64,000 nt of DNA. It comes from Podarcis filfolensis. Taxonomy: Eukaryota. The notes below the pieces were generated by a model that saw only the letters and a program-made list of their open reading frames with translations, ran no database searches and was not told where the DNA came from. Made by a program: the position numbers and the translations under genes. Below are positions 1-64,000 of the stretch, piece by piece (position 1 is the stretch's first letter; the number at the start of each line of letters is the position of its first letter). The stretch lies in the NCBI GenBank assembly GCA_964270895.1, contig OZ185441.1; one strand, given 5' to 3'.

Positions 1-1258
1 TCTCACAGTTTGGTCAAATTATAGTACAGCAAATAATTACATTGGAAGTACAATTCAACCAATGCTAGGATGCAACATATTTGGGAGGCATGTCCCTAAA
101 TTAAGAATTTGTGGGTGGATATAATAAGAGAAAATGAAATAATGACAGGATGCACTTTCCCAATGGATCTTCTCATTGGTTTATCTAGTTATTTTAAGGA
201 TTAAGTATAACAGAAGACAGAGAATTACTCCAACAGTTACTGTCTGTGGCCAAAGCAACTTTTTTTATAACTGAGGGCAGGGGCTAAGAACACCAGCTTT
301 AGGGGAATGGATTACTACAGCATGGAATATTTTATCAATGGTTCAAATAATTAATACAGTAAGAATCAGAGAGGGGAGGCAGTCTGATAACTTTCAGTGT
401 GTTTTTCATAATTTTTTGGTGCAATGAAGTTCAAGATAACGCAGACCCACATACTCTATTCAGATCTTTATGAAGGCTATATACTTTATTTGAGTTCATA
501 ATAAAAATTTAAAGATAATTGTGTACCCAAACATTTGGTTTTTATATAAACCATTATTAAATAATTTACTTATTTAAACAAACAAACAATGGAAATCACT
601 ATCACAAGATGCAATGATGGTCACCTACTTGGGTGGTTTTAAAGGGGGGTTAGAAAAAAATCATTGTCATGTTGGCTATATTACGTCTAGTAGCAGACAC
701 CTCTGACTGTGGACCAAGGGCAGAGCTTTTGAGGGGCATCTGGTTGGCCACAGTGGGAGAAAGAATGCTGGACTCAGTAGAGCTCTGGCCTGATCCAGCA
801 GGGCTCTTCTTATGTTTTTATGAATAGAATTGTGTGCAGTGTTTCTGTGTGATAGACTAGCAGATGAAAAACTAGAAGCATGTTGAAAATTAGGCAGCAC
901 TCTGGTTGTGATCACTTGGAAATGTCAATTCCGTTCAGTGGGGTTCCAGTTTCAAGGGGATATACGGCAGGCAAAAATATTTGAATAGCATACACATCTC
1001 CAGATTGGGTTTATGGTCCTCTAGGCTGTTCTGTTCTGAGCTATTACCTTTAATGCGTACAAACTGAAAGTAAATTACTTTAGTTATTTTCTAATAAAAC
1101 CTCTATCATATACTCTTTCAATTAGACACTATTGATTTCTTCTAACACCTCTTGTCTGTCCACTGTTCTCAGTTCCCAAACTTCATGATGCTATTATCAT
1201 AATATGAAATAATGTGTAAAGTATCCAACAAACATTTTATCCTGTTGGATCATGCCTA

Positions 1259-1434
1259 GCTTCCGTCAAGGTGTTCCGTTGTGCCAAAAGCTGTTTAGTC
1301 ATTCTGGCCACATGACCTGGAAAGCTGTCTGTGGACCAATGCTGACTCCCTCGGCCTGAAAGAGAGATGAGCGCCACCACCCCATAGTCGCCTTTGACTG
1401 AACTTAACTATCCAGGGGTCCTTTACCCTTTTTT
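1259..1434 (+). mobile_element. Sauria SINE, 5'-truncated
   Basis: Contains GGCCACATGACC..GCTGTCTGTGGAC..GAGATGAGCGCC..CATAGTCG..GGTCCTTTACC, the characteristic Sauria SINE 3' half with an ACCTTT-like tail. Confidence 0.75.
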
Positions 1435-2185
1435 ACTGCTGGTAGAGCAGCTACAGCCATTGGTCCTGCACTTGTGCTGTGTTCCTGCTTTGATCACAGG
1501 GAACAACTGCTAAGCAAGGACATTTGTGTGGCACCAGCAGGTAGAAGGCAGGTGGCAGAGTCTGATGTAGAACCAATACCAGCGAACACACTTTTATCAC
1601 CTAGTGCTGTCTAGACAGAAGCTGCAAGTGTTGCATCTTATCTTATCCTCAACAGACAGAGAGAGAACTCTTGGAATAGTAAGTTACTCTTGGAATTCCT
1701 ACCCAACATTGAGAAGAACTTGTGCTCTGTTCCATAAATGTTGATAGACATCCAACAACTTAGGATAGATAAAAAAGGAGAATAATTTCAAGAGGGTGTT
1801 TATATTCTATTTAAGCAACAACAACAAAAATACATTAGACTTACAGCTCTTGTGCTACTATAGCATAACTATTATCGTAATACATTAATTTTAAGATAAA
1901 GTTTTACTCTGTAACTGGATATTTTTATATTAATAATAATGTTTCCATATTTCCAATAAAAAATGAAGATGTGCATAACCTTAATGTAATTGCAGTATTA
2001 GATACGACCCCAATTTTCACAGTACTGAAAAGCCACGAACATAAATGAGGGTAGCTGTACACTAAGAAAGAACACCAAGGAAAAGCCTTCTCAAATGCTC
2101 CACTCAGTGAGCAGAAAGGAAGGTATAGTATGTGCTATAGAAACACCTGCATTTATTCACCTCTGTCTATTTTCATAGAACAAAA

Positions 2186-2224
2186 TGCAGTTCCTTGAGT
2201 GGTCCTCTAAGTGTCAGTGTTGGC
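2186..2224 (+). promoter_or_regulatory. Pcdh CSE / CTCF site (CAGT variant)
   Basis: TGCAG at 2186; core AAGTGT-CAGT-GTTGGCC with CAGT at 2215 (29-bp spacing); 283 bp upstream of the ATG. Confidence 0.75.
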
Positions 2225-2497
2225 CAGTATGACAGCCAGAGAGAGGATAGAGATCCATTGATGCTTCCTGGACTGTAGTAACTCCCATCCCTGCTATTCA
2301 GATCAGGCCAACTGAAGAGCACAGAGACAGGGAACTCTTACAGAGAAGGAAAAATCTCTTTTGCTTTGCACAAATATAAGAATAAGGCAGTTTATTCTTC
2401 CTCAGTGATACCTCATGTTGTTTCCTTCATCACTGTGAGAGCTTGAGCATAGGAAACTGAGAAAAGGAAGCAGCCTGTTTTTGAGAGAACCAGCCAG

Positions 2498-4918
2498 ATG
2501 GAGAGAAGGCACCCAGGGAATGGCAGGGCACTCACAAGGCAAGTACTGCTTCTCTCTCTATTGTCTTTTACCTGTTGGGCTGCATCAGAGCAGATTCATT
2601 ATTCAACCCCTGAGGAGATGGCAAAGGGTTCTGTTGTGGGGAACCTCGCCAAGGACCTGGGACTGAGCACCAAAGAACTAAAACATCGCAATCTGCACAC
2701 TGTGTCTGTGGCTAAAATGCAGCATTTCAGTATCAATGCAGAGAATGGAAACCTCTATGTAAATGACAGGATTGATAGGGAGGGGATATGTGGCAAAAAT
2801 CCAAATTGCTTTGTTAATTTTGAAGTTGTGGTGGAAAACCCTTTGAATATTTTTCATGTACTAGTGGAAATCCAGGATGTTAATGATAATGCACCCCAAT
2901 TCCTCAATGATAATATCAGCTTGGAGACAGGCGAACTAACTTTGCCAGGCACTCGATTTCTCCTTGGGAAAGCAGAAGATCCTGACATTGGGATGAACTC
3001 TCTCCAGGATTACCAGCTGAGCTCCAATCAGTATTTCTCTTTGGAAGTTAGAGAAAGGAAAGATGGAAATAAATATGCAGAACTGGTGCTACAGAAATCT
3101 CTTGATCGAGAAAGTGAACAGACCCTTCACTTGGTTATTACCGCTATGGATGGGGGGGAACCCAGAAAAACGGGGACTGCCCAGATATGGATTAATGTCC
3201 TAGATGCCAATGACAACCCGCCTGTTTTCACTCAAGAGGTATACAAGGTCAGTTTATCTGAAAATGTTCCTGTTGGGTCACTTGTTCTCCAGGTTGCAGC
3301 CTCTGATAAGGATGAAGGTACAAATGCCCAAATCAGGTATCATTTTAGTAACATACCAGCAAGTGCCGAACGGAAATTCAAGCTGGATCCCATCAGTGGT
3401 AGAATCACTCTTCTGGAGCAACTGGATTTTGAGGACGACGATGAATATACTATGACAGTTGCTTCAAAAGATGGAGGTGGGTTGATGACACATTCTAACA
3501 TTGAGCTAAGGGTTCATGATGAGAATGATAATGCCCCGGATGTGACCTTAGCCTCCATGTTCAGTCCTGTTCCTGAAGATTCTCTGCCAGGGACAGTTAT
3601 TGCTCTGATCAATGTAAATGACAGAGATAGTGGAGATAATGGAAAGGTCACTTGCTATTTACAGGATGATTTACCCTTCAAAATTCTTCCCTCATCTAAC
3701 AATTACTTCAAGCTCCAGACAGACAGTCTCCTGGACAGAGAAATAGCTCCTGCATATAATATTACAATCACAGCCACTGATAAAGGAACTCCGCCTCTTT
3801 CCACACACAAAACAATCTCACTACAGATCTCAGATATCAATGATAATGCCCCTACATTTCAGAGATCAACCTACAGCATCTATGTGCCAGAAAACAATCC
3901 TTCAGGTGCCTCCATTTTCACCATCAAAGCCTCTGATCCCGATGTGGACCAGAACTCACGGATCACATACTCCATCCTCAACAGCAACATCGAGGAGCTT
4001 CCCATCTCCTCCTATATTTCCATTAATTCAGAGACCGGCACCATCTATGCCCAGAGATCCTTTGACTATGAACAATTCAGAGAGTTTCGGGTGCAAGTGA
4101 AGGCCCAAGATGGGGGTTTTCCCCCTCTCAGCAGCAATGTGAGCGTCAGGGTGTTTGTTCTTGACAGGAATGATAACAGCCCTCGTATCCTGTCCCCCTC
4201 ACAAGAAGCCAAGGGCTCAGCCTTGTTTGAGATGGTGCCTCGTTCGGCCGAGGCAGATTATCTTGTCACCAAGGTGGTGGCCGTGGATGCAGATTCTGGA
4301 CACAACGCCTGGCTCTCCTACCACCTGACTCAGGCCACTGAGCCGGCACTCTTCACGGTTGGTTCTCATACTGGAGAGATCAGGACAGCCAGGGCCTTTG
4401 TGGAGAGAGACGCTGTGAAACAGAGACTGGTCATTATGGTGAAGGATAACGGGCAGCCGTCTCTCTCGGCCACCATGACTCTGAACCTGGTGTTTGCTGA
4501 GAACTTTCAGGAGGCCCTTCCGGAAATGAAGAGGCAACCCAGCAGCTCGGAGTATCAGTCTGACCTGCAGTTCTACTTGGTGCTGGCCTTAGCTGTGATC
4601 TCCTTCATGTTCCTCTTGACTGTGATTCTGGCCGTTACAATGAAGCTCCGTCAATCAGGGCACCCCAGGTTCCTACAGTGCTTTGGTCCTGTTCCCCATT
4701 CCAAGAATGGTGCCATCTTCCCACCCAAATTTGAAGATGGGACTTTGCCCTATTCCTACCAGCTGTGTCTGTCTTCTGAAACCAGGAAGAATGAGTTTGC
4801 CTTCCTGACACCCAATGTTCAGATGGTAGACAATATTGTTAGCAGTGAGAAACCTGATGTGCCTTTTACAGGCAACATTGGAAACAATTTTCATTCTGAG
4901 ATGGCTAATGGTGAAGAG
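2498..4918 (+). CDS. Protocadherin gamma-B-like variable exon (B1-type, copy 1)
   Basis: ORF with signal peptide, six cadherin repeats (DRE, DxNDNxP, AxDxG motifs), [17 protein letters not shown] and gamma-B-type tail ([16 protein letters not shown]). Phase-0 donor GAG|GTAAGG at 4919 after 807 codons; the unspliced ORF runs on to 5038. Confidence 0.93.
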
Positions 4919-6356
4919 GTAAGGTTTGTTCTCTGTATTTACATGTGTGGTACACTCTGTAGTTCTTTACCATTAAGTGACATTGCAATGCAACCTTTTA
5001 TACTGCAGGTGTACCTGCCTTTTTCAGTCTTTAGTTAGTTTTTCATATAGAAATCAATAGGTGGGGCTTTATTTTTTATGTTCATTTTAATTATTTATTA
5101 GCTTTCTATACTGCCTTTCATCCAAAGATCACATGGCAGCTTGCAATATAAAAGCTCTCATGTGTCATCATCTTTCCTATCTGTTCTAAGTAGCTGAGGC
5201 TAAACCACCTGGTGCAATTAGCCATTTCGTAGTCAGTTGGGGTATCGCATTTTCTACTTTCAGGGGATATTGCAATTTTTTGTTCTTTGTTTTGCTGGTG
5301 CATTCTTCAACATTTGACACAATAATAGTGTATCAATAGTCAATGTATACTGGATTGTCCACACATCATTTTTCTTTATTACTTGTTTTGAGCTGCCTCC
5401 CCAGTGTTATTGCATTTTTGAAGAGAACAGCTGTCATTGCATTAGTCCTTAGCACAGAGCGAGGTAACAAAATCTAAACTAGGTAATAAGATTTACATAA
5501 ACTTACATGAAAAATAGCACTACTTGCTAGTTAAACTATTGCCATTTGTAGGGGCACTACTGTATGATGAAAGCGGGACAAAGAATAAACCAGAGCATTG
5601 GTGTTATAAAAAGTTGCAGGATTTCAGCAGGAAGATATGGGACACTCACTCACATTAGTCACAAAGCGGCTTATTGTACCATAAATAACACAGTAGAACA
5701 TCACAAGCACAATAAAAATCATATAAAATAATAAACAAATCATCAGTAAAGTAAAACAACCACCTTTTAAAATACACTTTTAACAAAACAAGTTTAAAAA
5801 TAGGCTAAAGTCATATTATAAAATTCACAAAGCATTACAGCTCTCATAGTCCACAAAACAATATCAAGAACATTAACAAAGAACCAAAAACAAAATAAGC
5901 ATTCATACATCATCATGAGTCACAATAAAAATGGCATGGGGGGGGCTTATGGTTTACTTAAATCTCCCTAAAGCTAGGCTGGTTATAAATCTCTTTTTTT
6001 CAAGATTTGTTTGGGGGGGTGGGGTTGGTTACACACATACACACACAACGCACATGTATACCTTGCATAAAGTACGTTGTGACATGATGATCTAAGTACC
6101 TTGTGTTTTTTGGCATCAATTTGACTCAAGAATGGACAACTACAACATTCACCCAGCTATTACTATTACTATTGCTATTACTATTACAGTTATTACTATT
6201 ACTATACTATTATTATTATCACCCAATATAGTGTATCTGTATCGTTTTTAACCTGTAGTGAGCTGTAGCAATCTGGATTATGTTATAAATTGATTTTAAT
6301 CTAGTACTAGGCTGCTTATATTTACAAGTCTGAATAGGTTGCCTATAGTTTATATT

Positions 6357-6923
6357 GAAGATCATTGTAATACACACCCGCACCCACACCCCCGGTGGTT
6401 CAGATACAGAATTTCCCTGTTCCATTCAATAGCAAGAATTGGGTTCCTCTCATTAAATTGTTGGCATTTAATTGAACATTGGCTGCAACATGTAACCCAA
6501 TATTTTAATACAGGACTTCATCTGTAATGTGGATCCAACATTTTTTGTGCATCTTTGAACTCCACAGAAAATGCATTTGCTTTAATTTTTTGGAGATGTA
6601 AATGGTTGTGCATGTTCTCAATGCTGCCTCTGTGGACAGTTGGGAAAAACATTGTACAAAGTACTTTGACATAATGGTTCAGATCTAGAGTTTCCCTGTT
6701 TCATATACCAGTGAGGATTGGATTTCACTGATCAAATTGTTGGTATTTAATTGAGCACTGGATGCAATGCTTAACCCATTGTTTTAATGTAGGAGGTCAT
6801 GTGTAATGTGGATGCAACCTTTTTATGTGTATCTTTGAACTCCACAGAAGACGCTTTTGCTTTAATCTTTTGGAGGTGTAAATTGTGCAGCATGTTCTCA
6901 ATGCTGCCTCTGTGGACAGTTGG
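6357..6923 (+). repeat. Diverged tandem duplication, period about 285 bp
   Basis: 6405-6642 aligns to 6685-6923 (TTTCCCTGTTTC..AAATTGTTGG..TCTTTGAACTCCACAGAA..ATGCTGCCTCTGTGGACAGTTGG). Confidence 0.8.
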
Positions 6924-8220
6924 CGTGGGCATGGTGGCACCATTCTCTAGGCCTCTGTTTTGGCATGGCAGTGTCTGGCCTTCTCCTTCTAGCTTCAAAC
7001 AAGGCAGGATCTATCAGTTCCCAGTTGGGGCTGAATGGTTGTATTTCGTTCTTGTTGCTAAATTGGCCAAATGAGAGGATGAATGACAGGAGCTTTCTCA
7101 TCTGTTAGGCAGTCAATAATTAAAGGCTGGCTGTAATTGGACCCCAGCCATTCTTTTTAAATGTGCCACAACTGGCAAGTGCTATGTAGGTTAGAAAGCA
7201 AAAGGATCCTATAGTGGGCAGCCCAAGACCTGAAAGGAGAGTTACCCAAACCAACCTTCATGGCATTCTTACTAGTTTGGGGGAATCTGGTGATGGCAAT
7301 TACTCGTCTGTACTGATGACCTCATTGACTGTAGCACTTACTGGCTCAGAGCTGATGATACCTAATGGTCTTCATTTGCACTCAGTGGAGCTGAGGGGGA
7401 GGGCACTGAAGAGAAAAGACCAGTTTCAGTATTGATCTAATACTTGGACCCTGGCGGGTGGGCATCAAAGGAGAAACATCATCCTACTTCTGAGGTAGTT
7501 TGTCTGTCTTTGGTCCCCACCATGCACACAGGCACTATGGCAGTGGTCACATCCTGGGATATGACTTTGACTGACTGGCTAAAGCAAGTGAGGGTAGCTG
7601 ATGGGTCTCAAACCCTCAGTGAGTTAGGGACTTTCTCTGCATGTGAAGACAAGTTCTGGTGGATTGAGCAGACAAAATAATAGTGGGTTCAGCAATCAAG
7701 AAGGTGGTTACTGCACATGCCGTAGAGGGAAGTGAGTGGCAGATCACTTCCTCTTCAACCTGGGAAGGTAACACATTTAGGAGAAGGAAAACTCTGATCC
7801 AAAACTCTGCTGCCTTGCAGGCTATCCCCTACACAAATCCAGAGTGTAGTCTGTAAGACAATTGGATGTCATCTGCTAATAATTTATAATTAATCCTTGA
7901 TTGTGTAACAATCTAGTGAGCACTTGTTTGTATCTATTATGTCTAAGTTAACTTCACCCCTAAAAGCTGAGCGATTTTGTTGTTGTCTCCCAACTTGTTG
8001 AGATAAGATGTCTTCTGTTTCTCTCTCTCATCACTAATCATCCTGTAGATAGTTGCTGCATGAATGAAGCATTTGAACTCCAGAAACTGAAAGTGATTAT
8101 TCCAATCTGATTCATGCTGAAAGGTCTACTAACAATGGGCAATTATGCACCAGCAGAGTGGCACTAACATCACTTTGTGGGTGGAAACCAGTGGAGGCCG
8201 ACCAGGCCGTGCAGAGGAAG

Positions 8221-8223
<3 letters not shown>

Positions 8224-8273
<50 letters not shown>
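8224..8273. repeat. (GT)25 microsatellite
   Basis: Read directly from the sequence. Confidence 0.97.
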
Positions 8274-8275
<2 letters not shown>

Positions 8276-9033
8276 CAAGCTGCATACTCAGGATCCCTTA
8301 CATACTATTGGCTTACAAAAAACCTATAATGTTATTGTTCTGTGTAAAGAAGAGGGTGATGAGCCATACCTGTGAGACTGTGAAGTAGATGTGCAAGGTC
8401 AGAAACACACATAGTAAATTAAATTAACACTAGAAATTGGAAAGCTATCTACCGTGACTGAATTACTGGAGCACATGAATGTGGGGGGAACAATGGCAAA
8501 GTTGAGAGGTGCTAAATAAATCTATTGAAGGGGTTGTCTACACAAATAGACCAATATTCTGAGTGCTAATACGAGGTGAGATGACAAAACTAAGCATGAG
8601 ATATGGGACTAATTTCAGTGATAAGCAATGTAATACAAGATGCTTCCTTAGGATATACACTCAAACACAAGAAGATATATACCTCTAAAAGCAGACATTC
8701 TTGTTTCTAAGGTTCATGTGAAGGCCTAACTATAGGCAATAATACATTTTCCTCAATTTCTAAATAGTCCCATACTGTAAATGATAATGTTTAATTGTGC
8801 AGCCTGTAATTCCATTTTTGTCAGCAGCACTGCAAATTAATAAGCTTGGAAATAATTATAAATATCTCTATCAAGGTAGAGTAAAAAATTAACCTGCAAA
8901 ATATCAAGAAAATTAAAGCTAGTAAAGAAGGTTCACATATTCTGTTTAAAAGCCTGCCTTGAGCCATCACATATAAACACCAACAGAGACCTTGTGTGAC
9001 ATGTATTGGGGAGAAAAATCACTGGGAAAAGAT

Positions 9034-9072
9034 TGCAGTTCTCTGCTTCAGACTCACAGTGTCACTGTTGGA
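9034..9072 (+). promoter_or_regulatory. Pcdh CSE / CTCF site (CACT variant)
   Basis: TGCAG at 9034; CAGTGT-CACT-GTTGGAC with CACT at 9063 (29 bp); 257 bp upstream of the ATG. Confidence 0.75.
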
Positions 9073-9319
9073 CAAGGCGGCAATCCAAGGGCAGCTGAAG
9101 TTCCACTGATGCTTTCTGCAGGGAGATCTCTTTGTCCCAAACTGCACATCGGGAATACCAGCAGACGCTGGAACAAACGTTTCAGCTGAGAAAGAAAAAA
9201 GAAAACACTGCAGCATATACAAATTAAGCCAAAGGATCCAGTTCTTTTTTTACTGGGCAAAAAAATCTCCTGTCTTGGTGGAAATCTGAAATCCTGTGCT
9301 CATCAAAGAGAAGAGGAAA

Positions 9320-11749
9320 ATGAATATGAGAGGAATCCTTCATGGAGAGAGCTTTCAAACATCAGGGAGGTATATAACACTTCTGATATTTTCATCTTTG
9401 TTCTGTGGAGCAGTTTTGGAAGAGGTTCACTATTCCATCCCTGAGGAGATGGCAAAGGGGTCTTTGGTGGGAAATCTTGCCAAGGATCTAGGACTGAATG
9501 CCAGAGACCTGAAGAACAGAAACCTGCATATCCTTTCTGAAGGTAAAAAGCCATATTTCACTATCAGTGCACAAAATGGAAACCTGTATGTAAATGAAAG
9601 GATAGATCGTGAGGAAATATGTGGGGACAGTGTACGCTGTCTGATTAATTTTGAAGCTGTGGTTGAAAATCCTTTGAATGTTTTCCATATTATTGTAGCA
9701 ATTCAGGACATTAATGATAATATGCCACAGTTTTTAAATGAAATCATGAGGCTTGAAATTGTTGAATCCACATTACCAGGTACAAGATTTCATACTGGGA
9801 AAGCTGAAGATCCTGATATTGGGACTAATTCTCTCCAGAATTACCAGCTAAGTTCAAATCACTATTTCATTCTAGAGATTCGACAGGGAGAAGATGGCCA
9901 TAAATATGCAGAATTGGCGTTGCAGAAACCTTTGGATCGGGAAAGTGAGCACACGCTTCAGTTGATCCTTACGGCCCTGGATGGGGGTGAACCCAGAAAA
10001 ACTGGGACTGCCCAGATATGGATTAATGTCACAGATGCCAATGACAACCCACCAGTCTTCACTCAAGAGGTTTATACAGTTAGCCTGAGGGAAAATTCCC
10101 CTGTGGGGTCCCCAATACTCCAAGTAAAAGCCTCTGATAGAGATGAAGGTCTGAATGCCCAAATTCATTATACATTTAGTAATATTCCCAAAAGAACCTA
10201 CCAAAAATTTGACCTAGTTCCACAAAGTGGAACCATTACAATTAAGGAAGCGCTTGACTTTGAGGAAACAGAGATGTACACTATGACCGTTGAAGCAAGA
10301 GATGGAGGAGGATTAGCGGCTCATTGTAATGTCAATATAAAGATTCTAGATGAGAATGACAATGCTCCAGAGATCATTCTGACCTCCTTATCTAGTCCAG
10401 TTCCTGAAGACTCTGTTTCCGGAACAGTAATAGCTCTCATCAACGTAAAGGATAGGGATTCTGGAGAAAATGGAAAGATCACCTGCCACTTACAAAGTAA
10501 TGTACCATTTAAAATAGTGTCAACATCTAAGAACTACTATAAAATCCTCACAGACAGTCCTTTGGACAGAGAAAAAGCCTCAGGATACAACATCACAATC
10601 TCGGCCACCGACAAAGGTAGCCCCCCTCTCTCCTCCAACAAAACCATCTCCCTGCAGATTTCAGACATCAATGACAACCCCCCTGCCTTTGAAAAATCAA
10701 CCTACAGTGTCTTTGTGCCAGAAAACAATCCCTCAGGTGCCTCCATTTTCTCCATCAAAGCCACAGACCCGGATCTGGACCGCAACTCACGTATCACTTA
10801 CTCCATCCTCAACAGCAACATGGAGGAGCTGCCTCTCTCCTCTTACGTCTCCATCAACTCTGAGACGGGAACTATCTATGCACAGCGCTCCTTTGACTAT
10901 GAGCAATTCAGGGAGTTTCAGATCCAAGTGAAGGCCCAAGATGGCGGCTCTCCCTCTCTCAGCAACAACGCCACCATGTGGGTGTACATTTTGGATCAGA
11001 ACGATAACAGCCCTCGTGTTCTGTATCCTTTCCCGGGTGTTGAGGGCTCTGCCTTGTTTGAGATGGTTCCTCACTCAGCAGAGCCAGGCTACTTAGTGAC
11101 CAAAGTGGTGGCTGTGGATGCGGACTCTGGGCACAATGCCTGGCTCTCTTACCAAGTGCTGCAGGCCACAGAGCCGGCCCTCTTCACCATTGGGACCCAC
11201 ACAGGAGAGATCAGGACGTCACGAGCCCTTCTGGAGAAAGATGCTGTGAAACAGAAGCTGGTCATCTTGGTGAAGGACAATGGAAAGGCTCCACTCTCAG
11301 CTACTGTGGTCCTCAACCTTGTGGTTGCTGAGAACTTCCAAGAGGCACTTCCAGAAATGACTAGGCAATCCAGTGACACAGAGCATCATTCTGACCTCCA
11401 GTTTTACTTGGTGCTGGCTTTGGCATTGATCTCATTTTTATTCCTCCTGACGGTGATACTGGTCATTGTCATGAAACTTCGACAATCAGGAAATCCCAAA
11501 TTATTCCAATGCTTTGAACCTAATGCTTTTTCTAAGGCGCAGGTCATATTTCCACCAAACTATGAAGAAGGAACTTTACCTTATTCCTACCAACTCTGCC
11601 TATCGTCAGAGATGAGGAAAGAGCAGATCTCTTTCCCGAAATCCCATATCCAGGTGGCAGAAAACTTGCTATGCAATGATAGCTCTCAGGTGGTTCTTGT
11701 GGATGGCAACTGTGGGGATGCCAGTGCCAAAGAGGAGGTTGGTGAGCAG
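9320..11749 (+). CDS. Protocadherin gamma-B-like variable exon (B2-type, copy 1)
   Basis: First in-frame ATG at 9320 (the ORF-track start at 9296 is GTG). Six cadherin repeats, [17 protein letters not shown], tail [16 protein letters not shown]. Donor CAG|GTAAGC at 11750 after 810 codons, phase 0. Confidence 0.93.
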
Positions 11750-13531
11750 GTAAGCTTTGCTTTCAGAAACTGTGATGTTGGCATTACAACCTTGTTCCTT
11801 GTATGAGCATAACTAGTATTTTTAGCTGTCTTCCTCTCAACTGCCTAATTTGCTAAATGAGAGAACTAAAAAAAATCAAATTATATTACTAGCACCAGCT
11901 GTTCAGACTGTAGAAAACTTTTTTTACAAGTAGTCTACAAATTGCAATGACAGAGGCAAATTCAATGCTAAGTCTGAAAATGACGTTCAGGTGAGTCTTC
12001 ATGAATTATGGAATTTATATCCTTTTCTTCCTTCTAGTAATTTTCTTCCTGTAGATTATTAAAATATCACTATCATTATATACAGTAGTTATTTTTTAGT
12101 TCCTCCTAGAGGTTAAATATGTGGATTTTTACTTCGTTCACTCACAAAGTTTATTCATCCTGTTGTGATTTGAGTTAACTGAAAAATGTATAAAACATGA
12201 ATGCTTCCTATTTGTTCATAGTAGATCTTTTGGACTGTTTTGAACTTCTCTGGAAGATTCATGTAGAAAGAACTTGTATGAAATGCAGAATGCTCAGAAA
12301 AGCGCAACTAAGATGGTCAAGTGGGTGGAACAACTTCTTTATTCGGAAAAAAGTGCAATGCTTAACAATATTTAGTATAGATCAAAGACAAGGGAGAAGC
12401 GATATGAGAGAGCTAGTCCTTCCAGTGCCACATTTCAACCACATCTACAGGACAGCAAGTAATTTAAGTGGCAGGTGCAAGGCAACCAATGCTAGGATGC
12501 AACATTTTTGTGGGGCATGTCCTGAAATGAAAAGTTCCAGGTGGATATAATAAGGGAAGCTGAAATAATAACAGGATACACTTTATCAACGGTTATTCTT
12601 ATTGTTTTATTCAGCTGTATTAAGGGTTTAATACTAGCAGAGTATTAGTCCAAGACTTATTAACTATAGCAAGAACAACTATTTGGTATAAGTTGAGTGG
12701 AGTGTGTGGTTAAGAACACCAGCTTTACAGGAGTGGAGTATGGGATATTTTATCTATGGTTAAACTAATGAATATGGTAAGAGTCAGAGTGGGGAGACTG
12801 ATAAAATTGTGGTGGAAAAATAGAACATTTTCATACTTAATTTGTGCAATAAGGTTCAAGATAATACACTGTTAGAAACTTTATAAATCAGTATGCTCTC
12901 TTTGAGTGTATAATATAAAACTATTGAAACTTGTATCCAGCCATTATTTTTATTTATACAGAACAATCACACATACTTTACACATTTTAATAAATAAATA
13001 ACTTATGGAAATTGCTCCCACAAAAAGCTGTGATGGCCACTAACTTGGGTGCCTTATAGACAACTTCATGGTGGCCGCAAGTCGTGCTGACTGTATCCCG
13101 TCAAGTACTAGAAGTAGGATGCCTCCAAATGCCACAGTGGGAGACAAGTTGCTTAACAAGAAAGGCCTTGGGTCTGATCCAGCAAGGCTCTTCTTATGTT
13201 GTTACATTTTAATGAAAGGAATTGTGTGCCCTGATGTTGTGTGATAGACTGACAGAAAAAGGACTATAAGCATGTTAAAGTGAGGCAATGCTCTGCCGGT
13301 GATCCCTTGGGTATGTAGCTTCCATTCAAGGGGGTTCAATTTCAGTGGGATAGACATCAAGGCAAAACATGTTTTCAATAGGCTGTATATCTCCAGACTG
13401 GGTTGTGAGTCTTGTGAGCTGTTATGCGCAGCAATCAGAGGAGCTGTTGTTTTAATGTGTACAAACTGAAAGCAAATAACTTGAAATTTGCTAAAGGGAA
13501 ACTACTGTACATTGCACAACATGGTTTTCCT

Positions 13532-13571
13532 TGCAGTTCCTTGAGTGGTCCTCTAAGTGTCAGTGTTGGCC
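13532..13571 (+). promoter_or_regulatory. Pcdh CSE / CTCF site (CAGT variant)
   Basis: TGCAG at 13532; CAGT at 13561 (29 bp); identical to the 2186 site. Confidence 0.75.
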
Positions 13572-13842
13572 AGTATGAGAGCCAGAGAGAGGATAGAGAT
13601 CCAGTGATGCTTCCTGGACTGCAGTAACTCCCATCACTGCTGTTCAGATCAGGCCAACTGAAGAGCACAGAGACAGGGAACTCTTGCAGAGAAGGAAAAA
13701 TCTCTTTTGCTTTGCACAAATATAAGAATAAGGCAGTTTATTCTTCTTCAGTGATACCTCATGTTGTTTTCTTCATCACTGTGAGAGCTTGAGCATAGGA
13801 AACTGAAAAAGGAAGCAGCCTGTTTTTGAGAGAACCAGCCAG

Positions 13843-16263
13843 ATGGAGAGAAGGCACCCAGGGAATGGCAGGGCGCTCACAAGGCAAGTACTGCTTCTCT
13901 CTCTATTGTCTTTTACCTGTTGGGCTGCATCAGAGCAGATTCATTATTCAACCCCTGAGGAGATGGCAAAGGGTTCCGTTGTGGGGAACCTCGCCAAGGA
14001 CCTGGGACTGAGCACCAAAGAACTAAAACATCGCAATCTGCACACTGTGTCTGTGGCTAAAATGCAGCATTTCAGTATCAATGCAGAGAATGGAAACCTC
14101 TATGTAAATGATAGAATTGATAGGGAGGGGATATGTGGCAAAAATCCACTTTGCTTTGTTCAGTTTGAAGTTGTGGTGGAAAACCCTCTGAATGTTTTCC
14201 ATGTCACAGTAGAAATCCAGGATGTTAATGATAATGCACCCCAATTCCTGAATAGCAATATCGATTTAGAGATCCTTGAATCCACTCTGCTAGGCACTCG
14301 ATTTCTCCTTGGGAAAGCGGAAGATCCTGACATTGGGATGAACTCTCTCCAGGATTACCAGCTGAGCTCCAATCAGTACTTCAATTTGGAAGTTAGAGAG
14401 AGAAAAGATGGAAATAAATATGCCGAATTGGTGTTGCAGAAATCTTTGGATCGGGAAAAAGAACAAACCCTTCACTTAGTACTTACCGCAATGGATGGGG
14501 GTGAGCCTAGGAAAACTGGAACAGCCCAGATACGGATTAATATCACTGATGCCAATGACAACCCTCCCATTTTCACTCAAGAGGTGTACAAGGTCAGTTT
14601 GCGTGAAAATGCTCCTATTGGATCCACGGTGCTCCAGGTCATAGCCTCTGATGATGATGAAGGTTCATATGCCCAAATCAGGTATTATTTCAGCAACATA
14701 CCAGCAACTTCCCAAGAGAAATTCAGTCTAGATCCCATTGGTGGCGTAATCACCCTCTTGGAGCGACTGGATTTTGAGGACAACGATGAATATACTATGA
14801 CGGTTGCTGCAAAAGATGGTGGGGGATTGGTGACTCATTCCAATATTGAGATAAGGGTTCTTGATGAGAATGATAATGCCCCGGATGTGACCTTAACCTC
14901 CATGTTCAGCCCAGTTCCTGAAGATTCACCATCTGAAACCTTAATTGCTCTGATCAATGTAAATGACAAAGATGCCGGTGAAAATGGAAAAGTTACCTGC
15001 TATTTAAACAGTGATTTGCCCTTCAAGATTATTTCCTCATCTAACAATTTCTACAAACTTCTGACAGTCAGCCCTTTGGACAGAGAAAAAGCTCCTGCAT
15101 ATAATATTACAATCACAGCCACTGATAAAGGAACTCCACCTCTTTCCACACACAAAACAATCTCACTACAGATCTCAGATATCAATGATAATGCCCCTAC
15201 ATTTCAGAGATCAACCTACAGCATCTATGTGCCAGAAAACAATCCTTCAGGTGCTTCCATTTTCACCATCAAAGCCTCTGATCCCGATATGGATCAGAAC
15301 TCACGGATCACATACTCCATCCTCAACAGCAACATCGAGGAGCTTCCTATCTCCTCCTATATCTCCATTAATTCAGAGACCGGCACCATCTATGCCCAGA
15401 GATCCTTTGACTATGAACAATTCAGAGAGTTCCATCTGCAAGTGAAGGCCCAAGATGGGGGTTCTCCCCCTCTCAGCAGCAATGTGAGCGTCAGGGTGTT
15501 TGTTCTTGACAGGAATGATAACAGCCCTCGTATCCTGTCCCCCTCACAAGAAGCCAAGGGCTCAGCCTTGTTTGAGATGGTGCCTCGTTCGGCCGAGGCA
15601 GATTATCTTGTCACCAAGGTGGTGGCCGTGGATGCAGATTCTGGACACAACGCCTGGCTCTCCTACCACCTGACTCAGGCCACTGAGCCGGCACTCTTCA
15701 CGGTTGGTTCTCATACTGGAGAGATCAGGACCGCCAGGGCCTTTGTGGAGAGAGACGCTGTGAAACAGAGACTGGTCATTATGGTGAAGGATAACGGGCA
15801 GCCGTCTCTCTCGGCCACCATGACTCTGAACCTGGTGTTTGCTGAGAACTTTCAGGAGGCCCTTCCGGAAATGAAGAGCCAACCCAGCAGCTCGGAGTAT
15901 CAGTCTGACCTGCAGTTCTACTTGGTGCTGGCCTTAGCTGTGATCTCCTTCTTGTTCCTCTTGACTGTGATTCTGGCCGTTACAATGAAGCTCCGTCAGT
16001 CAGGGCATCCCAGGTTCCTACAGTGCTTTGGTCCTGTTCCCCATTCCAAGAATGGTGCCATCTTCCCACCCAACTTTGAAGATGGGACTTTGCCCTATTC
16101 CTACCAGCTGTGTCTGTCTTCTGAAACCAGGAAGAACGAGTTTGCCTTCCTAACACCCAATGTTCAGATGGTAGACAATATTCTTGGCAGTGAGAAACCT
16201 GCTGTGCCTTTTACAGGCAACAGTGGAAACAATTTTCTTTCCGAGATGGCTAATGGTGAAGAG
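13843..16263 (+). CDS. Protocadherin gamma-B-like variable exon (B1-type, copy 2)
   Basis: Paralog of the 2498 exon with the same architecture. Donor GAG|GTAAGG at 16264 after 807 codons, phase 0. Confidence 0.93.
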
Positions 16264-16773
16264 GTAAGGTTTGTTCTCTGCAGTTACATGCATGGTACAC
16301 TCTGTAGTTCTTTACCATTAAGTGACATTTCAATACAACCTTTTATACATCATATGTTCTTGCCTTTTCATTTTTCAGACTTTAGTTAATTTTCCATCTA
16401 GATTCATGAATCATCATCTTCTTTATATATAGTAAACAGCTGAGGCTAAACTACCTGTTGCAGGTATAGTCTATTTTCTCCATTGCATTTTGAGATTTCC
16501 AGTTCAGTCCTAACCATATCTACCCAGATGTGAGTTCTGTTGAATTCAGTGTGACTTTCTGTCAGGTAAGAGTGCTTAGGATTTAAGCTTTGGAATTTGA
16601 ATAGTGGGAACATGAAATTAAATGAAGTGAAATGGATATATATATTGCTTATTTAATCTTATGAGTGGGTGTGGAATGTGCCGACGTTTTTATTATATAA
16701 TTGCGGAGGTGTACTTCTTTCTGTATGGCAGTTGTGTGCTATTGGGTTCAATGGGGCTTACTCCCAGATTGTG

Positions 16774-17023
16774 CAGTCCTACCTTGGAAGTCAAACAGAA
16801 TCCATTCTGGAAGTCCGTTTGACTTCCAAAACCTTTGAAAACCAAATTTAGCTTCTGATTGGCTGTAGGAAGCTCCTGCAGCCAATCAGAAGTCTCAGAA
16901 CCCCCATCAGACATTCAGGTTCCAAAAAAATGTTTGCAAACCGGAACAATCACTTCCGGGTTTGCAGCATTCGGGAGCCAAAACGTCCGAGTTCCAGGGT
17001 GTTCGGGATCCAAAGTACAATTG
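16774..17023. mobile_element. Degenerate Tc1/mariner-type MITE
   Basis: Decayed termini (CAGTCCTACCTTGG / CCAAAGTACAATTG, related to the 36518 TIR) and a 3' TA. Internal hairpin with 19-bp arms at 16852-16892. Present only in the second duplicate unit. Confidence 0.6.
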
Positions 17024-19440
17024 TATTTCAGCTTTCCAGCATAAGTAGCTTGAACATTAAATAATATAGTAAATGAGGAAGATAATTATTTTCTTCTCAT
17101 TTCATGACATGGGGTGGGAGCAATGTACTGGTGCTTCTATTTTATAATCATAGCCCCCTTCTTTCTTTCCTTTTAAATCAAGAATGGTCAACTACAACAT
17201 TCAATTATTGAAGTACAATGTATCATTTTTCACCAGTAGTGCGTTGTAGCTACCTGGATTTAAAATAATATGGTTTCACTAGGTCTAAAATGATTTTAAT
17301 CTAGGATATACTAGAGTCCTTGCAGAAGTTTGAATAGGCTACTTGTGGTTCATGTTGAAGAACATTGTACAAAGTACTTTGACATCATGGTTCGGATCTA
17401 GAGTTTCCCTGTTTCATTTAACAGTGCAGATTGGATTTCACTGATCAAATTGTTGGTATTTAATTGAGCACTGGATGCAATGCTTAACCCATTGTTTTAA
17501 TGTAGGAGGTCATGTGTAATGTGGATGCAACCTTTTTATGTGTATCTTTGAACTCCACAGAAGATACTTTTACTTTAATCTTTCGGAGGTGTAAATTGTG
17601 CAGCATGTTCTCAATGCTGCCTATGTGGACAGTTGGGGTGGGCATGGTGGCACCATTCTCTAGGCCTCTGTTTTGGCATGGCAGTATCTGGCCTTCTCCT
17701 TCTAGCTTCAAACAAGGCAGGATCTATCAGTTCCCAGTTGGGGCTGAATGGTAGTATTTTGTTCTTGTTGCTAAATTGGCCGAATGAGAGGATGAATGGC
17801 AGGAGCTTTCTCATCTGCTAGGCAGTCAATAATTAAACACTGGCTGTATTTGGACCCCAGCCATTCTTTTTAAATGTGCCACAACTGGCAAGTGCTATGT
17901 AGGTTAGAAAACATAAGGATCCTATAGTGAGCAGCCCAAGACCTGAAAGGAGAGTTACCCAAACCAACCTCCATGGTATTCTTACTAATATGGGAGAATC
18001 TGGTCATGGCAATTATTCGTCTGTACTGATGACCGCATTGACTTACTGGCTCAGGGCTGATGATACCTAAAGGTCCTCATTTGCACTCAGTGGAGCTGGG
18101 GAGGAGGGCACTGAAGAGAAAAGACCAGTTTCAATATTGATCCAATACTTGGACCCAGAATGGCGACAACTGTTTAATGTGTCTGGCAGAAAAGACAGTT
18201 CCTAGCCTCCATCTTGGCATTAAGTATGCCATCACTGAGGTTGTAGAAGTAGTATTATTTAATCATATGTAGATCAGACTTGTAAGTAAATAAGTTGTGG
18301 CACATAGACAAAACCATTAACTGTGTCTGGCTTCATGCTGGGGTGTGGAGGCAAACATAGACCACACTTTTTTTTCTTTTTACCTGTATTGTGTAGATGA
18401 ATCATGTTTCAGTATGTGTGATATAAAATCCACCACCAGGTCAAGACTAATTGGCAGTGGTCTTCTAGAGTAGAGCGTGGATATTGGTTATTTAGCTGGA
18501 GATACATTAATGCCCTTTATGCACAACTAGTTGATCATATTTATTTTATAGTTGTAAACTGCTTAGAGACTGCTTTTGCTGAAGAAATGTGAATTGTGGC
18601 TATCTTGGAAGGTATATGTATTATTTAGGGTTATGTATATAGTGGACTGGATCCAGACTTGGCCATACATAGAGCCGAACATTGAGATCAACTTGGCAAG
18701 TTAGCTATTACTGAGTTAAACCACATTGATTTTCGTGGATCAGCTATAACCATGACTAAGGCTGCTATCCAAATCCTGGCTTGGGCGTCGTGAGGCATAA
18801 CAGAGCAAAGAGACCACTGTCACATCCGCAGCATTGCTGCTGGTCTGGGCAGAAGGTGGAGGGGCACCTCACTTGGACCCAGTGCCACCACGGGACAGTA
18901 CTGGGACTGGCTCCTGTCTCTCCCTGTCCTTGTCCCCTTTCAGAATTTTTCATCAGCTGCCATGAGTGGAGATCCCACTGGCATGACTTCTAACCAAGCA
19001 TACATTTGGCAGAGGGAACAGGCAATTCTGCCCCAGCAGAGTGACCCCCTGTGGGTAGAGGCCAGTAGAGGCTGGTAGGGCTTGGCTGAGGAACAGCTCC
19101 AACCAATCCAAACCCTACCACCACCAGCGCAGTGCAAAAGATTGCAGGCTAAGTCTGGAGCTAAATCTGAGTAAAGTTCCTCAAATATCCAGGATTTGTC
19201 AGAACAGCTACATTACCTCCTGGGTTATAATACTTATAATGTATAATATTATATAGCATTAGTGCAATTATTCCCATACTGCAGGAAGAGCCTTGAGGGA
19301 AGTGTGGCTTACTTAAGGGAACCTGCTGAGTTCGTGCCAAATGCAGGACATAAACTGCATTACTATTCTGTTTCTTACACTACACCAGCTGAAGACACTT
19401 AAAGCACATTGAACACTTGAATTGCACTTAATTCAATTTA

Positions 19441-19558
19441 TAAACAGAGGTTGGATGGCCATCTGCCATGGATGCTTTAACTGAGATTCCTGCATTGCTG
19501 GGGGTTGAACTAGATGACCCCTGGGGTCACTTCCAACTCTAAGATTCCATCATTCTAT
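19441..19558 (+). mobile_element. CR1 LINE 3' end
   Basis: GGTTGGATGGCCATCTG..GGGGTTGAACTAGATGACC..TTCCAACTCTAAGATTC..ATTCTAT, the CR1 3' stem-loop and ATTCTRTG-like tail. Confidence 0.75.
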
Positions 19559-19976
19559 CTCTCCTTCTTTGGAAGTTTTTAAAACCTTGAATAAAATAAA
19601 TTCCTCAATTCTCCCATCGTCTTTTTCTTTATACACCGTAACACTTCATAGAGAAATCCACTAGAGAAATTCAATTTTTCTCTTAGAGAGGTTTACAGAT
19701 TGATATTCTTGGTAAAAATTGTAAGTGCTTTAAATTGAGGAAATGAATCTATACTATGTTTTTATTGCTTGTTCTTTACTGCAAATACTCCTTTGAAGTT
19801 GATATTTTTTTACCTGTAATACTAGTGAAAAGATAACACAAACAAAACACAAATATTTCTGCTTTATAACAGAAGAGGGTTCACATATCCTGTATCAGAA
19901 TATAGTTTGAGTCATTAAATATAAATACCACCATGCCATGTCATGAATTAGGGAAGAAAAATCACTGGGAAAAGAT

Positions 19977-20015
19977 TGCAGTTCTCTGCTTCAGACTCAC
20001 AGTGTCACTGTTGGA
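19977..20015 (+). promoter_or_regulatory. Pcdh CSE / CTCF site (CACT variant)
   Basis: TGCAG at 19977; CACT at 20006 (29 bp); identical to the 9034 site. Confidence 0.75.
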
Positions 20016-20268
20016 CAAGGCGGCAATCCAAGGGCAGCTGAAGTTCCACTGATGCTTTCTGCAGAGAGATCTCTTTGTCCCAAACTGCACATCGGGAATA
20101 CCAGCAGACGCTGCAACAGCAGACGCTTTCAGCTGAGAAAGAAAAAAGAAAACACTGCAGCATATACAAATTAAGCCAAAGGATCCAGTTCTTTTTTTAC
20201 TGGACAAAAAAATATCTCCTGTCTTGGTGGAAATCTGAAATCCTGTGCTCATCAAAGAGAAGAGGAAA

Positions 20269-22698
20269 ATGAAGAGAAGAGAAATCCTTCATGGAGAGAG
20301 CTTTCAAACATCAGGGAGGTATATAACACTTCTGATATTTTCATCTTTGTTCTGTGGAGCAGTTTTGGAAGAGGTTAACTATTCCATCCCTGAGGAGATG
20401 GCAAAGGGATCTTTGGTGGGAAATCTTGCCAAGGATCTAGGACTGAATGCCAGAGACCTGAAGAACAGAAACCTGCATATCCTTTCTGAAGGTAAAAAGC
20501 CATATTTCACTATCAATGCTGAAAATGGAAATCTGCATGTGAATGAGAGGATAGATCGTGAGGGAATGTGTAGAGAGAGCACACACTGCATTATTGATTT
20601 TGAAGCTGTGGTTGAAAAGCCATTGAATGTTTTCCATGTAAGTGTAGCAATTCAGGACATTAATGATAATGCCCCACAATTCATAAAGGGCAATATTGGG
20701 CTTCAAATAATTGAATCCACATTGCCAGGTGCCAAATTTCTTCTTGGGAAAGCTCAAGATCCTGATATTGGGATTAATTCTCTCCAAAATTACCAGCTAA
20801 GTTCAAATCACTATTTCACTGTAGAGATTCGACAGAGAGAAGATGGCCATAAATATGCAGAATTGGTGTTGCAGAAACCTTTGGATCGGGAAAGTGATCA
20901 CTCCCTTCAGTTGATCCTTACGGCCCTGGATGGGGGTGAGCCCAGAAAAACTGGGACTACCCAGATATGGATTAACATCACAGATGCCAATGACAACCCA
21001 CCAGTCTTCACTCAAGAGGTTTATACAGTTAGCCTGAGGGAAAATTTCCCCGTGGGGTCCCCAATACTCCAAGTAAAAGCCTCTGATAGGGATGAAGGTC
21101 TGAATGCACATATTAGTTATATTTTTAATAACATCCCAGAAACAGCCCACCAATTATTTGAACTAGATCCACAAAGCGGAACAATTACAATTAAGGAAGC
21201 TCTTGACTTCGAAGAAACAGAGAGGTACAGTATGACCGTTGAAGCAAGAGATGGAGGAGGATTAGTGGCTCACTGTAATGTTGATATAAAGATTATAGAT
21301 GAGAATGACAATGCCCCAGAGATCATTCTGGCCTCCTTATCTAGTCCGATTCCGGAAGACTCTGTTTCTGGAACAGTAATTGCTCTCATCAACGTAAAGG
21401 ATAGGGATTCTGGAGGAAACGGAAAGATTACCTGCCACTTACAAAGTAATGTTCCATTTAAAATAGCATCAATATCTAAGAATAACTACAAAATCCACAC
21501 CGACAGTCCATTGGACAGAGAAAAAGCCTCAGGATACAACATCACAATCACGGCCACCGACAAAGGTAGCCCCCCTCTCTCCTCCAACAAAACCATCTTC
21601 CTGAAGATTTCAGACATCAATGACAACCCCCCTGCCTTTGAAAAATCAACCTACAGTGTCTTTGTGCCTGAAAATAATCCCTCAGGTGCCTCCATTTTTG
21701 CCCTCAAAGCCTCGGACCCAGATCTGGACCGCAACTCACGTATCACTTACTCCATCCTCAACAGCAACATGGAGGAGCTGCCTCTCTCCTCTTATGTCTC
21801 CATCAACTCTGAGACGGGAACTATCTATGCACAGCGCTCCTTTGACTATGAGCAATTCAGGGAGTTTCACATCCAAGTGAAGGCCCAAGATGGCGGCTCT
21901 CCCTCTCTCAGCAACAACACCACCGTGTGGGTGTACATTTTGGATCAGAACGATAACAGCCCTCGCGTTCTGTATCCTGTCCCGGGTGTTGAGGGCTCTG
22001 CTTTGTTTGAGATGGTTCCTCACTCAGCAGACCCAGGCTACCTCGTGACCAAAGTGGTGGCTGTGGACGCTGACTCTGGGCACAATGCCTGGCTCTCCTA
22101 CCAAGTGCTGCAGGCCACAGAGCCGGCCCTCTTCACCATTGGGACCCACACAGGAGAGATCAGGACGTCACGAGCCCTTCTGGAGAAAGATGCTGTGAAA
22201 CAGAAGCTGGTCATCTTGGTGAAGGACAATGGGAAGGCTCCGCTCTCAGCTACTGTGGTCCTCAACCTCGTGGTTGCTGAGAACTTCCAGGAGGCACTTC
22301 CAGAAATGACTAGGCAATCCAGTGACACAGAGCATCATTCTGACCTCCAGTTTTACTTGGTGCTGGCTTTGGCATTGATCTCATTTTTATTCCTCCTGAC
22401 AGTGATACTGGTCATTGTCATGAAACTTCGACAATCAGGAAATCCGAAATTATTCCAATGCTTTCAACCTAATGCTTTTTCTAAGGCACAGGTCATATTT
22501 CCACCAAACTATGAAGAAGGAACTTTACCTTATTCCTACCAACTCTGCCTATCGTCAGAGATGAGGAAAGAGCAGATCTCTTTCCCAAAACCCCATATCC
22601 AGGTTTCAGAAAACTTGCTATGCAATGATAGCTCTCAGGTGGTTCTTGTGGATGGCAACTGTGGGGATGCCAGTGCCAAAGAGGAGGTTGGTGAGCAG
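20269..22698 (+). CDS. Protocadherin gamma-B-like variable exon (B2-type, copy 2)
   Basis: ATG at 20269 (the track start at 20245 is GTG). Paralog of the 9320 exon. Donor CAG|GTAAGC at 22699 after 810 codons, phase 0. Confidence 0.93.
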
Positions 22699-23049
22699 GT
22701 AAGCTTTGCTTTCAGAAACAGCATTGCTCCTTATAGGAATAAAACTAATATTTTTATTTTGTTTTACTATATAAGGGGGCTAGATTCCGCTCAGAAGCTC
22801 CATTCTTGGATGACAGCAAAAAAAACCCAAAAGCACAATGCTTCTAGGACTAGAGGTAATATAGTTACCAAGCCAGTGACAGCCTCATCCATAATAAATT
22901 TCTTTATTAAATTTACATCCTGCCATTTTCCCTGTAGGAGCCCACAAATGATCTAATCCCCTTTTAAAGCCATCTAAGTTGGTGGTGATCACTGTATCTT
23001 GTGTTAACAAATTCCATAGTGGAACTATAATTTCATAGTTTAAGCACCT

Positions 23050-23135
23050 AAAAGGTAAAGGTAAAGGTAAAGGTACCCCTGCCCGTATGGGTCAGTCGTG
23101 TCCGACTCTGGGGTTGCGCGCCCATCTCGCTTAAG
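23050..23135 (-). mobile_element. Sauria SINE 3' fragment
   Basis: (AAAGGT)n, the reverse of the (ACCTTT)n tail, followed by AGTCGTGTCCGACTCT. That 16-mer is shared with the BovB copy at 28321-28336. Confidence 0.75.
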
Positions 23136-24057
23136 ATGTTCCTTACCTCCAGAATTTGGCAGATTGTAAAGATTCAACTGTAAGGACTTGTAAGGAAACT
23201 ATAATCAAAAGCACAGAAAACAGCACTTCTGAAAGACAGAGGGAGCAGACGCTAGATGAATACTGTTATACGAGTCAGCATTGTGATGCTGTGGAGCAAA
23301 AGAGCTGGACCATGTGTAGTTTGCAATTACAGGAGAACTCTTGGAGTAGCCAGATTCCTACTACGGACCAAGAAGAACTTGTCTTCTGTTCTGGACACAT
23401 GCATTCCATACATGCTGATTGACAGACATCTAACAACTTAGGAAAGATTCAAAAAAGAATTATTCCAGCCCTTCTGCTGAAGAAAATAATTATAATAAAT
23501 AAATTTTCAGAAAATGTTTAATTAAGCATCCATTAGTTTGCATTTTTCATATATATATATTTTTAGAATGTTTTACTTTGAAATTATTTTACAAGTTCCC
23601 TCCCCTCACCCGCCCTCATAATGTTTTGTGAGGAATTCCTAGTAGATGCTGTGATGTATTAAGCCTTGAAAAGACACACATATTTCCAGTAAAAATGTTT
23701 TTAAAATACTATATATATTTAGGAGTCAATGTTCCAAGAGCTAGGGAAAATGCATGGAAACATAAGATTTTCATGATTTCCATCTAACATTAGGATTCCT
23801 GTGTACAAATTTCCATACTTGTTTATGCGGTAACAGTGGAGTTGCGCATTACATACCTATGTAGAAAACTTAATCTTACCAAGGGAGGTTTAACTGACTT
23901 GTTGGTTATTGGGGTTCTCTCCTTTTCTAGCGAATAAGAATCCACTTCTACGCTTACAAAGGATAACTTGGTGTTTCATGATAAATTAAAATAAATACTC
24001 ACTTGGTTTTGTTTATCTGTGAAACAGTGTGCACATCAGCAGCATTCCAGCTTATGT

Positions 24058-24200
24058 GGGATAGCTCAGCCAGTAGAGTATGAGACTTTTAATCTCAGGG
24101 ATGTGGGTTTGAGCCCCATGTGGGACAAAAAGATTCCTGAATTGCAGGGGATTGGACTAGATCACCTTTGTGGTGCCTTCCAAATCTGTGATCCTATTAT
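24058..24200 (+). mobile_element. tRNA-Lys-derived SINE with CR1-like 3' tail
   Basis: Head GGATAGCTCAGCCAGTAGAGTATGAGACTTTTAATCTCAGGG aligns to tRNA-Lys(UUU); the B box is mutated (GGTTTGAGCCC). Followed by GATTCCTG..TTGCAGGGG..TTGGACTAGAT..CCTTCCAA, a CR1 tail. Confidence 0.75.
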
Positions 24201-24324
24201 ATGTCTTGTGTATTGACGCAAATAAATGCATTAAATTGATAGAGCAAGGAAACACGAGCATGACATTTAGTGATAAAACGGGTTAGTAATTAATTTGTGC
24301 ATTGTATTTAAATATTTCTCATTA

Positions 24325-24328
<4 letters not shown>

Positions 24329-24374
<46 letters not shown>
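24329..24374. repeat. (TA)23 microsatellite
   Basis: Read directly; ends 55 bp upstream of the gamma-A CSE. Confidence 0.97.
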
Positions 24375-24380
<6 letters not shown>

Positions 24381-24428
24381 CATGGAGTTGGATATACAAT
24401 GAGAATCGAAACAAAAAAATGTAGTGTG

Positions 24429-24467
24429 TGCAGTTCCTGGCTGTGACTCTGAGTGTCGCTGTTGACC
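24429..24467 (+). promoter_or_regulatory. Pcdh CSE / CTCF site (canonical CGCT)
   Basis: TGCAG at 24429; GAGTGT-CGCT-GTTGACC with CGCT at 24457 (28 bp); 199 bp upstream of the ATG. Confidence 0.85.
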
Positions 24468-24655
24468 AACCAAGGCTAAGAAATACACTGAGAAATTCAG
24501 CCTTCCCAGATGAGCAGCTCAGCTCAGAAAATGCTGAGAGATCAGAGTTTCAGTGAACATTTTTGCGTTGGGAATCTCAGCTGCAAGTCCCTTTCTGGCA
24601 ACACTCAGTCATCCTGAAACACAGATCTCCTCAACAGCTTCATATCAGACCAGGA

Positions 24656-27067
24656 ATGGCAACAGCAAAGTATCCTCAAGCTTGCAAAAGGAGAGTTTTC
24701 TTTTTATTTCTGTTTGCTAACATCTGCCAAGCCATCACCAGACAGATCCAGTACTCCATTCCTGAAGAAACTGAGAGAGGCTTTTTGGTGGGGAATATTG
24801 CGAGGGATCTTGGACTGGATGCAAAGGAGCTCTCAGATCGTGGAATTCGCATTGTTTCCCCAGGTAGGACTCAGTATTTTGCTTTGAATTATAAGAGTGG
24901 CCATTTGCACACCACAAAGAGAATAGACAGAGAGGAGATCTGTGGTCAGGAAGAGAAATGTATTTTGAATTTTGAGATTATAGTTGAAGATTCAATGAAA
25001 ATTTATGGAGTTGAAGTGGAAGTCACAGATATCAATGACCATGCGCCCACCTTCCCGTCAGAGAAATTAGTGATAAATATCAGCGAGAATGCAGCTTTGG
25101 GGTCCCAGTTTCCCCTCTTGGAAGCTCAAGATCCTGACTTAGGAAACAATTCTCTACAGGGGTACAAACTCAGCAACAATAGCCATTTTTCTTTGATTCT
25201 CCAAACATCAGTTAAGGGCAAACAATATGGAAAAATTGTGTTGGAAAGACCTCTGGACCATGAAAAAGAAGCAGTTCATAATCTTATCATTACCGCATAT
25301 GATGGTGGTGATCCAGTCAGAAGTGGCACTGCACAGCTGCACATTACAGTCCTGGATGTGAATGACAATGCACCAGTTTTTAGCCAACGCATTTATGAAG
25401 TGAGCGCAAGGGAGGATTTACCTATAGGAACCATTGTGGTTACATTAAAAGCTACTGATTTGGATGAAGGGACCAACAAAGAAATGACATTTTCATTTGC
25501 AAAAACCACGGAAAAGATTTCCCAGATATTTCACTTAGATACACACACAGGTGAGATAACTCTCATAGGAAGCTTAGACTACGAAGACTCTGCTCTTTAT
25601 GAAATGGAGGTCCAAGTCCATGATAGTGGAGGTCTATTTGACACTTCAACTGTCATAGTATTTGTTACTGATGTAAATGACAATGCACCCAAACTGGAAA
25701 TAACTTCACTTATCAGCTCCATCCCTGAGAACTCTCCACCAGCGACTGCAATAGCCCTTTTGAATGTGCAAGATGAGGATTCGGCAGAGAATGCAGAAGT
25801 CACATGCTCTATCCCCAGCAACCTCCCCTTTCTACTGACAAAAGCCTATGGCAACTACTACAGTTTGGTGACAGCAAGAGCCCTGGACAGAGAGCAGGTG
25901 GCAGCCTACAACATCACTGTTACAGTCACGGATCACGGGACCCCTCCACTTTCCACATCAATTATTATTCCACTTGAGATTTTAGACACAAACGACAACC
26001 CTCCACACTTCCTGCAATCCATTTATACTTCTTATTTAATGGAGAACAACCCAAGAGGGGCCTCCATATTTTCCCTGAAGGCTGATGATCCAGACTGTGG
26101 AGAGAACTCCAGAGTCACTTATTCCATCATTGAGCACAACATCAGTGACTCCCCAGTATCTTCCTTCCTCTCCATTAACTCTGAGACTGGGATTGTCTAT
26201 GGCCTGATCTCTTTTGATTATGAAGAGATGAGGGAGATTAAGTTCCTGGTCAAGGCCCAGGATGGAGGTTCTCCACCACTCAGCTCCAGCGTCTCAGTCA
26301 CTCTCTTCATCCTGGACCAGAATGACAATGCTCCCCAAATCCTTTACCCTTCCCCTCCCACTGACGGCTCCACAGGGATAGAGCTGGCCCCTCGCTCCTC
26401 TGAGCCAGGCTACCTGGTCACTAAGGTGGTGGCCGTGGATGCAGACTCTGGCCAGAATGCCTGGCTCTCCTACCAGCTGATCAAAGCCACCGAGCCAGGG
26501 CTCTTCACTCTGGGGCTCCACACGGGAGAGATCAGGACCGCCCGCTTCTTTCTGGAGAAAGATGCCCTCAAGCAAAGCCTGGTGGTTTTAGTGAAGGACA
26601 ATGGGCAGCCACCTCTCTCTGCTTCAGCCACTCTGACTGTGGTGCTGGCTGACGCCATCCCTGCAGTCCTCTCAGACCTGAGCAGCATCTCAGCTCCTGT
26701 AGAGCCTCCGTCTGACCTCACCTTCTACCTGGTCCTTGCAGTGGCTTTTGTCTCCTGCTTGTTCTTCATCTTCCTCCTTGTGTTACTGGCAGTTAAACTT
26801 CATAGGTGGAGATATTCACAGTCTGGAACTGAGAAGTTCAGTGGAGTTCCAGTTTCCCAGTTTGTGGGGATTGACGGAGTCCGAGCATTTCTGCACTCCT
26901 ACTGCCAGGAGGTTTCTCTCACTACAGACTCTAGGAAGAGCAATTTCGGATTTCCCAAGGGAAATATTTCCAATACTATGACCAGTCACCAGCCCTGTGA
27001 GATAAATGATCCCTTTCTCATTGCTGAAGAGATTGCAAACAGTAATGGGGATTCAGCCAATATACAG
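24656..27067 (+). CDS. Protocadherin gamma-A-like variable exon
   Basis: ATG at 24656 (MATAKYPQ...). Six cadherin repeats, [19 protein letters not shown], and the gamma-A hallmark tail [28 protein letters not shown]. Donor CAG|GTGAAG at 27068 after 804 codons, phase 0. Confidence 0.92.
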
Positions 27068-28293
27068 GTGAAGTCTTGCTATCAAATCAAAGGTTTTTCG
27101 CTTTATATTTTCAGTTAGACGTTAATGCCGTTTATATTATTTGTTTTGCACTTGTTCTGAAGAAATGGAACTGGAGACATATTCTCTCATTTATACTTGT
27201 TCTCCTCAGATAAAATGAGGTTTGGGAGTTCACATAGTTCACTTTTTGTATATGTGGTTGTTTCTGTCACAAGCAAATGCATGTAGAAATAGGAGAATTG
27301 TAAACAGCTTGTCCCACAAGAGCTTAAGCGCTTAAAGAGCAACCATGAGACAAATATTTGAGATATTCATATATTTTCTTGTTCAGCAATTTTTGCATGA
27401 TTGTGATGGTTATCTTGTTTTATTTGAATGCTTCTTTCGGAGCTTCTTTCTTGACCTTCTTGCCTCTTAGAAAGGTTATTTAGTTCTCAAAGAATAGTAT
27501 CTGTGGGAAATCCAGGCTTCCCAAAATATTTGAACTTTGATTTACTGCCCTCTAATTCTGTGTCTGAAATAGTATATGTCTTTACTCATTGGATAAATCA
27601 GTTGTGTGTTTACTAAACAGGGTCAATAATCTATCTAATTAGTATTATCCAGCCTTATGAGCAGTAGGTAACAGCTCAGGTGTTTCTCAGCCTAGTTTTG
27701 TTAGATGTTTTAAAAAACTTGAGATACCAGGAATTAAACCTGTATACTAAGTAAGAACTCATCTAGTTTATTGGCCAAGTATGTGAGCTGAAAGGCATGA
27801 AATTTGTAATTTGAATTTTGGCTCTTTTTGGTGACATTAAATGATTTATTGCATTTAAAAATGGAAATAGATCCCTTGGATGGGGCAGCAAGAGCAGGGC
27901 TGCAAGAAAAATCCTACCCACTTCGTTATTTGCACTGAGAAGAAGAAGAATGGTCCCATTGATACTGTCTCTGCACCCGTGGTCATGATCCTGCTCCCCC
28001 AGTGACATCTATTTCCATTAAGAATGCATTCTCATTCAATGTAATAAAACATTTAAAGCCACATATACTTTTGCCCTCATCAGGCATGTCACTTTTTCTC
28101 ATTCTCAGCTGCAAATCTGTAATACCGGTGCAATAAATAACACTGGCCTAGCACTCAGAAGTGCCATATAATGGCCAAGTATTGTCTCTGCCAGTGGGGA
28201 ATGGCTTCCTGCCCTTTCCCTTCCCTTGGTTCAGTCTCCCAGAATTTCATCATATAGAAAACAATGGTGTGTTAAATATTAGTGTAGTAGGAT

Positions 28294-28641
28294 TTTGTTG
28301 TTGTTGTTGTTTGGTCGTTTAGTCGTGTCCGACTCTTTGTGACCCCATGGACCAGAGCACGCCAGGCACTCCTGTCTTCCCCTGCCTCCCGCAGTTTGGT
28401 CAAACTCATGCCGGTAGCTTCGAGAACACCATCCAACCATCTCATCCTCTGTCGTCCCCTTCTCCTTGTGCCCTCCATCTTTCCCAACATCAGGGTCTTT
28501 TCCATGGAGTCTTCTCTTCTCATGAGGTGGCCAAAGTACTGGAGCCTCCGCTTCACAATCTGTCCTTCCAGTGATCACTCAGGGCTGATTTCCTTCACAA
28601 TGGATAGGTTTGATCTTCTTGCAGTCCATGGGACTCTCAAG
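28294..28641 (-). mobile_element. BovB (RTE) LINE, 5'-truncated
   Basis: The minus-strand frame reads RLQYFGHLMRREDSMEKTLMLGKMEGTRRRGRQRMRWLDG..WRALVHGVTKSRTRL, the BovB ORF C-terminus. (CAA)n tail; target-site duplication AGTAGGAT at 28286-28293 and 28640-28647. Confidence 0.92.
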
Positions 28642-30532
28642 TAGGATATTATAACAAGGCAAATTTATTTCACATTTTGAGCAATAATATTTGGCATCAT
28701 CTGAGAGTCTAAAGAGGTCAGACAGGTATTTTAATAAGCCAGTGATGATACACAAAGCAATCCAACCCCCATTTCCACTGAGCCAGGGAACGGAGTTGGA
28801 TTAGGCAGAGAGGTCCCCCTGCCTGGCTCTCTCAGCTCAGCTGACATCACCTTCTACCTGCTGGATGTGCAGGAGCCAATGGAGAGCCCCAAATGGGGCA
28901 TTCTGAGGGCAGGGACATGGCTGAGGTGGCCCAGTAACTGCTGTATCCTGAGCCAGTCTTGCTGCAGTCATGCAACAGACTCGGACCAGGTCATTCTGGA
29001 TCCCCATATTCTGCCATGGCTAATGTGAACAGCAGGGCTGTGGATCTGGCAGTGGCCACATAACTCTGCAAAGTCCCAATGGTGGGAGGGGGGTAGTTTT
29101 GATGTGTGTCCTGCTATAGTTGCCTCCAGTTAGCTCAAGCCATATGTAATTGTATATTTATCATCCTTATATTTTGTATGATTTTTAAAAAAACTTTCTG
29201 CAATATGAATAAGAGAAGCTATGAGAGCAATGAAAATCTTTCAGTTCTGGATGGAGTTAGATAACTTTATAAAGAATGTCAGGCTTTTGTTGAATATGTC
29301 TGAACATGGCACAAGGCCCGTTTGCATTTCTATGATTTGTCTTAGGAGCAGCAAAGAGAGTTTCTTTGTTCGCTGAAATTGCATGGGGGTGCCACGCAGG
29401 ATTGTTTTAGCTGTTGACAGGAAGTTACAACTCAATCTATCCCCACCACCCAAAGCAAGCTACCTCCTAAAGACCACGGTGGCATATTTTCAATAAAACC
29501 TGCTAACAAAATTGCTCACATTGGTCCTATTTATACCTCAGAATCAGAAGATCTCCCTTCTAACACCTTAGACTGACAAATCTTTTATCACTCTGTCTCT
29601 TTTATCTGTTAACATTGGCAAGTCATTACCACTCCTTGAAGATTCGCCACTTTTTCCCTGAGAAAATGGAGGAAGGCTCTTCACTTGGAAGTATCACCAA
29701 GGATCAGCAACTACTGGTGATAAAGAAACTCTCAAACCATGAACTGTTTACCATGACAGGATTCAATTCTCTGCTTCAAATTAATGGCACAGTTTATTTG
29801 TGCAACACAGATATGTAATATGGTGGGGGAACGTTAAATATACTGGTTATAACTGTACACAAGTATATATATTAACAATGTCACCATATTACCAATAAAA
29901 AGTGGACATGAGTATCATCTTCATGTAAGCAAAACTACAGTCCCAGATGCAATCTTAATTTTCACAGTACTATCTAAAAAGCCACTGAAGGTAGCTCTAG
30001 CCTCTGTGTTCCTCTGCTGTCTTCTGACCCCTTTGCTGAAGACCTTGGAGAGAGCCACTGGCCTCCTCTGGGAGCTGCAGCCTCCTCAGTCAAAGTCCTA
30101 GTGCATGAAGAAGCTACACCCATTATTGACAAGGAAGGCAAAAGAGGAATCTTCCTTTGAATATGTCTGCAAAACTCTAACTGCCATCTCTGCCCACATC
30201 TACCATGAACTGAGGTTACTGAGAAGAGTAGCAGGGAAAAGAGAGCCCATACTTCACTTTGTTGCTGAAGGGAACTGAGTGAAGCGGGGGGAAATTATCC
30301 AAAAGTTTATCCACGCCTAGTATCTCAAAGGGCCTTCGATTGCATTTAAAAAGGGATAGTTTGTGCTTCTTTTGTATGTATGTGTAAGGGGAAGAATGAA
30401 AATCTGCCAGAGGTACCAATTCCATTGTGAAAGGGAGCTGGATTGAGGCCTTTAAGAAAATAAAGGAAATCCATTTGTAACCAAACATTATGAGTGTAGT
30501 TACAGGTAGATAGCTGTATTGGTCTGCCATAG

Positions 30533-30562
<30 letters not shown>

Positions 30563-30563
<1 letters not shown>

Positions 30564-30665
30564 TTCCAGTAGCACCTTAGAGACCAATTAAGTTGGTTAC
30601 TGGTATGAGCTTTCGTGTGCATGCACATGAAAGCTCATATCAATAACAAACTTAGTTGGTCTCTA
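30563..30665. mobile_element. Penelope-like terminal relic forming an 88-bp palindrome
   Basis: Imperfect inverted repeat at 30578-30665 centred on TGTGCA|TGCACA, with GAAAGCTC on both strands, next to an A27 run (30534-30560). The Penelope assignment is inferred from motif similarity. Confidence 0.55.
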
Positions 30666-30911
30666 TTATGAGTGTAGTTTATTTTATTTTTGTTTTATTT
30701 ATATTGCTGTTTCGGACCACCCTGGAAGCCTTTGTTGCTGAAGGTGTGGACAATAAAAGTAATAAGTAATAAATATGCTAAACAAAGGTGAAACAAGGAA
30801 AAGTTTTTCAAATGCCCCACTTGCAGTTGGCTGAAGAGAAAGTTCACATTGTAGAAACATGTGCATTCTTTCAGTTCCATCTTTCTATGCTATGGTGAAC
30901 ATGGTTTTCCT

Positions 30912-30951
30912 TGCAGTTCCTTGAGTGGTCCTCTAAGTGTCAGTGTTGGCC
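30912..30951 (+). promoter_or_regulatory. Pcdh CSE / CTCF site (CAGT variant)
   Basis: TGCAG at 30912; CAGT at 30941 (29 bp); identical to the 2186 and 13532 sites. Confidence 0.75.
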
Positions 30952-31224
30952 AGTATGAGAGCCAGAGAGAGGATAGAGATTCAGTGATGCTTCCTAGACT
31001 GCAGTAACTCCCATCCCTGCTATTCAGATCAGGCCAACTGAAGAGCACAGAGACAGGGAACTCTTGCAGAGAAGGAAAAATCTCTTTTGCTTTGCACACA
31101 TATGAGAACAAGGGCAGTTTATATTTCCTCAGTGATACCTCATGTTGTTTCCTTCATCACTGTGAGAGCTTGAGCATAGGAAACTGAGAAAAGGAAGCAG
31201 CCTGTTTTTGAGAGAACCAGCCAG

Positions 31225-33645
31225 ATGGAGAGAAGGCACCCAGGGAATGGCAGGGCGCTCACAAGGCAAGTACTGCTTCTCTCTCTATTGTCTTTTACCT
31301 GTTGGGCTGCATCAGAGCAGATTCATTATTCAACCCCTGAGGAGATGGCAAAGGGTTCTGTTGTGGGGAACCTCGCCAAGGACCTGGGACTGAGCGCCAA
31401 AGAACTAAAACATCGCAATCTGCACACTGTGTCTGTGGCTAAAATGCAGCATTTCAGTATCAATGCAGAGAATGGAAACCTCTATGTAAATGATAGAATT
31501 GATAGGGAGGGGATATGTGGCAAAAATCCACTTTGCTTTGTTCAGTTTGAAGTTGTGGTAGAAAACCCGCTGAATGTTTTCCATGTCACAGTAGAAATCC
31601 AGGATGTTAATGATAATGCACCCCAGTTCCTGAATAGCAATATCGATTTAGAGATCCTTGAATCCACTCTGCTAGGTACACAGTTTCTCCTTGGGAAAGC
31701 GGAAGATCCTGACATTGGGATGAACTCTCTCCAGGATTACCAGCTGAGCTCCAACCAGTACTTCACCTTGGAAGTTAGAGAGAGAAAAGATGGAAATAGT
31801 TATGCAGAATTAGTGCTAAATAAACCACTGGATCGGGAAAATGAACAGACCCTTCACTTAATCCTTACAGCCTTGGATGGGGGTCAGCCTAGGAAAACTG
31901 GAAAAGCCCAGATACGGATTAATGTTACTGATGTCAATGACAACCGACCTGTTTTCACTCAAGAGGTGTACAAGGTCAGTTTGAGGGAGAATACTCCCCT
32001 TGGATCTCCTGTGCTTCAGGTTTCAGCCTCAGATAAAGATGAAGGTACAAATGCCCAAATCAGGTATCATTTCAGCAATATACCAGCAAATGTCCAATTG
32101 AAATTCAGACTGGATCCAATCAACGGTACAATCACTCTTATAGATCCGTTGGACTTTGAGGAAACTGAAAAATATACAATGATGGTTACAGCAAAAGATG
32201 GTGGCGGATTGTTGACACATTGCAATATTGAAATAACTGTGCTTGATGAGAATGATAATGCCCCGGATGTGACCTTAGCCTCCATGTTCAGCCCCGTTCC
32301 TGAAGATTCGCTGCCGGGAACTGTCATTGCTCTGATCAATGTAAATGACAAAGATAGTGGAGATAATGGAAAAGTTACTTGCTACTTACAAGACGATTTA
32401 CCCTTTAAAATTCTTCCCTCATCCAACAATTACTTCAAGCTCCAGACAGATAGTCTCCTGGACAGAGAAATTATTCCTGCATATAATATTACAATCATAG
32501 CAATTGATAAAGGAACTCCACCTCTTTCCACACACAAAACAATCTCACTACAGATCTCAGATATCAATGATAATGCCCCTGCTTTTCAGAGATCAACCTA
32601 CAGCATCTATGTGCCAGAAAACAATCCTTCAGGTGCCTCCATTTTCACCATCAAAGCCTCTGATCCCGATATGGATCAGAACTCACGGATCACATACTCC
32701 ATCCTCAACAGCAACATCGAGGAGCTTCCCATCTCCTCCTATATCTCCATTAATTCAGAGACCGGCACCATCTATGCCCAGAGATCCTTTGACTATGAAC
32801 AATTCAGAGAGTTCTGGCTGCAAGTGAAGGCCCAAGATGGGGGTTCTCCCCCTCTCAGCAGCAATGTGACCGTCAGAGTGTTTGTTCTTGACAGGAATGA
32901 TAACAGCCCTCGTATCCTGTCCCCCTCACAAGAAGCCAAGGGCTCAGCCTTGTTTGAGATGGTGCCTCGTTCGGCCGAGGCAGATTATCTTGTCACCAAG
33001 GTGGTGGCCGTGGATGCAGATTCTGGACACAACGCCTGGCTCTCCTACCACCTGACTCAGGCCACTGAGCCAGCACTCTTCACGGTTGGTTCTCATACTG
33101 GAGAGATCAGGACAGCCAGGGCCTTTGTGGAGAGAGACGCTGTGAAACAGAGACTGGTCATTATGGTGAAGGATAACGGGCAGCCGTCTCTCTCGGCCAC
33201 CATGACTCTGAACCTGGTGTTTGCTGAGAACTTCCAGGAGGCCCTTCCGGAAATGAAGAGCCAACCCAGCAGCTCGGAGTATCAGTCTGACCTGCAGTTC
33301 TACTTGGTGCTGGCCTTAGCTGTGATCTCCTTCTTGTTCCTCTTGACTGTGATTCTGGCCGTTACAATGAAGCTCCGTCAGTCAGGGCATCCCAGGTTCC
33401 TACAGTGCTTTGGTCCTGTTCCCCATTCCAAGAATGGTGCCATCTTCCCACCCAACTTTGAAGATGGGACTTTGCCCTATTCCTACCAGCTGTGTCTGTC
33501 TTCTGAGTCCAGGAAGAATGAGTTTACCTTCCTGACACCAAATATACAGATTGCAGAGAATATTCTTAGCAGTGAAAAACCTGCTGTGCCTTTTACAGGC
33601 AATGGAGGAAGCAATTTAATTTCTGAGATGGCAAGTGATGATAAG
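31225..33645 (+). CDS. Protocadherin gamma-B-like variable exon (B1-type, copy 3)
   Basis: Paralog of the 2498 and 13843 exons. Donor AAG|GTAGGG at 33646 after 807 codons, phase 0. Confidence 0.93.
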
Positions 33646-34960
33646 GTAGGGTTTATTCCAGAATATTTTTCATTGCACGCTGCATGATCTTTTACCATAA
33701 CTGACACTGAAACATTATATGGAGGAGAATTCATTTTCTCTGACATATATGTTTACTGAAATATGAGTTATTTAAATCTGGAAAGCAGTAGCTCAGCCTT
33801 ATTTATTGGGCCCCTCATGAACCGTCTACTGATTTATGCATGATAAAAGAGTAAAGTTTACAGTGTCAAGGCAAAAATATCTAAGCATTGGATCCAAGTA
33901 GCTTTGCTTTACTCAGTTGGACTACTAAACCAGTTCTGTGGTATTTATGACGTTGGAAGTTAACAGTAGGATCCCATGCATGTCTACTCAAAAGGAACTC
34001 CAGGTGAAGTGAACATGTATAAGACTGCAGTCTCAGTGTCTTGGACTTTCAAAGTAATGATGTCCGTAAGGAGTAGCTTTATTGAGGTTTCCAGAAGTAG
34101 TGTGCAGAAGTGCTGAATGATTTAAGAATAATTATATTTAGGATGCATCTGTCTGCAAGCTTCTTGCTTGCTTCCACTCCTCTTTCCTGCCATATCCTCA
34201 GGTGCACACAAATGGCAATGTGCTGGCCATCATTTTATGTGTGGCTTTGCCTTCTCCTGCCCTCTCTCTTCTCCCATCACCCAGCCTTCAAATTAGCTAA
34301 GCTCTATAGAGCAGCTAGTTGTAAGCTGGAGCTCTGGGGGCTGGAAAAGTAAAGGGGAAGTTTTTCAGGGATTCCCATCAAAAGTAATGGCCAGCATGCT
34401 GCTTTAGTTGCAAACTGGCCATTTCTTTCTTCATTTGCAGTTGCTTCCTCATTTGGGGTAAGAGTTGGGCTTTGCCATTTTTCAGTGTTGTAGGGCCAAG
34501 CTGATCTCTTAAATACTATTTATTAGGACAGTTGGGGAACCCTCCAGAGCAGATGAAGGACTGCAGGGAGGGGAGAGGAGAAGAAACATAAGCATTGGAT
34601 GCAACCCAAACATATTTGTTATGGTATAAACTTTAGTGGACTCAAGTCATTGGGACTGAAAATATTCGATGAAGAGTGTGCTATAAATACTGTAAATCAA
34701 AATAAGGCTAAATGTAAGAGTGAGAACAAAAACTACACATTGTGATTCCATTTTCTGATACATCTCATCTATACCGGAAGTTCTATTTATGGCATACTGC
34801 CATTAAATTATAATTTTGTTTTACAATTTTTCATTCTATTGCCATTCTTCTATTTGTACTTTGTCAACTATTCTTCTCCTTGAAATACTCAGTCCACCTG
34901 ATCTATCTCTGTTCCATTCATTTGTTTCTTGTGGTCCTCTTATCATTTTTTTATCTTCCT

Positions 34961-35110
34961 GGGTTGCCATATTTTGAACAGAAAAAAGAGGACACATTTA
35001 CTAACCTCTACTTTTAACTAATGTTTTAATGTATGTAAAATGACGACTCTCATTTTACATACCCATGAAAAAGAGGACATGTCCTGGCAAAAGAGGACAT
35101 ATGGCAACCC
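34961..35110. mobile_element. Degenerate hAT-like MITE
   Basis: Terminal inverted repeat GGGTTGCCATAT ... ATATGGCAACCC with internal AAAAGAGGACA repeats; no clear TSD. Confidence 0.5.
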
Positions 35111-36089
35111 TATGACATGGATTCAATTTTATTTCTTTTATTTCTTTGTTGCATCCTCCTAGGTTTCTGTGTAGACCATCTACAACTGTTTCCTTTTAAA
35201 GCCTGTCTTTAAAACCCTGCGCAAACCGGTCATTTGGTTGGATTTGCAATTGTTCTCCAGATGCGTTCCAGACTTACTGTAGTAATTTTTGCATACAACA
35301 TGAATGCACTATGACAAAACTTAGCATTTTTATGGCAGCAAAATATCAGGTCACATGATTACTACACCCATCCTATTCCGGGAATCAGAGGCAACATCAA
35401 ACCAATGAAACCACCATCTCTTCCCAATCCTGGCCATTCTCTCATAGCAGATACTTAAGAGCATTTAACATAAACGTGTTGCCCCTAAACACACTTTCAG
35501 AGTTGTAATCTAAAAATGCTCTCTTATACATTCCTTCTGTGTGTTACTTGTAATGAGGATCTTAATTTATCAGTGCTTATGAGTAATGAAGTAGGATTAA
35601 CTGATTAACTAACCAGAAGCAGCAGGTTATATGGTGCAAACATAGGTTTCTGTGTTTTTAGGAGATGTGTATATAAGGGAGTATTGTGGCCTGAGAGGGT
35701 CTCTTTCCTCTCACAATTCCACCCCTCCTGATCAACAAGAGAATGAATTCCATGCAATGTATCTGGGCCACTCTTATTTCAGTGTTGCTCCCACCAGTGT
35801 TCCCCCACCGAATCAAAATATCATATTGTTGGAAAGAGAAAGAGAAAGCAAACTAATCTAAGGCAATGTACCCCAGACTTAAAGACTCCTTAATAGATTG
35901 TTTTATAACTTTTTTCATGAAAATATCCAAAGAATGATACGGCACAATGTTCTATACAATGTCTGAATTGCTCCTACAACTGGACATGTTCACCATAAAT
36001 CTCTCTTCTGGTGCTGAACCTTCTTTTTTTCTAACATAGTTTTGAAATTTGACTTTGTTTCCTCTCTCTATCTTTGTTTCTCTAAGTTA

Positions 36090-36292
36090 GCACAGACAGT
36101 GCCATCATCTGCTCCTCCGTCTGACCTCACCTTCTACCTGGTCCTTACAGTGGCTTTTGTCTCCTGCTTCTTCCTCATCTTCCTCCTTGTGTTACTGGCC
36201 ATCAGGTTGCACAGATGGAGAAATTCTCAGCTGGTTGAGTCGGGGAGTGTGAATTTCAGTGGCCCTCCCATCTCACAGTTTGTGGGGACCAA
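36090..36292 (+). pseudogene. Isolated gamma-A-like TM/juxtamembrane fragment
   Basis: Reads [34 protein letters not shown]...PISQFVG. About 84 nt from 36116 match 26707-26790 with 3 mismatches. No ectodomain sequence lies nearby. Confidence 0.8.
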
Positions 36293-36517
36293 TGCATTGG
36301 TGATAGATGTAGTATAAATGTTTTCAACTTTGCCATATTGGCAAGCTGTTGTATCCTCTGCATATGCATCTCCATGTCTAATTGTTAGCGGCACATTTCC
36401 TCCTTTATTTGGAAAATGCACTGAAACATTGTTGTGAGTAGTCAAAGTCAAAATAATCTACTGGTCTTGAGGGAAGAGTTTCAGAAAACTGTCCATTGGC
36501 ATCAAACATTTCAGGTA

Positions 36518-36759
36518 CAGTGGTACCTCGGGTTAAGTACTTAATTCGTTCCAGAGGTCCGTTCTTAACCTGAAACTGTTCTTAACCTGAAGCACCACTT
36601 TAGCTAATGGGGCCTCCTGCTGCTGCCGTGCCGCCGGAGCACAATTTCTGTTCTCATCCTGAAGCAAAGTTCTTAACCCGAGGTACTATTTCTGGGTTAG
36701 CAGAGTCTGTAACCTGAAGCGTATGTAACCTGAAGCGTATGTAACCCGAGGTACCACTG
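36518..36759. mobile_element. Tc1/mariner-type MITE (242 bp)
   Basis: Perfect 18-bp TIR CAGTGGTACCTCGGGTTA, TA target duplication at 36516-36517 and 36760-36761, and internal TAACCTGAA repeats. Confidence 0.92.
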
Positions 36760-37188
36760 TACAAGAATCCTATGAACACAGACCATCTTTACGGGACTGA
36801 ATCTACAAAAAAATGATCCTTTCCTGTTTTTTAAAAAAAATAAGGAATGTTAAAAGTGTGGATATATTTTTTTTAAACAATTGTTATTTCAAAAAAGAAG
36901 GGAATATAAGGGATGAAATCCAGAACTTTCATCTAAGTAAAATATAATATTTTATATATATAAAGTTATTTTCTTGCAAATGGCCTGTGAGGGATATTTT
37001 GTTGAAAACATTAAAAGTCCGAAGGGGTTGTACACATCCATCAATATGGTCAAGAACTTAGTACTGCAATACATAACACAATTGCTTTTAGTCACTAAAT
37101 GTTGCTTTCATAGTATTAAAATGTTTTTTTATGGAGAGGGAAAGCATATATTTCAGTTCTTCCGGTTTATTCTTAGAGCTGATTCACT

Positions 37189-37228
37189 TGCAGTTCTTCA
37201 GTTGGAACTCACAGTGCCGCTGTTGGCC
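37189..37228 (+). promoter_or_regulatory. Pcdh CSE / CTCF site (canonical CGCT)
   Basis: TGCAG at 37189; CAGTGC-CGCT-GTTGGCC with CGCT at 37218 (29 bp). Confidence 0.85.
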
Positions 37229-37447
37229 AATTTGGGAATCAAAGAGCTATTAGGGATCCACTGTCAGATTGCTACTTACCAGCTGCAGAAAGAACAGACT
37301 ACAAAGACCTGCCTGCTGTTACTGAGATGAGGAAACAAATGTGATACAAGCAAACTGAGAGGGAAGTCAAGGGAATCAACTTATCCTTCTGAATACCTGT
37401 ATTTTGGACAAAAAAATATATTAGCTCACCTGCTCATTAGCAGGAGA

Positions 37448-39880
37448 ATGAAGATGAAGATGGAAGTTATTCCTAGAGAAAGTTTCAGGGCATTCAGAAG
37501 CCAGATTTTGCTTCTACTATTATTGTTTTTCCTCTGCTGGGAGATCTCAGGGTCAATTCACTATTCCATCCCTGAGGAGATGGCAAAGGGGTCCTTTGTG
37601 GGAAATCTTGCCAAGGATCTGGGACTGAATGCCAGAGAACTGAGGAATAGAAACCTGCATATCATTTCTGAAGGTAAAAAACCATATTTCAGTATCAATG
37701 CAGAAAATGGAAATGTGAATGTGAATGAGAGGATAGATCGTGAGGGAATGTGCAGAGAGAGCACACAGTGCTTCATTAATCTTGAAGCCTTAGTTGAAAA
37801 TCCATTAAATGTTTTCCATGTAAGTGTAGCAATTCAGGACATTAATGACAATGTACCGCATTTCCTGGATGACAGTATAAGGCTTGAAATAATTGAATCC
37901 ACATTGCCAGGTGCCAGATTTCCCCTTGGGAAAGCTGAAGATCCTGATATTGGGAAGAATTCTCTTCAAGACTACCAGTTAAGCCCAAATCAATTTTTCA
38001 CGTTGGAGGTTCAAGATAGTCTGGATGGACATAAATATGCAGAATTGGTGCTGCAGAAACCTTTGGATCGGGAAAGTGAGCACTCACTTCAGTTGATCCT
38101 TACGGCCCTGGATGGGGGTGAACCCAGAAAAACTGGGACTGCGCAGATATGGATTAACGTCACAGATGCCAATGACAACCCACCGGTCTTCTCTCAAGAG
38201 GTCTATGAGATCAGTGTGAGGGAAAATTCCCCTGCTGGGTCTCCCATACTTCAGGTTGCAGCCTCTGATAGGGATGAAGGTTCAAATAGTCAGATCAGTT
38301 ATAGTTTCAGTAAAGTACCAGAAAAAGTCTACAAGAAATTTAGGATAGATGCACAAAATGGAGTAATTATTAATACAGGGAATCTTGATTTTGAGGAAAC
38401 AGAAAAGTACACTGTGGCAATAAAAGCAAGAGATGGAGGAGGGTTAGTAGCTCACTGTAAGATAGAAATAAAGGTTCTGGATGAGAATGACAATGCCCCA
38501 GAGGTCATTCTTGCCTCCTTATCTAGTCCAATTCCTGAAGATTCTGTTCCTGGGACAGTAATTGCTGTTATCAATGTAAAGGATAAAGATTCTGAAGAAA
38601 ATGGAAAAATTACATGCCATCTACAAGGTAATGTACCATTTAAAATCTTATCCTCATCTAACAATTATTACAAAATTCTCACAGATAGTCCATTGGACAA
38701 AGAAAAAGCCTCAGGATACAACATCACCATCACGGCCACCGACAAAGGTAGCCCCCCTCTCTCCTCCAACAAAACCATCTCCCTGCAGATTTCAGATATC
38801 AATGACAACCCCCCTGCCTTTGAAAAATCAACCTACAGTGTCTTTGTGCCTGAAAACAATCCCTCAGGTGCCTCCATTTTTGCCATCAAAGCTTCGGACC
38901 TGGATCTGGACCGCAATTCACGTATCACTTACTCCATCCTCAACAGCAACATGGAGGAGCTGCCTCTCTCCTCTTATGTCTCCATCAACTCTGAGACGGG
39001 AACTATCTATGCACAGCGCTCCTTTGACTATGAGCAATTCCGGGAGTTTAAGATCCAAGTGAAGGCCCAAGATGGCGGCTCTCCCTCTCTCAGCAACAAC
39101 GCCACTGTGTGGGTGTACATTTTGGATCAGAACGATAACAGCCCTCGCGTTCTGTATCCTGTCCCGGGTGTTGAGGGCTCTGCCTTGTTTGAGATGGTTC
39201 CTCATTCAGCAGAGCCAGGCTACCTAGTGACCAAAGTGGTGGCTGTGGACGCGGACTCTGGGCACAATGCCTGGCTCTCCTACCAAGTGCTGCAGGCCAC
39301 GGAGCCGGCCCTCTTCACCATTGGGACCCACACAGGAGAGATCAGGACGTCACGAGCCCTTCTGGAGAAAGATGCTGTGAAACAGAAGCTGGTCATCTTG
39401 GTGAAGGACAATGGGAAGGCTCCGCTCTCAGCTACTGTGGTCCTCAACCTCGTGGTTGCCGAGAACTTCCAAGAGGCACTTCCAGAAATGACTAGGCAAT
39501 CCAGTGACACAGAGCATCATTCAGACCTCCAGTTTTACTTGGTGCTGGCTTTGGCATTGATCTCATTTTTATTCCTCCTGACGGTGATACTGGTCATTGT
39601 CATGAAACTTCGACAATCAGGAAATCCCAAATTATTCCAATGCTTTGAACCTAATGCTTTTTCTAAGGCGCAGGTCATATTTCCACCAAACTATGAAGAA
39701 GGAACTTTACCTTATTCCTACCAACTCTGCCTATCGTCAGAGATGAGGAAAGAGCAGATCTCTTTCCCAAAACCCCATATCCAGGTGGCAGAAAACTTGC
39801 TATGCAATGATAGCTCTCAGGTGGTTCTTGTGGATGGCAACTGTGGGGATGCCAGTGCCAAAGAGGAGGTTGGTGAGCAG
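37448..39880 (+). CDS. Protocadherin gamma-B-like variable exon (B2-type, copy 3)
   Basis: Its 3' half is near-identical to the 9320 and 20269 exons, but it has a distinct signal peptide. Donor CAG|GTAAGC at 39881 after 811 codons, phase 0. Confidence 0.93.
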
Positions 39881-42409
39881 GTAAGCTTTGCTTTCAGAAC
39901 TGTGATGTTGGCACTACATCTTTCTTCCTCATAGGTATTATTAGCTACTGTTTTTAGATCATTATGTGCTCAAGTGTCTGATGCTTTATATGGGAAGAAC
40001 CAGTACTTAGACCTGCCTGAATGGCATGCCACTGAGGCATTCTGAACATCCAACTGGTGCTTGGATTCTTGGCACTCTTACAAGCGAGTCCTTTCCTAAA
40101 CTAAGCTGAGCATCTTCTTTTTCTGCTTTTGTTGTGATCTGGCTATATCAGTGTAGCTATAGATTGAATAATTTCCCTTGGTTTTTACCAATCTGTTGAG
40201 TAGATTAATTCTATCCATATGGTTTTCTATCCCCAAAAATTAATAGCATCTAATAGTATAGCATTCTCCCACACATATGCCATCCTAGCAGAAGCTTGAC
40301 AACAAACATGGATAATATAACATGGATAATATAACTACATGTTGTGAACTAGTAATACACAAATATAGAAATCAGCATTTTGTGACATTCCCTTATCATG
40401 GACATTTTGTTTGGTTGCATGTATTGCTGGTTCACACACATTTCTACACGTGGCTGTGATTGAGAATAGTCTGGGCTGTTCATGTGTCAACAACAGATAT
40501 TGTGTGGATCATATGTGTGCTGGGGTCACAGCACCTGGAAAAGTACTTACAGACTATGAAATATGCTCTTTAGCAAGAGAGCCATCCATGTTCACATTTC
40601 CTGTGGCATGTTTTACAATCAGAATATGGAATAAAACCTTGATAAAAGAAAAGGTAACTTCATTTCAACCCAATATGTTCGAGGAATTCCAGTGAGCTTT
40701 TATGGGAATGGAGTAGAAATCTAGTGAGCCTGGGATTCTTTTCATGTTGCATTTTGTACTTCACCTGAGGAGACCACCTCAATCCTCTTTCCTTATCTTC
40801 CTCAGGGTTTGACCTTTGAGCTCCAAATGAAAGGAAACCTATCTTAAAATAAACATAGGTTTTTTAAAAAAATCTGCCATTCATCCAAGGTGAATTTGCA
40901 GAATGATATTGATATAGATACAAATGATATAGATGATTAGATATAGATATAGATATGTAATGCATTCACTTTTTCTGACATTTGCACAGGACAATGTCCA
41001 AACTGATAATGCTCAAGTCAAATAATGGCCTTTCTTGCATAGTGAATATAAAGCAGGGTAGCCAGCCTTTTTTGTCCAGTAAGCACATTTGGAATTTGGA
41101 GAGAGTGTTGTGGGCACCAGCCAGAAATGGCTGCTATAGGGGCATGTCTTGACACAAAGTGGCTGCCATGGAGATGTGATCTAACACAAAAGAGATGCCT
41201 AGGGTGTGGCATAGTGGCTTCAGTGCAGGGGAGGCTGAATCCATGCAAAAGGAACTGAGTACAAAGAGGTTTTTTATTATACCTGAAAAGAATCGTAACA
41301 CAAGTAAGGAGCATGGGGTCCTGTTTGCCAGCCCTGCAGTCAGCTGACTCCATCCACTGCACTGACCTCTTAGAAGCCTCCTCACAACTGAGAACCCTGA
41401 TAATGCAGCAACCTTACAATACTGCAATTCCTTGTTCAGTCATAACACCCAAGCCAGGTTAAAACCTAAGCACATACAGCTGTAAACGTGTAGATTCTTC
41501 TTCCCAAGGCTCCACTGAATATGCAGATGTTGGACAGGGCCAGAGACAGCCCAAACATTGGGGAATGTGCATGAATTCTTCACATGAAGGAATAATCAGT
41601 GAACAACCATAGAAAGAGGCAATGAGGTGGGCATCTCTTGCTGAAATGACTCATTTTCCTTTATCTAGACCACTGAGCTCACTGTGAATCATTTACTTTA
41701 GCATTGTTTCTGTTTAGGTTTGTTTCCTAGAAGTAACTTTGATTTTCATTGGCTGCTCTCATGATCATATGTACTTGGAAGTATGCATCACTAAAATCTA
41801 TTGGACTTCCTGACATGTAATTATGCTTAGCAGAATGAAGTAACGAAGTACTACCATTCTAAGAGGAGCTCATAACAATCTGAGAAGCGTGTTTGTTATA
41901 TTCACTTTCATTAAATAAGGTAGCAATTTTACTTGATTAGCTTTGCTTTTTAAAAAGTTACTATTTTTTTTTAGCTGTCAGGAGATAGGGAAGTGATCTC
42001 TTCTTGCTAATTAATAGTATATTGATGTTGGCCACAAACCTCCACATAGAAATAGGAGTCTCTGAAGAAGGTAGTATCAGGAGACATTTTTCAATGCTGT
42101 ACTTGTGTAAAATCTATTTAAAATAATCTGTTCCTATTTTAGAACTCTTTGTGTACTACCCCAACCAATATTTTGGAACCCAACTTTACCTGTGCCCTAT
42201 TATACTTCCCACCAACATCAGACCCGTGAAAGTTTATTGCGGTGACTTAGCAATAAAAGACAGGCAGTCTACACATACTCAAAAGTGCTTTCCTCGTATT
42301 CTGGGGCTCTTTAAAATGGTGTTGTGGCCAAATCATGGTCAGCTCTAACAGTAATTAAAGGGAGAACTGTGGCCTCAGTAGTAGAGTGCATGCTTCTTCT
42401 GCACAAATG

Positions 42410-43913
42410 AGATGAGACTGGATATAAGAGATCTTTCAGAGAGAGGTGTACATTGTTTTCACAATATAGGTCTCAGTATTTTACTCTGAAGCTGGTCATT
42501 TACACACCACAGACCAAATACATGGAGAGGAATTTGTGGCCATGAAGTGTGTCATGAATTTTGTGGTTATATGTGGAGGAGTCAATGAAAATTTATGGAG
42601 TGGAAATTGAAATGATAGGTATTAATGACAATGTTCCCAGGTTCCCATCAGAAGAACCAGAAACAAAAGTTGGTGAGATAAAGCAAGAGAATTCCAATTT
42701 GCCATCTATAAGGCACAAGATACTGATTTGGAAACCAATTCTCTCTAGAGCTACAAAATCAGCTAAAGGAATAATTTTATCCTGGACATGAAAATAGCAG
42801 CTGGAGGTGCCAGATATGTTGAACCTGTGGTAGAAAGAATTCTTAACCACAAAGAGGAAGCTGATCACCATCTGCTCCTCACAGTATATTAAGGAGGAGA
42901 GTCAGAAAGGTCTGGTACTTCAAAAACCTGAGTCACATTTCTTGATGCAATGACAGTGCCTTGGGCTTTAAACAAGCCTCCATTATACAGTGAGTCCAGG
43001 CTCAATATGGAGATTGCCAAGATTTGTTTTCCTTGTTACCTGTGTATGGCTATGCTCTTTAATTAGCCATATCCTCACATATTGTACTGCCAAAAAACCC
43101 CCCAAAGAAATCTCTCTCAAGATGACAACAGAAGCCCTTCTAAACATGCAAAATCAGGATTAAAGAATCCATAGAGAAATCCTGTGTTCAGTTCTGACAG
43201 TCTCCCTTTCAAACTGAAGAAATCGATCAGCAATCATTACAGTTTGGTGCCAGGTGGCGGCTGTTTCTGTGCGTCAGGCAGACTGAAGAGGAGATGGGAG
43301 CTGTTGCTTCAGCAGTGAAGGAACTTAGACTGGGAACTTATACAGGAGCTAGAGGATCCACCCCTTCCGGGATCTCAGTCAGGACTTGTTTCCATTTGAT
43401 TCCTTCTCATGAGTAGCCTCTGCAGCAGCTAGCCAGGCACTGTGGCAACTCTTATGTTCCTGCCTGGTTCACCTTCTTCTCTGAGCCTGTGGCCCCCAAA
43501 GAGATGAGGAAGATTCTGAGAGCCAGCCAGGATCTCAGCTATCCAGTCTTGGGGCAGGGTTGTGAGGTCCATGAAGAACAACTTATCCAGACTGAGAATA
43601 ACTTATTAAAAATGAGATCAGTAATTTGTCTATATAACTCTATTAATTCTGTCTGGGGTTATTTATGCCTGATGTTCCTTCATTTATGAAAAGTTCCAGG
43701 AGATTAAGTTCCATGGAAGGATGGAGGCTCTCCACCACTCAGCTCCAAGGTCTCAGTGACTCTCTTCATCCTGGACCAAAATGACAGTGCTCCCCAAATC
43801 CTGTACCCCTCCTCTCCCACTGACGGCTCCACGGGGATAGAGCTGGCCCCTCGCTCCTCTGAGCCAGGCTACCTACCTGGTCACTAAGGTGGTGGCCATG
43901 GATGTGGACTCAG
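42410..43913 (+). pseudogene. Degraded gamma-A-like variable exon
   Basis: An EC1-EC2 relic at about 42410-42995 aligns to 24800-25400 with stops and frameshifts. An EC4 relic lies at about 43170-43250 (reads LCSV..SPFKLKKSISNHYSLV). An EC5-EC6 relic at about 43685-43913 closely matches 26230-26450 and carries a 4-bp CTAC duplication frameshift. Confidence 0.85.
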
Positions 43914-45046
43914 ACATATACTTCCTGTATACTGATTTTAGGAACATATTTCAAACTCTGTGATTTTGTCATCATGACTACAATTATCGTTTGCAACTTG
44001 TCTGTTTATATAACATTCTTGCCTATCATCAGTCTCTGTAGACTGAATAGGATATAAGACTAAAAAACAAAATTGTTGCAATTATTGCAGAAGTATCGCA
44101 TGCAGTATCCTAGACAGAGATGGGCAGGTGGTGGGTCAGGATCCACCGATAGATCTTTGAGTGATTTTCAGCAGAATGGCAAGGGTTTCTGGCTCCCAGC
44201 TTAACAATAACAAAAAAACTTTTTTCACCTAAATTAGGCTGCTGAAATGAGGAAAACTAACCAGGAGTGAACTTTTGTGTAGAATGATTGTGGAACAGTT
44301 CTGTTCTGGTACTGAAAACATATTCCTTGGCTCAGAATGTGCTCAGAAGAAGCCTGTTCTTTAATTCTATGGGTGGTACTCAATGCTAGTCCTACTCAGA
44401 CCTGTTGCAGTTGATGGACATGACTAACTTAGGTTCACTTATGTCACTGAGTCTACCTCAGAGCAGGACTTAGTTGACTACAACCCTATGTCTTTTGCAC
44501 CTGGTTCTGACTGATAGATTAACTTGATGTCTGCCCATTCCTGTCCTATGAAATGAAGTATTGTGGATTCAGAAATTCTAGGGGGTGGGGAGCAAGGGCC
44601 CAGCACTTGTAGTTGTTCCCCACATAACAGCTCTTCATAATGACTCCCACCCCTTTTCTGCCTCAGTTTCTTCCTCTAATCATAAAAAGAGGTTGGCAGT
44701 TTGGCACAAAAGCTGGTACTATGGGCATTGCCTTTAGACCTTCTGAACAATATAAGGTTTTGCTGGGTATATAAGGTATTGTGAAGGTATAAGGTATTGT
44801 GAAGGAAACCTTCTCAATTAAGTGCCAAGTGCTGTATCTCTGCCTCAGGATACTTAAGGTAATAACTTCAGAGTTTTTCCTGTATTCATCATATGTGTGC
44901 TCACTCTTGCACATACCGCCTTAGAGAGAATTGTGAAATGCACACACAACCAAATAATTTCATAAACCTGTGCACATCTCGTGAGAAATGTTGCTACCCT
45001 GTCAGCCACTGAACTCTTATCAGAATGTTGTGCCAGTAGGTGCTCC

Positions 45047-45086
45047 TGCAGTTTTCCAGCAGAGACTCAGAGTGCCGCTGTTGGCC
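45047..45086 (+). promoter_or_regulatory. Pcdh CSE / CTCF site (canonical CGCT)
   Basis: TGCAG at 45047; GAGTGC-CGCT-GTTGGCC with CGCT at 45076 (29 bp). Confidence 0.85.
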
Positions 45087-45317
45087 AATACGGGATAAGG
45101 ATAGAAATCAGGGGTCCATTCACTTTTCCTGTGATGTAACAATTACTGAGTTAAGTTCTGCAAATCTGAAGGAGCTGGAATTGAGGGACAACAATATAGC
45201 ATCCTACCAAAAATGGATCCCTCCCCGTTGAGACTGCATCACGGAACGATGCCTGCTCCTGACAACAACTTCTTGCAGCATGAAAGAAACTTGAAGACAC
45301 GAATCAGAAAAGAAAAG

Positions 45318-47759
45318 ATGCAAACAAAGCAGCCGAGGAAATGGCTGAAGATCACAGGGAGCAGGGAGCCACTCCGGCGGCAAGTACAGCTTTCCTTGTT
45401 ATTCTCTTTGTTCTGCCTGACAATGTCGGAAGAGGTCTGGTATTCAATTCCTGAGGAAAGGGAGAAGGGTTCTCTTGTGGGAAATCTGGCCAAGGATTTG
45501 GGTCTGAGTAAGAGAGACCTGGTGAAGAGGAAGCTCCGTATTGTTTCTGCAGCTAATGCTCAGTTCTTTACTGTGAATGAGGAACATGGAGACTTCTATG
45601 TAAGAGACCAAATAGATCGAGAAGCAATCTGTGGGAAATCACCACGTTGTGTCCTTAACTTTGAAACTGTGGTTGAAAACCCTCTAAATGTTTTTCATAT
45701 AAGCATCACCATAGAGGATATTAATGATAATGCACCACAATTTTTAAAAGATGATATCAAGCTAGAAATAAGCGAATCTAGCTTGACTGGAGCCATATTC
45801 CCCCTTGAAAGTGCTGAAGATCCTGATGTTGGGATAAATTCTCTGCAAAATTACCAGCTGAGCAGTAATCAGTACTTCACCTTGGAAGTTAAAGAAAGTC
45901 CAGATGGAAATAAATACCCTATTTTAGTGCAAAGCAAACCTCTGGATCGGGAAAGTGAGCACAAACTCCACTTGATCCTTACAGGCCTGGATGGTGGAGA
46001 ACCAAGAAAAACTGGAACAGCCCAGATATGGATTAATGTCACTGATGCCAATGACAACCCACCTGTTTTCTATGAGGAAGTCTATAAACTCAGCCTAAAA
46101 GAGAGTGCACCAAAAGGATCATTAGTGATCCAGGTGAAAGCTTCTGATGCTGATGAAGGTCCAAATGCACAGATAAGATACAGTTTTAGCAATATCCCAG
46201 CTAAAGCAAGACAGAAATTCAGCCTGGATCCTGAAAGTGGAGCAATTTTACTTAGGGAGACTTTAGACTTTGAAGAATCCAGAAGCTATATGATGTTAGT
46301 GGAAGCCAAAGATGGTGGTGGACTACTGGCACATTGTAAAGTCGAGATTGATGTTCTGGATGAGAATGACAATGCTCCAGAGATTTTGCTAACATCTATG
46401 TTTAGTCCAGTTCCTGAAGACTCTCTACCAGGAACTGTGATAGCTTTGATCAATGTGGATGATAGAGATGAAGGAGAAAATGGGAAGGTTACTTGCCACA
46501 TACAATATAATTTGCCTTTTAAAATTATTTCTTCATCTAACAGTTACTACAAGCTACTTACAGAGAGCCCCCTAGACAGAGAAAAAGCCTCAGGATACAA
46601 CATCACAATCACGGCCACCGACAAAGGTAGCCCCCCTCTCTCCTCCAACAAAACCATCTTCCTGCAGATTTCAGACATCAATGACAACCCCCCTGCCTTT
46701 GAAAAATCAACCTACAGTGTCTTTGTGCCAGAAAACAATCCCTCAGGTGCCTCCATTTTTGCCCTCAAAGCCTCGGACCCGGATCTGGACCGCAACTCAC
46801 GTATCACTTACTCCATCCTCAACAGCAACATGGAGGAGCTGCCTCTCTCCTCTTACGTCTCCATCAACTCTGAGACGGGAACTATCTATGCACAGCGCTC
46901 TTTTGACTATGAGCAATTCAGGGAGTTTCAGATCCAAGTGAAGGCCCAAGATGGCGGCTCTCCCTCTCTCAGCAACAACACCACCGTGTGGGTGTACATT
47001 TTGGATCAGAACGATAACAGCCCTCGCGTTCTGTATCCTGTCCCGGGTGCTGAGGGCTCTGCCTTGTTTGAGATGGTTCCTCACTCGGCAGAGCCAGGCT
47101 ACCTAGTGACCAAAGTGGTGGCTGTGGACGCGGACTCTGGGCACAATGCCTGGCTCTCCTACCAAGTGCTGCAGGCCACAGAGCCGGCCCTCTTCACCAT
47201 TGGGACCCACACGGGAGAGATCAGGACGTCACGAGCCCTTCTGGAGAAAGATGCTGTGAAACAGAAGCTGGTCATCTTGGTGAAGGACAATGGGAAGGCT
47301 CCACGCTCAGCTACTGTGGTCCTCAACCTCGTGGTTGCTGAGAACTTCCAAGAGGCACTTCCAGAAATGAGCAAACCAGCCATTGACTCTAAGTATCCGT
47401 CTGATATGAATGCCATTTTAGTTATAGCCTTGGCTTTGGTCTCATTCTTATTCCTTTTTACAGTCTTAACAGTTTTAATACTTAAATGTCGGAGACGGAG
47501 AAGCCCAACAGTGCTTGGATCCTACAATACTGACTTGTACTCTAGCTTGGGACACAAATTTTCCTGCAATTACAATAATGGGACATTGACATTGCCCTAT
47601 TCATATGAAGTGTGCTTAGCGTCTAAGGCAGACCGGAATGAGTTTGCCTTTCTGAAACCAAACCCCTCAGTGGCCACAGATGATCCCATTCTGAAGGACG
47701 ATTCTGGAATTGGGAATGAATCTCTGGGTGAAAATCTCATCCCTGATAACAGTGTACAG
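45318..47759 (+). CDS. Protocadherin gamma-B-like variable exon (divergent, chimeric)
   Basis: Six cadherin repeats, divergent [17 protein letters not shown], tail [17 protein letters not shown]. Donor CAG|GTGAGA at 47760, phase 0. Start placed at 45318 from CSE spacing; in-frame ATGs also occur at 45213 and 45249. Confidence 0.88.
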
Positions 47760-48369
47760 GTGAGAATCACAGATACATTTTAAGACTCCAAGGCTGTAAT
47801 ATTTCCGTTTTCTAACCTGTTTGTTCAGAGTGAAGAAAAGCAGCTTGGTGGCACTCAGATTTCACCTACATTTCGAAAACTGCTTAGTTAAGATGCTTCT
47901 TTTTTAGGGGGGAGGAACCCTGATGAATAATATAAGCAAAAGGTGGTATCTTGGCATAGAATATACAGTAGTCTTCTGCACCTATAAGGTATGGATGTTT
48001 CCATAAAGTGAGATATTTTCATGGAACTGGGTAAGCTTGAACTTTCCTTTAGATTTGAGGGCAATGGACCCAAGAAGACATTTAACAATATCAGAATTGT
48101 CCCTTTATTCTTCAAAGGTAACAGGATAATCATTCTATTGCAAGAATGTAATTTCTTCTTTGGTACAAATTTCTTGGGTTGTGTCTGCCCTCTACTGATC
48201 ATACGTTATACTGCAGTTCTGGGTTTAGCATAGTGTTCCTAGACTTTATTACAAGTGCAAACAACTTGATAATATTTAGCTACAAATCAATTTTACTTTG
48301 TGTTGATTTTAAATACCTTGTCTTATTTGTTGCAGGGTGTGTGTGTGAAAAGAATACTGTCACAATCTT

Positions 48370-48525
48370 CTCTTCTTCAGGCTAAATATACCCAGTCATA
48401 GGGATTGTCTTTTATATGGACCATATCTACGCTGCCCTCCTCTGAACCTGTTCCAGTTTATCTAAATTCTTCTAAATATGTGATGTCCAGGACTGGGCAT
48501 AGTTCTTCAGATGCAATATGAGTAG
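48370..48525 (-). mobile_element. CR1 LINE internal fragment, degraded
   Basis: CTTCTCTTCTTCAGGCTAAA..CCCAGTCATAGGG..GCCCTCCTCTGAACCTGTTCCAGTTT..TCCAGGACTGGGCATAG resembles the reverse complement of the CR1 ORF2 3' part. Confidence 0.55.
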
Positions 48526-48549
48526 TACATGAGTTTTGTTTGTTTTCCT

Positions 48550-48790
48550 TTTGGCTATATTTCCAAATCTGAAAGGTTGTGCTCGTTTAAGCAGGTGGCA
48601 ACAGGTTTTTCAAGGCTTGTGTGTGTGCGACTACTCATTTGTGATTTTTTGAAATTGTAACAAAGGTCTGCCCTCATTTTTCCAACATGGTGTATATGGC
48701 ACGCTGGGTACTTACATTCTGTAACACAGGTGAAACTGTATAACACGGAATTTAAAGTGTTATGATCAGTGATAGAGTTTTGCAAGAATA
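48550..48790 (-). mobile_element. Penelope-like GIY-YIG endonuclease relic
   Basis: The minus frame reads FTC..C..CHIHHVG..SLEKPVATCLNEHNLSDLEI, resembling the C-x-x-C..Y-x-G..KPVA.HFN..H...DL pattern of Penelope GIY-YIG domains. Confidence 0.45.
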
Positions 48791-50659
48791 CTGGCTATCA
48801 AGGGTGATGGAGGGAAGATGCTGGATCAAAGCATGCTATAAATGGGATATGATATTGCATGTTACTATCTTCCACACCCAGAAAGTGTGTCCTCCACAAA
48901 GATGGGACAAATACTTAGAAGCAGCACCTATCTCCATTTTTTTTAGTATGTGTGCATCCAGCATCCATCTATCACCTTGTGATCAAAAAGATCTTACATA
49001 CTTATCAATGTCTACTACTCCCTTCTGCACATTGCATCTGTTTAAAAATAGTAATATTGAAATGTGATTCTGCCTTTTTAAAATTGGATTATAGGAATTG
49101 TAAAGAGGCATAAGACGCATTTGAATGGATTGACTCTGCTAAAGATAATATTTGTCATCTGTTAGGACTAAGTCATCTGTAAGCTAGGGAAATTGACTGA
49201 GAAAGGAGAGGCAGTGATAAAATATTTTTAATATTTTGTTGGAAGCCACCCAGAGTGGCTGGGAAAACCCAGCCAGATGGGTGGGGTATAAATAATAAAT
49301 TATCATTATCATTATCAAATAAGGTTTCAAGCAGGAGACAGGACCTAATAACATCAGCCATGCCAACAGAGTTCATTCACCTGCCCATAAAACACCATTG
49401 CCAACAATGCCTTTGTCTGAATAGGCCTGGATCACCCATGAGACAAGGAGAGGCAACAGCCTCAGGTGGCAGGATCTACAGGGGCAGCAGATCCCAAAAT
49501 AGATCTTTATTCCTCCCTTTTTCCTGGTGTAGATATTCACTCACCCCTTTTTCCCTGGCAGGGAGGGGGTTCCATTTTGTGGTTTGCCTCAGGTGCCAAA
49601 AAGTATTAGGCTGGCCCATAAACAGGCCATTTGTACTAAAGAACACAAATCTGATATAAAAAATGGCAACATACAGTGGAAGAGCAGGATCCCCTGCTGG
49701 TGACCCCAAATTAACAATACTCTGGCAAAAAGACTTAAACAGGCAGTTCCAGCTTGGAGTTGCTGTACTAGAATTTCTCAGCAAGTTTCATACTGTTCTG
49801 TTCTGGCTCAGCTGAATCAATTGATTTGCTTCATAGTATGAAAACAACAGAGAATTCTTTGGCAGCTAACATATGTATTGTGGAATAAGCTTTCATGGTG
49901 GACTCTAGCCCACAAAAACTTTCGCCATAATAAATTTGCTAGGCTTAAAAAGACTCTGTTGTTTTCAGGCAACAAATTTCAGTCTTTGAGGTGCCACAAG
50001 ACATTTTGTTCTTTTTATGGGCTTCTCTTGAATCATCAAATCACATGTGTAATTTTGTATCAGGACCAACTTTTTGATATAAAGGCTTAAAAATGGCAGG
50101 CGAAAGGAGACATTTGGCAGCCAAGTTTGGGTGTTACTCAGTTGATCTTAAGATAAATGTGAGTCATCCGTTGCTGCAACAGTGGACAAATAGAGGTGGC
50201 AGCTTAACACAGGATGATGCTTTCTGACTGAACATGTTTTAAAAGGCTTCTCAGATTTTGGCAGGAACTGCAGGCAACCAGTTTCTAAAGTTATATCTAC
50301 AATGGTAAATTAGCATTTACTGAATGGCCTGTTGTTGTTAAAATTTGTATACCACCCTTCATCTGAAAGATCACAAGTTGGTTTAATTAAAACCACTCTG
50401 CAAAGAATAATGGAATCTGATACCAAAGGCATGAAAAGCAAACTAGTGGATTCCTGATATATTTGTTATTATCTCTTCTATGTAGCTGAGAATTCACATA
50501 GAAAATGTTCTGCTCTCTAGCTTACTCCAGAATGTCAGCAGTTTTTTGTTTGTTGCAGCAAAACCCACAATGACTGCCTTAAAGGTTTATTGTGGCATAC
50601 AGGTTATGTATTTTATTGCTTCAGTTGAGGCTATGTTCTTATCACTATGAAAAGCATGG

Positions 50660-50835
50660 GTAGAGAGCGAATTCCCCCCTACCTCTCATCTCATAATTCA
50701 AGGTCTTCAAAGAAGTGGTCTGCATACGGTTCAAGGCTGACATAAGAAAATACTTCTGTACAAAGTTAATAATTAACTCAGCATCCTAAGATGTGATGAG
50801 ATTGCTTTATGAAAAATGGTTGAACCTACATAGAT
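50660..50835 (+). mobile_element. Old CR1 LINE 3' fragment
   Basis: GGTTCAAGGCTGACATAAGAAAATACTTCT..CAAGATGTGATG-like..GCTTTA..GGTTGAAC..CATAGATGAAGG is a decayed CR1 terminal ORF2 segment. Confidence 0.5.
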
Positions 50836-51072
50836 GAAGGCAGTATACCTCAAAGGAACAGCTGGTGCCTTTCATTTCTATGCCTTGCTTGACAGCTTGC
50901 AGAGATTTTTGCTTTCTGATATTAACAGCAGAATGCTGATCTAGATGGATTTTGCTTTGATTCAGCAAGGCAACTCTTGATCTTAGGTTCCCCAAGTGGC
51001 TTGTGAATGTTCCAGGGAAATGAACATTTTTATTATGAACTATTATTATGCACACAGGTGTAAAACAATATA

Positions 51073-51616
51073 CCGCGTTTTTCCGTGTATTGGACGAGGG
51101 TTTTTGACTCAAAAATCACTTCAGAAAACTGAGGTCGTCCAATACATGGATAGTGGCATGGCAGTGGGGAGAAGGGCGGTGTGCCGCCAGCCATTCAGTG
51201 GGCTGGAGCACGGCTTCCCCTGATGCTGCAGCGAGCGGGGAGCAATCTGGGGGGTGTTTACTGCCCACAGCTGCGTGGTGGGGAGAAGCAGCATGCTGCC
51301 AGCCAGCTCTTTGACGGGAGCGCAAATTCACTCGATGCCGCTGCACACAGGATCATTTCCCTGGATCATTTCCCATACATGGCGGCATAGAGGGAGGTTG
51401 CTCTCCTGCAAACCGGATGGCTGGAGGGAGCACAAATTCACCCAATGCCGCTGCTCGTGGGAAACGATCTAGGGAGTGTTTTTTGCCCACAGCTGCGTGG
51501 GGAGAGAGGCTGAACAACTTTGGGCCATCTCCCCTCATTTTCTTAAAATTTAGTCTCTCAAAATGGGGGGTGGGGTGTCTTATACAAGGGGACGTCTTAC
51601 AGACAGAAAAGTACGG
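51073..51616. mobile_element. Non-autonomous Tc1/mariner (Tc2/pogo-like) element
   Basis: Imperfect TIRs CCGCGTTTTTCCGTGTATTGGACG / revcomp CCGTACTTTTCTGTCTGTAAGACG, TA flanks at 51071-51072 and 51617-51618, and an internal duplicated TGCCCACAGCTGCGTGG. Confidence 0.75.
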
Positions 51617-52661
51617 TAACTTGGTCAGTGATAAAGGCAAACTAGAAAATTGAAAAAGCCACCAGGTGAGGGTAATTCTGAAACTATTGTAGTCATTAGT
51701 TTGGTAATAGCCCAATCCTATACATGTTTACTTGGAAGTCAGGGTAAAATAGACACCGTGGTGGTCAATTTGTAAACAGCTACTGGACACAGTGATCTGG
51801 ATCAGGACCACAACAGGAGCAAAGGCTTGAATCTTCTCTCTCTCCCACCCCTAGTCTGGATTGGGCTTTCCTATACTTGTTATTTAGTAAACAAGAAACA
51901 ATCATGAACATGCCATTGTCGTTCTCTGTTTTGGTCCTTCTTTCCCACAAGTTCAACGGATTTTACTCCCAACAGTAAATGTGCACAGGATTGCAACCTT
52001 ACAGCCCTGTTTCGTAAATTTCAATGTACTTTTCTACATACAGCCTGTGCAGAATCTATGCAGGATTTGGCTGTTAACCCCTTAAAGCTAGCTATAATGC
52101 ATTTCACATACAAGCTGTTGAGAGAGGTTTTGTCAATCGTGGGCCTAAGAACTATGGTCTTAGCCCACAAAAGGCAAGAGGGCAAAGGATGTGATGATAC
52201 TACTTCATATGAACAGGTTTTAGGCTGGTAGTGGATGTGAGGGGACCGTTAACCAGACTGACTTTTGCTGTGCTCTGAGTTGCATTTTGTGTGGGATGTA
52301 TATGACTATAAATCCAATCCAACCATCAGCAGAAAATGATGGGGCAGGACAGTGGTGAGATTAATGATATATACTGCATCATTTTAAGGCAACGTTTAAC
52401 CATGTGCTGAGCCTCAAACTATGTGTGGTGGTTTGGTCTGAAGATCTTGTTTTGTTAGGGAAATGCAGTCAAAGGACTAAAAGTTGATTGCAGGAAAGAG
52501 ACTTAGGAGGAAGGAGTGATTAACATTCTCCCTTCTAATTCTTTTTGTAATCAAAATCACCCCCCCTCCCACAGCACTCCCCCTATTGTCTCATGTGGGG
52601 GGGAGAGAAGTTAGTGTCATACCCTCCAATATATCTCTGATGAAAATAGGGACATCCTATT

Positions 52662-52694
<33 letters not shown>
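52662..52694. repeat. (TAG)11 microsatellite
   Basis: Read directly; embedded in a dispersed repeat related to about 63385-63550. Confidence 0.95.
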
Positions 52695-55602
52695 ACTGGG
52701 TTGCCCTAGCAACTCTGGTGGCTTCCAACATATATAAAAACATACAACATAAAAAAATACTTCCCTATGCAGGGCTGCCTTCAGATATTTTCTAAAGGTT
52801 GTATAGTGGTTGAGCTTTTTTAGGGCAATCACCTGATAGCCTCTCTGCCACCGCAGAACCTAAGCCACCCATGCCAGAGCCAGAGCCCCATTCAATGAGG
52901 ACTAGAGACTTGTTTCTTTATTTTAAATTGAAATCTGGGGAACATGGCCAGTTAAGGGTTCAAACAGACAGTGGGTGGCATGTCTAGAATCCAGGAAAAC
53001 CTGACAGATAAGGCTACAGAGACAACCTTATTTTGACTTTAGTCGGAGAGATTAAACATATGCTTACCTCTCCCATCCAAAGTGCTTAATTTTTCTAAGA
53101 CTGTTTCTACTGCATTTTACAGTGTCTTTAGAATTCGTTCAAAATTTTGGTTTTATCATTTCCTTCTAAATAATCTTGAGGTTGTTAAAATTTGCCTCTG
53201 TGTGGCCAAAAAGCTGTTCATAAATCACAAAAAAATATTAATAAAATAGATATGATTGACACTATTTTTAGAAAGAAGACAATGAAAATCCACTTTAAAT
53301 TATGAAAGAAATGTCATCTGTGAGTGCTGATGTGGGACTTGTGTCTCCATAGGAAAAAGCAAAGGCAAAGATCCCTTGCAGTGCAGAAAATAGTGCGTTC
53401 CTCCCTGCTACCAGCTGCATATATCAGGGAGAAGCTGTACATAGGTAGAAGCTTGCTTGTCACCCAGGAGGCTCTCTCTCACACAATCCAGAGAGACTAG
53501 GTAAGAAGTCAGGAGCTAATCATGAATAGATTTGCATGGTTGCATCAGATTTGGAATATTCCTCAAGCATATGTTTCCAAAGGATATTTGCTGCACACCT
53601 TTTAACATGACTGATTTTAGTCTAATGACCCATAGAATATGGAAAGATATTTTAGCCTGTGGTGTTTTCCTGATATAAATTTCCTCCACGGCTAGCAACT
53701 TGTTATATTTTCAGTAGGTGTTCCTCCGTTACTTCTTTGCCTTCTATGCAACCTGATACATTTGCACAAGGCAAAGGTCCATTCAAGACTGTAAAACACA
53801 CACACATCCTCTATTTCTCAATTAAGACTGAAATAAATTGCAGTCAGAGATCAACACTATGTGCCTCATTCAGAAACATAAAAAGTAGCCTGATGAAGAG
53901 TTTGGCTCAGTTCAAAGGTTTTTGAGCAGCATTGGTTGGAATTGTTGTTGTTCTCACATTAGTAATTTGCAATATGAAAACAGCACCAAAAAATAGAATA
54001 AATAATCCAAGTCACAGCAGCAGCGGCAGCAGCAACCTGTCATAATGCAGACAATAAAACCCCTCAGCATAAGCCACAGCTCCTGCAATAAGCATAGTCA
54101 TAAAAACAATGCAAAAGTAAGAGCAATGGCCAATAAAAGGTGGCATGTGGGCTTCCTTGGTGAGGGGTTCAATAGGATAGGTGCCCCACAGTGGTGCTTT
54201 AAAGAAAAGACCTAGGATTTATCTTGCAAGCAAACAGTGCCTAGGGCAACTGAGACAGAACTGAAGGGCCTCATTCCTTTTCAGGAGACAAGCCACATGG
54301 TTCTGCTGTGGCTTTAAGGCTAGGCCTGCATAGAACTCGCTGCAGTGGTGAGGGGAATCAGATGCTTAGCGTTTGCTCGCAGTGTGATAGGAGTGTGACT
54401 GGTTCTCACCAATAAATTTACTGGCCTAGGTCAGCGGGGGTGGGGTGGGGACATTTGGATCAGGGCCAGTAGCCAAGCTGCCAGTAACCAAAGAGGGGGA
54501 AAGCATGCTGTCATAATACAGCAGTTCCAGGAAGGCAAGTTTGAGTAGCGCCATAAGGCCACAATAAAGATTTTTAGGTCTTGGTCCCATTCTGTGGCAC
54601 TGATCCAAATTAGGAAAAGCAAAGTGTATGGGGAGATCCAATCACAGATCTCCCATTGAATGCTCAGGTTGGCTAGTCATATGCTATCACTATTGCTTGC
54701 TAATTGTTGTTGGCCTTCAATTCAGAATCAACAGGCTGGGATACATAGAAGCACATCCGCTGCAAAAAGTCTTATCTAGTGGCCTTGTAGGGGGAAAGTA
54801 ACATTTTTGCCTTGTCATGGAACTTGGATAGCCGAGCTGTTAGCATTAACATTTCCTCTGTGCTGAATATTTACCCCCTGCTGCACCATTCTGTTCTTTT
54901 CACGTGCTTTCTGTGCTCTCTCTGTTGTATTATGCTGGGTGTACATTTCATCATTGTAAGTGTATGCCACCTTGGGGGTTCTTATTTGGGTCAGAAGGTG
55001 GACAGTTTTTTGTTTGTTGTTTAAAGCAGAAGAAGAGAGTGAGAGAATGTTTAAAAAGAGAGAAGATGTGAAAATAACAGTCATTCTGGTACTGTCCAGT
55101 GTGGTGTGGAATGCCCACAGACACACGCTCTTTTACACCATTAACATGGTGCAGCCTCAGTTGATTTTCAGACTTTAAATCTTTGAACTGTCCATCCTTC
55201 GATGTGCCTTATGAAATTGCTGCACTTCAGATAATCTGTCTTTCAGCTCCATTTTCTGCGCTATTAATGTTTATGAAGAAGCTTCTCCATTCCTGTATTT
55301 AGCATTGGCGTTAACGCCCATGCCATTTTCTGGCCATTTAATTTTGTTCTTTAGAAGCTAGGCCTTTGGTGGGAAATTCTGTTAAAGTGGGATTTGAAAG
55401 AGTATCGCATTAAGCAAGTACAAACTTGCTTTCTTTGAGTCAATAAAAAAGCATCCCTGAATAGACATTTCATCTGATCAAAGTACAACTTTCCTGGTTT
55501 TCCTGCTGGTGGATAGGAAGAAATATGGGATCTTTGGTGCTTTTTATATAGAAGGTCCTCAATTCTTATTCCTCCCACTGCCAGCTAAAGAGGTTATTGT
55601 GG

Positions 55603-55684
55603 CTCCTGCTTTGCAGGGGGTTGGACTAGATGACCATTTGGGTCCCTTCCAGCTCTACAATTCTTTGATTCTATGATTCTATGA
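55603..55684 (+). mobile_element. CR1 LINE (or CR1-tailed SINE) 3' end
   Basis: GCAGGGGGTTGGACTAGATGACC..CCCTTCCAGCTCTACAATTCTTTGATTCTATGATTCTATGA, ending in the (ATTCTATG)n tail. Confidence 0.8.
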
Positions 55685-56797
55685 AAGATGTTCTCCCAAG
55701 GTCTTTGACTTGCTGCCTGTTGGAGTAGTCAATGATGGGCTAATGGTCTGATACACTATCAACCAGTTTTACATATTCCAGCAATTATTTAACTGATAGG
55801 CACTCTATTGTTGCATAATGGAAACATCTACCTGTGATCATAAATGGGATGTGTATAATGTTTCCAATACCAGCTGCTAAGAACTCCCATTGGCAGGGAA
55901 GCAGGATAGGTAGGTGATCAGTTGCCTTGAGCGCTGGCCAGTTGAACAGGGTGGGTAGGGATGCAGGAGTGAGCAGGTAGGAGCAAGCAGGGGCAAGAGC
56001 AATGCTTCAAGACTGTTGCTCAACCCCTTGGAGGGTAAATCTATGATTTAGCTGCAGCTGAAGAAGGGAAGGGCTCGGCTTAAGCACTGCTCCATCCTAG
56101 AAACTGTTGGTAAACGTTATACATCAGTATACCTCCCAATACTGTTTAATGGCTTGCATCACATAACACCAAGTTTGTGTCCTTTTTGCTTCAGGTTCAT
56201 TCATCTGGAATAACTACTATTCCTGTCCCATAGTCACAACTGAAGAAAAGGAAGCATCCTGAGACTTGGCTGTTCTAATCCCCCTTATCTGAGAAGGACG
56301 GCTCTGTGACTACTTGCAGTCTCTAGCTGGTGCAGCTTGGCTGCCCCAGTCTTCATAGTGTCCAGACTCAGAGCAGAAATGTGGAAGTGGTTGCTCATAT
56401 CAGAAGCAGCCTCCTCTTCCTCTCATTAACTCCCCTGCATTCTGTGGGATGGTGCAATGCTGGAGATTGGAGCCAATCCTCCCCATTGTGCCATCTAGAT
56501 CAAGAGGAAGGGTAAGCAAGCAAGTACAGGCCCCCACCAGAGGTGGCCCATCTCATTTTGCCCCTACATATGTGCCACCTGCTGCCCCCACCCAAGGCTC
56601 ACTTATGGGGTTGTGTAGATGTGGCTTCTGGGTTCCAGCCAGGGGCGGACTTTGATAATATGGTGCCCTGAGCAAGTACAAAATTTGGGGGGTGTCTCTC
56701 CACCCCACCCCCAAGGGAAAAAAATTATTATCTTCACAATAATTCCTTTTTGTATTTTTTACTGATCTTCTTAGTAGGAACCCATATAAATAAATGT

Positions 56798-56799
<2 letters not shown>

Positions 56800-56845
<46 letters not shown>
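56800..56845. repeat. (TAT)n microsatellite
   Basis: Read directly from the sequence. Confidence 0.95.
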
Positions 56846-57587
56846 TTGCACCCCCTTGGCTCAGAGCCCTGTACAAGAGAACTGCTTGCACTGCCCTAAT
56901 CTGGCACTGCTCTAGTGAGAGCCCCATGAGAAGGCCTCCGGAGGCCTCTGTGGGCTCTTGCGATACCTCACTGGAACTTGGAAGACACTGCCGCCACTTC
57001 TCCTCACTACTCTGGTGGCAACGGGGGGGGGGGGGGCGGAGGGCGTCTCTGCAGGGATTCCACCACCTGAGGTGACTTCTTTAGACTGTCTCATGCCCTG
57101 GCTCCCACTCATTCTCTTCTAGGGTGGGGTTTGCAGGTGAGCAAACTGAAGCAGCAGTGGCTTCTCCTTGTGATGATCACTGGCCTAAACCTTCTTGCCA
57201 TACTCCTAAGAGAGAGAGAGAGCTAAGCAAGCTTTGGTGCAGGGTAATGGTTGCTTCTGCACTTTGCCTGTGCTCTCCCTGTGGAGGCAAACCCCACCGC
57301 CTATGGTGAGAGCAAAGGCAAGTGAGAGGAGCAGACACTACTTCCCCAGGTCCCCTCACCTTCTGTCTCTGGCCAGTGTAGCAGGGAGCTGAGAGCAAGC
57401 AGCAATTGTAAGTTTAGCTTAGCATCAATGATCTGAACTCTGATAACATCCAGGTTCATAGGAGCCAACTCCTAGGGACTGAGGTCCCTTAGGCTCCCCT
57501 AAAATATTTGAGGGGACTGGGGCCCCCCAAAGTTCATAGGCATTGCCATTGAAATGGTGTGTGTATGTCGTGTCTTGTGATTGATTA

Positions 57588-57746
57588 CAGTGGCGTAGCG
57601 TGGGGGGTGCAGGGGGGGCCAGCCGCACCGGGCGCAACATCTGGGGGTTAGGGCAAATACACAGGTTAGGGGGCGCAAATCCACGGGTTAGGGGGCGCAA
57701 ATTACTTGCCTTGCCCCGGGTGCTGACAACCCACGCTACGCCACTG
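57588..57746 (+). mobile_element. hAT-type MITE, copy 1
   Basis: TIR CAGTGGCGTAGCGTGGG; 8-bp TSD ATTGATTA at 57580-57587 and 57747-57754. Confidence 0.92.
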
Positions 57747-58479
57747 ATTGATTATGCTGTACCAGGTTTGACTACTGTGATACACTCTCTGTGGGGTTGC
57801 CTCTGAAATATGGCTTGGAAATTGCTGCTAGTTCAGAATGCAGCTGCTGGATCACCAACTGAGGTAGGCTTATTAGGATAGTGTAACAGTGGTGCTATAT
57901 GCCAGCTGCATTGGCTCCCAATTTCTGAGCCCAAGTGCTGGCTTTGACTTTTAAAGCCTTTTCCAGCTTAGGACCCAGGATATTTTATGTGTTGGCCTAA
58001 ACATTCAGAACTTCAACAGAACGACTTCTGGGGGCAGCCATACAAACTGAGACAAGGCAGCTGCTCCCCAAAGAAAGGGTCTTCTCAGTGGTGGTGCCTC
58101 AGCTGTGAAATGCTATCTGTAGAGGGGTCCACTTGGTACCTATTTTGTCATCCTTCCAGCACCAGGTAGACTTTTACTTTTCCCCAGCCCTTTTAGAGCT
58201 GATTTTAGCCCTGTGGATTCTTTGCTTGCTTGCATAAGATCGTTGGGTTTTATTACTGTTCTGCTGTATATTGTCTGCATGCACACGCACACACAAACTA
58301 TCCTGGGGGGTTCCGATGAAGGTTCGTATAGAAAGTCCTGTAACAAAATCATAATACAATAACCTGCTATCTTCCTGCTCACCCCTTTCCCTTTGGGCAG
58401 CAGACTGGGGAGCAGAGGGAGAGCCTTGGGGGGCTTGTGGGTTCTCCCTGAGCAGTGTGGTGCATGGGGAGCACTGGGC

Positions 58480-59900
58480 TGCCCCACAGGGCCGCCACGC
58501 CGGGAGAGCGTAAGCGAGGGAGCCAGAGTCGGAGGCACCGGAGGCAGGCAGGCATCTCTCTCCCGATCCCTGGGAAGCGTCCGGGGTCCAGCCCTTCCTC
58601 CACGCTCCCCAGCGAGAACAATGAGCCCTTGCTGCCTCCTTGGTCCGCGCTTCCCTTCGCTCCTTCTCGCGGCTGCAGAGCAGGGAGGGCTGTGCAGCCT
58701 AGGGGGCAGCCTCCACAAGCCTTTCACCGAGGAACACCCCCGCCCCCCCCCCGAAAAAAGAAGTCCACCGGCCCCCGCCGGCCCAGCTGGGATGGAGCCG
58801 TGCGCTTCGTGCCTCGGAGTCCCGGCGGCGAGCCGGGGAGGCGGAGCGGGAGCGGCCTCTCCTGCAGTTAATGGTCGCGACTCTGCGCGCCGCTGTTGAC
58901 CCGGCGATGCTGGCGGCGAAGCAGCGCGAAGTGGGACGCCGCCGCCGCCGCCGCCGCGAGTTGAGCGCCAGCAACAGACGGAGCGCAGTCCCGCCGCCGG
59001 AGCGCCGCGCCGCCGAGCAATGCCCGACCCGCAAAGTCCGCGCGAGGCGAGCCTGGACCGGGCAGGGTCGCGGCCGCATGGAAGGGACGGCTGAAAACTT
59101 TTAGAGGGACCTCCCCGCCGCTCCCGCAAAAAGAAAGAAACTTTGCGAGGCCGGGAGATGAGAGGCGCCGCGGGAAGGAGCCGGCCGAGAGCGCGATGGC
59201 TGCCCGTCGTGGGCTTCTGGCTGTGGCTGGGCGTCTCGGAGCGGGCGCTCGCCGCCACGCGCTACGCCATCCCCGAGGAGATGCCCAGGGGCTCTTCGGT
59301 GGGCAACGTGGTGGGCGACCTGGGCCTGGATCTCGCCCAGCTGCCCGCGAGGAACCTCCGCGTGGTGTCGGGCGGCGGACGAAAGTACTTCGAGGTGGAC
59401 CTGGGCAGCGGGAAGTTGCTGGTGAGCGAGCGCATCGACCGCGAGGAACTTTGCGGGGCCCTCTCGCCGTGCGCGCTGAGCCTGGAGGTGGTAGCCGAGA
59501 ACCCGCTGGTGCTGTACGGCGTGACCGTGGAGATCCAGGACGTCAACGACAACGACCCGGCTTTCCAGAGCAAGCAGATGAAGCTGGAGATCAGCGAGTC
59601 GGTGACCCCCGGAGCGCGTTTCCCCTTGGAGAGCGCGCAGGACCCCGACGTGGGAAGCAACTCTCTGCAGACCTACCAGCTCAGCGCCAACCCGCACTTC
59701 GTGCTGGACGTGCAGACGCGAGGCGACGGGACGAAGTATGCGGAGCTGGTGCTGGAGAAAGAGCTGGACCGGGAGCAGCAGCGGGAAGTGCAGCTGGTTC
59801 TCACGGCGATGGATGGAGGGACCCCACCCCGATCGGCCAGCTTGCAGGTGCTGGTTGACGTCCTGGATGCAAATGACAACGCCCCTGTCTTCAACCAGTC
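58480..59900. promoter_or_regulatory. CpG island over the gamma-C3 promoter and 5' exon
   Basis: Very GC-rich with dense CG dinucleotides and (GCC)n runs; the only such region in the window. Boundaries judged by eye. Confidence 0.85.
58863..58901 (+). promoter_or_regulatory. Pcdh CSE / CTCF site of gamma-C3
   Basis: TGCAG at 58863; GCGCGC-CGCT-GTTGACC with CGCT at 58891 (28 bp); 267 bp upstream of the ATG. Mammalian gamma-C3 is known to carry a CSE. Confidence 0.85.
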
Positions 59901-61602
59901 CATCTACAGAGCCAGCGTGAAAGAAGACACACCCTTGAACACCCTTGTTGTCCAAACCAGAGCTTTCGACCTGGATGAAGGCCCCAATGGGGAGATTGTG
60001 TACTCTTTCAGCAGTCACACCCCTGCCAGAGTCCGACAGCTCTTTGCCCTAGACTCTGCCACTGGAGAACTGAGGCTCAAGGGGTTGCTGGATTTTGAAG
60101 AAGCCAAATTTTATGAGATTTATATCCAGGCAAAAGATAAGGGTTCAAATCCTGGTGTCGCTCATTGCAAAGTGCTGGTAGAGATTGTGGATGTGAACGA
60201 CAACACCCCAGAAATAACAGTGACGTCGGTGTACAGCCCAGTACCAGAAGACGCGGCTCCAGGGACTGTGATTGCGTTGCTGAGTGTCACGGATCAGGAC
60301 TCTGGTGATAATGGCCTAGTAAATTGCTTTATACCTTCTGGGATCCCTTTTGCCCTCAGCTCTTCCCTTAAAAACTATTATACCTTACAGACCAAAGGAC
60401 CCTTGGACAGGGAACTTGTCTCTGAGTACAACATCACCATCACAGCTCAGGATGCAGGCACACCCTCACTCATGGCAGAAAAGCAAATACTGGTTAAAGT
60501 ATCTGATGTAAATGACAACCCTCCTAAATTTCCACAATCCTCCTATGATGTGTACGTGGAGGAAAACAACCTTCCAGGGACCCTGATCTTTAACATCAGT
60601 GCCTCTGACCCGGATCTGAACCGGAATTCCCACCTTTCCTACTCCATCCTGGATAGTCCCATGTCCTCAGGAGACTTGGCGGGCAGGTATTTTTCTATTA
60701 ACCGGGAAAATGGCAGTATATATGTCCTAGTCCCCTTGGACCATGAGGGCACCATGGAGTTCAGGCTAGTGGTGCAGGTTCGTGATGCCGGCCTCCCACC
60801 TCTTGCCACTAACATCACTGTCAATGTTTTTGTCACAGATCAGAATGACAATGCACCCAGGCTCTTATACCCAAACTCAAACAACAGTTCTTCGCTCTCA
60901 GAAGTCATCTCACCCACAGTCAGCCCTGGTTACATGGTCACAAAAATTGTGGCCTGGGATGCAGATTCTGGTTACAATGCCTGGCTCTCGTATTCCTTCC
61001 TTCAGGTCACTGACCCAGGGCTGTTCACTGTGGGGCTGCATTCTGGGGAGATAAGCACAGCTCGTTCTCTGCAAGAGGAAGATTCTCGCAAGCAAACATT
61101 GCTCATCTTAATAAAAGACAATGGGGAGCCTGCCTTGTCCTCCACAGTGACCCTTGCTGTAGATGTAGCAGAGACATCTAGGGAGACACTGACAGACTTG
61201 ACTGCTGTGTCCACTACACCCCAAACAAAGAAGCACTTGACTTTCTATTTAATCATTGCTGTCATCTTGATCTCAGTGGCCTTCTTTGTCACCGTGGTTG
61301 GGGTGGGGATTTATAAATTTTACAAGTGGAGGCAATCCAAGGATATATTCAAAGCCTCCAGAAGCTCCCTTTATAGAACCCCGGGGCCTTTCAACCACAT
61401 AGACACTGTGCGGAGTGGATTTACTCCTCCAAACTTCTACCAGCAGGTCCTCACCACGGACTCTCGCCAGAGTGAACTTCTGTACAAAATGCCCTTTGCT
61501 CCCAGCCCTATGGGGAGCCGCCAGAGCACTATCACAAGATGTGACCCTGCAATATATAACCAGCTAATAAGCACAAATAAGAGGCTTCTGGTGTCCTCTG
61601 AG
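59158..61602 (+). CDS. PCDHGC3: Protocadherin gamma-C3 variable exon
   Basis: C3-diagnostic stretches: EIYIQAKDKGSNP..HCKVLVE, EITVTSVYSPVPEDA, SSLKNYYTL, KHLTFYLI..YKWRQSKD...SSLYRTPGP and SP..SRQ.T...CDP. ATG at 59158; donor GAG|GTAATG at 61603 after 815 codons, phase 0. It is the last exon in the window, after the alternate exons. Confidence 0.9.
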
Positions 61603-61830
61603 GTAATGTATGCTTGTTGTCCTTCTCCAGCAAAGTTGGGAAATCTCAGCTCTGAGCTTAAGTTGACTTAAAGGCAGACCACCCAATGTCTTTCTAGCCG
61701 GAAACAGGGTAGTTCCTGTAGAACACATTCTTTTTCCTGTTTTCTGTCTCCATCTAGTGCTGTGTCATTTAATAGCATGATTAAGAGCCCCGCCTGTTTA
61801 ACTCCTGTGCATGTGTTGTTTCCTTCCTAC

Positions 61831-61988
61831 CAGTGGCGTAGCGTGGGTTGTCAGCACCCGGGGCAAGGCAAGTAATTTGCGCCCCCTAACCCGTGGATTT
61901 GCGCCCCTAACCCATGGATTTGCCCTAACTCCAGATGTTGCGCCCGGTGCGGCCGGCCCCCCCCTGCACCCCCCACGCTACGCCACTG
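61831..61988 (-). mobile_element. hAT-type MITE, copy 2 (inverted relative to copy 1)
   Basis: Same TIR; 8-bp TSD CTTCCTAC at 61823-61830 and 61989-61996. Its reverse complement differs from copy 1 at roughly 8 positions. Confidence 0.92.
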
Positions 61989-64000
61989 CTTCCTACATTA
62001 CATGGAGTTGGGTGGTTTGTTCTTTCTGCTCTGGGTCAGATCAATGTGGTCAGCTGTTGTTGGGTTGCATAGTCATTGCCTCTGAAGAATGATAGCTCCC
62101 AGTAAGTTTATGTTTTACGAAAAATCATACGCAAGGAAACAGTAATGCTGTGTAAATAATGGGTTGGGTATGTATTGGGAGGCCTTTTGGCTTGGGTGCT
62201 TCTTCAAGACGCTAAAGGGAGATCACCTTCAACATTTCCTTGGGGGCCTAGCCTCTGATGTATGTCTGTTTGATATTCATCTATGATGGGGTGGAAATGT
62301 AAGACTTATTCCTTTTCCTTATGTGTATGGTGGAATTGAACCTATTCTCTATGTAGCCAAACATGAGTAGGAGTAGGAGTAGGAGTAGCAGAAGAAGAGA
62401 CATTAGAACAGGGCTCTGGTGGCTTCTCATTCAGACTAATTTGGTAGGGGGAAATGGCACTTTCTATGGAAGCAATGGCAGCAGCCTTCCAGGGAAGATG
62501 CTCTTCTATACAAAAGAGACTTCTGGGAAAGAGCCTGAGCATGGATGCCTTTCAGAAGGAGGCCTACACACAGGACCAGCCACCAGGTGTGCACCCCCAA
62601 ATTAGTTTACCTGGAGGCCGCAGCAGGTGGAGGCAAGGATGGGCAGCAGCATGGGGGTGGTGAGGAGAGATGGTGCTCCCTTGCCCTGATGCTGAGAAAT
62701 GCTGTTTTCATTTCCCCTCAGTGCTTCTGGGCCCCAATATAGCACCACTATGTTGAAGTGAGGCCCAGAGGCCCTGAGACCATTGGAGAAGGCTGTTGCC
62801 ACCTGGTTTGGTGCTTCTGTTCCCAATGAAGGGCCCTATGCTTTTTATTTTAAGAAATCAAGGGGGTTGCGGGTATTGTGCTGGGGCCTATGCTTGACAG
62901 AGGACCCAGACTTTGAGCTTTCACTGAAAAAATGTAAGAGCCTAGCCCTTCTAGAAATGAAGTTATCAAGCAAAATGTGTGAGTACCCCTCTAAGTGACT
63001 GAGCCAGCCCAGCTATCCCCACCTTTCAGTGTTTTTAGCAAATGAGTGACGTCAGAGCTGTGGTTGATGAGTAAGTTGTTTGGACACCAAGCTATGGAAT
63101 AACTGGTGTCTTAAAGAGCTGCCATTTCCCTCTTCCATCCAGTGCACTTTTCTGCCCTGCTTGTTTCATTTTCTAGTCCTTGGAATTTCTGTTATTTAGC
63201 CAATCTGTTCTTTCTACACAACAGGATGCATCTTTCCTGTGGTCAGTTGGTCCAAGATCAGATACTCACTATAAGTTATTTTCTGTAAATATTATTACAC
63301 AATAAGTGTGGGTAGACGTTAAAGAATACCCCACCCTATAGCAAGTGCAAAATCTGGAAAGTTTGCAAAGAGGCTTGGGCATTCTGTCATACCAACATTT
63401 CTCCAATGAAAATAGGGACGTCCCATTCCATAATGATAATTTTACTATTTATATCCACACATCTTACTGAGTTGCCCCAGCCACTCTGGGCAGCTTCCAA
63501 CATATATAAAAACACAAAAACCTCCCTTCCCTATACAGGACTGCCTTCAGATAGCTTGCAGGCCGCAGAATATTGAGGGGGCCCAGCCCCCTGCTTAACT
63601 GGAGGGGCTGAGCTCCCCCCTCCATGTTGTCCCTGATCAGGTGGGAGATAGCAGAGGTGCTACGATACTAAGATAATGTGTTCCCTGTTGAATGTCCAGG
63701 AAAACATAGGCAGCCCCATCATAGAGTTCATATCAAAAGTCAATAAGTGAAAAGATAATGCAATATGTTATTGTATGAAAGTGAATATTAACTAGAGATT
63801 TTGCCTGCAATCCAGAAAAGCTACTGTGTAGCGAGGAGAAGGAGGAGTAATAACAACAACAATAGCCAGGTTCTTTCTCACAATGCCTACAAAGCACACC
63901 GGTCAACACCTACATAGGTAAGCTTTTTCCTGACTCTTCCACCAGCTGCACAAAGCTATTGTGCTTTAGGGTTTCTGAGTCCCAAGGTTTTACGTAAAGT

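What the first reader, a model, noticed from the sequence alone, without database searches (positions are those of the whole stretch)
2186..30951. Five of eight alternate Pcdh-gamma promoters have CpG-free CTCF sites
Seen: all nine promoters keep TGCAG 28-29 bp before the CSE core. The CGCT box is replaced by CAGT (2215, 13561, 30941) or CACT (9063, 20006) in five of them, and those sites contain no CG at all. The sites at 24457, 37218 and 45076 keep one CpG, and the C3 site has five. No alternate exon has a CpG island. Established: in mammals, methylation of the CSE blocks CTCF and demethylation drives stochastic promoter choice; CAGT and CACT still fit the 3' end of the CTCF consensus (GGCRSY). 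Inference: these five sites may bind CTCF regardless of methylation, so this lizard cluster could mix methylation-gated and ungated promoters, a different choice logic from mouse.
Basis: partly seen in the sequence, partly recalled or inferred. Interest (0 to 1): 0.72.

Follow-up and report, generated by a model that had tools for sequence, protein, structure and literature searches.

The report
CpG-free CTCF promoter sites, lizard protocadherin-gamma
Five of eight alternate protocadherin-gamma promoters in this wall lizard have a conserved CTCF-type element with no CpG, which traces to two old mutations and to a CpG loss shared by all squamates sampled, so the mammalian idea that methylation gates promoter choice may not carry over unchanged.

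Summary
Nine protocadherin-gamma variable exons each have a CSE promoter element. It is made of TGCAGTT, a match to the CTCF upstream motif, followed 28-29 bp later by the box. The box is CAGT in V1/V3/V6, CACT in V2/V4 and CGCT in V5/V7/V8/C3.

The five CpG-free sites are not five events. They come from two CpG-to-CpA transitions plus one C-to-G change in two paralog lineages. All three changes predate the Podarcis/Lacerta/Zootoca splits.

CACT boxes also occur in gecko, amphisbaenian, iguanian and snake gamma-B promoters. None occurred in the turtle, tree-shrew or pigeon promoters sampled.

The larger pattern is that squamate alternate exons and promoters sit at background CpG levels (o/e 0.14-0.29). 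Turtle, mammal and bird exons are 0.63-0.82.

The CpG-free sites are strongly conserved, and one such exon is transcribed in a close relative.

The proposed mix of gated and ungated promoters is weakly supported. The box lies at CTCF core positions 12-15. There CpA is a normal alternative to CpG, and published in-vitro work finds CpG methylation there not inhibitory.

The scan noted the same pattern before in this genome: followed up for the alpha cluster, first-reader notes for beta and upstream gamma-B.

The parts
2186..2225 (+). V1 CSE: TGCAGTTCC upstream motif, 9-nt spacer, core CCTCTAAGTGT[CAGT], then GTTGGCC. No CpG.
   Evidence: orthologous Zootoca site L002:22312 is also CAGT
2498..5038 (+). 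V1 gamma-B-type variable exon ORF (846 aa). The 3' splice donor was not mapped.
9034..9073 (+). V2 CSE, box CACT at 9063. No CpG in the element; one CpG at +44 (GGCGG).
9320..11806 (+). V2 gamma-B-type variable exon ORF
13532..13571 (+). V3 CSE, box CAGT at 13561. No CpG. The element is identical to that of V1.
13843..16389 (+). V3 variable exon ORF, paralog of V1 and V6 (91-92% DNA identity)
19977..20016 (+). V4 CSE, box CACT at 20006. The element is identical to that of V2.
20269..22956 (+). V4 variable exon ORF. Sense-strand RNA reads of a close relative cover about 20201-22800. None lie over the CSE or the downstream intergenic DNA.
24429..24467 (+). V5 CSE (gamma-A-type), box CGCT at 24457, one CpG, 8-nt spacer
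   Evidence: the Lacerta ortholog L001:3334 has an identical element
24656..27118 (+). V5 gamma-A-type variable exon ORF, counted from the first ATG
30912..30951 (+). V6 CSE, box CAGT at 30941. No CpG. The Lacerta ortholog also has CAGT.
31225..33687 (+). V6 variable exon ORF
37189..37228 (+). V7 CSE, box CGCT at 37218, one CpG. V7 is the sister paralog of V2/V4, which lost this CpG.
   Evidence: the Lacerta ortholog L001:16906 has an identical element
37448..39934 (+). V7 variable exon ORF
45047..45086 (+). V8 CSE, box CGCT at 45076, with a second CpG at +44
45213..47783 (+). V8 divergent gamma-B-type variable exon ORF
58863..58901 (+). V9 (gamma-C3) CSE, box CGCT at 58891. Seven CpGs in the first 45 nt, inside a true CpG island (o/e 1.02, GC 0.71).
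   Evidence: the TGCAGTTA(A/T)TGG form is shared with the pigeon and vole C3 promoters
59158..61671 (+). V9 gamma-C3 variable exon ORF

Best explanation
These are genuine CSE-type promoter elements of Pcdh-gamma variable exons. Each is a composite CTCF site on the sense strand: an upstream ZF9-11 motif (TGCAGTTCC), an 8-9 bp spacer, and a non-canonical core whose last four bases are the 'CGCT box' at core positions 12-15.

In squamates, alternate gamma promoters and exons are not CpG islands. They have decayed to background CpG levels, as expected for DNA that is methylated in the germ line. This step is inferred.

Within the conserved element the one remaining CpG sits at C12-R13. Here G-to-A (CpG to CpA) is a tolerated substitution, so it was fixed at least twice in the ancestry of this window. 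One event lies in the V2/V4 lineage. The other lies in the V1-like lineage, where a further C-to-G change at S14 produced CAGT. Tandem duplication then raised the count to five.

The elements stayed under purifying selection and still head transcribed exons.

CpG methylation cannot act directly on these five elements. V1, V3 and V6 have no CpG from at least 105 bp upstream of the element to the ATG. But position 12-13 is not the methylation-sensitive CTCF contact, and all eight alternate promoters are CpG-poor. The expected functional difference between CGCT and CACT/CAGT promoters within the cluster is therefore small. The meaningful difference is between squamates and mammals, turtles and birds.
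For: Anatomy and positions.

Published motif information:
- The upstream motif CTGCAGTTCC is bound by ZF9-11 (PMC12885311).
- ZF3 contacts the CGCT box, and Pcdh promoter CTCF sites are in forward orientation (PMC7811963).
- CpG or CpA is normal at positions 12-13, and methylation there is not inhibitory (PMC10484683, PMC6222495).

Two origins: the maximum-likelihood tree puts V1/V3/V6 with the Lacerta CAGT exon in one 100/100 clade, sister to a Zootoca CACT exon. V2/V4 with a Zootoca CACT exon form a 100/99 clade, sister to V7 and its Lacerta ortholog, both CGCT. Synteny with Lacerta and Zootoca is at 88-93% identity.

Spread in squamates: outside the window, 20 squamate sites gave 10 CGCT, 8 CACT and 2 CAGT. 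Twelve turtle, tree-shrew and pigeon sites gave 11 CGCT and one degenerate TGCT.

CpG depletion is specific to exons and promoters. Squamate exons have o/e 0.14-0.29 against intergenic 0.11-0.26. Tupaia is 0.63 against 0.29, Chelonia 0.65 against 0.26, and Columba 0.82 against 0.41.

Conservation: across gecko-to-lacertid V1-like promoters, 23 of 41 element columns are invariant against 13 of 343 flank columns (Fisher p = 4.5e-17). C12 and T15 are invariant while positions 13 and 14 vary.

Expression: stranded RNA reads of a close relative cover the V4 exon (CACT promoter) at a mean depth of about 2.5-3. The V5 exon (CGCT promoter) is at about 0.8-1.6. There are no reads over the CSE or the intergenic DNA.

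In the forward register, the variant sites score no worse against the CTCF matrix than mammalian CSEs do.
Against: - CTCF binding is inferred from homology with mammalian CSEs.
- In every register the CSE core is a poor match to the canonical CTCF matrix (-12 to +5 bits, 9-12 of 15 IUPAC positions). The register rests on the upstream motif, on a spacing recalled from memory, and on one review sentence.
- The Wu-laboratory review states that methylation of the CGCT-box CpG precludes CTCF binding (PMC7811963). This conflicts with the in-vitro result for positions 12-13. If the review is right, the CGCT and CACT promoters would differ.
- The comparative sample is small: 1-4 promoters per species, chosen by similarity to V1.
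- The RNA reads come from another species of unknown tissue. Its own box sequence was not seen.
Confidence: 0.6

Rival explanations
1. One reading: one cluster holds two working classes of promoter. CGCT promoters are bound by CTCF only when unmethylated. CACT/CAGT promoters are bound regardless, so they are chosen more often or constitutively.
For: The five sites have no CpG. A review says methylation of the CGCT-box CpG precludes CTCF binding (PMC7811963). In human cell types, variable CTCF occupancy correlates with methylation at core positions 2 and 12 (cited in PMC10484683). V4 (CACT) shows somewhat higher read depth than V5 (CGCT) in two runs.
Against: In vitro, methylation at positions 12-13 slightly enhances affinity, and CpA is an accepted alternative there (PMC10484683, PMC6222495). 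The three CGCT alternates have just one or two CpGs in the element and CpG-poor surroundings. The depth difference is two-fold at most, from a bulk sample of another species with about 12% of each run read. V4 and V5 also belong to different subfamilies. The mammalian gating model is shown for alpha, not gamma (10.1101/360206).
Confidence: 0.15
2. Squamates as a clade choose alternate Pcdh promoters without CpG methylation, for example by heterochromatin marks or by CTCF/cohesin kinetics alone. Loss of the box CpG is one symptom of a changed mechanism, not mere tolerated decay.
For: Exon and promoter CpG is at background level in all eight squamate genera sampled, against 2-2.5 times the local background in turtle, mammal and bird. 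V1, V3 and V6 have CpG-free stretches of over 400 bp spanning the element and the 5' UTR. The C3 promoter in the same window keeps a full CpG island, so islands do persist in this genome. Scan notes report the same for alpha, beta and upstream gamma-B in this genome (unchecked).
Against: Each alternate exon still holds roughly 30-40 CpGs that could be methylated. Sequence-defined CpG islands under-predict unmethylated regions in cold-blooded vertebrates (my recollection, not checked). There are no methylation, chromatin or single-cell data. Sphenodon was not sampled, so the timing is open.
Confidence: 0.25
3. The CACT/CAGT elements no longer bind CTCF. These promoters run on other factors, or the exons are on their way to becoming pseudogenes.
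For: The CSE core is a weak match to the canonical CTCF matrix. Xenopus and zebrafish have CSEs without the CGCT box, and Xenopus has one gamma subgroup with a different motif altogether (PMC4978886).
Against: All five ORFs are intact. The element, including the upstream motif, C12 and T15, is conserved from gecko to lacertid. The variant sites score higher than the CGCT sites and the mammalian CSEs in the same register. The V4 exon is transcribed from just downstream of the element.
Confidence: 0.07

Closest known systems
Mammalian clustered-protocadherin CSE with CGCT box (Wu et al. 2001; CTCF site per Guo 2012 and Golan-Mashiach 2012, PMC3333863)
   Same: One element per variable exon, on the sense strand, about 130-310 bp before the ATG. 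It has the same ..CTCnnAGnGnCnnTGTTGRCCAA core and an adjacent upstream conserved block with fixed spacing (the 'SSE' of PMC3333863). It is present at C3. In the vole locus it is absent at C4 and C5, as published.
   Different: The box is CACT or CAGT in five of nine sites. The elements hold 0-1 CpG, against 2-4 in tree shrew and 2-3 in turtle. The surrounding promoters and exons are not CpG islands.
CGCT-less CSEs of zebrafish Pcdh-alpha (Noonan 2004) and Xenopus tropicalis Pcdh-alpha; weaker CGCT conservation in Xenopus gamma (PMC4978886)
   Same: These are precedents for CSEs that keep the flanking conserved bases but lack the CGCT box, so the box is not indispensable across vertebrates.
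   Different: Those are alpha clusters of a fish and a frog. Here it is amniote gamma-B promoters, with the mutational path visible (CGCT to CACT to CAGT) and CGCT paralogs side by side. Neither paper links box loss to CpG depletion of the exons.
Composite CTCF sites with the upstream CTGCAGTTCC motif (13-15% of CTCF sites; insulator class; PMC12885311, PMC10484683)
   Same: All nine sites have TGCAGTT(C/T/A)(C/T/A), located 8-9 bp before the inferred core on the same strand.
   Different: The core is far from consensus. A6-G7 is displaced by one base and G11 is T or C, so binding probably leans on the upstream motif. This holds for mammalian CSEs too.

Membership tests
Clustered-protocadherin CSE promoter element | Lies about 200 bp upstream of the start codon of a Pcdh variable exon, on the sense strand, one per exon | tested here: met
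   TGCAG-to-ATG distances are 134-313 bp for all nine exons, with no minus-strand copies
Clustered-protocadherin CSE promoter element | Conserved core of about 22 bp | tested here: met
   All nine sites match CTCnnAGnGnNNNNGTTGnnC at 10-11 of 11 fixed positions, as do turtle, tree-shrew and pigeon sites
Clustered-protocadherin CSE promoter element | CGCT box | tested here: not met
   CGCT is present in V5, V7, V8 and V9. It is CAGT in V1, V3 and V6 and CACT in V2 and V4. CGCT-less CSEs are already accepted as CSEs in frog and fish (PMC4978886).
Composite CTCF binding site | Upstream motif CTGCAGTTCC-like, 5' of the core on the same strand | tested here: met
   TGCAGTT is present in 9 of 9 sites. 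The motif is as published in PMC12885311.
Composite CTCF binding site | 15-bp core CCASYAGRKGGCRSY | tested here: inconclusive
Mammalian and turtle CSEs score the same or lower.
Composite CTCF binding site | CTCF occupancy in vivo or in vitro | not testable with these tools
   No lizard ChIP or EMSA data are available
Methylation-gated CTCF site | CpG at the methylation-sensitive contact (core positions 2-3, read by ZF7) | tested here: not met
   Positions 2-3 are CT in all nine sites and in every relative examined. The sensitivity of this position is per PMC10484683 and PMC6222495.
Methylation-gated CTCF site | Any CpG within the footprint | tested here: not met
   True of the five variant sites: V1, V3 and V6 have none, and V2 and V4 have none in the element and one at +44. 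V5, V7 and V8 have 1-2 and V9 has 7.
Methylation-gated CTCF site | Differential methylation that tracks expression in neurons | not testable with these tools
   No bisulfite data were laid on the window
CpG-island-type alternate Pcdh promoter/exon (mammalian type, PMC10463633) | CpG o/e of about 0.6 or more over the promoter and 5' exon | tested here: not met
   V1-V8 promoters have o/e 0.04-0.34 and their exons 0.23-0.33. V9 has 1.02 (promoter) and 0.60 (exon). Tupaia, Chelonia and Columba exons are 0.63-0.82.

The most novel reading that the evidence does not exclude
At or near the origin of squamates, the whole clustered-protocadherin array changed from CpG-island-type alternate promoters, kept in mammals, turtles and birds, to CpG-poor promoters. 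Some have CTCF elements that cannot be CpG-methylated at all. Stochastic isoform choice in lizards and snakes would then run on a mechanism that does not use promoter CpG methylation.
Probability: 0.25. Interest if true: 0.75.

Novelty: new variant of a known kind. Interest (0 to 1): 0.55.

Why it matters
Clustered protocadherins are the standard example of stochastic promoter choice that gives each neuron an identity. The mammalian model links that choice to CpG methylation of CTCF sites embedded in CpG islands.

Squamates offer a natural experiment. The conserved CTCF-type element and intact exons are still there, but the CpG islands are gone and, in many promoters, so is the last CpG of the element. 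CGCT and CpG-free paralogs sit side by side.

This lets the need for methylation be tested directly. The tests are CTCF mapping, bisulfite sequencing and single-nucleus isoform counts in a lizard brain. If choice is still stochastic there, promoter CpG methylation is not essential to the mechanism.

The held literature describes lizard Pcdh gene content but not its promoters (PMC2764143), and I found no report of this pattern.

Tried and rejected
1. Reverse-strand register. The reverse complement of CTGTTGGCC gives CCAACAG, a good CCASYAG half-site. I rejected it for three reasons: the 3' half then needs a one-base deletion; the published orientation of Pcdh promoter sites is forward (PMC7811963); and the upstream motif lies 5' on the sense strand at the expected spacing. 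In that register CAGT would also destroy the invariant G7, yet the CAGT element is conserved in three lacertid genera.

It does not pick out the CSEs, which score -3 to +6 bits. It is therefore useless as a membership test, and mammalian CSEs score just as low.

3. CpA-versus-TpG asymmetry as proof of selection on C12. No intact squamate promoter has TGCT, but there are just 2-5 independent events, so this is suggestive only.

4. Primary papers not held: Yin 2017, Wu 2001 and Guo 2012. Their content is cited only through the review PMC7811963.

5. The look-up of the lion gamma-B2 protein failed. The vole C3 locus gave no alternate promoter because of gaps. The mammalian alternate sample is therefore one species.

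6. The very high RNA depth at 23057-23136 is a repeat fragment, not a small RNA gene. There was no Rfam or tRNA hit.

7. First CSE scan template had an extra base and found nothing. It was corrected.

Full report
**What is in the window**

The window carries nine + strand ORFs of 820-903 aa. Six were scanned against Pfam, and each has the clustered-protocadherin layout of Cadherin_2, five Cadherin repeats and Cadherin_C_2.

V1 finds gamma-B-type proteins of lizards, at best 89-90% identity to Lacerta and Zootoca. V9 is 100% identical to Podarcis muralis PCDHGC3 and 60-61% to mammalian gamma-C3. The window is therefore the 3' part of the alternate Pcdh-gamma array plus C3 of a Podarcis wall lizard. 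Syntenic DNA of Lacerta agilis is 90-93% identical.

On a maximum-likelihood tree:
- V5 is gamma-A-type.
- V1, V3 and V6 form one gamma-B subgroup.
- V2, V4 and V7 form another.
- V8 is a more distant gamma-B.
- V9 groups with pigeon C3.

**The observation**

Every exon has one sense-strand element 134-313 bp before its ATG. The element is TGCAGTT(C/T/A), a spacer, then CTCnnAGTG(Y)C-box-GTTGRCC.

- The box begins 29 bp after the T of TGCAG in seven sites, and 28 bp after it in V5 and V9.
- The boxes are CAGT (2215, 13561, 30941), CACT (9063, 20006) and CGCT (24457, 37218, 45076, 58891).
- The five variant elements contain no CpG. V2 and V4 have one CpG 12 nt downstream of the box.
- V1, V3 and V6 have no CpG from at least 105 bp upstream of the element all the way to the ATG, a stretch of more than 400 bp.
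- Alternate promoters have CpG o/e 0.04-0.34 and alternate exons 0.23-0.33.
- The C3 promoter is a full island, with o/e 1.02 at GC 0.71.

**Independence**

The five sites are not five events. V1, V3 and V6 share 91-92% exon identity and identical elements. V2 and V4 share 93%.

On the tree, V1/V3/V6 and the Lacerta ortholog of V6, all CAGT, form a 100/100 clade. Its sister is a Zootoca exon with CACT. V2/V4 plus a Zootoca CACT exon form a 100/99 clade. Its sister is V7 plus its Lacerta ortholog, both CGCT. The Zootoca site orthologous to the V1 promoter by synteny is also CAGT.

The history is therefore two CpG-to-CpA transitions and one later CAC-to-CAG change. All predate the split of these lacertid genera. 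Tandem duplication did the rest: V1-V2 and V3-V4 repeat at about 11 kb.

**Beyond this lizard**

I fetched about 22-35 kb around gamma-B-like genes of nine other species and scanned them for the element.

| Group | Sites | CGCT | CACT | CAGT | Other |
|---|---|---|---|---|---|
| Squamates outside the window | 20 | 10 | 8 | 2 | - |
| Turtle, tree shrew and pigeon | 12 | 11 | 0 | 0 | 1 degenerate TGCT (turtle) |

- CACT occurs in Zootoca, Rhineura, Phrynosoma, Eublepharis and Candoia. The three Tiliqua sites are all CGCT.
- The 11 CGCT sites outside squamates are four from turtle, six from tree shrew and one from pigeon.
- On the tree, CACT needs 4-5 changes. Alternatively it was ancestral in one gamma-B subgroup, with two reversions.
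- Either way, the CpG-free form is old and widespread in squamates and was not seen outside them.
- The loci were chosen by similarity to V1 and the samples are small, so the proportions are rough.

**The larger pattern**

The elements of tree shrew and turtle hold 2-4 CpGs (for example GAGCGCCGCT). Squamate elements hold 0-1 (GAGTGYCRST), which reads as a decay series.

Exon CpG o/e compared with the local intergenic background:

| Taxon | Exon CpG o/e | Intergenic CpG o/e |
|---|---|---|
| Eight squamate genera | 0.14-0.29 | 0.11-0.26 |
| Tree shrew (Tupaia) | 0.63 | 0.29 |
| Turtle (Chelonia) | 0.65 | 0.26 |
| Pigeon (Columba) | 0.82 | 0.41 |

The backgrounds are alike, so the difference is specific to the variable exons and their promoters.

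A published analysis notes that mammalian Pcdh variable-exon promoters are flanked by prominent CpG islands (PMC10463633). The one paper on a lizard Pcdh cluster does not treat promoters or CpG (PMC2764143). Literature searches found no report of this pattern.

**Is the element still functional?**

I aligned V1-like promoters from gecko, snake, skink, amphisbaenian and lacertids. The element has 23 invariant columns of 41. The flanks have 13 of 343 (Fisher p = 4.5e-17). TGCA, the CCTC start of the core, C12 and T15 never vary. Positions 13 and 14 do.

Stranded RNA reads of a close relative (a species about 2-3% divergent) cover the V4 exon, which has a CACT promoter, from about 20201 to 22800. 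Mean depth is about 2.5-3. The neighbouring V5 exon, with a CGCT promoter, is at about 0.8-1.6. No reads lie over the element or the intergenic DNA, apart from a repeat fragment.

So a CpG-free promoter is active, and its transcripts start downstream of the element. The tissue is unknown, the species differs, and the depths do not measure choice frequency.

**How the element relates to CTCF**

- TGCAGTTCC matches the published CTCF upstream motif CTGCAGTTCC, which is bound by ZF9-11 and found in 13-15% of sites (PMC12885311).
- Pcdh promoter CTCF sites are in forward orientation, and ZF3 is said to contact the CGCT box (PMC7811963).
- With the 8-9 bp spacer seen here, the box falls on core positions 12-15 (C-R-S-Y). 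That this spacing is canonical is my recollection of the extended JASPAR motifs.
- The same holds for the tree-shrew and turtle elements, and the CAGT sites score highest.

Occupancy cannot be judged from the sequence. The variants do not make the fit worse.

**Methylation gating**

Structural and biochemical work on CTCF (PMC10484683, PMC6222495) reports the following:
- Either CpG or CpA can occupy positions 12-13.
- ZF4 and ZF3 accept unmethylated, hemimethylated and fully methylated CpG as well as CpA.
- Full methylation at 12-13 slightly raises affinity.
- The inhibitory site is positions 2-3, read by ZF7.

Positions 2-3 are CT in all nine sites here and in every relative examined.

Against this, the Wu-laboratory review says methylation of the CGCT-box CpG precludes CTCF binding (PMC7811963). 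Occupancy in human cells also correlates with methylation at position 12 (cited in PMC10484683). The primary papers were not available.

The demethylation-driven choice model was worked out for Pcdh-alpha, which has a second, exonic CTCF site with an antisense promoter. The authors note that beta and gamma promoters carry just a single CTCF site (bioRxiv 10.1101/360206).

**Conclusion**

A mix of gated and ungated promoters within this cluster is possible but not favoured. The CGCT alternates keep a single CpG at a position that may not gate binding, and all eight alternates are CpG-poor.

The better-supported and more interesting statement is comparative. Squamate alternate Pcdh-gamma promoters and exons have lost the CpG richness kept by turtle, bird and mammal. 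Loss of the box CpG, tolerated because position 13 accepts A, is part of that. Whether isoform choice in squamates still uses DNA methylation is open and now testable.

**Earlier scan notes, same genome (unchecked by me)**

- A followed-up finding on the alpha cluster reached the same squamate-wide reading (s1-302365).
- First-reader notes report CpG-free elements in upstream gamma-B promoters (s1-292321).
- First-reader notes report the same in beta promoters (s1-307144).
- One note reports a reverse-oriented CTCF site about 52 kb downstream (s1-302448).

They agree with this report but are not independent evidence.

Noticed in passing
window:23057-23136: An 80-bp stretch beginning with (GGTAAA)n and continuing ..CAGTCGTGTCCGACTCTGGGGTTGCG. 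It looks like a fragment of a lizard SINE (my recollection of the Sauria SINE). It collects enormous RNA and contig depth with loose ends on both sides, so it is a dispersed repeat, not a local transcript. There was no Rfam or tRNA hit.
   Followed up: partly
window:24340-24375: A (TA)n microsatellite of about 36 bp lies about 55 bp upstream of the V5 CSE. The reads tool skipped it as a repeat.
   Followed up: no
window:48183-48201, 56570-56588 and 12097-12115 (minus strand): The best canonical CTCF-core matches in the window (13.8-15.6 bits, matrix from memory) are on the minus strand. They lie just downstream of V8, 2.3 kb upstream of C3, and just downstream of V2. This is the opposite orientation to the promoter elements. 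They may be chance matches.
   Followed up: no
L001:14822-14880 and L001:15130-16241 (Lacerta agilis): Between the Lacerta orthologs of V6 and V7 lies a degenerate CSE with box TGCT. It is followed by exon remnants 70-87% identical to V5. This looks like a decayed gamma-A pseudo-exon. It is the only squamate TGCT box seen, and it is not attached to an intact ORF.
   Followed up: partly
window:2186-22956: V1-V2 and V3-V4 look like a tandem duplication of a two-gene unit. The CSE-to-CSE spacing is 11346 bp for V1-V3 and 10943 bp for V2-V4. A third V1-type copy (V6) stands alone after the gamma-A exon V5.
   Followed up: partly
L011:9746-9800 (vole), L010:15201-15260 (pigeon), window:58863-58901: The C3 promoter element has its own conserved form, TGCAGTTA(A/T)TGG...CTCTG(T/C)G(T/C)GCCGCTGT. 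Lizard, pigeon and vole share it. The vole C4 and C5 exons have no CSE, as published.
   Followed up: partly
L008:24558-24620 (Chelonia mydas): One turtle site has box TGCT (CpG decayed on the other strand) and GGCAG instead of TGCAG. No long ORF follows it within the locus.
   Followed up: no
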